A stretch of 64,000 nt of DNA from a virus. Taxonomy: Duplodnaviria > Caudoviricetes. The stretch spans positions 1 through 64,000 of the IMG/VR virus record IMGVR_UViG_3300045599_000040; one strand, given 5' to 3'. Position 1 is the first letter of the stretch. Each line of letters opens with the position of its first letter. This document shows positions 1 to 64,000 of the stretch, piece by piece. Made by a program: the position numbers and the translations under genes. The notes beneath the pieces are model-generated. The model was given only the letters and a program-made list of their open reading frames with translations. It searched no databases and had not been told where the DNA came from.

Positions 1-120
1 AAAAAACCAAAATGGTCTGATAGTTATTATGACTATGAATTAGAAGGCGAGTTACACGAAGAGATTTGCGAATATCGTGAAGATTTGTATGAACATGATA
101 TTGAAGAAATTGAATTGTAG

Positions 121-516
121 GTGATTAAAATAGCACATCCTGAAATACATAGCCAAAACTCTGTAAAAAAGTTTGGTGGATCGGTAGAGGATTATCTTCC
201 GATTCACCAATGGTTTGATGATAGTAAAGCGTATATGGCGGATATGCGCCATAGAGCACTAAAGCACCATGCAGCAGGTATATTTGAATGTGAAAGAGTA
301 TTTGGAAAATCTTTTGTCAATTCAGAGGGTAAAACGGTTTATACAAGATACGTTGGTGAGCAGCATGTGTTGGAAGACTTGGGCTTTATTCCAACGCTAG
401 AAGATTGGTTTGAAAATATGGAGCTACAGAAGTGGATGATGAATAGTGATTCTAGAATTAGAAAAATAACAAAGGGAAATAAATTACCAAAGAGTTTAGA
501 AAATAAAAGTCAATAA
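121..516 (+). CDS. Conserved phage hypothetical protein (DUF6915-like)
   Basis: 131 aa; H-rich motifs HPEIHSQNSVKKFGG, IHQWFD, HRALKHH typical of this phage family. Confidence 0.6.
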   Translation: MIKIAHPEIHSQNSVKKFGGSVEDYLPIHQWFDDSKAYMADMRHRALKHHAAGIFECERVFGKSFVNSEGKTVYTRYVGEQHVLEDLGFIPTLEDWFENMELQKWMMNSDSRIRKITKGNKLPKSLENKSQ

Positions 517-558
517 ATCGATTGTTTTAAAATAAAAAATATAAAGAGGAGTATATAA

Positions 559-720
559 ATGAATAATACTGAAACTGTAACAATTTCAAAGGCTGAATAC
601 GAAAGATTGCTAAGAAACAGTGAGTTTCTAGGTTGTCTTGAAGCTTGTGGCGTAGATAATTGGGGTGGATATGGAGAAGCACAAGAAATGTTTGAAGAAG
701 AGGAGGGTAACGAGGAGTAA
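559..720 (+). CDS. Small phage hypothetical protein (53 aa, not in ORF track)
   Basis: RBS AGAGGAG, ATG at 559, MNNTETVTISKAEYERLL...GVDNWGGY, TAA at 718-720. Confidence 0.7.
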   Translation: MNNTETVTISKAEYERLLRNSEFLGCLEACGVDNWGGYGEAQEMFEEEEGNEE

Positions 721-721
721 T

Positions 722-996
722 ATGCCAAGATTAGAAGAGTGGTCATTAACTTTTGATGATAGCAATCCATATCAAGCACCTGAAAATTGCGAAGCTTATA
801 TTTGCAAGGGAAGGTTTATGAAAGAGATGGATTTGAAGATGGAGTGAATATTATTATCTCCAGCGCTAAAGAGTTAGATTTGCAAAACAACATTGCTAGA
901 ACCAGGAACTCTGAATACATATTAGGCAAGCTATCAGAGGAATACTTAAAGTGGCTTGATAGTAATGGATTGAAATTAAATGAGGTGATCGAATGA
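722..996 (+). pseudogene. Phage hypothetical gene split by a frameshift (or sequencing error) near 783-787
   Basis: MPRLEEWSL..NPYQAPE in one frame continues as LRSLYLQGKVYERDGFEDG in another frame across an A4 run. Confidence 0.55.
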
Positions 997-1559
997 GAAT
1001 TGATGTAATGGTAGATATTGAAACACTTGGTACAAATAAGGACTCCACCATTTTTCAAATTGCAGCAGCAACATTTGATGTTGAAACTGGAGAAATTTTT
1101 GAAGTCTATGAACAAGTAGCAGATATAGAAAAAAATAAGACTGTAAATGTAACTGGATCAACACTCAAATGGTGGTTGAAAACGAATAAAGAGCTACTTC
1201 AAGAAATATTAAATAAAGGGACTGAAGCTAGTGGAGTTATACTTATAGATTTTCATGGGTGGCTTCATAAATTGAAATTAAAGTATCAAGAAGTATGTTT
1301 ATGGGGCAACGGTATTCTTTTTGATAATGCACTTATTCAGGAACAGTTGAATGCAATGGGCTTTGATTATCCAATTTATTACAAGAATGACAGAGATGTA
1401 AGAACAATTGTTGATTTGGCAACTAAGAAGCTTGGTATCACAGAACAAGAATTAAAAGAAAAATTCAGTGATACATCGTTAGTTGAACATAACGCATTAG
1501 ATGATGTGAAATATCAAATTAATCTAGTGACGTATTGTTATAATGTGCTAATAAACTAA
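993..1559 (+). CDS. DEDDh 3'-5' exonuclease/exoribonuclease
   Basis: Motifs DVMVDIETLG, WGNGILFD, HNALDD. Confidence 0.85.
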   Translation: MRIDVMVDIETLGTNKDSTIFQIAAATFDVETGEIFEVYEQVADIEKNKTVNVTGSTLKWWLKTNKELLQEILNKGTEASGVILIDFHGWLHKLKLKYQEVCLWGNGILFDNALIQEQLNAMGFDYPIYYKNDRDVRTIVDLATKKLGITEQELKEKFSDTSLVEHNALDDVKYQINLVTYCYNVLIN

Positions 1560-1656
1560 AAAGAGAAAAATTAACCTTCGTTTTTCTCCTTTTATCTCCG
1601 TTTTTCAAGGCGAAAAATCCTTTAAAATTGTGATTTTAAAGTAAAATATATAAGTA

Positions 1657-1685
1657 TTGACATCCGATTGTTTAATGTGTAGTAT
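1657..1685 (+). promoter_or_regulatory. SigA-type promoter with extended -10, upstream of the replication operon
   Basis: TTGACA (1657-1662), 17-bp spacer ending in TG, TAGTAT (1680-1685). Confidence 0.75.
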
Positions 1686-1824
1686 TAGTAATGGATTCCT
1701 TTTTTAGTCTCGCTTGGCGAGTTTATATAGATATAAAATATTATAAAGAGGGTGATAAACTTAAAATAAATACATAGCAATTTAAAATTTCAGGGCTTAA
1801 CTATAAAAAAGGGGAGATATATTA

Positions 1825-2784
1825 ATGACACAAGAGCTTAGACAAGGATTAAATAAAATTGAAATTACAGGTGTATTGAAAGAAAGTAAGCTTAGCAGTG
1901 GGAAAAGCGATAATGGTAATTATATTAATGGTTCATTGGTTATTAAAGCAGGAGAATTTACAGAGTTAGAGCTAAAGGTCTTTGCCAACGAAAAAAACAA
2001 AGAGGGAAAAGTACGCAAAGTATATGAAACACTAAAACAAATTTTAGACAAAGAACTAGAAACACTTGCAGATGGAGTGCCTGAAGAGGAAGCAACAAAG
2101 GTAAGGGTTTGGGGAAATGAAGGATTCACTCCACAATTTCGTGAAGAAATGTATGTCACTGAAGCAAATCCAGATGAAGTTACAACTAGGATTTCATTAG
2201 ATTTAGGTTTCGGAAATGTAACGGTAGATGATCGTATTAAGCCTGAAGACTACAAAGCTACATTCGATGTTGAAATGTTTGTTGTAAAAATCCAAGATGA
2301 GATTAAAAACCATGAAGAGACAGGTCGAGTTATTATTAAGGGTTATGTTCCAGTTTATGGTGGCGAAGTAATTCCCTTGGAAGTGGTTGCTGGGGTTGTT
2401 GAAGATGAAGATGGTGAATTTGACTTTGCTGAGGAAATCAGAGGAAGTGTTCACGAAGGTAGCACGATCAATCTTTGGGGAAATATCGACTACAAAGCAA
2501 TTATTGTTAAAAAGTCAAAGGGCGGTAGCTTAGGGAGAGCAAAAGTTGAAGAGACTCGTACATATGTCAATGATCTAGTTGCAATTGGTGGAGATATTAT
2601 TGATGACGTAGATTTGGAAATTGACGAAGAATTGATTCGGCAAGCAGCCAAAGAACGTGAAAATAAAAAAGATGAAGTTTTACAAAAAAGCAAAGAAGAA
2701 AAGAAGAGTGGCAAAGGGAAAGGCAAAGGTAAAGGAATGAATTCCAAGGGGAAAACAAAGAGTAAAAGCGATATTCCGTTTTAA
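1825..2784 (+). CDS. SSB-like OB-fold protein (SPbeta YorF-like position)
   Basis: First gene of the replication block; acidic body, basic G/K tail and C-terminal DIPF typical of SSB tails. Confidence 0.6.
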   Translation: MTQELRQGLNKIEITGVLKESKLSSGKSDNGNYINGSLVIKAGEFTELELKVFANEKNKEGKVRKVYETLKQILDKELETLADGVPEEEATKVRVWGNEGFTPQFREEMYVTEANPDEVTTRISLDLGFGNVTVDDRIKPEDYKATFDVEMFVVKIQDEIKNHEETGRVIIKGYVPVYGGEVIPLEVVAGVVEDEDGEFDFAEEIRGSVHEGSTINLWGNIDYKAIIVKKSKGGSLGRAKVEETRTYVNDLVAIGGDIIDDVDLEIDEELIRQAAKERENKKDEVLQKSKEEKKSGKGKGKGKGMNSKGKTKSKSDIPF

Positions 2785-2854
2785 AATAAATATTAAATAT
2801 AAAATAAAATATATTGTTACAATATTTTTCTTACTAAGCTAAAAGACAGGGAGA

Positions 2855-3895
2855 GTGATATTGGTGTCAATTTCAGACAGTTTAAAAGGATTGTTAGCTG
2901 AAACATTTCAAGAACGAGCAAAGGTAAGTCGAATTTCCCCAGATTTACGAGGGAAAACGATTGTGCTATATGGCGGCAATAACGTGGGAAAAACTACTCA
3001 AGCGTCTAAATTCAAAAATCCTATTTTCATGCCTTTTGAGAAGGGGATGAATGCCACTTCTGGAGCTGTTGTACTTGAAAATACAAATTGGGCAGATGTA
3101 AAAAGAAATATCAAAACACTATCTGGTCGTAAGTGGAAAGAGCTTTTGAAAAAGGAACAAATTACTGTAATATGGGATGGCTTTGAACGAGCAGGTTTTT
3201 ATTGTCAACGCTATATCGAAAGTAAGTACGATGCGTTTGATATTGCTGATGCACGGAATGGATTTGGGGCTTGGCAGCAATATGAAAAGGAAATTTGGAC
3301 AGAGATTGATAAACTACTTTCAATTGGCTATACAGTAGTCTTTATTGGTCATGAAGAAGTAAACAAGAAGAAAGGCGATAAGATATTCCCTAAAGGTGAT
3401 AGTAGAACTGTATCCCCTATTGTGGATAATGCTGACATTGTTGTATATATAGAATCAAATGGAGTGGATGAGGATGGTAACGTAATACCGTCTTCGGGAT
3501 ATATGTATGAGACAGATGATTTTTTCGGGCGTTCTCGTTTTCACTACGTAAATCCAGTCTTAGAGCATTTTACAGCAGAAAATCTTGAGGAAGCTATCAT
3601 AGAAGGCATCAAGAAGCAGCTTGAGATCGATGGAGTAGAAGGTGTTGATTTCGATGAGCAGCAGCAAATTTATAATAAATCCGAAGAGGTTACATATGAA
3701 TCGTTACTAACGGACATTCATGAGCTTTATACTGCCTTAAAAGAATTGGAAGATCTTGAGTTTTACGAGGAAGCAGTCTCTAAGCATTTGGGAGAAGGTG
3801 TACGAGTTAGCGAAGCAACTAAACGACAAATTGAACCATTGATTTGTATCAAAGACGAGCTAACTGATCGGCTCGAAGAATTAGAAGAGGGGTAA
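2855..3895 (+). CDS. AAA ATPase, Sak4/AAA_24-like (YorG-like)
   Basis: Walker A GGNNVGKTT; IGHEE motif; synteny. Confidence 0.75.
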   Translation: MILVSISDSLKGLLAETFQERAKVSRISPDLRGKTIVLYGGNNVGKTTQASKFKNPIFMPFEKGMNATSGAVVLENTNWADVKRNIKTLSGRKWKELLKKEQITVIWDGFERAGFYCQRYIESKYDAFDIADARNGFGAWQQYEKEIWTEIDKLLSIGYTVVFIGHEEVNKKKGDKIFPKGDSRTVSPIVDNADIVVYIESNGVDEDGNVIPSSGYMYETDDFFGRSRFHYVNPVLEHFTAENLEEAIIEGIKKQLEIDGVEGVDFDEQQQIYNKSEEVTYESLLTDIHELYTALKELEDLEFYEEAVSKHLGEGVRVSEATKRQIEPLICIKDELTDRLEELEEG

Positions 3896-3920
3896 ATTAA
3901 ATAATTTTTTAAATTATTTA

Positions 3921-3957
3921 AACGCAGGAGAGAAGTAACATTCTCTCCCGTTGTTTA
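3921..3957 (+). terminator. Probable intrinsic terminator
   Basis: Stem GGAGAGAA/TTCTCTCC with 6-nt loop, followed by TTGTTT. Confidence 0.55.
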
Positions 3958-3984
3958 TATGTAAGATAGCAAGGATGTGAAATT

Positions 3985-4497
3985 ATGCGAAAGGTAAAAT
4001 GTCCTGCATGCAATACAATGAACGACAAAAACGAAGCAGAGAAAATTGGTAATAGATATTATTGTATTTCTTGTGCAACAGAGCGGAAAGAAGAAATTGA
4101 AAAAAATACAGATGGTTGGGATGAATTATTCAACTATATATGTGAATTATATGAAATAGAAAAACCAACAGGAATGATGTTTGGTCAACTTAAGAGATAT
4201 AGAGAAGCACCATACAACTTTACTAATATGGGTATGTATTTGACATTAAAATACGTATATGAGATCCTAGAAAGAGAGCAAAGGGAAGACGCAGGATTAG
4301 GAATAATTGAATGGGAATATGAGAACGCAAAAAAGCATTACATAGATATAATGAATATTGAGGAGTACATGGAGGATTTTGTTGTAAATGAAGAAGAAAA
4401 AACAATTAATATAAAACCTTCAAATAATGTAAAAGAAAACAAACAGCTTGAAATTCCAACAATCAATGAGGAGGTTTTGAATGTCAAAATCGATTAA
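3985..4497 (+). CDS. Zn-finger replication-associated protein (YorH-like)
   Basis: CPAC...CISC at the N-terminus; lies directly before the helicase. Confidence 0.6.
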   Translation: MRKVKCPACNTMNDKNEAEKIGNRYYCISCATERKEEIEKNTDGWDELFNYICELYEIEKPTGMMFGQLKRYREAPYNFTNMGMYLTLKYVYEILEREQREDAGLGIIEWEYENAKKHYIDIMNIEEYMEDFVVNEEEKTINIKPSNNVKENKQLEIPTINEEVLNVKID

Positions 4498-6052
4498 AAA
4501 ATATTATGATAAACGTTCTGTTTGTCAGGTCTTAGGTGTTTTGATGTTAGAGCCACATCGATTAAAAGTAAGAAGTTATTTTTTAGAGCAAAAAGATTTT
4601 TCTATTGATCCTTTACATAATATAATTTTTACTTGTATATATAATCTTTCGTACCAAGGCGTCAAAGAAATCACAATAGGAGAAATAGAGGGGTATTTAG
4701 CTGCGGTTAGCCCTGTGGATCACTCTAAAGTATTTGATAAATATAACGGAGCAGAATGGCTTAGCAAAGTGATTGAAGCAGCAAATCCACTGAATTTCGA
4801 TTACCATTATAATAAAGTGAAAAAAATGTCATTGCTGCGAAGCTATATGGAGAGAGATATCAGTGTTAAGCATATACTTGATCGAGACGAAGTTGATCCC
4901 AATATAATTAAATCACAAGAAAAATATTTTGATGAATTGACAATTGAAGAAATAATTAAAGAGATAGATGAGAGACATTTAGATGCAAAAAGAAGTTTTA
5001 TCATTAAAGATGGTAATGAAAGCAGGAAAGCTGGAGATAATGCCAAGGAATTGAGAGAAAAAATGAGGGAATCCCCCTCTTATGGACTAGGGTTAGAAAG
5101 CCAGTATTTAAATACTATTGTGAGAGGGGCTTTGGGTGGAAAATTCTTCTTAGAGACTAGAGATAGTGGAATGGGGAAAACACGATTAGCAATAAAAAGG
5201 CTCCTTGGTTTTACAGCTCCCTATATATGGGATTTTCAAAGTGAGACATTTATCAAAAATCCGAATGGTCAAGGTAATAGCGCTCTGTACATAGGGACAG
5301 AAATGGATTTATATGAAGAGCTTGAACCAATGATGTGGGCTTTTATAAGTGGAGTAGAAGAAGATAAAATAAAAGATAATGAATTAAATCACGAGGAAGA
5401 AGAAAGAGTCAACAGAGCAATAGAAATATTACAAGGGACTAAATTATTTATGGAAGATGAGCCAAACTTTGATACGGCATATCTATGGCAAATCATTGAG
5501 CAATATAAAGTAAAATACAACATTTATTCAGCTTGCCTAGATTACATTGAGCTTACGAGTGCCCTGATGTCTGAGTATGCTAAATTAACAAGGGGGATGG
5601 CATCGAGAGAGGATCAGGTGCTGTTGCACCTATCCAACAACTTAAAAAACATAAGTAAAGAATACAATATTTGGATTAATGCTTTTACACAAACCACAGA
5701 CGAGGCAAGAAGAGATGGCATTAGAGATCAAAGAGCAGTAAAAGGAGCAAGATCACTACCAAACAAAGCCGATGTTGGAATAGTTACATTTGAACCAACT
5801 AAAAAAGAAATACAAAAGCTTGAACCCATTATTAAGAAGCTAAAAGGATTTCAAGCACACAAATATCCTAATATTTGTTATTCAATTTATAAAAACAGGG
5901 GCGGAAAACTTAAAAATGTAAAGGTATGGGGGCATCAGAACTTAGGGAATATGGAGTATTGCGATCTATTTTGCACCAATGATTATTATGAGCAAATAAA
6001 TGTAAACAAGACAAAATTAAATATTATTGCAAATGACATAGAAATTGAATAA
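4481..6052 (+). CDS. dnaB: DnaB-like replicative helicase
   Basis: Walker A-like RDSGMGKT; LDYI; QVLLHLSNNLKNISKEYNIWINAFTQ. Confidence 0.85.
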   Translation: MSKSIKKYYDKRSVCQVLGVLMLEPHRLKVRSYFLEQKDFSIDPLHNIIFTCIYNLSYQGVKEITIGEIEGYLAAVSPVDHSKVFDKYNGAEWLSKVIEAANPLNFDYHYNKVKKMSLLRSYMERDISVKHILDRDEVDPNIIKSQEKYFDELTIEEIIKEIDERHLDAKRSFIIKDGNESRKAGDNAKELREKMRESPSYGLGLESQYLNTIVRGALGGKFFLETRDSGMGKTRLAIKRLLGFTAPYIWDFQSETFIKNPNGQGNSALYIGTEMDLYEELEPMMWAFISGVEEDKIKDNELNHEEEERVNRAIEILQGTKLFMEDEPNFDTAYLWQIIEQYKVKYNIYSACLDYIELTSALMSEYAKLTRGMASREDQVLLHLSNNLKNISKEYNIWINAFTQTTDEARRDGIRDQRAVKGARSLPNKADVGIVTFEPTKKEIQKLEPIIKKLKGFQAHKYPNICYSIYKNRGGKLKNVKVWGHQNLGNMEYCDLFCTNDYYEQINVNKTKLNIIANDIEIE

Positions 6053-6060
6053 GAACCTCG

Positions 6061-7194
6061 GTGGTAAACATGAAGGCAGATGAAATTTTAGAACTTGTTA
6101 CCACAGACGACGTAATAAAAATATTAGATAATTTAGGTAGCCAGGTAGCCAGAAAAGATTCTGAGGGTAATATTTATTTTCAAACAGTTTGTCATGGCGG
6201 AGATAGTCACAAGCTTCATTATTTCGTAGATTCAGGGGTATTTTCATGCTATACAGCATGTGGAACAATGAGTCTTTTTGATGTGATAATGAATGCAAAT
6301 AATTGGGAGTTTATAGATGCATTAAAATATGTTGCATCTTTGAAGGGAAGGAGCCTTAATAAGCGAAAAGTAGGTCTTCAAACTTCATCTTACATTAATG
6401 AAGATATTGAATTTTTAAATATACATTTGAATTCTTTTAAAAAGCTGAATGCAAAGCTTCCAATTTATGATCCAAAAATAATGGATTTTTTTGATGATTA
6501 TTATCCAGAAGAATGGAATAATGAGGGAATCACTGAAGATATTGCTAAATATTTTGGCATTAAATTTTATTTCCAACAGGGCAGGGTAATTATTCCTCAT
6601 CATAACATAAGTGGGGATTTAGTAGGAATTCGCGGCAGAAGCTTCCTAAAGCACGACATTGACGCTGGTAGAAAATACATGCCAGTCATTATTCAAAATA
6701 AAATTTACAAGCACCCTACTAATTTTAATCTTTATGGCATTTACCAAAATAATGGAAACATTAGGAAAATTAAAAGAGCTGTTTTGTTTGAAGGAGAAAA
6801 ATCAGTATTAAAATATGGGAGCTATTACGGACAAAATAATAATATATCTTTAGCCACACTAGGTATGACATTCAGTATAGCTCAAAGAGAGATTTTATTA
6901 AATTGTGGTGTAGAGGAAGTTACGATTTGTTTTGATAAGCAATATATGGTCGAGTATCTAGATAAAAAAAACACCAAAGAATACAAAGAGTTTGAGAGGT
7001 ATATAAGGAATTTAGCTAAAATCGCATCAATGTTAATTGGATATTGTAATGTTTACGTAGTCTTGTGCTGGGGGGATTTGATTGATTACAAGGATGCACC
7101 AATAGACAAAGGCAAAGAAATTTTTGAGGAGTTATTTAAGAATTATCGCTATTTAATCAGTGATGTTGATGAGATTATGGAGTTGATTAAATGA
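6061..7194 (+). CDS. dnaG: DNA primase (Zn-binding domain + TOPRIM)
   Basis: CH...CYTAC zinc motif; FEGEKS; CFDKQY; DAPID. Confidence 0.85.
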   Translation: MVNMKADEILELVTTDDVIKILDNLGSQVARKDSEGNIYFQTVCHGGDSHKLHYFVDSGVFSCYTACGTMSLFDVIMNANNWEFIDALKYVASLKGRSLNKRKVGLQTSSYINEDIEFLNIHLNSFKKLNAKLPIYDPKIMDFFDDYYPEEWNNEGITEDIAKYFGIKFYFQQGRVIIPHHNISGDLVGIRGRSFLKHDIDAGRKYMPVIIQNKIYKHPTNFNLYGIYQNNGNIRKIKRAVLFEGEKSVLKYGSYYGQNNNISLATLGMTFSIAQREILLNCGVEEVTICFDKQYMVEYLDKKNTKEYKEFERYIRNLAKIASMLIGYCNVYVVLCWGDLIDYKDAPIDKGKEIFEELFKNYRYLISDVDEIMELIK

Positions 7195-8960
7195 AATATA
7201 AGGCAAAATATTCAGGGTATGATTTTTTACTAGAAGAAAATCTATTGTACTCACTATTGAAAAATCGTGGTGTTGAAGATCCTGAGAGGCTTTTGAATTT
7301 GGATTATACATGCCTACATAATGGAATGCTATTCAAAAATATGAAAAAAGGATTGGAATGCCTTCACAGGCATATCAGTAAAAAAAGCAGAATTCATGTC
7401 CAAGTGGACTCAGACACTGATGGAAATACATCAGCAGCATTTATTATTAAATATCTAAAAAAAATAAATAAAGATTTAAATATAACTTACACTCTTCATA
7501 AAGGGAAAGAGCATGGGATTATTTTAGATTTGATTAGTGACTATGAATTTGATTTACTTATTGTTCCTGACGCTGGTAGTAACGATATTAAAGAGTGTAA
7601 GAAGTTGAGATCTAAGGGTGTGGATATTATTATTCTAGACCACCACGACATTGAAAAAGAAAATCCTTATGCAATAGTTATTAATTGTAAAGATGGTCAA
7701 TATCCTAATCAAATACTTTCAGGATGTGGAGTAACTTATAAGTTTTGTAAAGAATATGATAATATGTTTGGATATAATTATGCTGATTCAATGCTGGAGT
7801 TAGTTGCAGTGGGAACTATTGCAGATTCTGTTGATTTGAGGAATTACGAAACACGTTTCTTATGTTTAAGGGGATTAGAGCTGATAAACGATGGTCATAA
7901 CTCTTTATTGCAAGAAATAATTATGCGAAATGACTATCAAATACAAGGCAATGTAAATATTACGAGTGTTGCATGGAGTATAGCACCAAGCCTTAACGCA
8001 GTCATTAGGTCTGGAACAGATAAAGAGAAGCTTGATACTTTTAGAGCATTATTAGAAGAAGAGGAGCTTGTAAAATATAGGCCTGGGCGGAGCGGGAAGA
8101 CTGAGGATCAAAATGAGTTGGAGCTTACACTGCAAGAGTATGTTGCAAGGTTGCTTGCAAACATTAGAAACAGACAAAATACAATTATCAAAAAAGCTGT
8201 AAAAAAGCTTAACGAAAGGATAAAAGAAAAGGAACTAGATAAAAATAAAGTATTAATAGTAGACACAACTGAAACATTGGAGAAAACTTACACAGGACTA
8301 GTTGCAAATAAACTAGCAAACGAATATAAGCGTCCAGTGATTTTACTGAGAGAAATGTGGCGTGGTACTTATGGTGGAAGTGGACGCAATTATAATTTGT
8401 CACCTGTAGTAGACTTTAAAGATTTTTTATTGAAGCTCAATACATTTAATTATATCCAAGGACACCCTGATGCATTTGGATTTAGTATTAACAGTGATAA
8501 GCTAATTCCGACAAGAGACAAAATAAACGAGATTCTAAAAGACATCACAATTGAGGATATGTATAAGGTTGACTATGAGATCCCCATTGGAAGGCTCAAG
8601 CAAGCGCATATTAAACAAGTTGGTGAGTGGGAAGATTTGTGGGGAGGGGCATTAGATGAACCACTTTTCGCTATCACTGACATTTATATTCCAGTAGAAA
8701 ATATTCGCTTACTAGGGAGTAGAAAGAGTTTCATTCGTTTTGAAGCAAGGGGCATTACATTTGTTAAAAAGTACACTAGTGAAGATGAATACAATAGAAT
8801 GATACTCAAACAATCTAAGGGATTAAAAAAAAGAAGTGTCAAGTCTTTAAAGCTTGATGTTATTGGTAAATTTAAAATGAATAAATATGAAGAGAATGTT
8901 TATCCACAAATTGAAATAATTGATTTTAACTCATCAGAGGGGCAGAATTTTATTTTTTGA
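7191..8960 (+). CDS. recJ: RecJ-like DHH ssDNA exonuclease
   Basis: DSDTDG, LDHH, GTIAD, GSGR, QGHPDAFG. Confidence 0.9.
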   Translation: MKYKAKYSGYDFLLEENLLYSLLKNRGVEDPERLLNLDYTCLHNGMLFKNMKKGLECLHRHISKKSRIHVQVDSDTDGNTSAAFIIKYLKKINKDLNITYTLHKGKEHGIILDLISDYEFDLLIVPDAGSNDIKECKKLRSKGVDIIILDHHDIEKENPYAIVINCKDGQYPNQILSGCGVTYKFCKEYDNMFGYNYADSMLELVAVGTIADSVDLRNYETRFLCLRGLELINDGHNSLLQEIIMRNDYQIQGNVNITSVAWSIAPSLNAVIRSGTDKEKLDTFRALLEEEELVKYRPGRSGKTEDQNELELTLQEYVARLLANIRNRQNTIIKKAVKKLNERIKEKELDKNKVLIVDTTETLEKTYTGLVANKLANEYKRPVILLREMWRGTYGGSGRNYNLSPVVDFKDFLLKLNTFNYIQGHPDAFGFSINSDKLIPTRDKINEILKDITIEDMYKVDYEIPIGRLKQAHIKQVGEWEDLWGGALDEPLFAITDIYIPVENIRLLGSRKSFIRFEARGITFVKKYTSEDEYNRMILKQSKGLKKRSVKSLKLDVIGKFKMNKYEENVYPQIEIIDFNSSEGQNFIF

Positions 8961-8973
8961 TAGGGGTGATTAG

Positions 8974-10383
8974 TTGATAAAAAACAGTGATTTTGTCCAT
9001 TTGCATGTGCATAGTGAATACTCGAATATCCGTTTACTCGACTCTATTAATAAAATTCCCAACATGATTAAATATGTTGTTTCTCTCGGACAAAACGCCT
9101 TAGCATTAACAGATCATGAAAGTGTAAGTGGGCATGTAAAATTTCTTAAAGAAATCAAAAAGCTTAAGAAAGATAAAAAAATTCCACAGGATTTTAAACC
9201 TATTCTTGGAAATGAGATATATTTAATTTCCGAAGATGAAATGAATGAGAAGTTTGAAAAAGGAGAAAGTATAAAGTTTTATCACTTTCTTCTTTTAGCG
9301 AAAGATGCAAAGGGACATAAGATACTTAGACAGCTTTCATCAAGAGCTTGGGAAAGAATGTTTAGTTATAGGGGTCTAGACCGTGTCCCAACCTTTTACT
9401 CTGATATTGAAGAAATACTTGAAGGTAATAAAGGGCATATTATTGCATCTACAGCGTGTCTAGGCTCCTATTTTGCTCAAAACGTATTAGCACTAATAAG
9501 TGAAGAATGCGAAGACGAGATGTTTTACAAGCAGAAAATACATGATTTTGTTACATGGTGTATTGATGTTTTTGGAAAAGATAATTTTTACATAGAAATA
9601 CAACCAAGCAAAGAGTCACTAGAGCAAATTGAGTACAACAAAATGGCTATAAAAATTGCAAAGGCATATGGTTTAAATTTTGTAGTCTCGACTGATGCAC
9701 ATTATATTCAAATGGAAGATAGAAGTGTGCATAAAGCTTATCTTACTTCTGATGAGGAAGATGGTGGTGATAGAGAGGTTGATGCTTTTTATCACAGCAC
9801 CCATTTCTTTACAGCAGATATGCTAGTAAATTATCTTGATTATTTAGACGATGAAGATATACTTCATGCTGTAAAAAGCACGAAAGAAATTGCTGATAAA
9901 ATTGAAGAGTATGACTTAGCCCACAGACAAATTATACCGAAAATAGCTCTCCCTGATGAAGATGAATGGTTTTATGATCATGAGTTATATGAAATGGCTC
10001 AACACTACCCATCTGTAAAAGCAATGATTGAGTCTAGAGAGATTTTTGATAGGTATTTAATAAGCCTTACTTTGAATGGCTTTAAAAACAAAATCTTAAA
10101 AAGAGATTATGAAGTTACCATGGACAGAATAGATGCTGAGTGCAAAGAAATTATCGAAATCAGTATTGCACAACAAGAGCCAATCAGTAGCTATTTTGTC
10201 ACTATGGAAAAAAATATCAATATTATTTGGGATGAAGCTCAAAGTGTGGTTGGTACATCTAGGGGAAGTGCTGCTGGATTTATAATTAACTATCTAATTG
10301 GAATTACCCAAATTAATCCTTTGAAACAGGGCGTAGAGATGCCACATTGGAGATTTATTTCTGGAAAGCGTCCAGAACTCCCT
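8974..10383 (+). CDS. dnaE: DNA polymerase III alpha (DnaE), exon 1 (PHP domain)
   Basis: HLHVHSEYS, LTDH, TDAHY, RGSAAG; ends ...RPELP directly before the intron. Confidence 0.9.
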
Positions 10384-10894
10384 AAATATTGGGGTTTGAT
10401 GGTGAACCTTGCTCAAGGGTGTGTAGCTTAATTGCTATGCTAACGGTATCAGTTAAATAAGGCATTAGCACGAATACACTGACTAAGAGAGCCTACGGTC
10501 TATTTTAAAACATAGATAGCAGGTAATACCGTGCCAAGTCTTTTCCTTGTTCCTAGTTAATTACAAATTATGAAAGGAGGGAATAAGTAGTACGAGGTGA
10601 AAACTCAAATAGAACCAGTGGGTTTTATATATATGACAATTAATAAAATAAGGTCATGCTGGACTGAATAAAGCTATTAAAAATGGTACATTATACAAAA
10701 ATTATTATTGGAACAAGGAAAAGAAAGGTGTAGAGACTATTTGAAAACACAGCAATTGTGCGAGTAAAAGTAGGGATGGAGATAAGCACCATCCCGAAGC
10801 GCCATCACTACTTATGTTTTCATAAGTGGAAGAGATAGTCCAATCCGACTTCTTTAAGGAGTGTTAAAGTATCCCGAAAGGGACGGTAGAAATG
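10384..10894 (+). mobile_element. Group I intron in dnaE (511 nt) with a degenerate homing-endonuclease remnant
   Basis: 5' exon ends in T, intron ends in G, and splicing restores PDIDID in frame; P1 CCCU/GGGG, P3 GATGGTG/CGCCATC, P7 GACTA/TAGTC, AAGGTGTAGAGACTA and AAGAGATAGTCC core motifs. Confidence 0.88.
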
Positions 10895-13555
10895 GATATC
10901 GATATAGATGTCAGTTCACATAAAAGAGATATTGTTTTTCAATGCCTCTCGAATTATTACGAGTCAATTGGCGGAAAGATTGTTAGGGTGTCTACTTTTG
11001 GCACAGAGACAGCTAAATCAACAATCTTAACAGCTTGTAGAGGATTAAAAATTAACAATGATGTTGGATTGTATTTAAGCTCATTAATTCCTGTTGAGAG
11101 GGGCTTTGTGTGGAGTATAGAAGATTGTTATTTTGGTAATGAAGAACTTGGTAGAAATCCTATTGCTGAATTTAAAAAAATAATTGATAAATATCCAGGG
11201 TTATTGGAAATCGCTTTAGGAATTCAAGGTCTTATAAACAAAAGATCAAGTCATGCTGCTGGAGTATTGATTGTTAATGAAGATTTTACTGAGCACAATG
11301 CTATTATGAGAACTCCATCAAAAGAGATTGTGTCGCAATTTAATTTGGAGGATAGTGAGTACGTTGGTAATGTAAAATATGACATACTTAACACTAAAAC
11401 ATGTGGAATGATTCAAAAAACATTAGAAATGTTAGTGGATCATAGGAAGATGGAATGGCAAGGAACGCTGAGAAAAACTTATGATAAGTATTTGCATCCT
11501 GATGTAATTGACAAAGAATCATCTGAGCTATGGGAATTGCTACATAAAGGTGAATTAGTTTCTGCCTTCCAATTTGACTCTCCTGTAGGAGCGCAGGCAT
11601 TGCGATTAATTAAACCAACTAACTTACTTGAGGCAACTAATGCCAATAACTTAATGAGGTTAATGGGTGAAGAAGGACGAGAGTTGCCATTAGATATGTA
11701 TGTAAGATATAAAAACAACGTGAATGAATGGTTTAATGACATGAAAAACTTTGGTTTAAATGAGAAAGAAATCAATATCATGAAGCGACACTTGCTTGAA
11801 GACTATGGGGTATGTTCATCTCAAGAGAGAATGATGTTGATTTCTATGGATGAAGAGATTGCTGGTTTTGATGTCGTAGAAGCGAATGTGCTTAGAAAAT
11901 CAGTAGCAAAAAAGATTAAAGAGTTATTGGAAGAAAGTGAAAAGAAACTATTTGAAAAAGGATTAAAAAACAATGTGTCAGAGAAGCTATTGAAATATGT
12001 GTGGGATGTTCAAATAGCTATGCAGCGTGGATATGGTTTCTCAGTGCTTCATGGAGTTGGATATACTTATATACTAATTCAGCAATTGAATTTGGTTTAT
12101 TATTATCCTACAATATATTGGAATACAGCGGTATTACTAGTTGAATCTGGAGCATTGGAACAAGATGCACTTGATGATGAGGATTCTCTTGATTCATTAA
12201 ATCAACGAAAAGAAAAAACAACAAACTATGGTACAGTTGCTAAGGCCATTGGGAATATGCAGTCACAAGGCGTACATATCGCACTACCAGATATAAATAG
12301 AGCTGATTTGGGGTTTAAACCTGATGAGTTAAATAATCAAATTATCTTTGGATTAAAAGGGATAATGAAGATATCAAACGAGACGGCTAGGGTAATTATT
12401 GAAAACAGACCTTATAAAAGCCTGAATGACTTCTATAAGAGAATGGTATTGACTAAACAAACAGTTACACTTAGCACAGGGAAAAAGCAAAACAGATCTC
12501 TTGTCACAGATAGCCAATTAATTACTTTAATAAAGGCGGGGGCGTTTGATGAAATTGAAGGAAAACCAAGAGAGGAAATACTACTGGAATTTCTAAGAAC
12601 GACTAACACTGATAAAAATAAAATTAATTCAAGAGGCATTGAGCAAGTTATTGAAATGGGAATAGTTCCGAATGAGTTTAAAGACGAAATAAGATTATAT
12701 AGATTCCGACAATACATACTAGACAACGAATACTTCCCCGATCAGTCAACCAAGTCTGTTAAATGGCATTCTATTTCAAATGGCGAAGATAATGTAATTG
12801 AATACGCAACTAATTTCTTTTTTGAGTATTTTGGTAACGAAATGGCAGAGGGGCAAGGTTATTATTATGATAGTGAAGGAATAGTATATATAGCAATGGG
12901 AACTGCTCGGAAAGGCTCTTTTGAAGATATTTATAAGAAAAAAATGTTGAAGTTTAACGCATGGCTAAACAGTGAAGATTGTTTAAATAAATATAATGAG
13001 ATTTTATTTGATGATGTGAAAAAATTACATATGAGCGGCAATATTAGTACTTGGGAAATGGAATCAATGAATTTTTATTATCATGAGCATGAGTTACTCT
13101 CTGCTGATTTAGAAAGGTATGATGTGCAAAGTTTCTTTGATCTTGAAGAAGAACCAGTAATTGTTGATTTTACATACTATAAAGGACTAGAATACCCCAA
13201 ATTTAAATTGTCAAGAATTGTGGGAACTGTATTAGATAAAGACAAGAATAAGCATATTGTATCCATTTTAACTCCTAATGGGGTGGTGCAGGTAAAGCTT
13301 TATAGTGGGCAATTTGCTTTCTATGACAAAACTATTTCTGTGCAACGTGATGATGGTAAAGGGAAAATGGTATTGGAAGACAGTTGGTTTAAAAGAGGTA
13401 ATAAGCTTTTAATTACTGGATTTAGACGTGGAGATCAATTCCGCCCCAAGCGGTATAGAGATTCAGTTTATCCGCATACAATTCAAAAAATTGTTGATAT
13501 AGGTGAAGATGGAAGTCTAATCTTGCAGAGCGAAAGAAGGAGTGAAGAAGAGTAA
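10895..13555 (+). CDS. dnaE: DNA polymerase III alpha (DnaE), exon 2
   Basis: DIDID, SSHAAGV, KYDIL, YGFSVLH, GLKGI, C-terminal OB fold; spliced product about 1356 aa. Confidence 0.9.
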   Translation, partial: DIDIDVSSHKRDIVFQCLSNYYESIGGKIVRVSTFGTETAKSTILTACRGLKINNDVGLYLSSLIPVERGFVWSIEDCYFGNEELGRNPIAEFKKIIDKYPGLLEIALGIQGLINKRSSHAAGVLIVNEDFTEHNAIMRTPSKEIVSQFNLEDSEYVGNVKYDILNTKTCGMIQKTLEMLVDHRKMEWQGTLRKTYDKYLHPDVIDKESSELWELLHKGELVSAFQFDSPVGAQALRLIKPTNLLEATNANNLMRLMGEEGRELPLDMYVRYKNNVNEWFNDMKNFGLNEKEINIMKRHLLEDYGVCSSQERMMLISMDEEIAGFDVVEANVLRKSVAKKIKELLEESEKKLFEKGLKNNVSEKLLKYVWDVQIAMQRGYGFSVLHGVGYTYILIQQLNLVYYYPTIYWNTAVLLVESGALEQDALDDEDSLDSLNQRKEKTTNYGTVAKAIGNMQSQGVHIALPDINRADLGFKPDELNNQIIFGLKGIMKISNETARVIIENRPYKSLNDFYKRMVLTKQTVTLSTGKKQNRSLVTDSQLITLIKAGAFDEIEGKPREEILLEFLRTTNTDKNKINSRGIEQVIEMGIVPNEFKDEIRLYRFRQYILDNEYFPDQSTKSVKWHSISNGEDNVIEYATNFFFEYFGNEMAEGQGYYYDSEGIVYIAMGTARKGSFEDIYKKKMLKFNAWLNSEDCLNKYNEILFDDVKKLHMSGNISTWEMESMNFYYHEHELLSADLERYDVQSFFDLEEEPVIVDFTYYKGLEYPKFKLSRIVGTVLDKDKNKHIVSILTPNGVVQVKLYSGQFAFYDKTISVQRDDGKGKMVLEDSWFKRGNKLLITGFRRGDQFRPKRYRDSVYPHTIQKIVDIGEDGSLILQSERRSEEE

Positions 13556-15796
13556 ATGGATTTTGTAAAATGTAAAGTGAAATTGAATCGCAAATTATTC
13601 CCTAGAGATTTTCATAAATCAGGCGAATTCGCAATCATGAAGTTTAACATAGTAGAAATCATTGAGGGGAATTCCTTGCTAGAAGAAAATGAAATATTTA
13701 AAGGGAACATGTGCGAAATTGAGTATGGGGAAATATACACAGTTACAGCAGAAGAAATTGTTGATGAAAAATGGGGGAAGCAATATCAAATAAAATACAT
13801 TGGTCAACCTGCGCCCCTAAACTCAGAAGAAGAACAGAAAATTTTCCTTTCAAGAATACTTACCGAAAACCAGGTAGAAATGCTTTATAGTACTTTTAAA
13901 AACCCAATGGAAATAATTAGATCAAGAGATATCGAGGCTTTGTGTCAGGTCAAAGGAATAGGAGTTTTCACAGCAGAAAAAATTATAGATAAAGTTTTTT
14001 CTGCTGTGGACTATTCACAAGCATACGTTGAACTTGATAAATATGGATTAAGCAACAACTTGATTGAAAAATTAATTGGTGTTTATAAAAGTCCTGAAGT
14101 GGTTATTAACAAAATAAAGGAGAATCCTTATATACTAGCTGATGAGGTTTCTGGAATTGGTTTTAGAAAAGCTGATGAAATCGCTCTGGCAAATGAATAT
14201 ACTTTAAATGATCCAAGAAGATTGCTGCATTTATCCAAATACATTCTCACTGAAGAAGCCAACAATGGACATAGTTATATTCACGCTTATGATTTTATGG
14301 ATAGAATTGAACAGGAAACTGATGATTTAAGCAGTGAAATTTTGGGGGATGTTATCAAAGAAAATAATGATTTTTATGCTTTTGATTTGGATGGAGAAAG
14401 GCATATCTCTTTAACTAAAATATACAATTTAGAAAAGAAAGTGGCTACAGAACTAATCAGGATTAATAACGGTGAAAATAATTTTGATTATGGTGATTGG
14501 GAGTTAAAAATAAAAAAATTAGAAGAACGCCAAGGATGGAAATACACTGATGAACAATACAATGCTATAAGAGAACTATTAACAAACCAAGTGCTTTTAG
14601 TTACAGGCTATGGTGGAACAGGTAAATCAAGTACAGTCAGCGCAATGACTGAGGTTTTGTCTGGATATGGCTTTGCACAAACGGCTTTGAGTGGTAGGGC
14701 TTCATCAAGGATGCAAGAAATCACAGGGGAAGCTGGTTATACCATCCATAGACTACTTGGCTACAACCCAAGAACCGGATTCTTCTATAATTCCAAAAAT
14801 CAATTAGATGTGGATATTGTTGTAGTTGATGAAGTATCAATGATTGGCGGTGAAATCTTTTTACGACTACTGGAAGCAATTAAAACTGGGGCAAAATTAG
14901 TATTATTAGGGGACGAAGGCCAACTAGAGAGCATTGGAACCATGAATATTCTACATGACCTTTTAAAAAGTGATGTCATAAAATCATGCAGACTTACAAA
15001 AATTCATCGCCAAGCTCAAAAGTCAGGCATCATCGAAACAAGCATGAAAGTGAGAAACGGAGAGCAGTTGTTTGATAGCAGATTTACTGGGCAAAAAATT
15101 ATTGGAGAGTTAGAGGATTTTGTTTTGAATGTTGTTAAAGATTCAACTGATTTACCAGGGTTAATTGAAAGACAGTTTGAAGAGCAGATGCAAAACATTA
15201 GTAATATTTGTGAGTTGCAGGTTATTGTTCCCCTAAAAGACAGAGGGAATATCGGATGTTTCCAGTTAAACATTAAATTACAAGATATATATAATCCAAT
15301 TAAAGAAGGAATTAAAACTAAAAGGATATCTCTAAAGAAAAACAAGAGAGAATTTGAAATTAGGATTGGTGATAAAGTTATTAATAGAAAGAACAACTAT
15401 AAAACATTTAATATCAATGGAGAAAACACACCAATTTTTAATGGAAATATAGGTATTGTTCAAGATATAAATGAGGAAAATAAAACTATGGTTGTTGACT
15501 TTAATGGGATTGGTTTAGTTTATATTTCTAAGGATGCCATAGATGGAATTGAGCTTGGCTACTGCATCACAACTCATTCATCCCAAGGTAGTCAATTTGA
15601 TGTTGTGATTTATGCTCTTGATCATTCTGCATTTATGTTGCTTAACAAGGAGCAAGTTTACACAGGGATCACAAGAGCAAAGAAATTTGGCATCATGAAT
15701 GTTGAAAACAGATCACTTAGACACGCTATTTCTACAAGTGAAGTGAAAAATAAGCAAACATTCCTTGCTCAGTTGCTTGAAGAAATAAAAACATAA
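13556..15796 (+). CDS. recD2: RecD2-like ATP-dependent helicase
   Basis: HhH VKGIG, GIGFRKAD, GYGGTGKS, DEVSM, GDEGQL, TTHSSQGSQF, YTGITRA. Confidence 0.9.
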   Translation: MDFVKCKVKLNRKLFPRDFHKSGEFAIMKFNIVEIIEGNSLLEENEIFKGNMCEIEYGEIYTVTAEEIVDEKWGKQYQIKYIGQPAPLNSEEEQKIFLSRILTENQVEMLYSTFKNPMEIIRSRDIEALCQVKGIGVFTAEKIIDKVFSAVDYSQAYVELDKYGLSNNLIEKLIGVYKSPEVVINKIKENPYILADEVSGIGFRKADEIALANEYTLNDPRRLLHLSKYILTEEANNGHSYIHAYDFMDRIEQETDDLSSEILGDVIKENNDFYAFDLDGERHISLTKIYNLEKKVATELIRINNGENNFDYGDWELKIKKLEERQGWKYTDEQYNAIRELLTNQVLLVTGYGGTGKSSTVSAMTEVLSGYGFAQTALSGRASSRMQEITGEAGYTIHRLLGYNPRTGFFYNSKNQLDVDIVVVDEVSMIGGEIFLRLLEAIKTGAKLVLLGDEGQLESIGTMNILHDLLKSDVIKSCRLTKIHRQAQKSGIIETSMKVRNGEQLFDSRFTGQKIIGELEDFVLNVVKDSTDLPGLIERQFEEQMQNISNICELQVIVPLKDRGNIGCFQLNIKLQDIYNPIKEGIKTKRISLKKNKREFEIRIGDKVINRKNNYKTFNINGENTPIFNGNIGIVQDINEENKTMVVDFNGIGLVYISKDAIDGIELGYCITTHSSQGSQFDVVIYALDHSAFMLLNKEQVYTGITRAKKFGIMNVENRSLRHAISTSEVKNKQTFLAQLLEEIKT

Positions 15797-15802
15797 AATA
15801 TA

Positions 15803-15831
15803 TTGAAATATGTGTTTAGATATGGTAAATT
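15803..15831 (+). promoter_or_regulatory. SigA-like promoter
   Basis: TTGAAA, 17-bp spacer containing TG, TAAATT. Confidence 0.5.
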
Positions 15832-15922
15832 AATTTAGCACACATTTCTTATGGGGTGATGTCATGAAATAATGTTAATAAATGTAGTTTGATAAATAAA
15901 ATATAAAAAAGGGGACATACAT

Positions 15923-16147
15923 ATGGAATTCTATGCAATTGGAACAGACAAAAACGGAGAATCTATAGTAATTTCTATTCAATCTAATAATCGACTAGAA
16001 GCAAAACATCAAGCGATTGAATATTGCCAGAACAATAATCTACGATTCAAAGGATTGCGTACATTTGAAGGATCTGGGCGTCAAAATGCAATTCTAACAA
16101 AAACTATTAAAGAAAAACGTGGGCGTAAAGTTTTTTGGCAGTGGTGA
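15923..16147 (+). CDS. Hypothetical protein
   Basis: ORF with RBS AGGGG. Confidence 0.65.
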   Translation: MEFYAIGTDKNGESIVISIQSNNRLEAKHQAIEYCQNNNLRFKGLRTFEGSGRQNAILTKTIKEKRGRKVFWQW

Positions 16148-16355
16148 GACTGTGAACATTGAAATTGGGGATACACTTTATCATCGACACTATGGCATCT
16201 CAGATAAATTAGAAATAGCTGACATTCATTATGAAGAGAACGTAGTGATTGGATATGATGTTATTTCTTATACTAGTGACAGCAAGGCAGTAATCTTTCC
16301 AATTGATAAGGATAATTTATTAGACTTGTATAAACCATTAGAATGGTTTGAGTAG
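16119..16355 (+). CDS. Hypothetical protein
   Basis: ORF overlapping its neighbours, typical phage packing. Confidence 0.55.
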   Translation: MGVKFFGSGETVNIEIGDTLYHRHYGISDKLEIADIHYEENVVIGYDVISYTSDSKAVIFPIDKDNLLDLYKPLEWFE

Positions 16356-16578
16356 AAAATCATATAAAATATTACTTTTATCTATATTAAATCGAGGTGA
16401 GAAAATGAGTTCTATTGCACGAGATGTACAATTCTACACTGAAGTAGATATTGATGGTGTTAAACGTGAGATTTTAGTGTCAATTAAAAAAGCAAAACTT
16501 GAAGAAAAAACAGGTGTTTTTCAACTGAAGCCGATTTGTGTAGATGATATATATTATGAAAAAATTATTATTAAGTAA
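16348..16578 (+). CDS. Hypothetical protein (true start probably the internal ATG after GAGGTG)
   Basis: ORF track; RBS near 16394. Confidence 0.5.
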   Translation: MSRKSYKILLLSILNRGEKMSSIARDVQFYTEVDIDGVKREILVSIKKAKLEEKTGVFQLKPICVDDIYYEKIIIK

Positions 16579-16624
16579 AAAATTTATAAAACAATCCTTT
16601 TAACTGGATACAGGAGGTGAAAAT

Positions 16625-16795
16625 ATGTTTGGTGTTGACATTGGTGAAATTGTTGATGAGTTAACAAGGCGAATTGAGAACTTGGAGCGTATTCAAAAGA
16701 AGAAAAATATTGAATATAGAGAGGATGATTTGCTTCAAGGAAAAATCATGGCATTAGAGGAATTTCGTGCCTGGTTGTCTATTGAGTATTTATAA
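16625..16795 (+). CDS. Small hypothetical protein (56 aa, not in ORF track)
   Basis: RBS GGAGGTG; MFGVDIGEIVDELTRR...; stop codon is the start of a boundary palindrome. Confidence 0.7.
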   Translation: MFGVDIGEIVDELTRRIENLERIQKKKNIEYREDDLLQGKIMALEEFRAWLSIEYL

Positions 16796-16821
16796 AACAG
16801 AATTTTATAAGGAGGGATAAA

Positions 16822-17271
16822 TTGATCTTTTTAACAATTGTTTTTATTGCATACTATCTGATTGTACTTGTTAAAGGTAGTTTTTTATCAGATTTAATTA
16901 TTAAAGCTGGTGAAGATGAAATTAAGAGGGTAGAGACAGGATCAAAAAATGTTGACGAGTCCACTTATAAATTAGCTGCTACAGGATGCTTTTTCATTGT
17001 ATTGTTGGTCTTAGAGCTTATTTACTTAGTTCTTGCTATTAGCCACGATATTTATAAGTATCCTACATTGATATTAATTCTATATGTTATTTTAACTTTT
17101 GCTTTTACCAAGTGGGGAAGAAAAAAAGACCTAACTACTGATGATGGTAGAAATGCATATCGAAAACAACTCTACCAAAAAAATAAACGATATTCGTTTA
17201 AAGGTTTTATGATTCGACTTTTGTTTCTTACATATTTTTGCTACATGTTTTATATTCTAGTGTTTCAATAA
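16822..17271 (+). CDS. Membrane protein
   Basis: Several hydrophobic segments; RBS GGAGG. Confidence 0.7.
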   Translation: MIFLTIVFIAYYLIVLVKGSFLSDLIIKAGEDEIKRVETGSKNVDESTYKLAATGCFFIVLLVLELIYLVLAISHDIYKYPTLILILYVILTFAFTKWGRKKDLTTDDGRNAYRKQLYQKNKRYSFKGFMIRLLFLTYFCYMFYILVFQ

Positions 17272-17309
17272 AACAAATCCCTTTAAACTGACTGAGGGGA
17301 GGTGGAAAG

Positions 17310-17480
17310 ATGCGAGTTAATGTAACTCTAAAAAATGGGGATGTATATACAACGACAATTGAAGAAAGCGATTTTCGAGATTTTTTCAAGAAATTTGCAG
17401 AGACAAACAGCTGTTACGTCTGCTTTAAAGATTTAATTGTGATCAAAGATGAGATTTCTTGTATTACCACTTTATCATAA
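17310..17480 (+). CDS. Small hypothetical protein (56 aa, not in ORF track)
   Basis: RBS GGAGGTG; MRVNVTLKNGDVYTTTIE... Confidence 0.7.
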   Translation: MRVNVTLKNGDVYTTTIEESDFRDFFKKFAETNSCYVCFKDLIVIKDEISCITTLS

Positions 17481-17519
17481 AGAATAAATTTATAAATAAA
17501 TCCAAATAGAAAAGGAGAA

Positions 17520-17921
17520 ATGGGAATGAATAATAGTGCGAGTGTGTATAGTGAGAGTGTAGAAAAGAAATATCAAGAGTATATGGATAAATACGAGATT
17601 CCAGAGTATTACGAGTTTCAACTTAAAACATTGCTATCACTACAAGAAGAGTATAATGAGGCAACTAAAAAAACACCTGAACACACGAAAAGTCGTGAAA
17701 GTTTATTACATATGATTCAGAGAATGCAGCTACCCTTAAATGTATTAAAAGAAAGAAATGAAAATATAGTTAAAATCAGCATTGAGGAATTTTGCTACTA
17801 TGTTGATAAACCATTTATTAAAGAATTATGGGATGAATACCAGAGTATTGATGGATATATAAGAGCATTAGCGACACTTCCGCAATACAAGGACTTAACT
17901 CACAAAGATAGCAAATTCTAA
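17520..17921 (+). CDS. Hypothetical protein
   Basis: RBS AAGGAG; 133 aa. Confidence 0.65.
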   Translation: MGMNNSASVYSESVEKKYQEYMDKYEIPEYYEFQLKTLLSLQEEYNEATKKTPEHTKSRESLLHMIQRMQLPLNVLKERNENIVKISIEEFCYYVDKPFIKELWDEYQSIDGYIRALATLPQYKDLTHKDSKF

Positions 17922-17939
17922 TTAAAACAGTAATTTTAA

Positions 17940-18515
17940 ATGGTTGGGGATGATAATTCGATGTTGAACTTAGAATTTATCGCAAAATTGTGCCATGAAG
18001 TAAACAGAGCATATTGCAGTAGTATTGGGGATGAGTCACACACATCATGGGATGAAGCCCCTGAATGGCAAAAGAAAAGTGCAATAAATGGAATAAAGTT
18101 TCATATCGAAAATGAAACTAAGCCAGAGGATAGTCACTATAGTTGGATGAAAGAGAAGATCGAAGATGGTTGGATTTATGGTGAGGTTAAAGACGCAGAA
18201 CAGAAAACTCATCCCTGCATTGTTTCATACGATCAACTTCCTCAAGAGCAACGCAGCAAAGATTACATCTTTAAGGCAATTTGCAATTTCTTTAAAAATG
18301 AGAAAATGGTTACAGAAGAAAAAGGAAGTTACCATGTTGGTCAAGAGGTTATAATTAAAGATTGTAGCTATGCGAGAATGGAAGGGATCGTAGGGAAAAG
18401 AGCAACTATCGTTGAAGTGCGAGACGGTGAATTTGATTACGAAGTTAAGACAGAGGATGGCATTGTGGATTTACTTAACTATGATGAAGTAGAGTTAATA
18501 GAAAACAATCAATAA
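17940..18515 (+). CDS. RyR-domain protein with a C-terminal SH3/KOW-like module
   Basis: CHEVNRAYC, SHYSWMKEKIEDGWIYG, KTHPCIVSYDQLP..QRSKD. Confidence 0.75.
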   Translation: MVGDDNSMLNLEFIAKLCHEVNRAYCSSIGDESHTSWDEAPEWQKKSAINGIKFHIENETKPEDSHYSWMKEKIEDGWIYGEVKDAEQKTHPCIVSYDQLPQEQRSKDYIFKAICNFFKNEKMVTEEKGSYHVGQEVIIKDCSYARMEGIVGKRATIVEVRDGEFDYEVKTEDGIVDLLNYDEVELIENNQ

Positions 18516-18629
18516 ATCATCTCTATTTTTCTCTATTTTCCTTCTATTTACTTCGTTTTTTAAGGTTAAGAATCCATTAAAAGAGGGATTTTAAAACGAA
18601 ATATAAAAGAATGGAGAGGATATGTCGTA

Positions 18630-19484
18630 ATTGTTAATATTGATGGATTTGATATTAGAGCAATAAATGATAATGCAATTATAGAAGAAGATTGGTATGG
18701 ATTTATTTACATTACATTAAATCTCATAAATAACAAAAAGTACTTGGGACAAAAGAAATTCGACAATGGGAGATGGAAAAAATATCTGGGAAGTGGAAAG
18801 GTTCTTAAACAAGCTATTAACAAATATAAAAAAGAAAATTTTAAGAGAGTGATTGTTTACTTGGCCTCATCAAAAAAAGAATTAGATTATAAAGAAAAAG
18901 AGTTAATAGGCTTTTTTGATGCTGTGCAAAACGAAGATTGGTATAACGTTGCAGAAGGTGGGACTGGACTAACATTCTCAAATGAGTGTAATGAAGAACT
19001 GTTAAAACAGCGCAATAATAAAATAAGTTTAGCATTAAAAAGGTTTTGGAGTAGTTCAGATAATAAACAAATGATGAGAGATTCTATGAGTGGGAAATTA
19101 AGTTCTATGAAAGGGAGAAAACTCACTGAAAAGCATAAGCAAGGGATTAGCCAAGGGAACAAAGGGAAAAAACGATCTGATGAACAATTAGAAAAACTTA
19201 AAGAAAGTCAAAGAAGAAGATGGGAGAAAGATGAGGAACGCGAAAAGATAAGTAGACGGAATAAGGGAAAGATTCCTTGGAACAAAGGAAAAGTTACCCC
19301 TGATGATGTCAGAAGGAAACAAAGCGAGGCAGCCAAGAGAAGGTTTCAAAATAAAGAAGAGAAAGAAAAAATAAAAAACAGAAAATATATTAACAAATGC
19401 GTTGCCTGTAGCAAGGAGTTTGAATCTCGTAGCAATCGTACTTTGCGATGCCAGGAGTGTAAAGAGGTGAAAATAAATGCTTAA
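18630..19484 (+). CDS. Free-standing GIY-YIG homing endonuclease with NUMOD3 repeats (probable ATT start at 18630)
   Basis: Frame is open upstream of the ORF-track start and contains GFIY-ITLNLINNKK-YLG; NUMOD3-like H/K..ISQ repeats. Confidence 0.8.
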   Translation: MVNIDGFDIRAINDNAIIEEDWYGFIYITLNLINNKKYLGQKKFDNGRWKKYLGSGKVLKQAINKYKKENFKRVIVYLASSKKELDYKEKELIGFFDAVQNEDWYNVAEGGTGLTFSNECNEELLKQRNNKISLALKRFWSSSDNKQMMRDSMSGKLSSMKGRKLTEKHKQGISQGNKGKKRSDEQLEKLKESQRRRWEKDEEREKISRRNKGKIPWNKGKVTPDDVRRKQSEAAKRRFQNKEEKEKIKNRKYINKCVACSKEFESRSNRTLRCQECKEVKINA

Positions 19485-19959
19485 TAAATGGTCTGGTAAA
19501 GCCTTGTCTATTGCCATCGTGATTATTCTGATAGTTGTTGGAGTTGGTATAAAGATCTTTTGGTTTCCAGTACATACATCGTTAAAATCAATTAATTCTA
19601 CATATGAAATAATAGATAAAACATTAGATAGCAACAATATACTAGCAAATTACGAGTGGTTTAAACGTCAGGAAGAAGGAATTCAAGCCCTTTACAAAAA
19701 GGAGGCAAGAGCCAAAGAAGAGATTGCAGCTTTCGAAGAAGCTTATCCTGATAAAGATAAATGGAGCAAATTTGATAAGGATGAATATGCAAGATTACGC
19801 TCTAATTTAACAGGAGTGAGCAATATTCTTGATGAGGCAATTGCTGAATATAACGCCAGAAGCTCTATGGCTAACCGTGCAATATTTAAAGAGAATCTTC
19901 CAGTAAATATCAGTCGTGCATTTTATACTGGATTAGACTTAATCGATGGAGGGGAATAA
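19477..19959 (+). CDS. Membrane-anchored coiled-coil protein
   Basis: N-terminal TM helix followed by helical region. Confidence 0.65.
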   Translation: MLNKWSGKALSIAIVIILIVVGVGIKIFWFPVHTSLKSINSTYEIIDKTLDSNNILANYEWFKRQEEGIQALYKKEARAKEEIAAFEEAYPDKDKWSKFDKDEYARLRSNLTGVSNILDEAIAEYNARSSMANRAIFKENLPVNISRAFYTGLDLIDGGE

Positions 19960-20508
19960 ATGAAAAAAAACATTTTAATTATTTTAATGGTCATTCTTAT
20001 GCTAGGCACGTCTGCTTGCGGATCAATGGACATCCCAACACCCGCTGATAAACAACAGACAAAACAACTTGAAAAACTGCAAAACGACTTTATTACTCGT
20101 CAACCTATTCCAGAAGTTGAGTTTAGCGTTGAAAGACAAAATGTTATTGACCGTATTAAAAGATGGAATGACCCCAATAAAGTTAGCTATATTTACTTAA
20201 TTAGCGAAAATGGAATCATATTAGCGTACTTTCCAATTAAAGGGAAGGTCACGGCATTAAATACTTATGCAACACCTGACTTACAAATTGTTGATGATCC
20301 ATATGCTCGTTCTTATGAGGGTTCTCAAGGTCAAGTTGTTGATGCGCCTGATGAACTTGGTACATATGGAGAAAATAATGATGGAGTATTCTTCTTTTTG
20401 ACCGATGGCACTTATGTTGAATGGACTGGTCATTACTTACTTGCAGATCAGCCTATTAAATTAACTCAGCAGCCGATCATGTTATATGAAATAGAATCTG
20501 AAAAATAA
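19960..20508 (+). CDS. Lipoprotein
   Basis: MKK plus hydrophobic signal and lipobox TSAC. Confidence 0.75.
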   Translation: MKKNILIILMVILMLGTSACGSMDIPTPADKQQTKQLEKLQNDFITRQPIPEVEFSVERQNVIDRIKRWNDPNKVSYIYLISENGIILAYFPIKGKVTALNTYATPDLQIVDDPYARSYEGSQGQVVDAPDELGTYGENNDGVFFFLTDGTYVEWTGHYLLADQPIKLTQQPIMLYEIESEK

Positions 20509-20520
20509 ATTTAATGAAAG

Positions 20521-20724
20521 TTGGATTGGGGTGTGGCTTTGTTTCTAAGCACAATACTTTTAATTTTAAATGCGTATATCATATTCTTTTTATGCAAAAA
20601 CTTCATTGGTTTTGTATTTTATAAAAAAGAATTAGAAAGAGAAGAAATAGGTATGTCTATTTTAGCTTTAATAGGATGTTTTATTGTTTTCTTTTGCCAA
20701 CTTCTTTTTAAAATAATTTATTAA
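20521..20724 (+). CDS. Small two-TM membrane protein
   Basis: Two hydrophobic segments. Confidence 0.5.
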   Translation: MDWGVALFLSTILLILNAYIIFFLCKNFIGFVFYKKELEREEIGMSILALIGCFIVFFCQLLFKIIY

Positions 20725-20736
20725 ATAATTAAGGAG

Positions 20737-21054
20737 GTGAGTCATTTAATGCACTTTAAAACAACAGATGCCTTAATAAAATCTGCTTTTGCCGAAGCTG
20801 ACTTAGATAAAATTTTGGTTGACAGCATAAAAAAGACCATTCAAAAGGAGGATAAAAATATGGAATATCTATATGAAGTTTTCTTGGTTGATTCAAAAAG
20901 AACAATTCAATTGAATGAAGTAACTGTTGCAGGCAATGAAGAAGAAGCCAAATTCAATGCAGGTGTATATGATTTGCTGAGGGATAACGGCACAAAGTTA
21001 TCAAATGTAACTATTATCGTTAATAGATTAGGTTCTGTTAAAGTTGAATATTAA
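20737..21054 (+). CDS. Hypothetical protein
   Basis: RBS AAGGAGG. Confidence 0.55.
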   Translation: MSHLMHFKTTDALIKSAFAEADLDKILVDSIKKTIQKEDKNMEYLYEVFLVDSKRTIQLNEVTVAGNEEEAKFNAGVYDLLRDNGTKLSNVTIIVNRLGSVKVEY

Positions 21055-21078
21055 AAATAAAATATACTACATAGGAAG

Positions 21079-22365
21079 ATGAGGGAAGGAATTACATTGA
21101 AACTACCCAAGACAATTATTAAGCGCAATGGCAAAACTGTTGAATTCCAAACGGGGAAAATTACACAAGCAATTAAAAAAGCTGGAGAGCAAACAGGTGA
21201 ATTTGACATTCTCGAAGCGGAGCGACTTACCCAAGAAGTGCTAAAATTAATCGAGAATCGTAACAATTATGAGGGTTTGACAGTTGAGGGAGTTCAAGAC
21301 TTGGTAGAAATGGTTTTGCTAGAATCAAAATACAAGACTACAGCAAAAGAATACATTATCTATCGAGAAAAAAGAAATCAGGCTAGAGTGCCAGACATTT
21401 TTAAATTTCGCCTCAACTTAAAACCGTATGAATATCCAGAGCTTGCTAAATATAAAGAGGCCATCCAGCACTCTTATTGGCTGCACACTGAATTTAATTA
21501 CACATCAGATATTCAAGACTTTAAAGTGAATGTATCAGATGTGGAGCGAAATGCTATTAAAAATGCAATGCTTGCAATTGCACAAGTAGAGGTTGCGGTT
21601 AAAACATTTTGGGGCGACTTATATCATCGATTGCCTAAGCCAGAGCTAGGGTCTGTGGGCTATACATTTGCAGAAAGTGAAGTGCGACATCACGATGCAT
21701 ATTCTCACTTACTTGAAATTCTGGGGTTAAATGAAGAATTTGAAAAGATTAAAACAATTCCTCAACTGATGCAACGTGTGGATTATTTAACTAAAAGTGT
21801 TGCTTTATCCCGAACAGGAAGTGACAAAGATTACGCATTGTCATTGTTGTTATTTTCCTTGTTTATTGAGCATGTATCATTATTCTCGCAGTTTTTAATT
21901 ATTATGTCATTTAATAAATATCGAAATATATTTAAGGGTATGTCGAATGTAATCGAAGCAACTTCTAAAGAAGAGCAGATTCACGGGCTATTCGGCATCG
22001 AACTGATTAACACTATTCGTCAAGAACGTCCAGATTGGTTTGATGATCACATGGAACATCTGGTAATTCAAGCGTGTAAGGAAGCTTATGAATCTGAGCA
22101 GCTTGTTATTGATTGGATCTATGAAGCAGGAGATTTAGATTTTTTACCAAAAGCGACAGTCAAGGAGTTTGTTAAGAACCGCTTAAACAACTCGCTTCAA
22201 AGTGTGGGTTATAAGCCAATATTTGAAGTGAATGAAATGGCAGTTGAAGCAACAGATTGGTTTAACGATGAATTGTATACCACGAAGCATGTGGATTTCT
22301 TTGTAAAACGTTCGGTTAATTACAGTAAACGCACACGAAGCATCACTAGCGATGATTTATTCTAA
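21079..22365 (+). CDS. nrdB: Class I ribonucleotide reductase beta subunit with N-terminal ATP-cone (class Id-like)
   Basis: ATP-cone IIKRNGKTVEFQTGKITQAIKKA; ferritin-like ligands QVEVAVK, ESEVRH, IEHVS, KEEQIH. Confidence 0.85.
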   Translation: MREGITLKLPKTIIKRNGKTVEFQTGKITQAIKKAGEQTGEFDILEAERLTQEVLKLIENRNNYEGLTVEGVQDLVEMVLLESKYKTTAKEYIIYREKRNQARVPDIFKFRLNLKPYEYPELAKYKEAIQHSYWLHTEFNYTSDIQDFKVNVSDVERNAIKNAMLAIAQVEVAVKTFWGDLYHRLPKPELGSVGYTFAESEVRHHDAYSHLLEILGLNEEFEKIKTIPQLMQRVDYLTKSVALSRTGSDKDYALSLLLFSLFIEHVSLFSQFLIIMSFNKYRNIFKGMSNVIEATSKEEQIHGLFGIELINTIRQERPDWFDDHMEHLVIQACKEAYESEQLVIDWIYEAGDLDFLPKATVKEFVKNRLNNSLQSVGYKPIFEVNEMAVEATDWFNDELYTTKHVDFFVKRSVNYSKRTRSITSDDLF

Positions 22366-22398
22366 GCAATACTACACGGAAAGGAAAAGATATAATAA

Positions 22399-23601
22399 AT
22401 GACATTTAAATGGCTCAATGAAAATAGTCGCAAATTTTTAGAGAGTGGGTATTTAACTGAAGGAGTCACACCAGAGCAGCGCATTCGGACAATTGCAGAT
22501 TCAGCAGAATCTATTTTAGGAATCGATGGCTTTGCTGATAAGTTTTATGATTATATGAGCAAAGGTTACTACTCACTATCATCACCTGTCTGGTCTAATT
22601 TCGGTATGGATAGGGGTCTGCCTATTAGCTGCTTCAATTCCTATGTTCCAGACACTATGGGAGGTATCTTGTACGCGCAATCCGAAGTTGGAATGATGAG
22701 TAAGTTTGGCGGTGGAACATCTGGATATTTTGGCGATCTACGTCATCGGGGAGCAACAATCAAAGACAATGGACACTCTTCAGGAGCTGTTCATTTTATG
22801 AAGTTGTTTGAATCGATGATCGATGTTGTTTCGCAAGGCTCAGTTCGTCGTGGAGCCTTCTCACCATACTTGCCAATTGATCATCCTGACATTGAGGAAT
22901 TTTTAAATATTGGCACAGAGGGAGATCCCATTCAAAAACTTACTCACGGCGTAACTGTGACAGATGAATGGATGAAAGACATGATTGCAGGAGACACGGA
23001 AAAGAGAGCGTTGTGGGCGAAAGTTATTCAGAGACGTGTTGAAATTGGTTATCCATATATTTTCTTTACGGATACGGTGAATAACAACACAGTGGATGTT
23101 TATAAAGATAAGGGGTTGAAGATAAAATCGGGGAATTTATGCAATGAAATAGCCCTGCCAAGTAACGATGAATGGTCATTTGTTTGTAATTTATCTTCCA
23201 TGAATTTATTGCATTATGACGAATGGAAAGATACTGACGCAGTAGAGACTATGGTGTTTTTCTTAGATGCTGTGATGACTGAGTTTCTAACTAAACTTGA
23301 AAGATATCGTGATTCTGACTCTAAGGAAGATCAGTTGGCTTTTTACTTCATGGAGCGAGCATATAACTTCGCAAAAGAAAATCGAGCACTGGGTCTTGGA
23401 GCATTGGGGTGGCACTCCTATCTTCAGTCTAAAATGATTCCATTTGAAAGTATGGATGCTGCTAAACTGAATTCGCGTATTTTCAGCTTCATTCAATCCA
23501 AGGCGCACGAAGCGTCTAAAGAATTGGCTAAATTATATGGAGAACCAGAGGTTTTGAAAGGATATGGGCGCAGAAACACAACGCTGACAGCAATAGCACC
23601 T
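22399..23601 (+). CDS. nrdA: Class I RNR alpha subunit, exon 1 (short type without ATP-cone)
   Basis: SLSSPV, ISCF, GGGTS, NLCNEI, CNLSS, LGLGALG; ends AIAP. Confidence 0.9.
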
Positions 23602-24642
23602 TAAAATATAGGGCGTTAATAAATTAATATTAACGATAACACTTTCGAATTGCTGGGAACCCCTAACGTAAAGTCGAGGGCGATCAGCAGCCAAGACTTA
23701 CCAGTATAACTTATAAATAAAAAAAACAAGGAAGGAGGGATTTTGTGTGGGGGAAATGCATTAGTTTTCCCAAGCTAGAAGTGACAAGGGACGGAAGAGT
23801 AAGAGCATGGCATAACTCTTGGAAAAGATATGTAGAAAAGAAACCAAGATACGATAAGGATGGATATAAAATAATTTCTACAAGACGTGATGATGGAAGA
23901 TCAACGACAGTTAGAGTCCATCGATTGATAGCGGAAGCTTATATACCCAATCCAGAAAATAAACCAGTGGTAAATCATAAAAATGGAATAAAGGATGACA
24001 ATCAAGTAGAAAACTTAGAGTGGGTTACTGTTTCTGAAAACACACAACATGGTTACGATGTTTTAGGAAACATATCAGCAAAATCTCAAAGAATGCTATT
24101 ATATATTGATGAAAAACCTTTTTCGACTTATGATTCAATAAATAAGGCTTGCAAAATAATAGGAATTGATCGGGGTGCTCTAGATTTTTTAGTAAAAATG
24201 TCTGAAAGATATATTTCATATAAAAAAGTGAAAGAAAATTTTCAGGCAGTTTCCCATAACAAAGAAATATGGGAATCAAGGATAACTTTAAATATTCGTG
24301 GTAAATTTTATAAGATTGGGAATAAGTATTACGACAAGATAAAAGATATTGCAAAGGATTATGGTAAAGAGAGAAGTACAATACACAGATGGATTAATAA
24401 AAGTCATCCAAAAGGAATTCAAATAGAAATCATAAGTTGCAAAGAGTTTTTAAAAAATAAAATAAAAAATACTGGTGAGTAAGGTTCAACGACTATCCCG
24501 TTGCGGGGAGTACACTCAAGCGAGTGGAAGCGGAAGTGGTCTTACATAAAGTAAGATGTGATATAGTCTGCTCTTTATGGAAACATAAAGCAGTTCATAA
24601 GAGAACGCACACAGAAGTAGCGAGCTGTGTGGAACACAAAGG
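23602..24642 (+). mobile_element. Group I intron (IA2-like) in nrdA, encoding an HNH endonuclease
   Basis: Exon ends in T, intron ends in G, splicing gives AIAP-TTSSAFILG; core AATTGCTGGGAA, ATCAGCAGCC, AAGGTTCAACGACTA, GATATAGTCTG. Confidence 0.92.
23745..24482 (+). CDS. Intron-encoded HNH homing endonuclease (I-HmuI-like)
   Basis: VHRLIAEAYIPNPENKPVVNHKNGIKDDNQVENLEW. Confidence 0.9.
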   Translation: MWGKCISFPKLEVTRDGRVRAWHNSWKRYVEKKPRYDKDGYKIISTRRDDGRSTTVRVHRLIAEAYIPNPENKPVVNHKNGIKDDNQVENLEWVTVSENTQHGYDVLGNISAKSQRMLLYIDEKPFSTYDSINKACKIIGIDRGALDFLVKMSERYISYKKVKENFQAVSHNKEIWESRITLNIRGKFYKIGNKYYDKIKDIAKDYGKERSTIHRWINKSHPKGIQIEIISCKEFLKNKIKNTGE

Positions 24643-25116
24643 ACAACAAGTTCAGCATTCATCTTAGGCCAAGTGTCACAAAGTATTGAGCCTATTTGGT
24701 CTAATACCTATGTAAAAGACGTTGCGAAAATGAAGGTGACGATTCGCAATCCATACTTACAAGAGGTTTTAAAATCATATGGCAAGGATACACGAGAAAT
24801 TTGGAATAGTATCCGTGATCATGACGGCTCTGTGCAACATCTAGACTTCTTGACCGAGCATGAAAAAGAAGTATTCAAGACATTTAGTGAAATTGACCAA
24901 TATGTAATTTTAGATCAAGCTTCAACTCGCCAACAATTTTTGGATCAGAGTCAATCACTAAATCTTATGATTAATCCTACAATGTCTGCGAAAGAAATTA
25001 ATGAATTATATCTATTTGCTTGGGAAAGCAACATTAAAACTTTGTACTATCAACACAGCACAAATGCGGCACAGCAATTTAGCAAAGACAAGTTGTGTAC
25101 TGTATGTGAGGCATAA
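24643..25116 (+). CDS. nrdA: Class I RNR alpha subunit, exon 2
   Basis: SQSIEP, DQSQSLN, KTLYY, C-terminal CTVCEA; spliced product about 558 aa. Confidence 0.9.
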   Translation, partial: TTSSAFILGQVSQSIEPIWSNTYVKDVAKMKVTIRNPYLQEVLKSYGKDTREIWNSIRDHDGSVQHLDFLTEHEKEVFKTFSEIDQYVILDQASTRQQFLDQSQSLNLMINPTMSAKEINELYLFAWESNIKTLYYQHSTNAAQQFSKDKLCTVCEA

Positions 25117-25165
25117 TAAGTCTAGCCTTTACACTAAAACATGAATCCTTAAGAAGATAAAAATG

Positions 25166-25213
25166 ATACTATATGTAGTGTTCATTTACGCAATATAGCA
25201 CTACATATAGATG
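25166..25213. promoter_or_regulatory. Tandem NrdR-box-like sites
   Basis: ATACTATATGTAGTGT (25166) and GCACTACATATAGATG (25198), 32 bp apart; consensus ACACWATATATWGTGT. Confidence 0.65.
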
Positions 25214-25244
25214 TAAAATACCAATAAAAGGGGAGTTTTAACGG

Positions 25245-25802
25245 ATGTTTAAAGTTGAAGATCGAGTTTTTATTAAAGGACTTAATAAAAAAGGTGTAGT
25301 GAAAGAAGTTGATATTAAAGAAAACAAATCCAAGGTTACACATTTTAATCAATCTGATCAAAGAATTACAGCATGGTTTGATAATAACCAACTGAGGAAG
25401 TATTTGAAACCAAAAGATAATAAGTATTACCATATGGTATATGAGTTTCATAAAGCATTTGACCATCCTACATCAACTAAACCGACTCGATTAACTAAAG
25501 AAAAAAAGAAAAGCCATATTGATTGGATGCTTGAAGAATTGAATGAATATAAAAATGCTAACACTCTTGTTGATGAAGTTGATGCCTTAATTGATCTTCA
25601 ATACTTTCTGACTGGAACCTTTGTTTTACATGGAGTAAAACCAGATAGAATTTTTGAAATCGTACATAATGCGAATATGAGCAAATTATGGGAAGATGGC
25701 AAACCCAGATATAGAGAAGAAGATGGCAAAGTAATCAAACCACCATCTTGGCAAAATCCAGAGCCTTTAATTGCAAAAGAAATTGAGAATCAAAGCAGAT
25801 AA
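25245..25802 (+). CDS. MazG-like/all-alpha NTP pyrophosphohydrolase (dUTPase-like) with N-terminal extension
   Basis: EELNEY, DALIDLQY, VHNANMSKL..DGK...DGKVIKP. Confidence 0.8.
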   Translation: MFKVEDRVFIKGLNKKGVVKEVDIKENKSKVTHFNQSDQRITAWFDNNQLRKYLKPKDNKYYHMVYEFHKAFDHPTSTKPTRLTKEKKKSHIDWMLEELNEYKNANTLVDEVDALIDLQYFLTGTFVLHGVKPDRIFEIVHNANMSKLWEDGKPRYREEDGKVIKPPSWQNPEPLIAKEIENQSR

Positions 25803-25838
25803 TAAAAAAAATGTGGACGGTGAAAGCTCATCGTCCAC

Positions 25839-26648
25839 ATGTATTTCTGGAGGAGAAAACATATGTCAAATTTTGATATTCAATATATGAATTTAATTAT
25901 GGATATCTTAGATAATGGATATTATGATTCAAATCGAACAACAGATAAGACTAAAAAAGTATTTGGGAAAACTCTTCGCTTTAATCTTCAAGAAGAATTT
26001 CCAATACTAACTCTTAAGAAAACTGGCTTTAAAACATTAACTCAAGAAATGATGTGGATTTATCAAGTAGGTTCTAATGATGTGAAATGGCTAAATGATC
26101 GAGGTATTACAATCTGGGATGAATGGAAATTTGCAGATAATACAATTGGAAAGGCATATGGATACCAAATAAAAAAGTATGATCAAGTTGGCAAATTGAT
26201 TGATTCATTGAAAAACAATCCTCAGTCAAGGCGAATGGTGCTAAATTTGTGGAATGTAGAGGATCTAGATGAAATGGCACTTACTCCTTGCATGTATAAT
26301 CATGTAGCTGATGTTAGCAATGGCAAATTAAACTGGCACACTACAATCAGATCTTCGGACGCCGCACTTGGTTTGCCATATAATGTAGCGCAAACGGCAG
26401 TTCTTGTACATATGCTTGCACAAGTTGCAGGTTTACAAGTGGGAGAACTATTATTTACTCTTGTCAATGCACATTTGTACGAGCAGCATTTTGAACCAAT
26501 TGAAGCAATATTTGAACGAAAGCCATACCCTGCACCGAAGCTGTGGATCAATGAGTCAATTACTAACTTTTATGATTTTACAATTGATGATATAAAACTT
26601 ATTGACTATAAATACCATCCTCATATTTCAATGAGAGTGAGTGTGTAG
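25839..26648 (+). CDS. thyA: Thymidylate synthase (likely ATG start 25863)
   Basis: FPILTLKK, SRRM, ALTPCM, IRSSD, PYN, NAHLYEQH. Confidence 0.95.
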   Translation: MYFWRRKHMSNFDIQYMNLIMDILDNGYYDSNRTTDKTKKVFGKTLRFNLQEEFPILTLKKTGFKTLTQEMMWIYQVGSNDVKWLNDRGITIWDEWKFADNTIGKAYGYQIKKYDQVGKLIDSLKNNPQSRRMVLNLWNVEDLDEMALTPCMYNHVADVSNGKLNWHTTIRSSDAALGLPYNVAQTAVLVHMLAQVAGLQVGELLFTLVNAHLYEQHFEPIEAIFERKPYPAPKLWINESITNFYDFTIDDIKLIDYKYHPHISMRVSV

Positions 26649-26650
26649 CT

Positions 26651-27154
26651 TTGACAATCTCAATCATCGTAGCTATGGATAAGAGAGGATTAATTGGGAA
26701 TAGAAATTCCCTGCCCTGGCATATCCCAGCAGACTTAAAATACTTTAAAGAAGTAACTGAAGGTAACACAGTAATCATGGGAAGAAAAACATTTGAGTCA
26801 ATCGGTCAACCTTTACCAGATAGGAAAAACATAGTCCTAACAACAAATGAGTCATTTAATGCTGATAATGCTGAGGTGCATTATTCCTTTGATGAGTTAT
26901 TGGCAAAAATTAAAAGTGAAGAGGATGAGGAATTTATCGTTATTGGTGGAGCAGAAATATATAAACAATTTTTACCCTTTGTTGATACTCTCTATATAAC
27001 TCATATTGATCATGATTTTGAAGGAGACATACACTTCCCAGTTTACAACAAAGAAGATTTTGTACTTAGCTCTTATTCCACTTTGGGTATATCTAAAGAG
27101 ACAAATTACAATTTAAAATTTGCAATCTACGACAGAGTCAAAAATAAAATATAA
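26651..27154 (+). CDS. folA: Dihydrofolate reductase
   Basis: LIGNRNSLPWHIPADL, VIMGRKTFES, LPDRKNIV, IGGAEIY, GDIHFP. Confidence 0.95.
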   Translation: MTISIIVAMDKRGLIGNRNSLPWHIPADLKYFKEVTEGNTVIMGRKTFESIGQPLPDRKNIVLTTNESFNADNAEVHYSFDELLAKIKSEEDEEFIVIGGAEIYKQFLPFVDTLYITHIDHDFEGDIHFPVYNKEDFVLSSYSTLGISKETNYNLKFAIYDRVKNKI

Positions 27155-27160
27155 AAGTTA

Positions 27161-27189
27161 TTGACACGATTTAACAATGGTGTTACCCT
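27161..27189 (+). promoter_or_regulatory. Possible SigA promoter
   Basis: TTGACA at 27161, but only a weak -10 (TACCCT). Confidence 0.35.
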
Positions 27190-27190
27190 A

Positions 27191-27222
27191 AGTGTAGTCT
27201 ATACAGGCTACACTATTTTTTA
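27191..27222 (+). terminator. Probable terminator after thyA-folA
   Basis: AGTGTAGTC/GGCTACACT hairpin followed by a T-tract. Confidence 0.6.
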
Positions 27223-27239
27223 TAACGAGGTGAGTATAT

Positions 27240-27809
27240 GTGATTGTTGAGGTTAATACCAAAAATCCAGAATTGAAAACAAAAAAAATTCACATGTCAG
27301 ATCATGCATACCAAAGAATGAGTGAGCGATTTGGGATCAAAGAAAAAACCCAAGCCCTTGGCAGAGTCAGAGAATGGTTGAGAGAGGGTCATAAAGTTGG
27401 TTTAGTGACAGATGAAAATGGCAAGGATGCTATTTTATACGCATTTGGAAGAAATGCGGTTTATCTTTCACTCGATTTATCAACTGTTTTAACAGTAAAG
27501 CGTGAAGAGCATGTTACATATAAGCCAATTAAAAATAGATTATATGAAATGCATAGGAAAGAATTTAATAAATTAGATAGGCTGGAAAAAAGAAAAATTA
27601 AAAGGAAGAATCTTGAACAGTTACGAGTAAATGCAGAAATCTCTCACTTGGAGTATCGAAAAGCAAAAACAAGATCAGAAAATGTAAGGGTATATTGCGA
27701 CACAAGAATAGCAGAATTGAAAAACTACATAAATAAACTAAAAAATGAAATACGAAGCATTAAAGCAGAAAAGAATCAAGTTGCAAATTCAATGGTTTCA
27801 ATTTTATAA
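27240..27809 (+). CDS. Hypothetical protein (HAxxRxxER motif + coiled coil)
   Basis: SDHAYQRMSERFG, then a basic coiled coil. Confidence 0.6.
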   Translation: MIVEVNTKNPELKTKKIHMSDHAYQRMSERFGIKEKTQALGRVREWLREGHKVGLVTDENGKDAILYAFGRNAVYLSLDLSTVLTVKREEHVTYKPIKNRLYEMHRKEFNKLDRLEKRKIKRKNLEQLRVNAEISHLEYRKAKTRSENVRVYCDTRIAELKNYINKLKNEIRSIKAEKNQVANSMVSIL

Positions 27810-27841
27810 ATTTTATAAAATAAAATATAATAGGTGATAAT

Positions 27842-28120
27842 ATGAATTTGATAAGGGATTTTTTTAGAGATAAACCAATTATACTACACAAGTCGGAAAA
27901 GCTAGTTATTTTATCTATGGTGTGTTTAGTTTCACTTTTTCTGTTAGTCTCAGGTTATACGCTTGTATTTGAAACAGAGTTTAAAGAATTTACTATGCTT
28001 ATGACTGGGATTGGATTCCTCATTATTGGTGCTTTTGCTCCAATAACAACATTTACATCCTTTGCAGACTATGGAATTATGAAAGAAGAAATCCAGAAAT
28101 TAGAGGCTAAAAAACATTGA
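27842..28120 (+). CDS. Two-TM membrane protein
   Basis: Hydrophobic segments. Confidence 0.6.
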   Translation: MNLIRDFFRDKPIILHKSEKLVILSMVCLVSLFLLVSGYTLVFETEFKEFTMLMTGIGFLIIGAFAPITTFTSFADYGIMKEEIQKLEAKKH

Positions 28121-28211
28121 TAGGACGCGATTATTAAGATGAGATTTTCCGATAAAACACTTGTTTTAACTGATTTGCTACTCATCATAAATTAACAGGG
28201 GGAGATGGAGA

Positions 28212-28436
28212 GTGTACGTTATCAAAGAAGTTGCAGTTGGAAGGAAATATTTTAAAGACCCATCTTTTGATCGCTGGGATTTAGTTAACAATATAGAAGA
28301 AGCTACAAAATTTGAAACTTATGAGAAAGCTAAGAAAATAGAAGAAGCAATCAATCTTGCTTCCCTATTCACCTATTGGGACTTTGATGAAATTCCTCCG
28401 AAAGCGGAAGCCATTCTTTACAAAGTCGAAGAGTGA
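28212..28436 (+). CDS. Hypothetical protein
   Basis: RBS GGAG; ORF track. Confidence 0.55.
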   Translation: MYVIKEVAVGRKYFKDPSFDRWDLVNNIEEATKFETYEKAKKIEEAINLASLFTYWDFDEIPPKAEAILYKVEE

Positions 28437-28807
28437 AGAGGTATAAAATGGAAGAATTACTCATTACTGATGCAGCAGATGCTTTAAGTCGGCTCGGTGA
28501 TAAATACATCATTAGAAGTCACCTTGACAACTATTATTATTTGGAGCATAGGGGTGGATTCATTCAAAAGCTTATCCGCTTAGAAGAAAAATCCTGGCTA
28601 GTATACAAGGGTGATTGGTCAATCAGCAAAGAAGAGTTAAATGGACTTTGGCAATGTATTAACTCTGTTGGTCAATCAATCTCTCTTCCTTCAGATCCAT
28701 TAGACGAAAGAAGAAAACGATTCGATCAAAAAATAGCGACTGAAGATAAGTGGCGCTTTGAACGTTTAAAACAAATTAGACAAAGGATAGAAAACAAAAA
28801 TTATTGA
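28433..28807 (+). CDS. Hypothetical protein
   Basis: Overlaps the previous gene (GTGA). Confidence 0.55.
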   Translation: MKRYKMEELLITDAADALSRLGDKYIIRSHLDNYYYLEHRGGFIQKLIRLEEKSWLVYKGDWSISKEELNGLWQCINSVGQSISLPSDPLDERRKRFDQKIATEDKWRFERLKQIRQRIENKNY

Positions 28808-29433
28808 CTCCTTCTATAACTAATATGTTCCACGATGGTTTTCGTTAAAATATTCGAAATTAGGAACGGAAAGCTAATTAGAACAATACTTTTCTCGATC
28901 AGATCGGGTCGATCTAGTTTCTTTATAGAACTATCAAAGGTATTGAAAAGATGGGAAAAGTCATTATTCATGTAAGAGTAAATTATCACTGAGGAAACTA
29001 ATATCGTTAATATGGCTGAATTATACTCTAAAGCCACTTTAAGCTGATTTAAATTGATATTTTCTTTGATAATTATATAGAGTGTTAAAGCAAAAATACT
29101 GATTAAATAATAAAAGAACACGAAAATTCCATTAATGCTGAATAATATATTAGCAAGTAATAAGCCAAATGTAGCAACCGCTAATGGGCAAATTAGTAGT
29201 CCCAATGTAAGAAAAAATACATTTTCTTTGATAATATCCCTGTCAAAAAAAACATAGTAAATTGTGAAGTAGAAAGATATTAAACATATCATAGATGCAA
29301 TTGATACAGCAACACCTGAAGAAAGCAAAATTAAAATGAATATATAAAATAAATATAAAATAAACTGAACTATCATGCTTTCTTTAGCGAAAAGGTATAA
29401 CTCTTTTATAATACGCATATCATCACCTGACAT
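28801..29433 (-). CDS. Multi-pass membrane protein on the opposite strand (moron-like)
   Basis: About 6 TM segments; antisense to its neighbours. Confidence 0.7.
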   Translation of the reverse strand: MSGDDMRIIKELYLFAKESMIVQFILYLFYIFILILLSSGVAVSIASMICLISFYFTIYYVFFDRDIIKENVFFLTLGLLICPLAVATFGLLLANILFSINGIFVFFYYLISIFALTLYIIIKENINLNQLKVALEYNSAILTILVSSVIIYSYMNNDFSHLFNTFDSSIKKLDRPDLIEKSIVLISFPFLISNILTKTIVEHISYRRSQ

Positions 29434-29677
29434 CTTATACGCTACATTATTTCCAAAGTTTCACACAGAAGGAAGTGTTGTATATAATCATTCTCCACTG
29501 GTTTCGTCACAAATGGCATCGAAAGAAAGAAAACAAGTATTCTGATCTTCTATTCACACTTAGAAACTGGAAGTTTTCTGAAGTCTACAGTTTCTATTTA
29601 GTAAAGTATAAGTATCATAGTTTCATGAGTGACTGGATTAAAAATAAGTATTTAAAATAAAATATATTGAAATAGAG

Positions 29678-29965
29678 GTGTTGTTTGTGATACTGTCATT
29701 TCACATTACTAATCCAGAAGTTAAACGATATCATGACGTGCTCGTTGATATTTATAAAAATGTTCAAAATGAAAAATCTGCAAGATATGAAGCAGCTAGG
29801 AAAATCAGTCTGATACAAAACCTAGTTGAAATATACGAACAAGGAGAAAATATTGTTTATGAAGATTTGTTATGGGACGAATTCGGCAGACATTTATTAC
29901 CCGAAGAGCTTAAAAGCTTAGCACAAAAAATTAACCAGTCATTACATAAAAAAGAAAAGGTTTAA
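29678..29965 (+). CDS. Hypothetical protein
   Basis: ORF track. Confidence 0.5.
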   Translation: MLFVILSFHITNPEVKRYHDVLVDIYKNVQNEKSARYEAARKISLIQNLVEIYEQGENIVYEDLLWDEFGRHLLPEELKSLAQKINQSLHKKEKV

Positions 29966-29976
29966 TGGTATAGCAA

Positions 29977-30552
29977 ATGGCAAGTTTAACATTTAAATAT
30001 GGCGCAATGAATGCATCAAAATCAATTCAATTATTAACCACAGCGCATAACTACGAGCAATCTGGTAAAAAAGTAATGATTTTTACTCCATCCATTGATG
30101 ATAGATATGGAGTTGGCAAGGTAACTTCCAGGGTAGGAATTAGTCAAGAAGCTTTTACAATAAACAATGATACAGATTTATATATAGCGATAGGAATTAA
30201 TTCACCTGATCATGTTTTCATTGATGAAGGTCAATTTCTATCACCACAACATGTGCTTCAACTAGTGAAGATAGTAGACGATCTTAATGTTCCTGTAACT
30301 GTTTACGGATTACTGAAGAACTTTAAAAATGAATTATTTGAAGGTAGCAAGAGCTTACTATGTGAAGCAGACATAATAGAAGAAATCAAAACAGTATGCT
30401 TTTATTGTAACGACAAAGCAACTCATATTTTGAAATTTAAAGATGGAATACCAATTTATACTGGGGAGTCAATTGAAATTGGCGGTAATGAAACATATAC
30501 GTCAGTGTGTAGAAAACATTGGTATTCTGGAAAAGGAAGTGTGTTTAACTGA
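29977..30552 (+). CDS. tdk: Thymidine kinase
   Basis: YGAMNASKS, FIDEGQF, VYGLLKNF, CFYC, IGGNETYTSVCRKH. Confidence 0.95.
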   Translation: MASLTFKYGAMNASKSIQLLTTAHNYEQSGKKVMIFTPSIDDRYGVGKVTSRVGISQEAFTINNDTDLYIAIGINSPDHVFIDEGQFLSPQHVLQLVKIVDDLNVPVTVYGLLKNFKNELFEGSKSLLCEADIIEEIKTVCFYCNDKATHILKFKDGIPIYTGESIEIGGNETYTSVCRKHWYSGKGSVFN

Positions 30553-30572
30553 TAAGAAGGTTTATTTCTTAC

Positions 30573-30830
30573 TTGTATCATAAATTTGTTTGTAAGCCCT
30601 TTGATATTACCGATCTAACAAAAGAAGAGTATATGAATGTAATGGGAATGATGTATGAGTATAAACTAAAGAAAAAACTCTCCAAATATGGAGAGGAGCG
30701 AGCTTATTTTGCAATTGCAAAACTAGATGTTAAAAGCAATGGTAAATTTACTAGCTTATTAAAAGAATCATCAGAAAGAATGGCAAATGTTTTAGTAGAA
30801 GTATTTGGAGACATAAAAAATAAATTATAA
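30573..30830 (+). CDS. Hypothetical protein
   Basis: ORF track. Confidence 0.45.
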   Translation: MYHKFVCKPFDITDLTKEEYMNVMGMMYEYKLKKKLSKYGEERAYFAIAKLDVKSNGKFTSLLKESSERMANVLVEVFGDIKNKL

Positions 30831-30832
30831 TA

Positions 30833-31411
30833 CTACTCTGAATTCCAGTCTTTAAAATCTCCCGCACGAAAGAAGTTGCCAAATGTATCTCGTGCTGGGA
30901 AAGGCTCACTTGTAGCAGGATAAACAAACAATTTGTGTTGGCACTTGTGACACCAAGTAGTTGCGGAGTTTTCAAAAACATAATGAGTCCCAGTGTTCCA
31001 GCAAGCGTTACATTTATAGTGCAATCTATATAGTTTCGTACCATCAGGTCGAATTTTTATCCCAGTTGTCACAAAATCTGGCTGATCTTCTGTTGATTTA
31101 TATGTACTCTCTAATTCTTCTTTGTCTAGTGTTAGGCCATGAATCATTTGTTGTCTAATCTCATCATTTTTAATTTCTGTTTCTTCATTGGATGACTGAA
31201 TTTCATCTGTCTCAATTTTATTAAAGAATGAGCTATAAGCTTTTCCAATTCTGTTGTACTCTTGAACCATCTCTAATACGTCATTCTTAATGTCAAACAA
31301 ATTAAATACATTTTGAATTATTACTAATTTACTCAGATTGTCAGTCTCAGATAAATTAACTTCTGCTTTTTTACCTTTGCCATCATCTATTGTAATTTTC
31401 ACATTCAACAT
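30833..31411 (-). CDS. Opposite-strand hypothetical protein with C-terminal Zn finger
   Basis: CNAC...CHKC; RBS GGAGAGTGG. Confidence 0.7.
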   Translation of the reverse strand: MLNVKITIDDGKGKKAEVNLSETDNLSKLVIIQNVFNLFDIKNDVLEMVQEYNRIGKAYSSFFNKIETDEIQSSNEETEIKNDEIRQQMIHGLTLDKEELESTYKSTEDQPDFVTTGIKIRPDGTKLYRLHYKCNACWNTGTHYVFENSATTWCHKCQHKLFVYPATSEPFPARDTFGNFFRAGDFKDWNSE

Positions 31412-31459
31412 TAAACCACTCTCCTTGGAGAATATTATATCAAGAACGGGAGGTGAATT

Positions 31460-31625
31460 GTGGTATCAAAGGAAAAGTATGTTCTTGATCGAATTGAATA
31501 CTTCATATTGGATAAAATTAATGGGGGTGGTGATATAGATCCATATTTATTAGATAAAGTGGAAATTTGATTATGAAGTTGAAGAATTGTATGTAAAATT
31601 AGATCAAATGAAGTATCGTGATTAA
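31460..31625 (+). pseudogene. Small gene apparently frameshifted at 31563-31565
   Basis: RBS GGAGGTG; removing one A from GGAAATTT gives a continuous 54-aa ORF. Confidence 0.35.
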
Positions 31626-31673
31626 ATACTCTTTAATAAGAGATAAAAAATTTTTAAAGGGAGAAATTTAAAA

Positions 31674-33716
31674 ATGGAATTTAAAGAATTTAAGAAACTA
31701 CTTCAAGAAAATTTTTTACAAATGTCAAAAGATGCAAGTCATTTATTTGAAGTTGATTTAGATAAAGATGAATTGTGGAGCCTATATCTAGAAAGTTTCC
31801 CTGAAGGAACAAACGAATTTTTTAGAGAGAGGAGAGAGTACGATTGCAGTTGTTGCAAACAATTTATTAGAAACATTGGCAATGCAGTTGTTATTTCCAA
31901 TAATAAAGTTAAAACCATATGGGATTTTAAAACTAGCGACACAACTTTTCAACCAGTAGTAAATGCTTTATCTAGCTATGTAAAATCACATATTGTTTCT
32001 GATGTGTATGTTAATAAAATCAAAAAAATTGGCACTGACAAAAACTTCGAGGATTTAGGTAATGGCAAGATTAATGAATGGCATCATTTTTACTTAGAAT
32101 TACCAGAGCGATTCGTTAGTAAAGGTAGTAGCTCAGAAGGGGAAATCAAAGGTTCTTTCAGAGATACTAGAAATGTATTTAAAAGATCACTAGATGAAAT
32201 TACAGAGGAAAGTCTGCTCACAGTATTAGAATTAATTTCTCAAAACTCACTGTATAAAGGAGAGGAGTGGAAATCAGTTCTAACCGAGTTTCTTAAACAT
32301 AAAAAAGAATATAATAAATTGAAGTCCAGTTCAGACAAAGAAAATTATACTTGGGAACAGTCTGTTAAAGTAGGTGTCGCAATTCGCAGGATTCGTAATC
32401 TCAGCATCGGAACACTGCTTACCAATGTTAGTGAAGGAATGGATTTGGATGAAGCAGTTAAAAAATATGAGGCAATTGTTGCACCCGAAAACTATAAAAG
32501 ATCAAAACCAATTTACACCAAGAAGATGCTAGATGATGCCAAAAAAACAATTGAAGAGCTTGGATATATGGATTCTTTAGGCAGAAGATACGCTACTCTA
32601 GATGATATTACAATCAACAATATTCTTTTCTCTAACAAAGATTCTGCGAAACGAATTGCTGGTACAGATATTTTTGACGAAATGTTAGGCGGAGCAGCTA
32701 TCAATCCAAAACAATTCTCTAGAGTTGAAGAGATTTCAATTGAAGGTTTTATCAACAATGTATTGCCAACGGCAAAAGAAATTGAAGTATTTTTAGAAAA
32801 CAAACATTCTAGTAGTATGGTTTCACTAATTGCACCTGAGAATAAAGACAGTAAGACCATGTTTAAATGGGATAATGGATTCAGTTGGGCATACTCTGGG
32901 AACATTACAGATAGCTCAATGAAAGAAAGGGTTAAGTCTGCTGGTGGCAATGTTGAAGGCATATTGAGATTTTCAATTCAGTGGAATGATCAAGAATATA
33001 ATGGGAATGATTTTGACGCCCACTGCATTGAACCTAGCGGCAATGAAATTTATTATGGGAATAAACACAATAGAGATACAACGGGTCAATTAGATGTAGA
33101 TATTATCCGCCCAGAAAGAAATAAACCAGCAGTTGAAAATATTACTTGGACAGACAAAAACAAAATGGGTTACGGCACTTATAAATTCTTTGTCCATAAC
33201 TATTCACATAATGGTGGCAGAGATGGTTTCAAGGCAGAAGTGGAGTTTGATGGACAGATTTATTCCTTTGAATACAACAAAGAGCTTAGACAAGGTGAAA
33301 AAGTTCATGTCGCAGAAGTTGTGTTTGATGGTAATGGATTCGCAATATACGAAAAGCTACCATCAAATGTTTCTTCAAAAGTAGTTTGGGGCTTAAACAC
33401 TAATCAGTTCATCCCAGTCTCAGTGATGATGTATTCTCCGAATTATTGGGATGAGCAAGATGAAATTGGCAATAAGCATTATTTCTTTATGCTTAAAGGC
33501 TGCACTAATCCAGAGCAGCCGAATGGATTCTATCCTGAATTTTTGAAAGAGGATCTAATGAAACATAGACGGGTTTTTGAGGCACTAGGTGGCAAAATGG
33601 CTGTAAAGGATCATCCAGATCAGCTAAGTGGGTTAGGCTTTAGCTCAACAAGAAGAAATGAATTGTTAGTAAAGGTAAAAGGTCAAACTGAACGAGTAGT
33701 TAAAGTCAAATTTTAA
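31674..33716 (+). CDS. Large conserved phage protein with a C-terminal YfaP/TerD-like domain
   Basis: 680 aa; LRFSIQWN...[16 protein letters not shown]...GQLDVD...AVENI. Confidence 0.6.
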
Positions 33717-33754
33717 AAAAAATAAAAAAACAATCGAAGGAGAAGTGATTTAAG

Positions 33755-34141
33755 ATGACAGAAAACATTTTTGAGTATGCGGTAAAAAACAAATTACGAT
33801 TCCCCTTTAAGGGGATGGCAACTGTTGAAGATCTATTTGATTTATCTGTGGAGACTTTGGATCACATTTTCAAAACTCTCAATCATGAATTGAAAAATGT
33901 ACAGGAAGAAAGTCTACTTGGAACAAAAACAAAAGAAGATAAAGAATTGGATATTAAGATTGCTATTGTTAAACATATTGTTAGCACAAAATTAGAGGAT
34001 CAAAAACAACGGCTAAAAGCCAAAGAACAAAAAGAAAAGAAGCAAAAGATTTTAGAAATTTTGTCAGCAAAGCAAGATCAAGATTTACAGAATAAAACAA
34101 TTGATGAACTTCAAAATATGCTGAATGAGTTAGATAATTAA
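33755..34141 (+). CDS. Conserved phage coiled-coil protein, partner of the upstream gene
   Basis: KLRFPFKG...VEDLFDL, then a coiled coil. Confidence 0.65.
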   Translation: MTENIFEYAVKNKLRFPFKGMATVEDLFDLSVETLDHIFKTLNHELKNVQEESLLGTKTKEDKELDIKIAIVKHIVSTKLEDQKQRLKAKEQKEKKQKILEILSAKQDQDLQNKTIDELQNMLNELDN

Positions 34142-34150
34142 ATAAGAAGT

Positions 34151-34181
34151 TAGGCAGAGAGAATGTTTTTCTCTCTGCCTA
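34151..34181. terminator. Strong hairpin / possible terminator
   Basis: 13-bp stem TAGGCAGAGAGAA/TTCTCTCTGCCTA. Confidence 0.55.
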
Positions 34182-34215
34182 TAAAACAACTATTTTAAAT
34201 GAAAGGAGATTAATT

Positions 34216-34446
34216 TTGGACAAGGAAAAATTGAAAGAATTTTTAAGAGAGCTAGCTAAATTAGAAAATAAATATGGTATCTGGGTTACAGCGAGCTATG
34301 AAGAAAATATTGATTACGACTATGGAGAAAATCCTTATGTGTGTGGTGTGTCTGCCTATCTTGTTTTTTCAGATAGTGAAGGCAATGAAATGACATTAGA
34401 CAATCTTGATATTGATGAACTAAAAGAGCTGCACGAAGGAGAATAA
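34216..34446 (+). CDS. Hypothetical protein
   Basis: RBS AAGGAG, TTG start. Confidence 0.6.
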   Translation: MDKEKLKEFLRELAKLENKYGIWVTASYEENIDYDYGENPYVCGVSAYLVFSDSEGNEMTLDNLDIDELKELHEGE

Positions 34447-34591
34447 AATATAACAACAAACAACACAGAAGATATATAAAAGTTAGTTAATTAGAAAATT
34501 TATTAAAGGTAGAAGAGAGTAATTGACAGCTAATTTCCGTTGTAACTTTAGACTTTATTTCCTAGATCATTTATCCTAATATGGAAGTGAG

Positions 34592-35494
34592 GTGAAAATT
34601 ATGACAGATTTTTATGAGATTGTTAACTTAGATAGAGACATCGACAGGAGGCATAGATGGAGGAAGCACCGTGAACAAACGAGTAAATTCATAAATGAAG
34701 TAGTGAGCTTGATGAAAAATAGAAAAAGTGTTGGAGTATTTGGAGCAGGAAATTGTGACGACTTTGATGTTGAGTTGTTAACTGCAAACTTTGAAAAAGT
34801 TTATTTGCTTGATATAGATACAGAAGCAGTTGAGCGTGGAATAAGTCATTTAAATGAAGATCATAAAAAGAAGATACAGATTATTGAAGTAGATTTTGTT
34901 AACATGAGTGATTTCAGAAATGAATTTGTTAGAAAACTAAATTCAGAAGAATCAAAGAAAAAGATAGTGAAATACTTACGTAGTGTCCACCTCGTAAATG
35001 AGGAGTTTCTTAAAAATTTTAAAGAGATATTTAATGTTACTATAGTTTCCGCAATTTACACACAATTATTCTATAACGAGTGCTTAATCATACTTGAGGA
35101 ACATGGCACTTACCTTACCCAGAAAGAAATTAAGGACATAATTATTGATTTGGCATATGTTCGGGATCAAGTAGTTAAATCTTTTAATGAATTGGTTCAC
35201 AGTTGTACTTGTGAAAAAGGCTATATGATACAATGGACTGACCTTATTGAAGTTAACAAAAATAATACCTGGATACTATTAGAGTTTGAAAAAATACACA
35301 ACCAAAAAGAAAAAATCGATTATATAGGTAAACTATGTGGAACATATGGAATTCCTTCAGGCGTTAATGGTTGCAAACAATTTATTAAATTAATCGATAA
35401 AAATGAAGAAATACTTTTAAGCTATTGGAGATGGAGATTTTCAGATCAGAAAAATTATATAGTAGCTGGGATATATGGGCAAAAAGGAGTTTAA
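34592..35494 (+). CDS. Class I SAM-dependent methyltransferase-fold protein
   Basis: VGVFGAGNCDD motif I and LLDID motif II. Confidence 0.65.
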   Translation: MKIMTDFYEIVNLDRDIDRRHRWRKHREQTSKFINEVVSLMKNRKSVGVFGAGNCDDFDVELLTANFEKVYLLDIDTEAVERGISHLNEDHKKKIQIIEVDFVNMSDFRNEFVRKLNSEESKKKIVKYLRSVHLVNEEFLKNFKEIFNVTIVSAIYTQLFYNECLIILEEHGTYLTQKEIKDIIIDLAYVRDQVVKSFNELVHSCTCEKGYMIQWTDLIEVNKNNTWILLEFEKIHNQKEKIDYIGKLCGTYGIPSGVNGCKQFIKLIDKNEEILLSYWRWRFSDQKNYIVAGIYGQKGV

Positions 35495-35566
35495 TAGCTC
35501 CTTTGGTAAGAGATAAAATATAATTAAAATTATGATATTACAGAAAGCGAGTAGTGATATGTAGAA

Positions 35567-35845
35567 ATGAAATTACTATATTGCAAAAAATGCGGCGATG
35601 TATTTAATTTAAAATTTCACATCAAAAAATGTTATTGTGCTGAATCAGAAGGTTATTATATTGATGAAATAAATGCCAAATATAATGGTGACTGTATACC
35701 TATAGGAATAGATAATCATAGCTTTAGATCCGCAATAAACCTTCAGCCACAACAAGGGCTTGGTAAGAGATTTGATGCATTCGTTATTCCAAAAGAATGT
35801 GAAACATTTACGAAAGTTGAGATATTTAATGAAAATAAACTATAA
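35567..35845 (+). CDS. Cys-rich hypothetical protein
   Basis: CKKC, CYC. Confidence 0.65.
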   Translation: MKLLYCKKCGDVFNLKFHIKKCYCAESEGYYIDEINAKYNGDCIPIGIDNHSFRSAINLQPQQGLGKRFDAFVIPKECETFTKVEIFNENKL

Positions 35846-36050
35846 GGATTTTGAAATAGAAGTAAAAAGAGAACAATGCTTAGGTGGATGGTCAATGTTG
35901 TATTTTACAGTAATCACCCCAACTGGATATTATTTAATTGACACCTTTGAAGATTCAAGTGAAAAGGTAAGGGACAAAATTTCACAGTTAAAAGAAGTAG
36001 TCAATGACTATCTTGAGAATCCACAAAATTATGAAGATATTACTGATTAA
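35760..36050 (+). CDS. Hypothetical protein (true start probably the ATG near 35829)
   Basis: ORF track. Confidence 0.55.
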   Translation: MVRDLMHSLFQKNVKHLRKLRYLMKINYKDFEIEVKREQCLGGWSMLYFTVITPTGYYLIDTFEDSSEKVRDKISQLKEVVNDYLENPQNYEDITD

Positions 36051-36068
36051 TTTTAAGGACGTGATCTT

Positions 36069-36596
36069 GTGTACAAAGGTTGGATAAAAAGTAGTTTAGC
36101 ATTTCAAAAAACTATCGGGTTTTCTTATCAGGGCAAGCATCACCGCAGAAATAAATATTATAAATTCTTCAATGTCGAAGTGACAGATGACCAATACCTA
36201 GAAATGAAAAGTAAGTGGAAACATTTCAAGGAAGATATTCAATGGGATCTTCGTAAAAAGGTTGATGAGGCTTTTGGGATTAAAGAAGGAGATTTGACTG
36301 CCTCGATCTTAAATGGTAAAAGGTATTTTTTTAATAGGTATAGCAATTTAAATTATACTAGTAAGCTTCGTGAATGGACAAAAAACAATGGTCTTTATGT
36401 ATACAATAGAGAAAAGTATATTTATGAAGGTTATATAGCGCTTAAGGCACACATTGCACAGGATGGCAGCACTTGTTCGGAACATGAACAATATATTGAA
36501 AAGTTAACAAGAAGATGTGATTTTGATGAAAGTGATATTGATACTTATATAGATGATTTGTTAATTATAAAAAATAAATTGAAGGAATTTAAATAA
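36069..36596 (+). CDS. Hypothetical protein
   Basis: ORF track; stop codon overlaps a boundary palindrome. Confidence 0.6.
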   Translation: MYKGWIKSSLAFQKTIGFSYQGKHHRRNKYYKFFNVEVTDDQYLEMKSKWKHFKEDIQWDLRKKVDEAFGIKEGDLTASILNGKRYFFNRYSNLNYTSKLREWTKNNGLYVYNREKYIYEGYIALKAHIAQDGSTCSEHEQYIEKLTRRCDFDESDIDTYIDDLLIIKNKLKEFK

Positions 36597-36631
36597 GATT
36601 ACGATTTTAAACTGAAAGGATTTGTTCTTGA

Positions 36632-36847
36632 ATGGTTCTATATGCAATTAAAGTGTGCTACGGAGAGTATGAAGGTTATTTAAGCAGTTGGTGGAATCCA
36701 ACAAAAGATCTTAATGATGCAATGATCTTTATTGGCTTAAACGAAGCAAAAGAAATGTTAATTCGATATTCAGATACCTTTGATTATGAATCCACACCAA
36801 AGATAGATTTAGTTAAATGGGATGTAAAAGAAACTATAATAAGATAA
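36632..36847 (+). CDS. Hypothetical protein
   Basis: Flanked by boundary palindromes. Confidence 0.6.
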   Translation: MVLYAIKVCYGEYEGYLSSWWNPTKDLNDAMIFIGLNEAKEMLIRYSDTFDYESTPKIDLVKWDVKETIIR

Positions 36848-36879
36848 TATTATCATTTTAAGAGGAGGTGGGATGATAT

Positions 36880-37089
36880 ATGATTAAAACTCTAATTTCT
36901 AAATTGTATCACAAATATGTGTGTAAGCCTGATTTTGATCCGCATCAAACTTTGGAACATTTTCTGGAAATAGCCAAGGAGGAATATGAACTTCGCAAAT
37001 ATTCCACTATAGACACCTTTGAGAAATTGCAACTTATACAAAAAGCTGCTTTAATCAACTGGAAAATGAAAAACTGGGGAAGAAGATAA
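36880..37089 (+). CDS. Hypothetical protein
   Basis: RBS GGAGGTG; flanked by boundary palindromes. Confidence 0.6.
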   Translation: MIKTLISKLYHKYVCKPDFDPHQTLEHFLEIAKEEYELRKYSTIDTFEKLQLIQKAALINWKMKNWGRR

Positions 37090-37137
37090 AACCTTCGTTT
37101 TAACTGGTTTATAGAAATCAAATATAATATAATAGAG

Positions 37138-38412
37138 GTGAAATATAAAATGTCTATACTTCAATTAAAATCATCAAATCCTGAATTCTCATACATTATT
37201 AAAAAGAACCCAAACTCAGGAATGATTATTAAATCAATCCGCAAAGGTCATGCCTTCGGTTGGTATTCAAACGATGATACATACAACATCTATTTTAAAG
37301 ATGCAGAAAACGACATTTCATACAAAGAAGATAAAGATCAGCAATTTGAATACTTAAATGTATCAAGATATAACACCCCGTTATTTCCTTTGAATGCAAT
37401 ATCCGAGTTTTTAAAGTCAACATTAAACGAGCAAACTGAGCAAGATCAGAATGGTTATCTGAATGTCTTAACCGTGAACATGCTTCATATTGAACTGGTA
37501 AGGTACATTGATTTTTTTAAAAAGCATTACCCAGACTACAACTTTGAAACAAAACACTTAGCACATAAAAGCTATACCTTGACTATTTCAACAAATCAAT
37601 CTGTGTATAAGCTTCTAAATGTTGCAAGCTCATTGTTTATTTTCTTAGCTATGTTTGGCAAGGAGTATCTAGATGTATCCGACAATTTAATTGCAAAATA
37701 CATTCAATGTATTAATGTAACAGATGCTCCTTATTATATTCGCAGCCTATTCGTTAGAAACTTCCTATCAACAAAAGCAAGACTCAATAAGTTTAAAAAT
37801 GAGATTGAAGCTACAAACAAATACAAAATAGACTTTGAATTTGGAAATACAGCACAGCAACGTAGAAACTATATAGAAAAAATCATTTCATTTAACAAAC
37901 CTATTATTGATATTGGATGTGGCGAAGGCTTTTACATGTTTCCTTTTTCAAAAAGAATCAAAGATCACGAGTACCATGCAATTGACACCAATAAAGAAAT
38001 TGTTGAAATTCTAGAAGCAAAAATTAAGGCCAGAAACATAAAGAATGTTCTAACACATAAATCAGTTGAAGATTTTTTAGAGTCTTACCAAGAGGAACTT
38101 TCTGATGTAATTCTTACAGAGGTAGTTGAACATTTAGAGTTAGATGAGGCTAAAAAACTAATTAAAAAAGTTTATGACAACATAAACTTTGACAAGTTTA
38201 TTATCACAACACCGAATTTTGATTTCAATAAGTTCTACGATATTGACATCAGACATGATGACCACAAATGGGAAATGACATCTGCTGAATTCAAGGGTTG
38301 GATCTTGACTATGTTTCAAAACGATACTTGCAAATTGGACTTCTTTGGTATTGGAGATAGGGTAAATGGTATTCAAACAACTCAAGGAGTAATAATTAGA
38401 AAAGAGGGTTAG
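37138..38412 (+). CDS. hen1: Hen1 RNA 2'-O-methyltransferase with N-terminal ligase-activating domain
   Basis: N-terminal FSYIIKKNP; C-terminal DIGCGEG, EVVEHL, ITTPN, RHDDHKWEMT..EF. Confidence 0.88.
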   Translation: MKYKMSILQLKSSNPEFSYIIKKNPNSGMIIKSIRKGHAFGWYSNDDTYNIYFKDAENDISYKEDKDQQFEYLNVSRYNTPLFPLNAISEFLKSTLNEQTEQDQNGYLNVLTVNMLHIELVRYIDFFKKHYPDYNFETKHLAHKSYTLTISTNQSVYKLLNVASSLFIFLAMFGKEYLDVSDNLIAKYIQCINVTDAPYYIRSLFVRNFLSTKARLNKFKNEIEATNKYKIDFEFGNTAQQRRNYIEKIISFNKPIIDIGCGEGFYMFPFSKRIKDHEYHAIDTNKEIVEILEAKIKARNIKNVLTHKSVEDFLESYQEELSDVILTEVVEHLELDEAKKLIKKVYDNINFDKFIITTPNFDFNKFYDIDIRHDDHKWEMTSAEFKGWILTMFQNDTCKLDFFGIGDRVNGIQTTQGVIIRKEG

Positions 38413-38416
38413 GTTA

Positions 38417-40999
38417 ATGGAGATAAAAATTAAAGTACATACAATTTTTCTAATGGTGGGGGCAACTGAATCTGGCAAAACCACATTTGCAAAAGAAGTT
38501 CTTATTCCACAGTTGCGATTTAGTGATATAAATAAAAATTATATTTCTAATGTTCAATATATCTCATCTGATGAGATTAGGCAGGATATCCTTGGTTATA
38601 AATATGATAAACATGATCGAGTTATGCTTGAGTCAAGTGAACATGCATTTAATCTTCTTTTTGAAAAACTTAGAGCTGCAACATCTTTTCCCATCAATGC
38701 AGAGTTTGTTATTGTCGATACAACGGGGCTATCTGAAGAGTTCAGAAACAAAGTAATCCAAATTGCCAAAGAGAATCATTATAATATTGAATGTGTCTTG
38801 TTTGACTATAAGGATAGGAATGATTATTTCACCACTGAAACATCCAAAGCACTGATCAGTAATCATTTGACAAGACTGAGAAAAGAAGTAGTTGCGGATA
38901 TAACGAGAAAAAAATACAGCCAAATTCATAAAATTAGAAACAAGAATTTCTACGATCCAGTTAGCGGAAAAGCAAATTCTGAATATAAGGTCATTGTTGA
39001 AAACATGGGAGAGTATTTGAATCATATTCTTCCTACCCATAATAAGTATATTGCAATAGGCGATATTCATGAAAAAGTTGAGGAATTAAAATCTTTATTA
39101 ATCCAACATGGATTTAATATAGACAATAACAAACTAGAGCATAGCGATAAACGATATAGGATAATTCTTGTTGGCGATTATATTGATAAAGGCCATAATA
39201 CGAAAGAGACAATTGATTTTATTTATAACAACAAAGAATGGTTTTATATTGTACTAGGTAACCATGAAAACTTTGTATACAAATATATTAATGGCGAAAT
39301 ATCTAAAACAGAAGCATCGGTAATGAAATATTTTGACTCAATAAATGCCATCCAAGCAGATAAAGAACTAAAAGATAAATTTTTTGAACTTGTTAATATA
39401 TCTAAAAATTTTTACAGGCACATTGGAACACAAACGCCATCATTTTACGTAACACATGCCCCTGTTCAAAACAAATACCTTGGCAAGATTGACAACGTTT
39501 CACAGAGAAATCAAAGGAGATTTGCCATTGATAGAGATAAACCAGTTGAAGGGCAACTTCAGTTCTTAGTTGATGAAGCTGTATCAAATAATCCATTTCA
39601 TGTATTTGGACATGTGGCAGTTAAAGGAATTGCTCGAATAAAAAATAAGATCAACATTGATACTGGATGTGTTCATGGAAACTATCTCTCGTCCGTAACT
39701 CTAGACTCATGGAAACCTTTTTACAGAAAGCAAAAAACATCAGGGTTTTATATTGAGGAAGATTTGCCGCTACTGTTCCAAAAAGAAGAGAATGTTTCAT
39801 TGAACGATCTAAGCGATGACAACAAGAGAAGGTTAAGATATGCTCTTAAAAATAAAATCAACTTCATTTCAGGTACAATGTCTCCATCTGATAAAGATGT
39901 TGAATCGAATGACCTAGAATCATTAAAGAGTGGGCTAATGTATTACAAAAACAAGGGAGTGGACAGCGTAGTTCTACAACCAAAGTACATGGGGTCGCGC
40001 TGCAATATTTATCTGGATAGAAATATTGCAGAGTGCTTTGCTGTTAGCAGAAATGGATATAAGATAAAACAGGTTGATTTGACTCAAGTTTATGAAAAAT
40101 TACTTCAAAAATTTAGCCACTACATGAAAACTAATAATATCAAAACCTTTGTACTGGATGGAGAACTTCTTCCTTGGAGTATTTTAGGAAAGGGATTGAT
40201 TGAAAGGCAGTTTAGAACAATAGGTGTTGCATTAGAAACAGAGCTAAGTTTTTTAAAGCAGAATGATTTTGAAAATCAATTTCTAAGCTTGGTTGAGAAT
40301 TATAACAATAGCGGATTTGAAAAGGATAGCTTTAGCACATCCAACAGTGAACTGAGTAAAAAATACGGGAATACGAACTACCAAAATTATAAAAACGTAA
40401 AAGACATCGTAAACATTTATACTTCAGTAAGTGATCATTATGAAGCCTATCAAAATTATAAAAAGCAAGTTGAGCTATACGGCTTTGAAGGAGAGGCAAC
40501 ATATAAACCCTTCTCAATTCTGAAAGAAATTTATAATGATGGGAGCGAAAAGGTTCCCAACGAAAAAACATCTGAAATTTTTAATCTGGTCTCAGATGAT
40601 GATTCTCTTTTGATTGATTTTAATAAGAATCCAAAATTTTATGAAGAAGCTTTGCAATTCTATAACAATGTCACAACTGAGAAGAAGATGGAAGGTGTAG
40701 TTATCAAACCAGAAATAATGGTGGATGGAGTTGCTCCATATCTAAAGGTGCGTAATCCTAATTACCTAATAATAGTATATGGATACGACTATAAATTTCC
40801 TCATAAGTATGAGAAACTGATGGAACAAAAAAATATCAGAGGAAAGCTTGAAACATCGATCAAAGAATATAAGCTAGGAGAAAAGATGTTGTCATTCTGC
40901 TTGGATAGTATAGATGTTAACAACAAGGATTATATGCAGGTTGTAGCAAATATGCTTTTTGAAGTAGAGAAAGAAAGAGATATTGATCCAAGGCTGTAG
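38417..40999 (+). CDS. pnkp: Pnkp: polynucleotide kinase - phosphoesterase - RNA ligase
   Basis: GATESGKTT; GDIH, GDYIDKG, GNHE, FGH; ligase motifs QPKYMGSR, DGEL, EGVVIKP, KVR. Confidence 0.9.
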   Translation: MEIKIKVHTIFLMVGATESGKTTFAKEVLIPQLRFSDINKNYISNVQYISSDEIRQDILGYKYDKHDRVMLESSEHAFNLLFEKLRAATSFPINAEFVIVDTTGLSEEFRNKVIQIAKENHYNIECVLFDYKDRNDYFTTETSKALISNHLTRLRKEVVADITRKKYSQIHKIRNKNFYDPVSGKANSEYKVIVENMGEYLNHILPTHNKYIAIGDIHEKVEELKSLLIQHGFNIDNNKLEHSDKRYRIILVGDYIDKGHNTKETIDFIYNNKEWFYIVLGNHENFVYKYINGEISKTEASVMKYFDSINAIQADKELKDKFFELVNISKNFYRHIGTQTPSFYVTHAPVQNKYLGKIDNVSQRNQRRFAIDRDKPVEGQLQFLVDEAVSNNPFHVFGHVAVKGIARIKNKINIDTGCVHGNYLSSVTLDSWKPFYRKQKTSGFYIEEDLPLLFQKEENVSLNDLSDDNKRRLRYALKNKINFISGTMSPSDKDVESNDLESLKSGLMYYKNKGVDSVVLQPKYMGSRCNIYLDRNIAECFAVSRNGYKIKQVDLTQVYEKLLQKFSHYMKTNNIKTFVLDGELLPWSILGKGLIERQFRTIGVALETELSFLKQNDFENQFLSLVENYNNSGFEKDSFSTSNSELSKKYGNTNYQNYKNVKDIVNIYTSVSDHYEAYQNYKKQVELYGFEGEATYKPFSILKEIYNDGSEKVPNEKTSEIFNLVSDDDSLLIDFNKNPKFYEEALQFYNNVTTEKKMEGVVIKPEIMVDGVAPYLKVRNPNYLIIVYGYDYKFPHKYEKLMEQKNIRGKLETSIKEYKLGEKMLSFCLDSIDVNNKDYMQVVANMLFEVEKERDIDPRL

Positions 41000-41058
41000 T
41001 ATGGGGAGAATTACTCCCTCCATATATCTCAAATCTTATTGAGAAAGAAGGAGAATAA

Positions 41059-41868
41059 ATGAAAAAAATTATAAAAAAACTAAAGCATCAAAAATCGACC
41101 ATTGAATCACAAGGTCACAAGGTAGCCTATATTTGTTTATATGGTTCTCAAAATTATGGACTTGATATCTATACAGACGACTATCAATCAGATCTTGACA
41201 TGAAAGCTATTTTAATTCCCACTCTTGATGATTTAATAAATAACAACAAACCAATTTCCACAGTTATTGAAACAGAGTGGGGAGAGTGTGACCTAAAAGA
41301 TATTCGCAGCTATTTTGAAACTTTACTTAAGGGCAACCCTGCGTATCTCGAAACACTTTTTACAAAATACTATATTGTTGATGATGGTTTTGAAACAGAA
41401 TTCAAAGAAATCCTATCCTTTAAAGATGATTTGGTTCACACACTTAGAGCACAAATGATTCGTGCAATGTATGGAATGATGCTAGAAAAAGAAAAAGCAT
41501 TGTGTCACCCATACCCATCAATTGCTCACAAGATTGAAAAATTTGGCTATGATGGTAAACAAGCTCATCATGTTTTAAGAATGTGGCTAATGATGAAAGA
41601 CTATTTCAAGTTCAAAAAGCCTTTGAGTGACTGTTTCTATCCCTCATCAGAATACAAACAGTCACTGATTAACCTAAAACTTAGCATTCCTTCTTTAGAT
41701 TATGTTAAAAATAATGTTCAAGAAATTATGACTAAAGCCAACCACCTCAGAGATGAAGTGATTGAAAGCACCAATGAAAACACATTTGATTATTCGATTA
41801 AAAATGATTTCATCAACTTATCACGCAAAATTATTAAAGATAAAATAATTAAAGATATAAGGGGATAA
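41059..41868 (+). CDS. Pol-beta superfamily nucleotidyltransferase (RlaP-like), copy 1
   Basis: GSQNYGL...SDLD; GNPAYLETLF; YDGKQAHHVLR. Confidence 0.75.
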   Translation: MKKIIKKLKHQKSTIESQGHKVAYICLYGSQNYGLDIYTDDYQSDLDMKAILIPTLDDLINNNKPISTVIETEWGECDLKDIRSYFETLLKGNPAYLETLFTKYYIVDDGFETEFKEILSFKDDLVHTLRAQMIRAMYGMMLEKEKALCHPYPSIAHKIEKFGYDGKQAHHVLRMWLMMKDYFKFKKPLSDCFYPSSEYKQSLINLKLSIPSLDYVKNNVQEIMTKANHLRDEVIESTNENTFDYSIKNDFINLSRKIIKDKIIKDIRG

Positions 41869-41872
41869 TCTG

Positions 41873-42852
41873 ATGAAACAACCGAAATTTATTATGATGT
41901 GTGGACTTCCAGCAAGCTCAAAATCCACCTTCGCCCAAGAGTTAGCAAAAGTTGAGAATGCTATTGTTCTATCGTCTGATCAGATGCGATTAGAATTATA
42001 TGGAGATGAAACAGATCAAGAGCATAATGGTGAAATATTTAATGAAATATACAGAAGAGCTATTAGACATTTGAAAAATCAGAAAAGCATCATCATTGAT
42101 GCAACAAATATTGCCTCGAAAAAAGAATGAATGCATTGGAACGTCTAAATTTTAATAAAGATATTCTAAAGGAAGTCTACTATTTTAGTGTGTCCCTAGA
42201 AGAATGTGTAAGGAGAGATCGAGATAGAAATAGGACAGTTGGTAGCAAAGTGATTGACAAGATGTATCGTCAATTGCAAATCCCAACCTATGCTGAGGGA
42301 TGGAGTAAAATTCATTTAATACATCAATCCAATGCTAATTATAGTCTAGCAATTAGAGAATACTTTGATAATACAATAAACTATGCAGCAAATTATGAGT
42401 ACATATTTGAAAATGTTTTTTGTGATATTCCTCCATTCAGCAAAATCAGAGACTTGCCACATGATTCAAAATATCACTCCTTTAGCGTGAGTAGGCATAC
42501 ATATCATGTCTGGCTAGAGATACAACAAAAATATGATGATCCTGTTTTGATTTGGGCTGCGCTACTTCATGACGTGGGAAAGGCGCACTGTAAAGAGTTT
42601 AAAGAAGGCGCAAAATACGCTCAATTCTTGGGGCATGAATTTGTAAGTGGGCAATTGGCATGTCAATTTTTAAATTCTCTTGGCTACGATGATGATTTTA
42701 TTTTAAAAGTGGTTGAGCTAGTTCAACTACATATGAGGCTGATGGGCGCAGGAAATAGTGAAAAAGCAATCAACAAATTAAAAAGTTTTGTTGGCGAAGA
42801 AACTTTCCATAGGCTACAAGCACTTTATGACGCTGATTTAAAAGCAAAATGA
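41873..42852 (+). pseudogene. P-loop polynucleotide kinase-HD phosphohydrolase fusion, frameshifted at an A6 run (42119-42124)
   Basis: GLPASSKST, SSDQMR, DATN in ORF1; adding one A reads through into ORF2 with HDSKYH, LLHDVGK, GHE, HM, DAD. Confidence 0.75.
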
Positions 42853-42891
42853 ACTAAATAAAATAATTCTTTTAACGGAAGGAGAAGTAAA

Positions 42892-43086
42892 ATGAGAAAG
42901 GGACAAACAGTTTTTGATTTTGAAGTTGGAGAGCTGGTGGAAGTTATTTCAACAAGTCATCCCCAATTATATGGAGAACTTGGAGTTATTATTGATAAAC
43001 AGGATGGAATCCACGGTGGAAGTTTGAGACTGTCATTCAATAGTGGTGAATACATTACATGGATGCCTGTTGAAGATGTTAGTTAG
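42892..43086 (+). CDS. Small SH3/KOW-like protein
   Basis: FEVGELVEV...GELGVII. Confidence 0.55.
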   Translation: MRKGQTVFDFEVGELVEVISTSHPQLYGELGVIIDKQDGIHGGSLRLSFNSGEYITWMPVEDVS

Positions 43087-43127
43087 ATTTAGATAATATC
43101 AAACTGAAATATATAAAGGAGAAATAA

Positions 43128-44042
43128 ATGAAAACAAAAACTATCAAATCTATTTTATCTAAAGTACACAAACAATTTGTTGAATCAATTGAAGATGAAC
43201 GTGTTAGAGAACTTGTAAAGAAAAACTCAATTATCACAGGTGGAAGTATTGCTTCAATGCTTATGAAGGAGAAAGTAAATGATTACGATTACTATTTTAC
43301 GAATAAGGAAACGGTAGAAGCAGTTGCTCATTACTATGTAAATAAATTTAATCAACTAAATCCAGACAAGAAGATCAAACCATCAGTTGTTGTTGAAGGT
43401 GACCGAGTAAGAATTAGAATACAATCTGCTGGAATTATATCAGAGGGAGTGGATGATGAAAATTATCAATATTTTGAAATGATTCCAGATCCAACAGTAG
43501 CAGAATCGTATATTCAAGACATTATGGATAAACCAGTCGATGATGAGCAAGATGTATCGAAGCCTAAGCACCGACCTGTATTCCTATCAGATAATGCAAT
43601 TACTTTATCAGGTAAAATTCAACTTGTCATTCGCTTTTATGGCTCACCAGAACAGATCCACGAAAACTATGATTTTGTTCATGCAATGTCGTGGTGGAGA
43701 TCAGAGGATGGACATTTGGAAACACCGAACAAGGCATTACTTGCAATGATGACTAAGGAACTTGTTTATAATGGTTCAAAATATCCATTGGCATCTATTA
43801 TTCGAGCAAGAAAGTTCATTCAACGTGGATGGAGCATCAATGCAGGACAATACTTGAAAATGGTGCTGCAATTGGGTGAAATGGACTTGAGTGACCCTAA
43901 AGTACTTGAAGAACAACTTACTGGAATGGATGTTGCTTATTTTCATGAGATTTTAAGTAAGTTACGAGAGCGAATGGAAGATGACACAGAGTTTAAAGTA
44001 ACAAGTACATATTTAATTGAAATTATTGATCGATTATTTTAA
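43128..44042 (+). CDS. Nucleotidyltransferase-like protein (GG...DxD)
   Basis: ITGGSIASML...NDYDYYF; FDFVH-like YDFVH. Confidence 0.6.
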   Translation: MKTKTIKSILSKVHKQFVESIEDERVRELVKKNSIITGGSIASMLMKEKVNDYDYYFTNKETVEAVAHYYVNKFNQLNPDKKIKPSVVVEGDRVRIRIQSAGIISEGVDDENYQYFEMIPDPTVAESYIQDIMDKPVDDEQDVSKPKHRPVFLSDNAITLSGKIQLVIRFYGSPEQIHENYDFVHAMSWWRSEDGHLETPNKALLAMMTKELVYNGSKYPLASIIRARKFIQRGWSINAGQYLKMVLQLGEMDLSDPKVLEEQLTGMDVAYFHEILSKLRERMEDDTEFKVTSTYLIEIIDRLF

Positions 44043-44048
44043 GGCTAG

Positions 44049-44783
44049 GTGATACACTCAATGACACGAACCTTAGTAGTATCAGACATACATGGCTGTT
44101 ATGATGAATTTAATGAGTTACTAAAAACCACCCAATACAACCCAGAAGAAGATAAATTAATATTACTTGGCGACTATTGCGATAGAGGATTGAAAAGCAA
44201 GCAAGTTATCGAGCAAATAATGAATCTTGTAAGTGAATGGGGCATAGTCGCCATTCGTGGAAACCACGACCAGATGTTTTTAAATGCACTGTATAAAGAC
44301 GAGGACTATATATTTTTGCATAACGGTGGAATACATACAATCGAAAGCTATGTTGGATATGATTGGTTTGTTGATTATCAAGGTTTTGATTTCGATCAAT
44401 ATGTAAATGCGAAAGATTTTATCAAGCAACATTATGCCCACCACATTAAATTTTTAAGAAGTCTTCCGGTTTATCATGAGGACGATGACTACATTTACGT
44501 TCATGCAGGACTAAATCCGCTATATGAAAATTGGAAAGAGCAACCAACTGAGAATTTTCTTTGGATTCGAGATTTATTTATTGATAGCCCAACCGTGGTT
44601 GATAAAACTGTGATCTTTGGTCATACTCCAACTATTAACATGCAAGAGACTGAGGGCATATGGTATGGCGGCGACAAAATTGGAGTAGATGGGGGATGTG
44701 TTTTTGGATTTAACATGCTTTGTTTAGAAATATCGGAAAAGGGATATAAGCAATACGCTGTTGAAAGGAGAGTTGGGAACTGA
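44049..44783 (+). CDS. Calcineurin-like metallophosphoesterase
   Basis: SDIHG, GDYCDRG, GNHD, VHAG, FGHT, DGGC. Confidence 0.9.
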   Translation: MIHSMTRTLVVSDIHGCYDEFNELLKTTQYNPEEDKLILLGDYCDRGLKSKQVIEQIMNLVSEWGIVAIRGNHDQMFLNALYKDEDYIFLHNGGIHTIESYVGYDWFVDYQGFDFDQYVNAKDFIKQHYAHHIKFLRSLPVYHEDDDYIYVHAGLNPLYENWKEQPTENFLWIRDLFIDSPTVVDKTVIFGHTPTINMQETEGIWYGGDKIGVDGGCVFGFNMLCLEISEKGYKQYAVERRVGN

Positions 44784-45597
44784 CCTATGTTAAAGATCTA
44801 ACTGGTTTAAAATTTGGAAAATTAACCGTTGTTAAGAGATTAGAGAATAATAAATATGGGGTAGTGTCGTTTGGGAGTGTAGGTGTGAATGTGGCAATAT
44901 AAAACAGGCAACCACAGGCAATCTAAATGCGGGGAATATAATTTCTTGTGGATGCATTAGGGGTGGAGTAAGAAAAACAAAACACAACTTAAGCAAACAT
45001 AAATTATATGATATTTATATTTCCATGAAGCAAAGATGTTATAACGAAAACAATCCCAGATATGATGATTATGGTGGTCGAGGCATACGTATTTGTAATG
45101 AATGGTTAAATGAAGAGAATGGATTTTTATCATTCTATAACTGGTCTATAAAAAATGGGTATAAAAAGGGTCTTACGTTAGATAGAAGAGATAACGATGG
45201 GAATTATGAACCTTCTAACTGTAGATGGGTAACACATAAAATTCAGCAAAATAACAAAAGAAATTCGGTATTAATTAATATTGACGGTGTGGAAAAGACT
45301 CCATCACAATGGAGCGAGATCACAGGTTTGAGTGCTAAAATTATATTGGATAGGTTCAATAATGGTTTTAATGGTGATGATATTGTTTCAACCGAAATAG
45401 ATCAGTACGATCTTAAAATAGGTCAATCTGGACATCGTGGAATTGTTTGGGATGGTTCTAGATGTAGTTGGCAAGTCTATTATGGGGTCAATAAAGAGAG
45501 AAGTTATGTGGGAAGATATAAGAAATTAACTAACGCAATAAAAGCTCAAGAAATTTTTGTAATTACAGGAGAAAAAGTAAAAGAAAAAGACATGTAA
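44780..45597 (+). pseudogene. Homing-endonuclease-like gene (DLTG..FGKLTV / WECRCECGN type), frameshifted at a G4 run near 44857
   Basis: CTG start after RBS; MTYVKDLTGLKFGKLTVV shifts into WECRCECGN..SCGC, continuous with ORF 45025-45597 (YGGRGIRIC, TLDRRDNDGNYEPSNCRW). Confidence 0.7.
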
Positions 45598-45627
45598 TGT
45601 GAATTATAATGTAAAGGGGTAAAATAT

Positions 45628-46305
45628 ATGAATAATCGACCAAAAGCAATTAACAGCTACAAAAACCTATGTTTTAAATGCTTGAATAAAAAGAAGATTA
45701 CAAAATTCTCGTTATACAGAGGGTATGGTAGTAGTTTTGATAATTATCGTACATATTTACAAATTTGTGATGATTGTAAGCCAACTAATATTAAAGCATG
45801 GTTCGATGAAGAACCGGAAATGCAAGATAATTTTTATGAAGAATATAAGCATGAGAAAGATATTACTGATCTTGTAGACTCGTTCCCCTTGGAAGGACAG
45901 GAATTATTCTGGAACCGATGTGCATATGGTGCTCTTGCAGATTCAATGGGAAGTCAAGATTGGATTGATATGAAGTTAGGGATATTGCCTGATGAAAAGT
46001 ATAAAGAATATGGTATGTATTCACCAACTGAAAAAAGGTTATATGAAGAAAGATATCCAACATGTAATCATCCCATTAATATAGTGCATAGCGATGAATC
46101 AAAAGGAAGCAGGTGCGTTTTTGGGGCAAGTGGTAAATATGGGCAGGAAGTAGGCTTGAATATCTCTGAAGAGTGTAGCAAATGTCAACGCTACACTCCA
46201 AGAAATGAACCAATTAAAGACATGTCATATGATGAATATAAATTGTATCATGCGTATTACATAGGCAAACTAAATTATTTTAATTTGAAGGATAGGTTTG
46301 AGTAA
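45628..46305 (+). CDS. Cys-rich hypothetical protein
   Basis: CFKC, CDDC, CSKC. Confidence 0.6.
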   Translation: MNNRPKAINSYKNLCFKCLNKKKITKFSLYRGYGSSFDNYRTYLQICDDCKPTNIKAWFDEEPEMQDNFYEEYKHEKDITDLVDSFPLEGQELFWNRCAYGALADSMGSQDWIDMKLGILPDEKYKEYGMYSPTEKRLYEERYPTCNHPINIVHSDESKGSRCVFGASGKYGQEVGLNISEECSKCQRYTPRNEPIKDMSYDEYKLYHAYYIGKLNYFNLKDRFE

Positions 46306-47041
46306 AAAGGGGGATATTTGCTTGAATGAATTCTGGAATGAGCGACTGATTCTAAAAGTGATTGCAGGAAGCCATAGCTATGGAACCAACACTCCTGAAA
46401 GCGATATGGATTTTAGGGGAGTTTGCATCCCACCAATTGAGAATTTGCTTGGATTGGACAATAAATTTGAGCAGTATGAAACAAAAGATCCTGACAGTGT
46501 AATTTATTCATTAAAAAAATTTGTAAGATTAGCATTACAGAATAACCCTAACATTTTAGATGCTTTATTTGTAGATGATGAGCATGTTGTGTATGCAAAT
46601 GAGTATGGAAGAGAATTGCGTGAATTAAAATATTCTTTCCTAAGCAAGAGGGTGTTTCATACTTACGGTGGATATGCACACTCAAGACTTAAAAACTTAA
46701 CCGAAAAAGGAAAGAATCCCATTGGTTATAAAAAAGAATTGATTGATAAGTACGGATTCGATAGCAAGGATGCCAGTCATCTTGTTAGGTTGATGCGAAT
46801 GGGGATAGAAATTCTTAGGGATGGAGAAGTGAATGTGTACAGACCTGACAGAGAAGTATTGTTAAAGGTAAGAAATGGAGAATTTACTTTAGATGAAATC
46901 AAAGAAGAGTACGAATGGTTAAATGAACAGCTAAACAAGGCATATAACGAGTCAAAACTTCCAGATCAGCCAGATTACAATAAAATTAATGGTTGGTTAA
47001 TTGATACGCACAGAAAGTCAATGGAATGGAATATTAATTAA
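46298..47041 (+). CDS. Pol-beta superfamily nucleotidyltransferase (RlaP-like), copy 2
   Basis: GSHSYGTNTPESDMDFRG; NNPNILDALF; FDSKDASHLVRL. Confidence 0.8.
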   Translation: MSKKGDICLNEFWNERLILKVIAGSHSYGTNTPESDMDFRGVCIPPIENLLGLDNKFEQYETKDPDSVIYSLKKFVRLALQNNPNILDALFVDDEHVVYANEYGRELRELKYSFLSKRVFHTYGGYAHSRLKNLTEKGKNPIGYKKELIDKYGFDSKDASHLVRLMRMGIEILRDGEVNVYRPDREVLLKVRNGEFTLDEIKEEYEWLNEQLNKAYNESKLPDQPDYNKINGWLIDTHRKSMEWNIN

Positions 47042-47061
47042 AATGTAAAATATAAAGGAAA

Positions 47062-47325
47062 ATGAGTGAAGGTATATATTATATGGTGAAAATGTACAGG
47101 TTAAAATGCATAAAAGAGCTAGACTCCTTTTTCAAAGAGGAATGTACATATTACGGACGAAAATCAAAGTCAGGAATGATCATGGCAAAAGATGAATTCG
47201 ATAAGTGGTGGATAATCGAAGATTATAAAATGCACACGTACAATATATTAAACAACCATTTTATAATCTTCGATGAATTTTTTGTGCGAAATCATAAGGA
47301 AGCAATCGGCTATAAATCACAATAA
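47062..47325 (+). CDS. Hypothetical protein
   Basis: ORF track. Confidence 0.5.
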   Translation: MSEGIYYMVKMYRLKCIKELDSFFKEECTYYGRKSKSGMIMAKDEFDKWWIIEDYKMHTYNILNNHFIIFDEFFVRNHKEAIGYKSQ

Positions 47326-47359
47326 ATGAGATATTTTAAAGGAACTGAGGAGTGAGTAC

Positions 47360-47842
47360 ATGACAAAAGAAATCGAACGTAAATTTTTAATCAAAGATTT
47401 TCCATTTGGAGTGTTTGAAAATAATAAAAAAATCAAACCAACTGAATTCATCACTCAATCCTATATTAGCATTACCGACCAATCTGAGGTTAGAGTTAGA
47501 GAGTCGTGGACTAAAACTGGGGAAAGTAAACATGTATTGACATATAAAAACGGAAATGGATTAGTGAGAGGTGAATCAGAAATTGAAATTGACGGAGACA
47601 CTTTTAAAAACCTACTTAAGTCTAGCGAACCGATTACAAAAGTAAGACATTACTTTATGTTAAATGGTGTTCCGATATCAATTGATACTTACACTGGTAA
47701 ATTATACGGTCTTGTTGTTGCAGAGGTAGAGTTCAAAAGTGAAGGAGAGGCATTAAGTTATGTTCCACCTGATGAAGCTTTTAGCGATGTGACTGATGAC
47801 AAAAAGTATAAGAATAAAAATTTATGGCTGTCAATTCAGTAA
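47360..47842 (+). CDS. CYTH/triphosphate tunnel metalloenzyme, copy 1
   Basis: EIERKFL, EVRVR, TYK, ITKVR, IDTY, AEVEF. Confidence 0.88.
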   Translation: MTKEIERKFLIKDFPFGVFENNKKIKPTEFITQSYISITDQSEVRVRESWTKTGESKHVLTYKNGNGLVRGESEIEIDGDTFKNLLKSSEPITKVRHYFMLNGVPISIDTYTGKLYGLVVAEVEFKSEGEALSYVPPDEAFSDVTDDKKYKNKNLWLSIQ

Positions 47843-47893
47843 ATGAAACCCGATAAAAACATACTTTTAAAAAGTCAACGGGAGGTGTGAGTC

Positions 47894-48373
47894 ATAGGAA
47901 AAGAAATTGAGCGTAAATTTTTACTGAAAGAATTTCCATTTAGTATTTTTGAAAGCTATAAAAAAACAATGCCATCTGAGCATATCAAGCAATCATATAT
48001 TAGTCTTACTGATCAATCAGAGGTTAGAATCAGAGAAATATGGAGTAAAAATGGGAAAAAATTTTATTTAACGTATAAAAACGGAACTGGATTAATTAGA
48101 GAAGAATTAGAAATCGAGATTGATGAAGATGTCTTTAAAAACCTATTAAAACTCAGTGAACCAATTACAAAAGTAAGGCATTATTTTGTATTAAATGGTT
48201 CACCACTATCAATTGATACTTATACTGGTAAGTTATATGGACTTGTGATTGCAGAAGTGGAGTTCAAGAGCGAAGAAGATGCACTAAATTATTCTCCACC
48301 AATGGAAAACTTCATCGAAGTCACGAATGAAAAGAAATATAAAAATAAAAATTTGTGGAAGTCAATTCAGTGA
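47894..48373 (+). CDS. CYTH protein, copy 2 (probable ATA start at 47894)
   Basis: RBS GGAGGTG then ATA GGA AAA GAA ATT GAG CGT AAA (EIERKFL), in frame with ORF 47969. Confidence 0.8.
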   Translation: MGKEIERKFLLKEFPFSIFESYKKTMPSEHIKQSYISLTDQSEVRIREIWSKNGKKFYLTYKNGTGLIREELEIEIDEDVFKNLLKLSEPITKVRHYFVLNGSPLSIDTYTGKLYGLVIAEVEFKSEEDALNYSPPMENFIEVTNEKKYKNKNLWKSIQ

Positions 48374-48412
48374 GCATAAAGCCACAACAATATTATAAAG
48401 AAGGGGAGACAC

Positions 48413-48499
48413 ATGAATTGGACAAAAAATGAAAAAAGGTTTTATGGAGTAGTATGTGCAGTCTTAGGATTCATCGCAGGTTATTTAATAAATAACTAA
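48413..48499 (+). CDS. 28-aa single-TM peptide
   Basis: RBS AAGGGG; MNWTKNEKRFYGVVCAVLGFIAGYLINN. Confidence 0.55.
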   Translation: MNWTKNEKRFYGVVCAVLGFIAGYLINN

Positions 48500-48509
48500 A
48501 TACATAAAG

Positions 48510-48713
48510 GTGGGTTTGAATAGAATGGATTTTCATACAATTGAAGGTTATGCCGAAACAATATCAAATGGAATACTGGGTAATTTAAATACGAAGCTAA
48601 TAGCTAAAGAAAACATAATGAATTTAATTGGTTTATCATGCTTGAATTACTCACATAATGAGAAATTCAAAAAAGAAATGGATGCTTATTTGGCGCTAAA
48701 AGGCTTTTTATAA
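48510..48713 (+). CDS. Hypothetical protein
   Basis: ORF track. Confidence 0.45.
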   Translation: MGLNRMDFHTIEGYAETISNGILGNLNTKLIAKENIMNLIGLSCLNYSHNEKFKKEMDAYLALKGFL

Positions 48714-48751
48714 AATACCAATTTTAAAACAACTAGGGAGGATGCATTTAT

Positions 48752-48940
48752 ATGTTAATTACATACGAATTAAGCAAGTATGAAATAGAATTTCTTATTC
48801 TTAATGGATTGTCTGAATTAGGTATTAAAGCAGATGAGGTTATCTTCGAAGATTCAAAATGCAAAGTAATTTGTAATGATGATATTTATGGAATGGATGA
48901 ATTTTTAAAAAGTAAAAGTAAAAAGGTGATTAAATCATGA
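48752..48940 (+). CDS. Hypothetical protein
   Basis: RBS GGAGG. Confidence 0.55.
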   Translation: MLITYELSKYEIEFLILNGLSELGIKADEVIFEDSKCKVICNDDIYGMDEFLKSKSKKVIKS

Positions 48941-49182
48941 CAAAATATTACGCTACAGTTAAAACAGAAATTGGGAAAATCATCTTAACGGTTAGAGCTA
49001 TCGATGAAGTTCAAGCAGAAGAGAAGTTAAAAGAACAATTTAATTTTGATTCAATCATAAAAATAAGTAAAACAGTTCCTAGCCAATATTATGGAATTAC
49101 TAGTTCATCCCTTAATGGTATGTTGAGAGTGTTTGACTACTCTAAAACAACTAAAAGATATAATAATTGGGTTATGAACTAA
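48937..49182 (+). CDS. Hypothetical protein
   Basis: ATGA overlap with the previous gene. Confidence 0.6.
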   Translation: MTKYYATVKTEIGKIILTVRAIDEVQAEEKLKEQFNFDSIIKISKTVPSQYYGITSSSLNGMLRVFDYSKTTKRYNNWVMN

Positions 49183-49195
49183 AATATTTTAAAAA

Positions 49196-49807
49196 ATGAA
49201 GAGGAGTGTAATATTGGATCTAAAACTAACATCAAAGATTCCACCTTCGGTCAATCATTATCTTGGATACCGAGCAATACCAAAAAAGAAAAAAGATGAA
49301 AAAACAGGCAAATGGAAAACAGTACATATAGTTGTTGCATATCATACAAAAGAAGCAAAAGAGTTTATTGAATATTTTACTAAATATGCAAAGGAACAAG
49401 TTGAAAAACAAAATTGGGAAATTGAACAAACGAGAGACATACATCACTACGCAGATTGTGTTTATTACTTTCCCAGAACTAATATGGATGATCAAAATTA
49501 CCCAAAAGTGAGTTCTGACTGTTTAAATGGAATAGCATACATAGACGATAGCAAAGTTCTGTTTCGCACAAATCGCATATATTACGATTCAGTCAACCCA
49601 AGAGTAGAAATCAAAATTCATGCTGTTGATTATAGGGGTATTTTTAATAGCCAAGAACACCTTGATCAATTTGAAGATAAATGTAAGACATGTAAAAGAT
49701 ACAGTAGAAATTGCTCAATCCTTAGAAAAGCTAAAGAGGGAAGGATTCAAGAGGAGATAGATGATCAGTTTGTTTGTAGTAAGTATCAATATAAAAAAGA
49801 GCAATGA
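49196..49807 (+). CDS. rusA: RusA-like Holliday junction resolvase with C-terminal Cys cluster
   Basis: PPSVNHY; DDQNYPKVSSDCLNGIAYIDDSKV; NPRVEI. Confidence 0.8.
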   Translation: MKRSVILDLKLTSKIPPSVNHYLGYRAIPKKKKDEKTGKWKTVHIVVAYHTKEAKEFIEYFTKYAKEQVEKQNWEIEQTRDIHHYADCVYYFPRTNMDDQNYPKVSSDCLNGIAYIDDSKVLFRTNRIYYDSVNPRVEIKIHAVDYRGIFNSQEHLDQFEDKCKTCKRYSRNCSILRKAKEGRIQEEIDDQFVCSKYQYKKEQ

Positions 49808-49860
49808 GAATGAATAATATCCACATACATTAATCAAACTAAACAATGAGGTGCAAATAC

Positions 49861-50001
49861 TTGAAAGAAGATACATATCATACTAAAACAATTAAGATGC
49901 CAGACGGAGGCACGCTAGTTATTAATGGAGATCCATCAATTGAGAACTGCCAAACTTTTATTAAAATCCTCGTTGATGCAGATCGAGCAAGTAAAACGTA
50001 A
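49861..50001 (+). CDS. 46-aa hypothetical protein upstream of the integrase
   Basis: RBS GAGGTG, TTG start; MKEDTYHTKTIKMPDGGTLVING... Confidence 0.55.
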   Translation: MKEDTYHTKTIKMPDGGTLVINGDPSIENCQTFIKILVDADRASKT

Positions 50002-50003
50002 TC

Positions 50004-50047
50004 AAGAAGGCTGCAATGGTATTCATCATTGCAGCCTTCTTTGTTTT
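50004..50047 (+). terminator. Intrinsic terminator separating the early arm from the integrase
   Basis: 15-bp perfect stem AAGAAGGCTGCAATG/CATTGCAGCCTTCTT followed by TGTTTT. Confidence 0.8.
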
Positions 50048-50098
50048 GCACTATTATTAATGTGTGAACAATAAACGAACCAAGGAGGTGAGCTTTTT

Positions 50099-51586
50099 TT
50101 GAGTCAGTATGTTATTAAACATGTGGCTATTTATCTTCGTAAATCAAGAGGAGATGAAGATTCAGACTTAGAAAAACACAGAGCAGAATTGATTGATTTA
50201 TGTAGACAAAACGATTGGGCATATGTTGAATATGCAGAAGTTGGGACATCAGACTCAATTTCTCTTAGGCCAAAAATGACTGAATTAATGCAAGACATTG
50301 AACAAAGAATGTATGATGCTATTGTCACGATTCACATTGACAGATTAAGTCGTGGTGATGAAGTGGATCGTGCCACAATAAGCAAGCTCTTAGCTAGAAC
50401 AGAAACACTATTGGTTACACCACATAGAGTTTATGATTACAATAATGATACGGATATGCTCTTAGCAGAGTTTGAGGGCATGATGGCGAGAATGGAATAT
50501 AAACAAATATCTCGCCGTTTTCGACAGGGTAAGGCAAGAAATGCCAAACAAGGGCTGTGGTCAAATGGTGTTCCACCATTCCCATATGTGAGAAACCCAC
50601 AAACAGGCAAGGCTGAACCTGATGAAGCAAAGTTGCCAATATATCGCTTCATGATTGATAAATGCCTAGAAGGTTGGTCATGCACAGACATTGCTTGGGA
50701 GCTTAACAAAATGGGAGTTCCATCTCCAAAAGATGGGCTATGGAGTCCAGGGGTAGTTAGAAGGTTAGTGCGAGATGAAGTCCATCTTGGGAAAATTGTT
50801 GTAGGCAAAAAAAGAAAGCTGACTGCTTCGGGAGACATTGTATATAAACCAAAAGAAGAGTGGATTGTTTATAATAACTGCCACAAGCCAGTGAAAACAC
50901 AATTGGAGCATGATAAAATACTATTCATTATTAATAGACACATCAATACACCTAAAGCAAGTCGGTCAGGGAAAAATCAATTTTCAGGACTTATTGTATG
51001 TGCAAAATGCAATAGCACCATGCAAATACAAAAAAGGACTGGAAGAACATACGATTCACTCAAGTCATGCAATCACCGTGATCCCTTCGGTGAAAGATGC
51101 GTTAATTTTGGTGGGCAGATTGAAACAATACAACAGTATGTTTTAGCCGCAATAAAAGATAAAGAAGAAAAACTATTAGAAGCTATCAAAAAGGGATTGG
51201 GTTCTGATGATTTAAATAACCTTCATGAGTTAGCAAATGCTAAGCTTGTAGAGATTAAGGAGCAAGAAAAAGCAATTGACCGCATATATGATTTTTTAGA
51301 AAAAGGAAGGTATACAGAAGAGCAATTCGATGAAAGGTTTGGGAAGGCGAACGCTGCATTAAGTAAACTTGAAGAAGAGTACCAAATAATCAAAACTCAA
51401 TTAAACAACACACTAAATGCTCGCAATGAAGACATGCTCATCAGCGTTAGAGATGTGATCAACATCGCAGAAAACATAGACGATCCCAAAGAAGTAAATA
51501 GAGCATACAAAAGCATTTTACAAAATATTCAATGGCTAAGAGAGGAAATGGACACTCCTCCAAAAATAATTGTAAATTTTCTTTAG
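50099..51586 (+). CDS. Large serine recombinase (integrase)
   Basis: YLRKSR, IDRLSR, recombinase domain, Zn ribbon CAKC, coiled coil. Confidence 0.95.
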   Translation: MSQYVIKHVAIYLRKSRGDEDSDLEKHRAELIDLCRQNDWAYVEYAEVGTSDSISLRPKMTELMQDIEQRMYDAIVTIHIDRLSRGDEVDRATISKLLARTETLLVTPHRVYDYNNDTDMLLAEFEGMMARMEYKQISRRFRQGKARNAKQGLWSNGVPPFPYVRNPQTGKAEPDEAKLPIYRFMIDKCLEGWSCTDIAWELNKMGVPSPKDGLWSPGVVRRLVRDEVHLGKIVVGKKRKLTASGDIVYKPKEEWIVYNNCHKPVKTQLEHDKILFIINRHINTPKASRSGKNQFSGLIVCAKCNSTMQIQKRTGRTYDSLKSCNHRDPFGERCVNFGGQIETIQQYVLAAIKDKEEKLLEAIKKGLGSDDLNNLHELANAKLVEIKEQEKAIDRIYDFLEKGRYTEEQFDERFGKANAALSKLEEEYQIIKTQLNNTLNARNEDMLISVRDVINIAENIDDPKEVNRAYKSILQNIQWLREEMDTPPKIIVNFL

Positions 51587-51649
51587 GGGTTTAGTATGTA
51601 TAAAGGTTAAAAAGCCTTATGTATCAAGGCTTTGAAGCCTAGTTGATAT

Positions 51650-51697
51650 TGGTTCGTTCATAGATAACTCACGGAAGTGTAGTCAGTAAACGAACCA
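51650..51697. other. Candidate attP (48-bp imperfect inverted repeat, central GG)
   Basis: TGGTTCGTT...AACGAACCA arms directly downstream of the integrase, nested in a 16-bp outer inverted repeat. Confidence 0.5.
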
Positions 51698-51774
51698 TAT
51701 AGACTGTACTAAACCCCTAAAGGTTTGCTAATATAAATAGTACAATTCTAAAGAGAGGATACCTAAATTAAAAC

Positions 51775-52473
51775 ATGAAAAACACTAAGGCATATAGAGA
51801 TAAAAAGTATATAGAAGCATGTGATATTGTTGCTAAAGAAGGCTATAAAATGCTATCCGATGAATGGACTGGTTATCGTTCATATTATATACTTCAATGT
51901 CCTAATGAGCATAAGTATACTGTTCAGTGGGCTGAGTTCAAAAGAGGTACAAGATGTCGAAAATGTCATAGCCAGAGTTTAATGATTAAAAATCCAAGTT
52001 TTAAAGGGAAAACAAGAGAAGAACATAGAAGAGAGATGACAAAATTATTTACGTCTGAGCTAACATCGGAAGGATATATGTATGGCGATGATTTTAAATA
52101 TATAAATTCCTCAACTAAAATACCTGTTAAATGTATGAATCAACATGATTGGGAAGTCAGTTGGAATACTTGGACAAGCGGGAAGAGATGTCGAGATTGC
52201 TTTATTGAAAGAACAAGGAAATCCAATGAAGAGATTAAATTAGAACTTGAGTTAGAAGGATGCCAATTAATTGGACAATATTATGGTGCGGATAAACCTT
52301 TTAAATATATCTGCTCCTGTGGCAATAAAAGCACTATAAGAATAGGAGATTTTAGAAGAGGAGTTAGATGCTCAAGGTGTGTAGGAGACAGAACAAAGGA
52401 GTCTCGTAGACAAAAAAGAATGGAAGAGCTAAGGTTGTTTGACTTCAATGAAAAGACACCTCCTTCAAGATAA
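51775..52473 (+). CDS. Protein of three Zn-ribbon repeats (homing-endonuclease-like DNA-binding repeats, no nuclease domain evident)
   Basis: CPNEH..RCRKC; CMNQH..RCRDC; CSCG..RCSRC. Confidence 0.65.
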   Translation: MKNTKAYRDKKYIEACDIVAKEGYKMLSDEWTGYRSYYILQCPNEHKYTVQWAEFKRGTRCRKCHSQSLMIKNPSFKGKTREEHRREMTKLFTSELTSEGYMYGDDFKYINSSTKIPVKCMNQHDWEVSWNTWTSGKRCRDCFIERTRKSNEEIKLELELEGCQLIGQYYGADKPFKYICSCGNKSTIRIGDFRRGVRCSRCVGDRTKESRRQKRMEELRLFDFNEKTPPSR

Positions 52474-52489
52474 TTGCAGGAGGTGTCTT
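52453..52489. terminator. Hairpin at the convergence of the two arms
   Basis: AAGACACCTCCT/AGGAGGTGTCTT stem. Confidence 0.6.
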
Positions 52490-52501
52490 AGTAATAATAA
52501 C

Positions 52502-52756
52502 TTAGAGGCAGAAATCGTTTATATCATGTATTCGTTTTTGAACATACCGCGCTTTTACTCTTGCTTCTTCTTTTCTTTCCTTGCCAGATACTTCATCAAA
52601 CATCATTCTAATTAATACCTCTTGCTCTTTGACCAAGTCACTAAGTAAATATGTGTTGTCAATTCTTTTCTTAAATTCCTCGCTCAACTCAACTTTATCA
52701 TACATTTTTCCACTGCTCTCCAAATTCATTTTTAAACGACTTGAGAGCAGATTCAA
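52502..52756 (-). CDS. Hypothetical protein, last gene of the late arm
   Basis: ORF track. Confidence 0.45.
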   Translation of the reverse strand: MNLLSSRLKMNLESSGKMYDKVELSEEFKKRIDNTYLLSDLVKEQEVLIRMMFDEVSGKERKEEARVKARYVQKRIHDINDFCL

Positions 52757-53060
52757 TCAATAATTTGATTTCGTTTTCATTCAGTTTAATTTTATTTTGC
52801 ACAGCAAGACTTACTAGTGCCTCAACTGCTTTATTGTACTTATCTTCACCGTTATAATCTTTGTACACTTGTTGAATAAACAACACTGCAATTTTAGCTA
52901 ATTTTTGTTTATTTTCGAGTTCTTGCTTAATCCTTTCCAATTTCTCAATACCAACCTTTTCCTTCAAAAAACTAAAGGTCAATGTCCCTAAAGCACCCAT
53001 ACCAACAATGATCAGCGAGTAAATAACATTAAGCAACATATCCATAATTTCTTGATTCAT
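52698..53060 (-). CDS. Holin, LL-H family-like
   Basis: N-terminal TM; AVLFIQQVY...KYNKAV...LIESAL. Confidence 0.75.
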   Translation of the reverse strand: MNQEIMDMLLNVIYSLIIVGMGALGTLTFSFLKEKVGIEKLERIKQELENKQKLAKIAVLFIQQVYKDYNGEDKYNKAVEALVSLAVQNKIKLNENEIKLLIESALKSFKNEFGEQWKNV

Positions 53061-53079
53061 TCAGAAACACTCCTTTTAT

Positions 53080-53352
53080 TTATTTTCTTTCTTTTGTTTG
53101 CTTGTAAGCTTGGTGAAAAAATACTGCTAAACCGCCAGCAAGAATACCTTGAATAAACGCTTCAGCTGTTAGTCCCAGCAATAGAAAAGATAGGATTGTC
53201 CCTATTCCTGGCAGAATCCATACAATGAGCCAATCAGCAATTTTAGGAGACTTTTTTATGAATAATCCAATTAGCATTAATGCCACAACAACAGGCATCA
53301 TCTGCTCTAATAAATATTGCTGGATTAACTCAGCAACAATTGTAGCTTCCAT
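53080..53352 (-). CDS. Holin (3-TM phage holin family)
   Basis: IGLFIKK...ADWLIVWIL; AFIQGILAGGLAVFFHQAYKQ. Confidence 0.8.
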   Translation of the reverse strand: MEATIVAELIQQYLLEQMMPVVVALMLIGLFIKKSPKIADWLIVWILPGIGTILSFLLLGLTAEAFIQGILAGGLAVFFHQAYKQTKERK

Positions 53353-53356
53353 CTAT

Positions 53357-54751
53357 TTATTCCTCCTTTACGATTGGTGAATAACCTTTCATTTTTAATT
53401 CTTCAGCTAATTTTTCTGCATTTTCTCGAATGGAAAAAGCTCCAACTTGTACGCGATACAACACACTCTCTTTAGGCTTAGGATTGTCACCGACTGACTC
53501 AGGTGGTGAATATTTGTAGCCCAATTCTTCAGTTATCACTTTAACTACGGCCTCAGCATAGGTCTTCCAGTTGTTTATTAAGTTGACCATATCTTCGTTG
53601 TTATCTATGAAAGCATATTCAATGATTGTAGTATCAACCTTCCCTGTATCGCGGTGCATGTAATAGTAGTCTTTTCCATTAGCCCCTTGTCGTGAGAAGG
53701 CTCTACGTTTGTACTGACCAGCAGCAACAATAGCGTCTAAAAGCTTATTAGCCAATTTACCATCGCTAAATATACTGTAAATCGTTTCTACCCCACGCCC
53801 ACCACCTGCATTAATATGATTGGAGATACAATACTTGGCTCCACTTTTTTTAATAATTGCTGTACGAGTAGTGGAATCAAGACTGATATCTGAATCACGG
53901 GTTAATGCAACAGGAACTCCTAATTGTTTAAAACGTTCGTATTGGTAAAGGCTAATTACTAATGTAAAATCCTTTTCTCTAAAACCATCAAAAGTTGCAC
54001 CAGGATCTGTTCCCCCATGTCCAGCATCAATTACTAATTTTGGCTTATTTGTTACTGGAACTTCTTCTTTTGGTGTATTGTCAATTGGTTTTTCATTTTC
54101 ATTTTTCAGCCAAATAGCAATTGCATTGGAAATTTTTCTTCTTTCAGGTTGAGTGTTAACACGTTGTCCTTTTACTAAGCAAAGAGAACTGCCGCCACCA
54201 TCAAATCCTAAAAAGTGAGTGACACCATGCTTCTTTGCTTCTGTAATCATTTCTGGATAAGTCATTTTCTTACTAGAATCTGTAACGAATATTTGATACT
54301 CCAATGTCTTCTCGTTTAAGCCAAAGGCTGTCCTCATATGCCTTCCATTTACTATTCCCTTATCTAACTGATTGCCTATAAATTGAGGAAGGAGAAGGGG
54401 AGAGGACTCAATTGCCCAATCATAGTCTTTTGCCACTTCAGAAAATGATTTATCTACTGTTTTAAAATGAATTGAATCACCTTTGCCACATAGAGCGAAA
54501 CCATACTTAACAGCACTTTTATCACGAATAATCGAACCATAGGATTTCGCTGCTCCAAGAGTCCAACCATCGACAAAATTAAAAAAACCTGCATTAAATA
54601 TAATGTCAGGTTTAGAGGATAAGCGATTATACATTTCTTCTAAGGTTTCACCTTTGCCACGGCACATAATTAGTTGTGTATCTTTAATTTCATTTTTATT
54701 AAAACGGACTATATTTAACCCATTAGCTTTATCAGTTTTCATTTTAATCAA
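53357..54751 (-). CDS. Endolysin: phosphodiester glycosidase (NAGPA-like) + Amidase_3 + SPOR
   Basis: FNAGFF, RHMRTAFG, FDGGGSS; IDAGHGGTDPGA, SNHINAGG, IEYAF; YRVQVGAFS..NAE. Confidence 0.85.
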   Translation of the reverse strand: MIKMKTDKANGLNIVRFNKNEIKDTQLIMCRGKGETLEEMYNRLSSKPDIIFNAGFFNFVDGWTLGAAKSYGSIIRDKSAVKYGFALCGKGDSIHFKTVDKSFSEVAKDYDWAIESSPLLLPQFIGNQLDKGIVNGRHMRTAFGLNEKTLEYQIFVTDSSKKMTYPEMITEAKKHGVTHFLGFDGGGSSLCLVKGQRVNTQPERRKISNAIAIWLKNENEKPIDNTPKEEVPVTNKPKLVIDAGHGGTDPGATFDGFREKDFTLVISLYQYERFKQLGVPVALTRDSDISLDSTTRTAIIKKSGAKYCISNHINAGGGRGVETIYSIFSDGKLANKLLDAIVAAGQYKRRAFSRQGANGKDYYYMHRDTGKVDTTIIEYAFIDNNEDMVNLINNWKTYAEAVVKVITEELGYKYSPPESVGDNPKPKESVLYRVQVGAFSIRENAEKLAEELKMKGYSPIVKEE

Positions 54752-54773
54752 CTCCTTCTAAAAATGGTAAAAG

Positions 54774-55193
54774 CTATTGTATTAAAAGTTTTATACCTTC
54801 TTGAGCAGGAACGCCAATTAACGCACCTATCAATAAAAGAAAGGCAATCCAAAGGTACTTTTTGTCATTAGAGTCAGAGTTTCGTTGAACCAAATTATTT
54901 GATTTATTTTCGTTATTTTTATTTTTATTAATGTCATATCTCAATGTTTGAACTTCTTTGCTAATCCCATCTAGTTTTTCATCTTGTTTGTCCATTCGCT
55001 TATCTCTCATATTTGAACGTTCTTCTTGTTGTTCCATAAGAGTTGTCATTTTTACAATTGCTTCTCGAATTACTGTAATATTCTCACTGTCCTTTTCAGC
55101 TTTATCTTTTATTTTTTCAACATCTTTTTCTAGCTTTTCAATTTTTACATTGAGTACTTCTAAAGGTGGGGTAGAGGACACATCTATACACAA
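54774..55193 (-). CDS. XhlA-like coiled-coil plus C-terminal TM lysis-associated protein
   Basis: Long coiled coil then YLWIAFLLLIGALIGV; first gene of the lysis cassette. Confidence 0.6.
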   Translation of the reverse strand: MCIDVSSTPPLEVLNVKIEKLEKDVEKIKDKAEKDSENITVIREAIVKMTTLMEQQEERSNMRDKRMDKQDEKLDGISKEVQTLRYDINKNKNNENKSNNLVQRNSDSNDKKYLWIAFLLLIGALIGVPAQEGIKLLIQ

Positions 55194-55208
55194 CCCTTCT
55201 TGAAATTT

Positions 55209-55233
55209 AAAAAGAGAGGAATTTCCTCTCTTT
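55209..55233 (-). terminator. Terminator-like hairpin just before the lysis cassette
   Basis: AAAGAGAGGA/TCCTCTCTTT stem; T5 on the minus strand. Confidence 0.6.
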
Positions 55234-55234
55234 C

Positions 55235-55281
55235 ATACTATATATAGATATTTATTACATTAAAAACACAATATATAGTGT
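55235..55281. promoter_or_regulatory. Tandem NrdR-box-like sites
   Basis: ATACTATATATAGATA (55235) and a perfect-consensus ACACAATATATAGTGT (55266), 31 bp apart. Confidence 0.65.
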
Positions 55282-55406
55282 AAAAAATCCATTAAAATGG
55301 CTCTTTTAACTGGAAAAAATCTACTTGTAATCTAATATACCTATCCCCTACCAAGATTTAATAAGTAGGGTAGAGGAGGGGATAGGTAGGGGAGAAGCTA
55401 TTAAAA

Positions 55407-55694
55407 TTAAATAATACCTCTATGAAATGGAACATATTTATCAATAGATTTTCCATTTATAAATAAAACATAAACTTCTTCACCTTCAGCAAAAGTCACT
55501 TTAGGATTACATGGTATTTGTTGCTCTTTTTTTGATCCATCCACAAAAACATTTAACAGCGTAGGGGAGATGACATCTTTAACCTTACCTAGATGCCAAT
55601 CGGTTTTTAGTAAATTTTCATTCTCTAAGATAGTGTATACAACATCTTTAATAGTTGTATATATTTCATATTTTAATTGATTAGGATCAGACAT
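55407..55694 (-). CDS. Small tail/baseplate-associated protein
   Basis: End of tail operon; HLGKVKDV..LLNVFVDG...EEVYVLFING. Confidence 0.6.
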   Translation of the reverse strand: MSDPNQLKYEIYTTIKDVVYTILENENLLKTDWHLGKVKDVISPTLLNVFVDGSKKEQQIPCNPKVTFAEGEEVYVLFINGKSIDKYVPFHRGII

Positions 55695-55713
55695 TTTTTC
55701 ATTACCTCCTTAA

Positions 55714-57663
55714 TCATTCAATGAAATCCCAATCAGTAATAACTTTTTTTTGTTTTACACATTCACAAGTCATGATACTAGGATTGATTGGTAATGAAAA
55801 TCTTTCAAGTAAGTATTTACCTTCAACACTGTTTTCTTCATCAACTATTTCAATTATTTCTCCAGCATCATGTATGTAATTAGGAGTAATACTTAAACTA
55901 ACTCTTTCAGCGTATTGCAATCGATGCATTAATTCATACTTTGCTCGCCATTTACACTCGTCATCTGTAGTTAATAATCCGTCAGGATTTCCATTGTTAT
56001 GAAAGTATGTAAGTGTTCCAATTTTTTGAATTGAATAGGGATTTCCTCTCCATATAGGATTTTCTTCATCAACAATTATTTCAAAAGAGCTAATAGCCGT
56101 TTGCCCAGAACCACCTAGAACAATTATATGATTTGCTAATTCAGTCTCGTCAAACTTTCTAATATTACCTGTATAAAATTTTTCATTGGGATCGTTATAG
56201 CGATAAAACCAATGAATAGGTTCATTATCATATGCATCTAAGTCAATTTTTTTAAATCTAAGATAACCAAACACATCGTAATAGATTATCCCTTTTGCTA
56301 ATAAACTTAATTCTTCTAATGCTTTATATATATTGTCACCAGCCTGATAAGTAAGAGTATAGGGGACTGTTTCAGTTATTTCGTCAAAGTTAAAAAGGGT
56401 TTCTCCAGACTTCATTGCGATTAATTTTAATGCTTCACCAATATTCAATCCTTCTTCAAGAGTAGTCTCATAAATGAATTTCCCTCTTCGGTCAGTCATT
56501 AACCACATTTTATCCTGACCAGTAATAACTGTTTTCTTTCCATCTGCTGTATGGGAATCTTGTGGTTCAGAAATAATAAAAACTCCTTGGGGAGCATATT
56601 CAACACTGCCATCAGGAAGTTTTAATCCTATATACAGCTTTACACGTTTATCAATCCAAATTAAATTATTTTCTCCCCAATCAAATAGATTGTTATTGTT
56701 ATTTAAACTAAAAGAGAATGTTCTTCGAACAGGTCTTCGTAAATCAACACTTACTTCTCCAAGATCTTTTTCACTTACTTCTTTTGTAAATTCACTTATA
56801 TAGCTCATGTTGGAGTCATAAAACTCTAGTTTCACAAACAATTTCTTAGTTGAAGATTGCATGACTCTAATAAAATCTTGGCTAACAGGGATAGACCCAA
56901 TAAGAGTAGTTGGAGATTTATCTGGAGAGTCCTCTGAATAATCTACTGTGAACGTTCCAGTTTTAGTATCAGTTTTTGATCCAATGCTATCTTCTGCCCA
57001 AACATAAACTAAATGAGGTGTATGAGAGGTTAGTACGCCTGTTATTTCTTTTAAATCATCAAACAACTTACCATTTTTGTATACTAAACGTTTATTAAAA
57101 CTATTTTCAGTGCCACTTGAAATTATAGTTGTTAGTACACCCTCAAAGACATTATCTATTTTATACTTGATAGTAATTACATTACCAACATAAGAGTCAA
57201 AAATCTTACCGCTAATATTTAGTGTCATCCCATCTTTTAACTCTACATCATCTGGAGAAGCTAACTCTATAGTAGGGGGGTGGTACTCAAAAATTTCAAA
57301 GTTGCTTTTATATGACGCATTTTGGGTTTTGTTATCAACTGATTTTATAGTGAAATTTTGTTTTACAGAAAAAAGGGCTGATTGATTAACTGATAAATTT
57401 ACATTATCTCCATTATCAACAATAATGTATGGGGATTCAGTAAAGCCCCCAGAAGGAGTGAATCCTAGATTCCTAATAAAAACCTTATCTCCAATTTTAA
57501 GGGGGAAATTAGTAACAGTATATTTATGACCACCACTTCTTGCGTAGCTATGCTCTACAAGCATTGTGCTTGACCTTGGGGTATTTTGTTCATACTGAAC
57601 ATATTCTAGAGTATTACTTACATATCTAGCCATTACAGTGCCATTCAATTTTTGCGCAGACAA
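55714..57663 (-). CDS. Tail hub/Tal-like structural protein with N-terminal Ig-like extension
   Basis: VDLRRPVRRTFSFSL, PQGVFII, GQDKM, YYDVFGYLRF. Confidence 0.7.
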   Translation of the reverse strand: MSAQKLNGTVMARYVSNTLEYVQYEQNTPRSSTMLVEHSYARSGGHKYTVTNFPLKIGDKVFIRNLGFTPSGGFTESPYIIVDNGDNVNLSVNQSALFSVKQNFTIKSVDNKTQNASYKSNFEIFEYHPPTIELASPDDVELKDGMTLNISGKIFDSYVGNVITIKYKIDNVFEGVLTTIISSGTENSFNKRLVYKNGKLFDDLKEITGVLTSHTPHLVYVWAEDSIGSKTDTKTGTFTVDYSEDSPDKSPTTLIGSIPVSQDFIRVMQSSTKKLFVKLEFYDSNMSYISEFTKEVSEKDLGEVSVDLRRPVRRTFSFSLNNNNNLFDWGENNLIWIDKRVKLYIGLKLPDGSVEYAPQGVFIISEPQDSHTADGKKTVITGQDKMWLMTDRRGKFIYETTLEEGLNIGEALKLIAMKSGETLFNFDEITETVPYTLTYQAGDNIYKALEELSLLAKGIIYYDVFGYLRFKKIDLDAYDNEPIHWFYRYNDPNEKFYTGNIRKFDETELANHIIVLGGSGQTAISSFEIIVDEENPIWRGNPYSIQKIGTLTYFHNNGNPDGLLTTDDECKWRAKYELMHRLQYAERVSLSITPNYIHDAGEIIEIVDEENSVEGKYLLERFSLPINPSIMTCECVKQKKVITDWDFIE

Positions 57664-57676
57664 TTAAATCACCCCC

Positions 57677-58549
57677 TTATGAATTCATGAAGTTATCATA
57701 ATCATCAATCTCTAGTAAATCCAATGTGATTTCTAAATAATCAAAACCATTCCATACATTAAGTGGTTGACTCGTTCTTAAATTTGATACATCACAAACA
57801 AAAATACGACCATCTCCTGATTTTACAATCATAGGAATGTGTTTTTGAACAAACATCTGAAGCACTTTCTTATATTCCTTACCTGATCTGTCAAACTCAG
57901 AAGGAATGAGTACAGTTGAAAGCGAGAATGTAGTATATTCTTTATTGGTGTAATAAACTTGAGGGTATTTATTCAGCGTCTCAAGAACAACTCGACCTTG
58001 ATTCAATTGAGTATCAACATTTCCTACAGATCCAATAGCCTTATCAAAACTAAGCGTTGTATTAGCTGTTTTATCAACAATCCACCAACCAGTAAAATCC
58101 GAACTAGCTGTTACTTCATTAGGTAATCCTTCGATATTATTTTCTCCTATAGGCGTAATCGAATAAATAAACTCATCATGTGGCTGTGTAATATCTAACC
58201 ACTCGAACCTAGTGTTATTTACAAAATCCTTATACCCAAGTGTAAATGCATTTATTTCTCCTACATTTCTTCTTTTAATTGCAAATTTGATAATTTTCAA
58301 GTTTGAATTTTGTACGTTACCACCTTCAAGAGAGCCATCTGCAAAATCAAATAATGCTAAAGTATCTATTTGCCAAGGTTCTTTTTTATTTTCCATGCCA
58401 ATATCGACACGACTTCTGACGTGAACTTCATCAAAAATTGCATTTTTCATTTCAATATAATTCATTTTTCTTACTGGTGGAGTAGTTGAACGGAAATAAC
58501 TTTCATAACCATAGAATGAAAGACCCATTAATGGAAGCAATTTTGTCAC
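57677..58549 (-). CDS. Minor tail protein (Dit-like C-terminal region)
   Basis: FN3-like IKRR..YSITP; PMIVKSGDGRIFVC. Confidence 0.6.
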   Translation of the reverse strand: MTKLLPLMGLSFYGYESYFRSTTPPVRKMNYIEMKNAIFDEVHVRSRVDIGMENKKEPWQIDTLALFDFADGSLEGGNVQNSNLKIIKFAIKRRNVGEINAFTLGYKDFVNNTRFEWLDITQPHDEFIYSITPIGENNIEGLPNEVTASSDFTGWWIVDKTANTTLSFDKAIGSVGNVDTQLNQGRVVLETLNKYPQVYYTNKEYTTFSLSTVLIPSEFDRSGKEYKKVLQMFVQKHIPMIVKSGDGRIFVCDVSNLRTSQPLNVWNGFDYLEITLDLLEIDDYDNFMNS

Positions 58550-58620
58550 CTCTCAAATCAAAAATGGAACAGTCTAAAATTTTAGATTTTAGACTGTTCC
58601 ATTATAAATATTGTTATATT

Positions 58621-59145
58621 TTAACTCTCTTTCCAAACTCCATCTACCTTACCCCATATACCCTCAATATTCTTCCAAACACCATCTACTTTTACCCAAC
58701 CATTATCGCCTTCTTTCCAAACATCATCAATTTTCACCCTGATATCAGAAAATGCAGGGCCAACTAAAACATACCAATATCCACCTTGGATACCGTTGTT
58801 GGGGTATGTTCCTTGTTCAGCTATTACATTCTCGATAAAGCTTCCTCTAGATCTAGAAGATGTTTGATAGGAAGTCGTTGAATGTTGTTCCCATGTAGTA
58901 CTATTAATCCACCCATCTCTGAATAGAACAGATCCTTGCAGAAGATAAACATAACCGCTTTGACCAGTATTCCGTGTAACATAAGATCCAGTTAGAGTAA
59001 TTTGTCCAGTGCTAGAATTTAACGAATACGATGTGTATCCAGCAATTGGTGGTGATGTACTTGTTCCAGAAGATCGAAATGTCCAAGGGTTTAGGGTGTA
59101 GTAGTAAGAAGTATTGATGCTATATTTTCTCCATATATACCTCAT
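58621..59145 (-). CDS. Tail fibre-associated protein
   Basis: Aromatic/Thr-rich; C-terminal repeats WVKVDGVWK. Confidence 0.6.
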   Translation of the reverse strand: MRYIWRKYSINTSYYYTLNPWTFRSSGTSTSPPIAGYTSYSLNSSTGQITLTGSYVTRNTGQSGYVYLLQGSVLFRDGWINSTTWEQHSTTSYQTSSRSRGSFIENVIAEQGTYPNNGIQGGYWYVLVGPAFSDIRVKIDDVWKEGDNGWVKVDGVWKNIEGIWGKVDGVWKES

Positions 59146-59157
59146 ATTACATCACCC

Positions 59158-61551
59158 CTAAGCCTTATACTTTATCCAGATATCGCCATTTTCACCATCA
59201 GCGCTTGCTGGATTAGCAGTGGAAAGGATAATATTACGTACCTGTTTAGTAGTGTAATCAGTGTTATTTTGTGCAGTTAAGATGCCAGTCATGGTTCCAC
59301 CGTTTATAGGTACAGATGCATTTCTTGCAGCATCAGCTTTTGCTTGTGCTCCTTCTGGTGTTTCTACTCCTGGTGGGACTGTTATTGTATTAGTGCCTTT
59401 ATCTCTGATACCTGAAATGATTCCTGCCTCAAACAAATCATTGTTTGCAATAAAATTATTCTCGCTACCAAAATCTATATATATTCCAAAGTCTTGCTTA
59501 ACATCTCCATATCCAGCACGAAACGTGTTATTTTGTATATTAAAGTTTTTTGCTCCCATTAGTAAAATACCTGAATATAAAACAAAACCATCGTTAATTT
59601 GACCATTTCCTATAATGAAGTTGCCAGAAATGACTGTATTTGCTCCTCCTAATACATGAATCCCATTTTTCAAGCTACCCTCAATATGATTATTAGCAAT
59701 GATATTGTCAGTGTTGTTGATATGTGGAATATAAATACCCATATTCCCTACATTAGAAATTTTATTCCCAATAATAGTATTCCTAGACCCTCCTAGATTA
59801 ATACCATTTCCAGTAGCAGTGTTTGATATGATATTTGCACTGACAACTGTGTCATGACAAGCAGCTATGACTATTCCATGACTAGTTGTATTCTTTATAA
59901 CATTTCCAGTAATTAAATTGTGTTTAATTTGATTATCGGTGGTTCCTGACAAATAGATTCCCGTTCCTTCAGAATCATCAATTATATTATTACTAAAAAC
60001 GTTTTCAGAGTTTTTATTAGATATTGTTATTCCATTGTTGGAGAGATTTTTAAAATTGCTACCATTCACAGTAAGTCGCGAAGTGTCACTCAATCCCACC
60101 CCCCTATAAAGGTTTGAAAAATAACTACTGTCTATCCGAATATCTGTCGATTTTTCTGAATACACACCGTATGTCATGTTACTTTTAAATATACAGTTGC
60201 TTACCTGGATCTGCGCAGCATTCTTAATATTTATTCCACCTTGTCTTCTAGATAATGTAGTATTTCCATCGACAAGTATATTCTTAATTCCCACACTTTC
60301 AACCTCTACAATATCAAAGGCATATCCAGTTATAGCATCTTGTACATGTTTGACAACTGTTCCTGTACCCATACCCTCCAAAATTACATTTGAGATTAAA
60401 ACAATAGGTGCATTAATGTTATAAGTCCCTTCCATCAGAACTACTTTCCCACCATAGGAGGGGAGAGAGTTGATAGCTGCGTTAATGGTATCTTGGGCGT
60501 TATCTGCATCGTCAGGTACAATAAAGTCAGCACCTGCTTTGGATTTTTCGCTACTATTGTTGGCTGCTACTACGACAGTTACTGACCGTGAAGTGCTAGA
60601 TTCTATCCATTTACTACCGTTCCAATATTTAAATTTAGGCATATTTGGAATGCCAATATCCAACCAAATTTGATTTGCAATAGGAGATGGCGGAGGAGAG
60701 ACGTTTACATAGACTTTATCTGCTAGCACCCAATATTCTGGATCTGTCGGTAAATTACCAGTTGTAACTTTTTTAGCATAAAATATTTGGTTAGCATATA
60801 CCACACCATCACCAACTTGATAGGTGGTTGAGTTATTGTAGTCACCTTTTAATGTAACAGCAACACCTGCATCTCCTTTATCTCCTTTGCGAGAAAGAAG
60901 TCGCCAATAAGGATCAGTGTTGTCACCAATAGGTGTTTTGTTTAACGAATCTCTCTTGGCAATATAAACGTTTCCATTGAATTCAACCATGTTTTTTTGA
61001 TAGTAAGCAATTTCTGGTGAATATGTGCCAACATCATCAAATTGATCTATTTCCGCATCTAATTCGCCTTTTTTTAGATCTACGAAATTAGTAAAATCTT
61101 CTTGTTTTTGTACTATGTAACCTTCCACATTATTTTTAATAAACATTTGCATATTCGCTAATGCACTTTGCAACTTATTCCAATCATCTGGAAGAATTAT
61201 TTTATCTCTTAAAGTATTTGTAAGTTGATTTAATTCATCATCCTCGGCAGGTGTACGATTTGTTTTTAAAGTCAAATCTGTATATCTTTGAACTAATGGA
61301 CGATCACTCGCTTGAATATTTGTGTGGGTGATAAAATCGTCAATACTATTTGGAAAATTACTATTCGCATTAAGCACTCCCCAATAAGTTGTATCTCTAT
61401 TAGGATTTGGCTCTTGTGGATTATCACTATTATGATCTGTAATACAACAAAATGAACGTGTTGATTCATTGGTTGATCTTTTATACACAACAACATCTAA
61501 TTTTTTATAACTTTTGGCTGGATCATAAGAACCTCTAAAATTATAATTCAA
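59158..61551 (-). CDS. Tail fibre/receptor-binding protein with right-handed beta-helix (depolymerase-like)
   Basis: N-terminal CBM-like repeats G.Y....Y...D.V.Y; AINAAINSLPSYGGKVVLMEGTY; many N.I.GN repeats; GAQAKADAA. Confidence 0.8.
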   Translation of the reverse strand: MNYNFRGSYDPAKSYKKLDVVVYKRSTNESTRSFCCITDHNSDNPQEPNPNRDTTYWGVLNANSNFPNSIDDFITHTNIQASDRPLVQRYTDLTLKTNRTPAEDDELNQLTNTLRDKIILPDDWNKLQSALANMQMFIKNNVEGYIVQKQEDFTNFVDLKKGELDAEIDQFDDVGTYSPEIAYYQKNMVEFNGNVYIAKRDSLNKTPIGDNTDPYWRLLSRKGDKGDAGVAVTLKGDYNNSTTYQVGDGVVYANQIFYAKKVTTGNLPTDPEYWVLADKVYVNVSPPPSPIANQIWLDIGIPNMPKFKYWNGSKWIESSTSRSVTVVVAANNSSEKSKAGADFIVPDDADNAQDTINAAINSLPSYGGKVVLMEGTYNINAPIVLISNVILEGMGTGTVVKHVQDAITGYAFDIVEVESVGIKNILVDGNTTLSRRQGGINIKNAAQIQVSNCIFKSNMTYGVYSEKSTDIRIDSSYFSNLYRGVGLSDTSRLTVNGSNFKNLSNNGITISNKNSENVFSNNIIDDSEGTGIYLSGTTDNQIKHNLITGNVIKNTTSHGIVIAACHDTVVSANIISNTATGNGINLGGSRNTIIGNKISNVGNMGIYIPHINNTDNIIANNHIEGSLKNGIHVLGGANTVISGNFIIGNGQINDGFVLYSGILLMGAKNFNIQNNTFRAGYGDVKQDFGIYIDFGSENNFIANNDLFEAGIISGIRDKGTNTITVPPGVETPEGAQAKADAARNASVPINGGTMTGILTAQNNTDYTTKQVRNIILSTANPASADGENGDIWIKYKA

Positions 61552-61553
61552 AT

Positions 61554-62591
61554 TTATTCACCTTCTTCTTTAATTATGGATTCTGCATAAACATTGCAAT
61601 CTAGGTCAATTTGCTGCAAACAAACAAAAAAAGAGTCTCCCAAAACTGGTTGACTACGCCAGGAACTTACTATTGTGTTATTATTTAAATATTTATAAAG
61701 ATAAAAACGACTATCAACAGCATCATATTGCAACTTAAAATATCCGTTATCTCCTTGAAGAGTAAGCAAATCAACTTTGCTAAGTGGTTTATCGATCCAC
61801 ATTTTAATAGTAAATGTTTTATCTACGGAAAACCCTTCATCAGTCCATACTCGACATCCATTTGTTAAATCAATCCCTTTTTCTTCAAGAAACGGGGGAG
61901 GGTCACAAGAAGACTTTAAAATAATTTGTATGACATTCCAAGATAAATTAATTCCTGCAACTTCTGGAACGGGAGCAGCAATCAAACTTACATTTACTTT
62001 AGGTTGGGTGTACAAAACACTAAACATGACTTTCCCTGTAGTGTTTGTTAGTCCCTTATTGCTAGTTACTTGAAACTCGATGTAATAATCTTTTTCACTA
62101 GATAAATTTGAAAATAAAAACTCAATTGTTGATTGGGTTTTTATCCCTGATTGCCCAATTATACTTTTTTCTGAGTTGTATAAAATACAGTTCCATGAAC
62201 GAAGTGGTATATCTTCAGCTTGTGAGTACACTGCACTAAAATTGTACGATGGAGCACTTACCACATCGATTGGAGATAGTGTAATAATTGGTCTTGATGA
62301 AGTTTGGAAGATAACAAAGTCTGATGCAATAGATTTTCCAGCTTCATTGTAAATAGTAACTTGCCATTTAAATTCCATATTATTGTTTAAAACAAAAGAT
62401 GGAAGTAAATAGCTGTTTGCGTAACTGTTAGTTTTATCTAATGACCATACTATTTCATTGTCTGTATTGTTAAATATCTTAATTTCAAACGCTATTTGTA
62501 CGTCACCTGAAACACTCCAAGAAAAAATGTTGTCTTCATTAGCATCAATAGCAACTCCACCTGTTGGAGACAGGTTATAAGGTTTTTGCAA
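61554..62591 (-). CDS. Structural protein with FN3/Ig-like domains
   Basis: FSWSVSGDVQIAFEIKI, WQVTIYNEAG. Confidence 0.6.
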   Translation of the reverse strand: MQKPYNLSPTGGVAIDANEDNIFSWSVSGDVQIAFEIKIFNNTDNEIVWSLDKTNSYANSYLLPSFVLNNNMEFKWQVTIYNEAGKSIASDFVIFQTSSRPIITLSPIDVVSAPSYNFSAVYSQAEDIPLRSWNCILYNSEKSIIGQSGIKTQSTIEFLFSNLSSEKDYYIEFQVTSNKGLTNTTGKVMFSVLYTQPKVNVSLIAAPVPEVAGINLSWNVIQIILKSSCDPPPFLEEKGIDLTNGCRVWTDEGFSVDKTFTIKMWIDKPLSKVDLLTLQGDNGYFKLQYDAVDSRFYLYKYLNNNTIVSSWRSQPVLGDSFFVCLQQIDLDCNVYAESIIKEEGE

Positions 62592-62607
62592 GCTACCTTC
62601 ACCTCCT

Positions 62608-62640
62608 AAAACAAAGAGGTGGGGAGAAATTTCCCCACCC
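62608..62640 (-). terminator. Terminator after the tape-measure gene
   Basis: GGTGGGGA/TCCCCACC stem plus TCTTTGTTTT on the minus strand. Confidence 0.65.
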
Positions 62641-62643
62641 TTA

Positions 62644-63592
62644 TTATTTCTTATGCGAGTTTATAATTTGATTCATTTGCTGCCAAAATTCAGTTGGATT
62701 GTTTGCTTTAACAGTTACATCTCCGAAGTGATAATGTTGATCCTGACTAACTATTTGTGGAACCTGTCTGTTATTTCCTATTTTTAAAACTTGATCAGCA
62801 AACATTCTCATACTTCGTGGAAAATTAGTAGCAATATGTTGAGGTGGAATCTGTAATTCTCCGATAAGTGACTTAATAACTGTTTCGTTTGCTTGAGTGT
62901 TAAACATTTTGTTTGCTATCTGAGTTACTTTAGGGACTGGTTTATTTCCAACAATTCCACCAGTATGTTTTTTGTTTTTATCTAGCCAATCAGAGATATC
63001 TTTAACGACATCTTTTGCTTTATCAACAATTTTTTCTCCTAGATTTTTATCTGCTTTGTCTTTTTCTTTATCTTTTTTATCTTTATTTACAAAAGTGTCA
63101 TTATCTACTTTGAGGTAATCTGGCATGTCATCAGGATAATAATATTTTCCATCACCAGTTGGTTCATATCTACTACCACCACCGCCACCACCTGAAGATG
63201 GAGAAGGGGAAGGAGAGGGGGGATTGGCTTTAAGATTATTTAGTGTGCTATATAATTGCTTGATCTGTTTAACCTGGCTGTCTAGATTTTTAATAAAGCC
63301 ATCCATTGAACTGATTTGTTCGCCATACCAACTATTCATTAAATCACTATAGGATGCAGTACCATTCCTTACTTCCTCAATGATCTGATCCCAATGTTCT
63401 TCTTCTTTTCTGGCATGGTTTTCTTGTAGTTCAGCTAATTTATCAAGGTGTTCATTTGTATTTCCAATAAGAAGATTGTATAGTTCTTCTAGTTTTCTAA
63501 TATATAATTCTTTGCCGCCAATCTCGATTTGATGCAATTTCTCTTTTTCTTCAAGGCTTTTTTCTTGATCTTCAATTTCTTTATTATAAAGG
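62644..63592 (-). pseudogene. 3' part of the tape-measure protein gene, interrupted by IS21
   Basis: Coiled coil followed by KKHTGGIVG, ETVIKSLIGELQIP and terminal HFGDVTVKANNP..F; no native start, since the ORF-track N-terminus is IS sequence. Confidence 0.75.
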
Positions 63593-64000
63593 TGTGTTTG
63601 GCAACTAGAAAATGTAGAATTCGGCAACCAATTTATGCATAAGACCTTGCCGTTTTTTATCGCCCCGACAAAGCATGCCGAAGACGGTAACTCTCACCGG
63701 AAAACGCCAATATATAAGCATGATGAACTAATCGATCAATAATGGCTGCCGTTAGCCGGTTATCACCAAATACACTTGTCCATTGTCCAAACTCCAGATT
63801 AGATGTAACGATGACGCTGTTTCGTTCATAACAATCAGAGATCAGGTGAAAGAGCAGTTCCGCGCCATCACGATGGAACGGAACGAAACCTAGCTCATCG
63901 AGAATGATCAAGTCACATTGATCTAGTTCCTTCTTAAATCGACCTAGCATCCCAGCCTGATGCTTATTCTGTAATAAGGAGACGAGTTCGGCTACTCGAA
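63593..64000 (-). mobile_element. IS21-family element, right end (continues beyond the window)
   Basis: Terminus TGTGTTTGGCAAC with internal GGCAAC repeat; abrupt GC rise; istB. Confidence 0.85.
63657..64000 (-). CDS. istB: IstB ATPase (C-terminal part)
   Basis: LIILDELGFVP, LFHLISDCYERNSVIVTSN, AIIDRLVHH, GESYR. Confidence 0.95.
   Translation of the reverse strand, partial: RVAELVSLLQNKHQAGMLGRFKKELDQCDLIILDELGFVPFHRDGAELLFHLISDCYERNSVIVTSNLEFGQWTSVFGDNRLTAAIIDRLVHHAYILAFSGESYRLRHALSGR

Follow-up and report, generated by a model that had tools for sequence, protein, structure and literature searches.

Among the closest described systems are the pdif/dif modules of Acinetobacter plasmids, in which many Xer-type sites (11-6-11), used by the host XerC/XerD, mark off the accessory modules; modules are rearranged or replaced between sites with the same, or almost the same, 6-bp spacer, and related replicons hold different modules between equal sites (PMC13141974, PMC6449649). 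The phage motif that we describe here, TAAAA-N6-TTTTA, shares this arrangement of sites and modules. However, pdif arms are asymmetric, one half for XerC and the other for XerD (...ATAA-N6-TTAT...), which makes pdif modules alternate in orientation, whereas the phage arms are symmetric and of another sequence (TAAAA/TTTTA); pdif sites are plasmid-borne and rely on host enzymes, whereas the motif lies on a large phage replicon with YopP as the prime candidate enzyme; and pdif spacers recur within one plasmid, leading to inversions and deletions, whereas the phage centers are unique within each genome and keep a fixed order. XerH/difH, XerA/dif, and XerS/difSL combine a single tyrosine recombinase with a near-palindromic site and a short central region, and the solved structures that the candidate YopP resembles most in sequence are XerA, XerD, and XerH, but these sites occur once per chromosome and serve dimer resolution, as opposed to the 13–51 junction sites per phage genome. 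In cassette exchange with heterospecific lox or FRT sites (13-bp arms, 8-bp spacers), a laboratory technique, arms are identical, spacers differ, only matching spacers recombine, and two different sites thus allow the DNA between them to be exchanged without deletion; that arrangement is engineered, whereas in the phages it would be natural and genome-wide. The stoperators of cluster A mycobacteriophages (L5 gp71) resemble the motif as dozens of short sites spread genome-wide over small intergenic gaps, often over stop codons; unlike it, they are asymmetric 13-14-bp sites with one consensus and without a free center, and they are not known as markers of exchange boundaries.

Two further elements come from phages. 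The PeSLs of T4-type phages are composites of ~100 bp that join a strong promoter to a terminator hairpin, and their inter-copy homology gives rise to recombination and mini-circles (PMC2839356, PMC4122927). Like our motif, they recur between genes in the plastic parts of a large phage genome, at boundaries where ORFs have been inserted, deleted, or replaced, and have been proposed as mediators of modular shuffling, but the motif measures 16–28 bp, has neither promoter nor stable hairpin, and keeps only 5+5 bases common to its copies. SPBRE, the operator of MrpR, also recurs between genes of SPbeta-like phages and is bound by a protein of tyrosine-recombinase fold, although it has about ten copies, located in promoter regions (PMC10516654). 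The first-pass annotation of the DNA had proposed an operator array of this kind as one of two readings. In that form the proposal is not supported, as the SPBRE consensus derived from ten MrpR-bound SPbeta promoters, ...ACAAATACAAATAATATGTATA, is non-palindromic and unrelated to the motif (PMC10516654), and most gaps are too small for a promoter. A literature search returned no published description of the motif.

The window, i.e., the whole 64,000-nt stretch of DNA analyzed, which comes from an SPbeta-like phage, holds 12 plus-strand copies of the 17-mer TAAAA-N6-TTTTAA and 13 exact copies of the 16-mer TAAAA-N6-TTTTA, the additional one being at 16365. The repeat reported by the annotation is therefore real, but its count of 11 exact copies was low; of the 6 near-exact copies, those at 514, 36594, 36845, and 47323 are intergenic with one mismatch, whereas those at 16793 and 17269 depart further from the motif. 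The copies are the following:

514..530, plus strand: one-mismatch copy; its TAA is the stop of ORF 367-516
1623..1639, no strand: exact 17-mer, symmetric (TTAAAA...TTTTAA), center TTGTGA; extended flank AATCCTT
16365..16380, plus strand: exact 16-mer (TTTTAT end), center TATTAC; 9 nt past a stop, 24 nt to the next start
16587..16603, plus strand: exact 17-mer, center CAATCC; flanked by two ORFs of 56-57 aa; right flank CTGG
16793..16809, plus strand: degenerate copy with 5-bp spacing; TAA is the stop of ORF 16625-16795
17269..17285, plus strand: degenerate copy, right arm damaged; TAA is the stop of ORF 16822-17271
17923..17939, no strand: exact symmetric 17-mer, center CAGTAA; 1 nt past a stop, 22 nt to the next start
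18578..18594, no strand: exact symmetric 17-mer, center GAGGGA; extended flank AATCCAT; long intergenic gap
25225..25241, plus strand: exact 17-mer, center GGGGAG, which is also the ribosome-binding site of ORF 25245-25802
28153..28169, plus strand: exact 17-mer, center CACTTG
34182..34198, plus strand: exact 17-mer, center CAACTA; directly after a terminator hairpin with a 13-bp stem
36594..36610, plus strand: one-mismatch copy; TAA is the stop of ORF 36069-36596
36845..36861, plus strand: one-mismatch copy; TAA is the stop of ORF 36632-36847
37087..37103, plus strand: exact 17-mer, center CCTTCG; TAA is the stop of ORF 36880-37089; precedes the ORFs at 37150-40999
42859..42875, plus strand: exact 17-mer, center TAATTC
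47323..47339, plus strand: one-mismatch copy; TAA is the stop of ORF 47083-47325
47854..47870, plus strand: exact 17-mer, center ACATAC
48711..48727, plus strand: exact 17-mer, center TACCAA; TAA is the stop of ORF 48516-48713
55293..55309, no strand: exact symmetric 17-mer, center TGGCTC; extended flank AATCCAT; gap between the leftward tail and lysis genes

All 13 exact 16-mers are intergenic, as had been claimed: they fall within 6,804 bp, and the ~57 kb of coding DNA has none. The enrichment over shuffled intergenic background that the annotation had named as a check was clear: when every intergenic segment was shuffled separately (2000 trials), the mean was 0.16 copies and the maximum 2. 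Whole-window dinucleotide shuffles contained a mean of 0.94 and a maximum of 4 copies of the 17-mer, against the 12 present. The spacing of the arms is strict, with 13 copies at N6, 0–4 at the other spacings within N3–N10, and 2 for the backwards control, and an unbiased scan of all 5-mer arms placed TAAAA at the top in the window (13 vs 1.8). Most copies occupy gaps of 30–60 bp from a stop codon to the next ribosome-binding site, and after most copies such a site and a start codon follow 17–25 nt downstream. In eight (514, 16793, 17269, 36594, 36845, 37087, 47323, and 48711) the leading TAA is the stop of the upstream ORF, and ORFs 36632-36847 and 36880-37089 each have copies on both sides. 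The use as stop codons and the bracketed ORFs had been noted before, along with the recurring flanks AATCC(A/T)T and ACTG(G/A) and a six-base core that differs in every copy; no two window centers are indeed alike. The asymmetric window copies always read TTTTAA along the direction of transcription. The plus-strand polarity ascribed to 55293 was, by contrast, mistaken, as this copy is symmetric with like outer flanks and its polarity is not assignable. The arms are conserved in sequence, the center is free, and covariation outside the arms is absent in 128 copies from four genomes, as would fit a dimer that reads duplex DNA. The SPbeta arms are longer, forming a symmetric TYTnnA-TAAAA-N6-TTTTA-TnnARA, or 11-6-11. 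Promoter-like sites are not enriched at the window copies, whose typical gaps are too short for a promoter, and the motif is not an array of sigma-70 promoters.

The motif is conserved in SPbeta-like phages. It is enriched 10- to 30-fold in SPbeta, phi3T, SPR, BUCT083, Mammaliicoccus phi6255, Lactobacillus Lenus, and metagenomic relatives, and the TAAAA arm scan ranks it first in phages of several host genera. Against the backwards control, it numbers 34 vs 2 in SPbeta, 30 vs 2 in phi3T, 35 vs 0 in SPR, 34 vs 1 in BUCT083, 36 vs 3 in phi6255, 30 vs 1 in G001, 51 vs 5 in G002, 9 vs 0 in G004, 18 vs 0 in Lenus, and 8 vs 1 in GR1. The analysis of exchanges took in the four Bacillus phages (SPbeta, phi3T, SPR, and BUCT083), and there the boundaries of exchange coincide with the motif; an alignment of related phages was among the checks that the annotation had proposed. 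Edges of homology blocks cluster at motif offset 0/-2 or +16/+17; 23 of 192 lie within 20 bp of a motif, where ~2 were expected, and a homology edge is found at 20/27 motif-bearing gene boundaries vs 51/193 others (p = 2e-6). Among 135 cross-genome pairs of copies with identical 16-mers, the flanks were homologous on both sides in 49, on one in 54, and on neither in 32, so that 86 have an unrelated flank on at least one side. Copies with identical centers, of which chance would give ~0.4 per genome pair, are perfectly collinear in 6/6 pairs. Across the four phages the center AGACTG, for instance, is preceded upstream by four different sequences and followed downstream by three kinds (four by eye), and 24 of the 36 shared addresses (centers) have more than one kind of neighbor. 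The pattern is one of exchange between equal addresses in different phages. The second reading of the annotation, crossover sites of a tyrosine-recombinase-like cassette system, thus stands as regards its arm/6-bp-core geometry and, on strong evidence from the SPbeta family, crossovers at the motif, but is not supported as regards excision of single-gene circles between neighboring copies; overall, the interpretation is partly supported.

In laboratory hybrids of phi3Ts and SPbeta the crossovers lie inside long identical stretches, so their exact positions cannot be placed; one falls in a 39-bp interval without a motif, which indicates that ordinary homologous recombination operates too. The comparative pattern would fit both a dedicated recombinase and short-homology repair at a conserved 16-20-bp island, and it cannot separate the two.

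The window belongs to a 72-kb contig with a CheckV completeness of 44%, in which no tyrosine recombinase gene was found. Its best match to a relative, in ribonucleotide reductase, has 86% amino-acid identity, and no relative is close enough to share addresses, centers common to both being at chance level. In the window, the link of the motif to genes without homologs is a trend only (16/17 vs 52/71, p = 0.10), and no exact copies bound the 16.1-21.0 kb stretch, a large block in which the phage departs from G001. The prime candidate for a recombinase would be YopP of SPbeta-like phages, although its link to the motif is circumstantial. The family is conserved in these phages, with homologs found in phi3T, G001, and phi6255, and it combines Phage_integrase and SAM-like domains. 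The homologs retain the Arg, His-x-x-Arg/Lys, His/Trp, and Tyr positions, those of SPbeta and phi6255 having Lys at the expected second catalytic Arg. Weak matches to Phage_integrase also occur in Staphylococcus phage SEP9 and Enterocloster phage CB457P2, but the motif is not enriched there.

On balance, we lean toward reading the motif as a set of addressed crossover joints, of Xer/dif-like geometry, for gene exchange between phages. The joints would be double-stranded sites recognized by a two-fold symmetric protein, each built of two inverted TAAAA arms with weaker outer bases, exactly 6 bp apart, around a junction-specific center. In a cell shared by two related phages, or by a phage and a prophage, exchange would take place at a joint with a matching center and swap whole genes or gene blocks, leaving reading frames intact and gene order unchanged. 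Joints within one genome would not recombine with one another, and would cause no self-deletion, because their centers all differ. The arms also provide the TAA stop codon of eight upstream genes. As the enzyme, a YopP-family tyrosine recombinase of Xer type is the likeliest, presumably encoded in the missing part of the genome, although the same pattern would result from a Xer enzyme of the host or from site-specific cleavage that is then mended through short homology. Both the identity of this enzyme and the notion that the window phage's own copies act as those of the Bacillus phages do are what we infer.

A possible, though less probable, explanation is that a phage dimer (e.g., an Xre-type repressor or a roadblock protein comparable to the repressor that binds the stoperators of mycobacteriophage L5) binds the arms and silences or punctuates the transcription of accessory genes, recombination being a by-product. 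Recombination through short homology, though rare, together with selection that keeps genes intact, would then leave exchange boundaries at the sites, since each is a small island of conserved sequence where two genes meet. Palindromes with half-sites one helical turn apart are typical of operators, and such a role would suit the exclusively intergenic location, the orientation of asymmetric window copies along transcription, the promoter-like or terminator-like sequence that adjoins three long-gap copies, and the SPbeta copy that abuts the SPBRE of the aimR promoter; T4 PeSLs, moreover, are an example of how regulatory cassettes can double as recombination sites (PMC2839356). Nevertheless, a protein that reads the arms only leaves the identical, collinear centers amid replaced neighbors unexplained. 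The shared islands are only ~16–20 bp, which is short for homologous recombination, and the small gaps and the lack of promoter enrichment also weigh against it. MrpR itself, the SPbeta master repressor, binds another element, its ChAP-seq peaks being the ten SPBRE-carrying promoter regions (PMC10516654).

The position of copies between a stop codon and the following ribosome-binding site, together with the orientation just mentioned, could also suit an intercistronic RNA hairpin with a role in processing, stability, or control of translation. We regard this as very improbable: a 5-bp A-U stem is unstable, six junctions gain no folding stability over shuffled sequence (z from -0.65 to +1.5), self-pairing of the motif appears in only 2/6 minimum-energy folds, no Rfam family matches, covariation beyond the arms is lacking, and a conserved "stem" with a free "loop" is the opposite of known protein-bound RNA hairpins; fixed centers amid swapped genes would not be explained either. 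Equally little credence is due to an integron-like array, where a small gene plus its palindrome would form a cassette that is excised as a circle and reinserted. The run 36594-36845-37087, which brackets single small ORFs, and the placement of sites after a stop codon do recall attC, but attC sites are far longer than 16–28 bp, the covariation of a folded hairpin is absent, and so are an integrase, an attI site, and a common promoter nearby. No neighboring copies share a center, and since neighboring centers always differ, excision between them is not expected; the fixed order of addresses in the Bacillus phages is also unlike freely reshuffled cassettes. Chance, finally, would draw on the AT-rich composition of intergenic DNA and on the TAA stops with which 8 copies start, yet the intergenic shuffles refute it, the enrichment at 6-bp spacing only and the first rank in phages of several host genera also speak against it, and we give it a negligible probability.

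Two individual copies deserve mention for their surroundings. That at 1623 lies in a 265-bp gap ahead of the replication module, with a T-rich terminator-like stretch before it and a TTGACA box after it. The copy at 25225 is downstream of the last ribonucleotide-reductase exon, and the relatives G001 and G004 have a copy at the equivalent position, with another center.

The palindrome TAAAA-N6-TTTTA (the motif, or joint, with TAAAA and TTTTA as its arms and N6 as its centre) is a genuine DNA site that departs strongly from chance and is phylogenetically conserved. On the plus strand of the window we found 12 copies of TAAAA-N6-TTTTAA, where whole-window shuffles predict 0.94, and 13 copies of the 16-mer; the first-pass annotation had counted 11 exact and six near-exact copies, a figure that we correct for the exact ones and resolve, for the others, into four intergenic copies with one mismatch and two that are more degenerate. 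All of the exact copies (13/13) are intergenic, as had been reported, and lie in 6.8 kb of such sequence, in which shuffling each segment separately gives a mean of 0.16 copies and never more than 2; this excess over the shuffled intergenic background answers the test that the annotation had set for itself. Only the N6 spacing is enriched (13 copies vs 0-4 at other spacings from N3 to N10), a backwards control with reversed arms yields 2 copies, and TAAAA ranks first among all 1,024 possible 5-mer arms in the window. The inner arms are invariant and the outer arm bases weakly conserved. Most copies occupy gaps of 30-60 bp from a stop codon to a ribosome-binding site; the next start codon usually lies 17-25 nt downstream of the site, and the earlier observations that eight copies supply, with their leading TAA, the stop codon of the preceding ORF and that the centre differs in every copy were both borne out. 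The copy at 55293, which had been said to keep the plus-strand polarity of its flanks, is symmetric, and that claim was dropped for this reason. Repeated or palindromic centres were not observed within genomes (0 vs about 2-4 expected), a depletion that is not significant because so few are expected, and within the window a connection between the motif and genes that have no homologues is a trend only (p = 0.10). At 25225-25244 the centre, GGGGAG, seems to double as the ribosome-binding site for the gene that starts only 4 nt past the 16-mer, so a joint centre can have a second function.

Several known elements share some of these traits. The motif had been likened to the SPbeta repeated element (SPBRE), the operator of MrpR, and this proved wrong because the sequence differs: taking SPBRE as the 15-bp consensus under MrpR ChAP-seq peaks, the element common to ten MrpR-bound SPbeta promoters is ...CAAATAATATGTATA, unrelated to TAAAA-N6-TTTTA, and as recovered from those promoters, ...ACAAATACAAATAATATGTATA, it is non-palindromic (PMC10516654). 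Nor does the motif share the placement of SPBRE in promoter regions, as most copies lie in small gaps between stop codon and ribosome-binding site and promoter-like sites are not in excess. A sigma-70 promoter array was rejected on a count of 79 promoter-like sites, against 88.6 in shuffles. The ComK box, AAAA-N5-TTTT, was discarded because enrichment does not extend to the N5 spacing. An RNA hairpin does not fit either: transcripts across the junctions do not fold more stably than shuffled sequence, and 128 copies from four genomes have no above-chance complementarity outside the 5-bp arms, unlike integron attC sites, which are imperfect palindromes that fold as hairpins. The motif has no Rfam match that would place it in a known RNA family. 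The T4 PeSL, conserved over about 100 bp, combines a strong sigma-70 early promoter with a terminator stem-loop; the motif does not match it, as promoters are not enriched and folding of the junctions does not exceed that of shuffles. A late promoter or terminator used by YonO is unlikely, since the only mapped YonO start site, upstream of yonK (PMC5467207), falls near 60 kb of the SPbeta record on a rough coordinate conversion and the motif closest to it is about 3 kb away; copies also occur within the late operon.

The proposal that the palindromes delimit genes like cassettes was right in spirit and wrong as an integron, there being neither attC-like folding nor an intI integrase gene. Complementarity that would mark the paired R''/R' and L''/L' sites of attC is not above chance and the site measures only 16-28 bp; an intI gene with attI and a common promoter was not found, and a PF00589 search of the 72-kb contig, about 44% complete, returned no tyrosine recombinase gene. 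Arms conserved in sequence, a free centre and rigid spacing point to a duplex DNA site for a putative symmetric protein.

The motif is a trait of the SPbeta-like phages, as the counts in the following genomes indicate.

Copies of TAAAA-N6-TTTTA and of the backwards control (reversed arms) in SPbeta-like and other phages
SPbeta: motif 34, control 2
phi3T: motif 30, control 2
SPR: motif 35, control 0
BUCT083: motif 34, control 1
Mammaliicoccus phi6255: motif 36, control 3
Metagenomic viral contig G001: motif 30, control 1
Metagenomic viral contig G002: motif 51, control 5
Metagenomic viral contig G004: motif 9, control 0
Lactobacillus phage Lenus: motif 18, control 0
Geobacillus phage GR1: motif 8, control 1

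Enrichment was not seen in the viral contig G003, Staphylococcus phage SEP9 or Enterocloster phage CB457P2. In SPbeta the arms extend symmetrically to TYTnnA-TAAAA-N6-TTTTA-TnnARA, that is, 11-6-11. Lenus (NC_047897, 79 kb) has little in common with SPbeta except the replication helicase; given its 18 copies against none in the control, and a weak tyrosine-recombinase match, the system may reach well beyond the classical SPbeta-like prophages. We found no published description of the motif in literature searches on the motif string and on SPbeta repeats. One copy in SPbeta (AF020713, 76171-76215) directly precedes the SPBRE of the aimR promoter, just past a terminator stem-loop, so the two repeated elements can adjoin. 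A second intergenic repeat, roughly AGAATAAAAATAAAAT, is present in many copies in SPbeta and phi3T (e.g., AF020713 at ~113677 and ~120655) and sometimes immediately follows a copy of TAAAA-N6-TTTTA.

SPbeta was compared with phi3T, SPR and BUCT083, and 23 of the 192 edges of homology blocks fell no more than 20 bp from a motif, where about 2 are expected. Most of these edges sit at offset 0/-2, with homology beginning at the left arm, or at +16/+17, with homology ending at the right arm. A homology edge was found at 20 of the 27 motif-bearing gene boundaries and at 51 of the 193 others (Fisher p = 2e-6), a comparison confounded by the concentration of the motif in variable regions. Each pair of genomes shares 21-24 identical 16-mers, against about 0.4 by chance, and their order is collinear in 6/6 pairs. 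When the 150-bp flanks of identical 16-mers were compared by gapped alignment, with a 99th-percentile random threshold as cut-off, homology extended to both flanks in 49 cases, to the left only in 27, to the right only in 27 and to neither in 32; a control tally of every short isolated exact match between genomes was too noisy for use. The address AGACTG, present in all four phages, has four different upstream sequences and, downstream, four by eye or three kinds by clustering. Of the 36 addresses that two or more of the genomes share, the neighbours are of more than one kind at 24, and at 12 both sides vary. As copies with the same centre are collinear while their neighbours are swapped, we take the centre, on this comparative evidence, to be a position-specific address that persists while flanking genes are replaced, the replaced DNA ending at the motif.

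The likeliest role of the motif is that of an addressed crossover joint of Xer-like geometry. Such a pattern of exchange would need crossovers at or inside the joint, between copies with equal centres, and crossover between same-centre copies only is the rule of tyrosine recombinases. The core site of Xer/dif consists of two inverted arms around a 6-8-bp centre at fixed spacing, to which the strict 6 bp of the motif conforms, and its 11-6-11 layout is that of the extended SPbeta arms; the rule of matching centres finds an indirect but strong comparative counterpart in the collinear same-centre copies with replaced flanks of SPbeta, phi3T, SPR and BUCT083. For Xer-type pdif sites, experiments have shown recombination between copies with identical or nearly identical 6-bp spacers (PMC13141974). 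The likeness has its limits: pdif arms, bound by XerC and XerD, are asymmetric (...ATAA-N6-TTAT...), whereas those of the motif are symmetric and of other sequence; dif modules alternate in orientation, whereas the accessory genes in the window all run in one direction; and a cognate tyrosine recombinase was not found within the ~44%-complete contig. Centres that are unique within a genome would prevent self-deletion and still permit exchange between phages, which is how cassette exchange with heterospecific lox or FRT sites works.

For the enzyme that would act at the joints, the candidate is YopP, a Xer-like tyrosine recombinase and core gene product of SPbeta-like phages (PMC10516654; bioRxiv 10.1101/2021.11.22.469490). 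It has Phage_integrase and SAM-like domains and retains the catalytic positions Arg, His-x-x-Arg/Lys, His/Trp and Tyr, and its closest solved structures are XerA, XerD and XerH. SPbeta-like phages integrate by a serine recombinase, which leaves YopP free for another role; that this role is at the joints we only infer. Tyrosine recombinase genes occur in motif-rich relatives (YopP in SPbeta and phi3T, matches in G001, G002 and phi6255), and their co-occurrence with the motif is imperfect, as SEP9 and CB457P2 have weak integrase-family matches without motif enrichment.

Other processes have to be weighed against a dedicated recombinase. A site-specific cut, or short-homology repair at a conserved island, would leave the same comparative pattern as such an enzyme. 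Ordinary homologous recombination also operates, as laboratory hybrids of phi3Ts and SPbeta show: one crossover falls within a 39-bp interval without a motif, and others cannot be placed because they lie inside long identical stretches (1.4-18 kb) bounded by motif copies. In Hyb1-Hyb3 the stretches of identity start or end within 2-7 bp of a copy (in Hyb2, 104630-106035, with copies at 104632 and 106012). The bound protein may also be regulatory, like the immunity repressor that binds the asymmetric, transcription-oriented stoperators of mycobacteriophages; the eight asymmetric exact copies in the window do all read TTTTAA along transcription, whereas the oriented logos of SPbeta and G002 are symmetric.

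Extending the addressed joint to the whole family, we put forward, as a tentative proposal that we think rather less likely to be right than wrong, that the SPbeta-like phages, including SPbeta and the window phage, practise a natural, genome-wide recombinase-mediated cassette exchange, in which a YopP-family Xer-like recombinase would join only equal 6-bp addresses and related phages would share a fixed scaffold of joints while swapping accessory, defence and counter-defence genes. It has long been asked how the breakpoints of phage mosaics come to coincide exactly with gene boundaries; the usual answers invoke illegitimate recombination at random sites, with selection acting afterwards, or homology at shared regulatory elements. 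If the proposal holds, dedicated addressed crossover would be a third mechanism of mosaicism; it would explain a role for the conserved YopP, account for how very large temperate phages exchange accessory genes with gene order intact, and provide natural, mutually exclusive recombination sites usable in engineering. The SPbeta/phi3T pair is genetically tractable. For the window, the practical rule would be that the accessory region divides into its natural units at the palindromes.

The window is made up of bases 1-64000 of a 72,157-bp viral contig with a CheckV completeness of ~44%. It keeps the SPbeta gene order (a yorF-to-yorL-like replication module, ribonucleotide reductase genes, an SprA-like serine integrase, and leftward lysis and tail genes), with protein identities to SPbeta of only about 30-45%. 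The helicase, the ribonucleotide reductase, a protein of 746 aa and the 860-aa ORF at 38417-40999 served as queries against genome, viral and metagenome collections, and no close relative emerged; the nearest are metagenomic viral contigs and one Tissierellia MAG, and shared centres were not above chance. One orthologous joint, downstream of the reductase genes, is retained in G001 and G004, its centre being different. Long gaps lie within the split DnaE-like polymerase and between ribonucleotide-reductase ORFs (10431-10892, 23604-23745 and 24482-24730). No Rfam family reaches its gathering score anywhere in the window, including the stretches at ~23647-23699 and ~24559-24607, which are 92-94% identical to Staphylococcus phage sequences annotated as group I introns. 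Finally, adjoining the copy at 55293, the leftward strand at 55235-55281 carries ACACTATATATTGTGT, which resembles an NrdR box and lies between tail and lysis genes, an odd spot for a reductase regulator.

Follow-up and report, generated by a model that had tools for sequence, protein, structure and literature searches.

A Hen1–Pnkp-containing RNA-end repair gene cluster in a distant SPbeta-like phage

Bacterial Pnkp1–Rnl–Hen1 repairs ribotoxin-cut RNA (PMC4411300), and RlaP extends the 3′ ends of damaged RNA by one or two NMPs, making tRNA functional again (PMC12776372). RNA-repair clusters that combine RlaP with ligases, kinases and phosphoesterases have already been catalogued in phages, jumbo phages included, and such gene sets are proposed to undo tRNA cleavage (PMC7824862); PNKP together with Hen1 has been reported from phage XacN1 (PMC5852040). 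[quoted passage not shown] Gad2 (Gabija anti-defence 2) of Bacillus phage SPbetaL7 has experimentally validated anti-Gabija activity (Yirmiya et al., 10.1101/2023.05.01.538930).

We analysed a stretch of 64,000 nucleotides of viral DNA (the window), in which an 11-kb RNA-end repair gene cluster is carried by a distant SPbeta-like Bacillus-type phage. With the phage clusters, the XacN1 pair and the RlaP biochemistry all published, the original prediction of an undescribed system is not supported; the cluster is an elaborate variant of known phage counter-defence and not a new kind of system. It resembles bacterial Pnkp–Hen1 in its two-gene operon, its three-module Pnkp, a Hen1 with an N-terminal domain and an SAM methyltransferase, and all catalytic motifs, but the pair is phage-borne and belongs to a divergent Paenibacillaceae-type clade. 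The best solved relatives of its Hen1 and ligase domain are in the Capnocytophaga gingivalis Pnkp1–Rnl–Hen1 heterohexamer (4XRP/4XRU; PMC4411300), to whose proteins both are closer by sequence than to those of Cth or Ava. In Capnocytophaga, however, the ligase is a separate protein, whereas here it is fused to the kinase–metallophosphoesterase, and the Capnocytophaga healing enzyme is T4-like (∼30% identical to T4 Pnkp), with genes far from hen1. Phage-borne ligase, kinase, phosphoesterase and RlaP genes are what the cluster shares with the known phage sets (T4 Pnkp/Rnl1/NrdC.11, jumbo phages, XacN1, Vibrio phages RYC and sm033). The carrier here differs in being a distant SPbeta-like Bacillaceae phage with further repair genes packed directly beside Hen1–Pnkp, and it uses a classical fused Pnkp, whereas RYC and sm033 have Rnl and a Hen1–kinase fusion.

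Setting and gene content

The element is a phage, and its predicted SPbeta-like affiliation is supported, at a distance, by a YorL-type DNA polymerase 42% identical to that of SPbeta and by a replication module syntenic with SPbetaL7. All island genes lie on the same strand (Table 1). There is no strong intrinsic terminator inside 37138–48373; 3′ of the island, the + strand has no strong intrinsic-terminator-like site before the hairpin at 50004–50041, and the only two other + strand terminator-like sites in 34181–52000 are weak 5-bp hairpins, one before the island (34990–35003) and one after the recombinase gene (51627–51640). A promoter-like site is located at 37100–37128, such sites being no commoner than chance. 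A short way 3′ of the cluster come the genes for RusA and a serine recombinase. No tRNA genes or Rfam RNAs were found in the window, a profile search of the whole 72-kb contig found no stand-alone RNA ligase, and both RlaP matches of the contig fall within the island. Except for Pnk-HD, the second CYTH copy and the HNH insert, all ORFs are undamaged and retain full catalytic motifs and their ribosome-binding sites.

Table 1. Coordinates of the features in the window.
Feature	Position	Strand	Basis or remark
Hen1: N-terminal ligase-activating domain and 3′-terminal RNA 2′-O-methyltransferase	37150..38412	+	Pfam and motifs
Pnkp, 860 aa: 5′-OH kinase, 2′,3′-phosphoesterase (dinuclear metallophosphoesterase), adenylyltransferase/ligase	38417..40999	+	Pfam and motifs
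NT1, divergent RlaP-like Pol-beta nucleotidyltransferase	41059..41868	+	Pfam RlaP and phrog_388 matches
Pnk-HD end-healing gene (P-loop 5′-kinase and HD phosphoesterase), broken	41873..42852	+	Pfam AAA_33 E 2e-15, HD E 6e-9
64-aa ORF	42892..43086	+	Ribosome-binding site GGAGAAG (good)
Gad2-family nucleotidyltransferase, 304 aa	43128..44042	+	Pfam PF26128 (precomputed); Atlas feature score 0.99
Metallophosphoesterase (MPE), lambda-phosphatase/ApaH-like	44049..44783	+	Pfam Metallophos E 1.8e-17; phrog_246 E 1.4e-62
HNH homing endonuclease	45025..45597	+	phrog_3377 E 4e-48, phrog_374 E 8e-46
Cys-rich 225-aa protein, no structural relatives	45628..46305	+	Stop overlaps RlaP gene start
RlaP-family RNA 3′-end nucleotidyltransferase	46298..47041	+	Pfam RlaP E 5.7e-28, full length
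87-aa ORF	47062..47325	+	ORF call only
CYTH/triphosphate-tunnel metalloenzyme, copy 1	47360..47842	+	Pfam CYTH 29.1 bits (cut-off 23.2); phrog_6660
CYTH copy 2, tandem paralogue, non-canonical ATA start	47894..48373	+	Aligned with copy 1 (DNA and protein)
Strong bidirectional terminator hairpin	50004..50041	.	17-bp stem, 7 GC pairs, T tail

The Hen1–Pnkp pair

The full two-domain Hen1 and three-domain Pnkp that had been predicted were both confirmed. The Hen1 ORF is open from a GTG at 37138, and its probable start is the ATG at 37150 behind a GAGGTG ribosome-binding site; the gene-caller product has 420 residues. Hen1 contains a Hen1_N domain (Pfam, E 2.6e-88) and an SAM methyltransferase domain, with the motifs DIGCGEG (residues 258–264), TEVVEHL (327–333) and RHDDHKWEM (372–380). 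It matches Capnocytophaga Hen1 (4xrp_C) over its full length (E 3e-42) and is ∼55% identical to Paenibacillus and Brevibacillus Hen1. Pnkp matches Pfam AAA_33, Metallophos and PNKP_ligase (E 1e-30), with a P-loop at residues 15–23, metallophosphoesterase motifs GDIHE (215), GDYIDKG (253), GNHE (281) and GH (398) and the ligase motif KYMGS at 523. Its ligase half matches Capnocytophaga Rnl (4xru_B) with E 1.5e-63 and the Cth Pnkp ligase with E 3e-11, and the protein is 53–56% identical to bacterial Pnkps adjoining Hen1.

The pnkp gene begins 4 nt after hen1, and the bacterial relatives have the same gene order, with one bacterial locus arranged as RtcB–RlaP–Hen1–Pnkp. Judged by its sequence, the pair is a bacterial-type operon ∼55% identical to Paenibacillaceae copies and is apparently intact; as the identity to chromosomal Paenibacillus operons is of this order, the two genes were probably acquired together. 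They occupy the slot in which two sibling phages hold two different stand-alone RNA ligases; in this cluster the bacterial pair has taken the place of a simpler ligase. Hen1 is present in 5 of 50,697 phage records. Both proteins score far under the NCBIfam equivalog cut-offs (TIGR04074/TIGR04075), so that biochemical equivalence with the Cth and Ava enzymes would be an extrapolation.

End-healing enzymes and nucleotidyltransferases

The predicted kinase–HD fusion has both of its domains but is not a single ORF, because the reading frame shifts by 1 nt within an A6 run (42119–42124), splitting the gene into 41873–42130 and 42127–42852; the prediction of redundant end-healers is weakened to that extent. 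Both pieces align collinearly with intact single-ORF genes (318–339 aa) in four related phages (L007, L008, L010 and L099), and the HD domain is similar to the one in CCA-adding enzymes (TIGR02692, E 1.4e-16). The frameshift is confined to the phage that acquired Pnkp, which is consistent with redundancy; a sequencing error in the homopolymer could explain it as well. A kinase–HD phosphoesterase fusion directly after an RNA ligase is found in Runella and in Tsamsa-like Bacillus phages, the latter with the same Pnk-HD directly 3′ of the ligase. The domain order here, kinase then HD, is opposite to that in Runella, and the frameshifted gene is preceded by Pnkp and an RlaP-like gene rather than by a stand-alone ligase. 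The calcineurin-like phosphoesterase is present as predicted; this MPE is ApaH/PrpE-like by NCBIfam and also matches the Pnkp phosphatase module (E 2.8e-15).

Of the two RlaP-like enzymes that had been proposed, the downstream one is a full-length match (about 97–98.7 bits), with relatives in 1773 phage records. The upstream one, NT1, matches RlaP weakly and partially (29 bits, cut-off 23; profile positions 12–159 only); it also matches phrog_388 nucleotidyltransferase (E 2e-18) and has a GS...DxD motif at residues 29–48. The third predicted enzyme, a DxD nucleotidyltransferase, is one, and is reassigned to the Gad2 family (PF26128), with the motif GGS...NDYDYYF. Its AF2 model (pLDDT 78.5) has a head and neck like those of class II CCA-adding enzymes and poly(A) polymerases; VIA scores the model at Z ∼10 against CCA-adding enzymes and against E. 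coli PAP I. SPbetaL7 Gad2 aligns with it by hhalign (probability 97.7%, E 1.6e-12), is matched by the Gad2-like family HMM at E 5e-21, and shares the Pfam family, the nucleotidyltransferase motif and ∼200 alignable residues. The two proteins are, however, only ∼21% identical; the window protein (304 aa, compared with 400 aa) lacks the C-terminal ∼190 residues, and its gene lies outside the syntenic gad locus, amid RNA-repair genes.

We consider it very unlikely that these enzymes process DNA ends in phage repair, recombination or replication. HD-Pnk-type and Pnkp-type enzymes do heal DNA ends in vitro as well (Munir and Shuman 2017, as cited in PMC6097658), the RusA and recombinase genes are close by, and the PF09414 ligases adjoining Gad2-like genes in other contigs are in replication modules. 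Against this, Hen1 is an RNA 3′-ribose 2′-O-methyltransferase whose substrate hydroxyl DNA lacks, RlaP prefers RNA (PMC12776372) and the Pnkp ligase family seals RNA.

Conservation in sibling phages and proposed function

Phage L010 carries, in order, Rnl, NT1 (67% identical), an intact Pnk-HD, an 87-aa ORF, the Gad2-like gene (87%), MPE (66%), RlaP (72%) and the serine recombinase (75%). In L099 a gene with an OB-fold and an RNA ligase domain overlaps an intact Pnk-HD, followed by the 87-aa ORF, the Gad2-like gene (88%), MPE (68%) and the 225-aa ORF. The siblings' 87-aa ORF is unrelated to the 64-aa ORF in its place here. Pnk-HD, a small ORF, the Gad2-like gene and MPE are thus kept together behind three ligase types, Hen1–Pnkp and those of the two siblings. 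The predicted grouping of all nine genes into one system does not survive this comparison: only the block RlaP-like nucleotidyltransferase, Pnk-HD, Gad2-like nucleotidyltransferase, MPE and RlaP recurs (the 225-aa ORF is counted outside it, although the L099 copy adjoins MPE), and Hen1–Pnkp, the CYTH pair and the HNH gene were not found in any of the relatives identified.

These observations make it probable that the island is a modular phage cluster that repairs breaks in RNA, with tRNA the likeliest target. It belongs to a hypervariable accessory arm of this distantly SPbeta-like phage of Bacillaceae. Cutting by a host ribotoxin would leave 2′,3′-cyclic-phosphate and 5′-OH ends, which the kinase and metallophosphoesterase modules of Pnkp would heal; in the siblings, Pnk-HD and the stand-alone MPE may do so instead. 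The RlaP-type enzymes, and possibly the Gad2-family CCA-adding-like enzyme, would restore nucleotides lost from the 3′ end. Hen1 would 2′-O-methylate the 3′ nucleotide and activate the Pnkp ligase domain, which would then seal a junction resistant to re-cutting. The gene make-up is textbook for the RNA-repair counter-defence originally predicted (Hen1–Pnkp, RlaP nucleotidyltransferases, end-healing enzymes); the substrate, the order of steps and the role against anticodon nucleases we infer.

L095 shares the backbone (a 680-aa gene, 76%; RusA, 74%) and has only the Gad2-like gene, without repair genes, which marks the arm as a cargo hot spot and makes neighbourhood alone weak evidence. A mosaic anti-defence island is accordingly a tentative alternative, to which we give a minor but appreciable likelihood: the genes would adjoin only because the arm collects accessory cargo, Hen1–Pnkp and perhaps RlaP alone would repair RNA, the Gad2-like protein would block Gabija-type defence as its validated SPbetaL7 namesake does (10.1101/2023.05.01.538930), and the ApaH-like MPE and CYTH enzymes would act on small nucleotides. 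It is consistent with the solitary L095 gene, with the neighbourhoods of 50 other viral contigs with Gad2-family genes (RlaP in 3, RNA ligase in 4, an HD gene in 3), with the unrelated contexts in which homologues of the 225-aa ORF and CYTH genes occur and with other anti-defence genes (Acb2/Tad1-like, Apyc1-like) on the relatives' contigs. The linkage of Pnk-HD, Gad2-like gene and MPE behind three different ligases argues against it, as do the divergence, truncation and non-syntenic location of the Gad2-like protein relative to SPbetaL7 Gad2 and its predicted tRNA/RNA 3′-end nucleotidyltransferase fold. For the suggested making or destroying of nucleotide signals we found no evidence, with 0 PADLOC matches and no consistent context for CYTH homologues in other phages. 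The best reading is a modular heal–patch–seal cassette for tRNA or other RNA that shares an accessory hot spot with unrelated cargo.

Such cargo probably includes the 225-aa ORF and the tandem CYTH genes. Both predicted CYTH enzymes are present, the first with an EIERK motif at residues 4–8, but the start of the second had been misplaced: from ATG 47969 the product has no ExExK motif and no Pfam match, and this start was rejected, whereas from ATA 47894 it has 159 residues, EIERK, a Pfam CYTH match (31.2 bits), 72.5% identity to copy 1 and an equal ribosome-binding site and spacing. The HNH gene, a selfish element, has inserted between MPE and the 225-aa ORF, which adjoin in L099. Decaying cargo with little present function, as the Pnk-HD frameshift, the ATG-to-ATA change and the HNH insertion might indicate, is extremely improbable for the cluster, given the intact state of the other ORFs; the frameshift may come from misreading of the homopolymer, and ATA is a permitted weak start codon.

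The HNH gene, the 225-aa ORF and the two small ORFs, neither of which has a Pfam or PHROG match, were absent from the original list. No counterpart in the PDB was found for the 225-aa protein (best Foldseek E 0.8; best VIA-wide Z 2.9); its AF2 model has a pLDDT of 91.9, and its 66 homologue clusters, every one from Bacillaceae phages or prophages, share eight invariant Cys residues.

Hen1 and Pnkp of the island

The repair island encodes a complete Hen1 and a complete Pnkp, and the coordinates of these and the other features are collected in the table below. Hen1 has an N-terminal ligase-activating domain (Pfam Hen1_N, 295.9 bits, E 2.6e-88) followed by methyltransferase domains that form a C-terminal SAM-dependent 2'-O-methyltransferase with the metal ligands ExxEH ... 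H; the motifs DIGCGEG, TEVVEHL and RHDDHKWEM are conserved with respect to 4xrp_C and 3jwi. Pnkp (860 aa) consists of kinase, dinuclear metallophosphoesterase and ligase domains (Pfam AAA_33, Metallophos and PNKP_ligase) and carries the motifs GxxxxGKT (residues 15-22), GDxH (215), GDxxDxG (253), GNHE (281), GH (398) and, with the lysine that is adenylylated in the ligase module, KYMGS (523). The two genes lie 4 nt apart on a common strand, and the order Hen1 then Pnkp is also found in the bacterial loci L005 and L006; one bacterial locus has the layout RtcB-RlaP-Hen1-Pnkp. Both proteins have their nearest homologues on chromosomes of Paenibacillus, Brevibacillus and Aneurinibacillus, with 53-59% identity and an unchanged gene order. 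Matches to the NCBIfam equivalog profiles are partial and do not reach the cut-offs (73.8 bits versus 340 for Hen1, TIGR04074; 188 versus 750 for Pnkp, TIGR04075). By these scores the clade is a divergent one, far below the equivalog cut-offs, and the annotation of its bacterial members goes no further than class I SAM-dependent methyltransferase.

Among solved structures, the Capnocytophaga Pnkp1-Rnl-Hen1 system is the closest relative of both the window Hen1 (E 3e-42) and the ligase domain of Pnkp (E 1.5e-63), whereas the Clostridium and Anabaena proteins are more distant (E about 1e-11). The healing half of Pnkp is of the classical kinase-metallophosphoesterase type, unlike its Capnocytophaga-like ligase domain, and in a comparison of the N-terminal half with 4xrp/4xru no chain other than Rnl was matched. 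The architecture also differs, as the Capnocytophaga system has a separate Rnl and a T4-like Pnkp1, whereas the window ligase is fused to the kinase-metallophosphoesterase in a single ORF.

Hen1 was found in five of 50,697 phage records, all from large phages of Vibrio, Xanthomonas and Stenotrophomonas, with about 30% identity. The PNKP and Hen1 pair of one of these, XacN1, has already been published (PMC5852040). Vibrio phages RYC and sm033 combine Rnl with a Hen1-kinase fusion, an arrangement that amounts to the Capnocytophaga-type Pnkp1-Rnl-Hen1 system in fused form. In both phages the Rnl-type ligase comes first and is followed by Hen1 fused to polynucleotide kinase; the fusion carries only the annotation 'polynucleotide kinase'. 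No RlaP was found in the three IMG/VR contigs with Hen1. The original prediction presented the island as the strongest candidate for an undescribed system; since the concept and all of the families have been published (PMC7824862, PMC5852040, PMC12776372, PMC4411300), it is not one. The window documents Hen1-Pnkp, the 'repair and immunise' system of RNA repair, in a Bacillaceae phage.

Coordinates of features in the window and in the compared contigs
Record	Feature	Positions	Remark
Window	Genes collinear with the SPbetaL7 replication module	1825-7194	
Window	YorL-like DNA polymerase, first ORF	8974-10431	
Window	YorL-like DNA polymerase, second ORF	10892-13555	
Window	680-aa DUF8224 protein, 128-aa partner and hairpin	31674-34181	
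Window	Strong hairpin	34151-34181	
Window	Repair island	37138-48373	
Window	Hen1	38412	Stop
Window	Pnkp	38417	Start
Window	RlaP-like NTase	41059-41868	
Window	Frame change in Pnk-HD	42119-42124	A6 run
Window	304-aa Gad2-like NTase	43128-44042	
Window	225-aa ORF	45628-46305	
Window	RlaP	46298-47041	
Window	CYTH copy 2	47894	ATA start
Window	First strong terminator, + strand	50004-50041	
Window	Protein with three CapR-homology repeats	51775-52473	
L095	YpsA (SLOG) gene and weak PTH2-like fragment	4642-5301, 8616-8762	
RYC (L098)	Rnl-type ligase, Hen1-kinase fusion	5835-9154	
sm033 (L106)	Rnl-type ligase, Hen1-kinase fusion	4709-8178	
L057	RlaP, Gad2-family gene	1856-3742	
L096	OB-fold and HD protein, Gad2-like gene	9037-10924	

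Accompanying enzymes of the island

The predicted content of the island (Hen1, Pnkp, nucleotidyltransferases, metallophosphoesterase and two CYTH genes) was recovered, with corrections: the fusion of kinase and HD domains is interrupted and the second CYTH gene starts at an ATA codon. Behind Hen1 and Pnkp the order is a weak, partial RlaP-like nucleotidyltransferase, Pnk-HD, a 64-aa ORF, the 304-aa nucleotidyltransferase, a metallophosphoesterase of the lambda-phosphatase type, an HNH endonuclease, the 225-aa ORF, RlaP, an 87-aa ORF and the two CYTH genes. Both domains of Pnk-HD, a P-loop kinase and an HD phosphoesterase, are present with their motifs, but the frame changes within a run of six adenines, so that the window does not encode them as a single polypeptide. 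When the gene is read with one extra A, the sequence continues as ..DATNIASKK followed directly by RMNALERL.. and matches intact homologues of 318-339 aa. Programmed frameshifting was considered and rejected: the orthologue in the sibling phage contig L010 has no A-run at this site (AAG CGT AGA), and intact relatives read ..SKRR... The break is therefore a mutation or a homopolymer error and not programmed slippage. The HD domain resembles that of bacterial CCA-adding enzymes (TIGR02692, E 1.4e-16). Tsamsa-like Bacillus phages encode the same Pnk-HD behind an RNA ligase, an order that parallels Runella HD-Pnk, in which the 5' end of the ORF is overlapped by the upstream ligase ORF (PMC6097658). 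No close Pnk-HD relatives were found in IMG/VR.

RlaP matches PF10127 over its full length (98.7 bits) and contains the GS...DxD motif. The RlaP-like nucleotidyltransferase has a Pol-beta motif and scores 29 bits against a cut-off of 23 for the same profile, covering only its N-terminal 60%. Addition of one or two NMPs to RNA 3'-OH ends is known for Pseudomonas RlaP enzymes only (PMC12776372). A sequence search of the PDB returned nothing useful for the RlaP-like or the Gad2-like protein. Both CYTH proteins exceed the Pfam cut-off of 23.2 bits (29.1 and 31.2 bits) and contain EIERK. For copy 2, the ExExK motif and the Pfam match are regained only when translation is read from the ATA codon, which has a ribosome-binding site and spacing like those of the ATG of copy 1. 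No repair context was seen for CYTH homologues in phages, and Iyer et al. read phage CYTH homologues as NTP-degrading enzymes.

The 225-aa ORF encodes a Cys-rich protein with eight invariant cysteines. Its homologues form about 66 clusters, every one of them from phages or prophages of Bacillaceae, and also occur outside repair contexts. The AlphaFold model is confident, with a pLDDT of 91.9, and no structural relatives were found by Foldseek or by exhaustive VIA-align comparison with 48,161 PDB chains (best Z 2.9). The protein may represent an undescribed zinc-binding fold.

Sibling phages and the probable exchange of the sealing module

The IMG/VR viral contig from which the window is taken is 72,157 bp long and, according to CheckV, 44% complete; the window covers its first 64 kb. 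The + strand carries genes from position 1 to 52.5 kb and the tail genes are on the - strand. The DNA polymerase resembles YorL (42% identity to the polymerase of SPbeta and its relatives) and a block of genes is collinear with the replication module of SPbetaL7; therefore, the phage is a distant SPbeta-like phage, as had been proposed. The 680-aa gene, which is 68% identical to TsarBomba, pointed to Herelleviridae, but it is widely shared, and this assignment was rejected on the same polymerase and replication synteny. The pair formed by the 680-aa DUF8224 protein and a 128-aa partner is conserved, with 68-76% identity, both in Herelleviridae (TsarBomba, Bcp1 and others) and in the SPbeta-like siblings. 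The variable arm is bounded on its upstream side by this pair, which a strong hairpin follows. About 460 nt separate the two polymerase ORFs; the gene may be split, or the gap may reflect an intron or an intein. Genes for RusA and a large serine recombinase lie downstream of the island, and the protein with three CapR-homology repeats directly follows the recombinase.

No relatives of the island were found at the DNA level in the phage collection, and close relatives for a neighbourhood survey were located through the 304-aa nucleotidyltransferase. L010 contains an Rnl gene (PF09414), the RlaP-like gene (67% identity), an intact Pnk-HD, an 87-aa ORF, the 304-aa nucleotidyltransferase (87%), the metallophosphoesterase (66%), four small ORFs and RlaP (72%), with a serine recombinase (75%) further on. 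L099, a second sibling, contains a gene with an OB-fold and an RNA-ligase domain that overlaps an intact Pnk-HD, then an 87-aa ORF, the nucleotidyltransferase (88%), the metallophosphoesterase (68%) and the 225-aa ORF (65%), with RusA further on. The third, L095, shares the backbone (680-aa gene 76%, partner 73%, RusA 74%), and from the island it has the nucleotidyltransferase (85%) only. In place of the repair genes, its accessory arm has a gene for YpsA (SLOG) and a fragment with weak similarity to PTH2.

The block of Pnk-HD, small ORF, nucleotidyltransferase and metallophosphoesterase recurs in L010 and L099, whereas Hen1-Pnkp, the HNH gene and the CYTH pair are private to the window phage among the relatives found. 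The block travels with three different sealing modules, and the slot occupied by a ligase in the siblings is filled in the window by Hen1-Pnkp. Pnk-HD is broken only where Pnkp, with its own kinase and phosphatase, is present. The HNH gene interrupts the junction between the metallophosphoesterase and the 225-aa ORF, which is intact in L099. The island arm is a cargo hot spot. No strong terminator lies inside the island, the first on the + strand being found downstream of it; the predicted transcription unit extends over 37.1-50.0 kb. No tRNA genes or Rfam RNAs were detected within the window, and PADLOC defence models returned only generic HD and methyltransferase noise.

The island is probably a modular phage cluster that heals, patches and seals RNA (tRNA), in which a simple ligase has given way to a Hen1-Pnkp operon of bacterial origin, at a hot spot shared with unrelated cargo. 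In the main rival reading, which appears less likely, the neighbourhood is shared cargo space only and the Gad2-like, metallophosphoesterase and CYTH genes each work on their own; the two readings overlap. The repair-cluster reading gives a route of arrival, with Hen1-Pnkp taking the place of a plain RNA ligase within a pre-existing repair cassette. Three siblings with three sealing modules also constitute a clean natural experiment on what Hen1 methylation adds during infection. Beyond this exchange and the placement of the Gad2-family gene, the parts and the concept were already known.

The Gad2-family nucleotidyltransferase

The 304-aa nucleotidyltransferase is a member of the Gad2 family (PF26128) according to precomputed Pfam assignments. 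Homology to the experimentally validated Gad2 of SPbetaL7 extends across roughly 200 residues (hhalign probability 97.7%, E 1.6e-12), and the family HMM matches SPbetaL7 Gad2 with an E of 5e-21, but the identity is only about 21%. The SPbetaL7 protein has 400 residues, of which residues 8-211 can be aligned; its C-terminal region of about 190 residues is absent from the window protein. The loci also differ: gad2 of SPbetaL7 lies before the replication genes, whereas in the window the gene follows them at a distance of about 40 kb.

In VIA comparisons, the AlphaFold model of the 304-aa protein (pLDDT 78.5) aligned with 3h3a, 3aql and 9kma at Z 9-10.4 across 170-188 residues, a match to the head and neck seen in class II CCA-adding enzymes and in the poly(A) polymerase of E. 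coli. Foldseek matched it to the same enzymes with a probability of 1.0 but low TM scores (0.33-0.38). The alignment covers enzyme residues of about 5-224 only and does not extend to the tRNA-binding body and tail of CCA-adding enzymes, and the sequence gave no Pfam match at E <= 0.01, PF01743 included.

The placement of a family with anti-defence activity within an RNA-repair cassette, together with its CCA-adding-enzyme-like fold, provides a testable idea for how Gad2 acts, and whether Gad2-family nucleotidyltransferases act on RNA ends is the most interesting question to arise from the island. In its boldest form, the idea is that Pnk-HD, the small ORF, the Gad2-family nucleotidyltransferase and the metallophosphoesterase constitute an unrecognized 'heal-and-patch' cassette serving any RNA ligase (Rnl, OB-Rnl or Hen1-Pnkp), with Gad2-family enzymes acting as RNA or tRNA 3'-end nucleotidyltransferases. 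We regard this as a long shot. If it were correct, it would give the first mechanistic lead for Gad2, whose mechanism against Gabija is described as still unknown (PMC12904381), and would suggest that RNA-end damage matters in Gabija/OLD-type immunity.

A general tie between the Gad2 family and RNA repair is not supported as a rule by 50 other IMG/VR contigs with a family member. RlaP is present in three of them (adjacent in one) and an HD gene in three (near in none); a PF09414 RNA ligase is found in four, in three cases within 4 kb but beside replication genes. Conversely, no Gad2-family gene was found in the 6-10 kb flanks of Hen1 at nine other loci (three IMG/VR contigs, XacN1, RAS14, RYC, sm033 and two bacterial loci). 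In L057, a 204-kb IMG/VR contig from an unrelated large phage, a Gad2-family gene has RlaP as its immediate upstream neighbour. In another relative, L096, a protein with an OB-fold (tRNA_anti-codon) and an HD domain ends 1 nt before a Gad2-like gene, and this contig also carries an Acb2/Tad1-hairpin gene.
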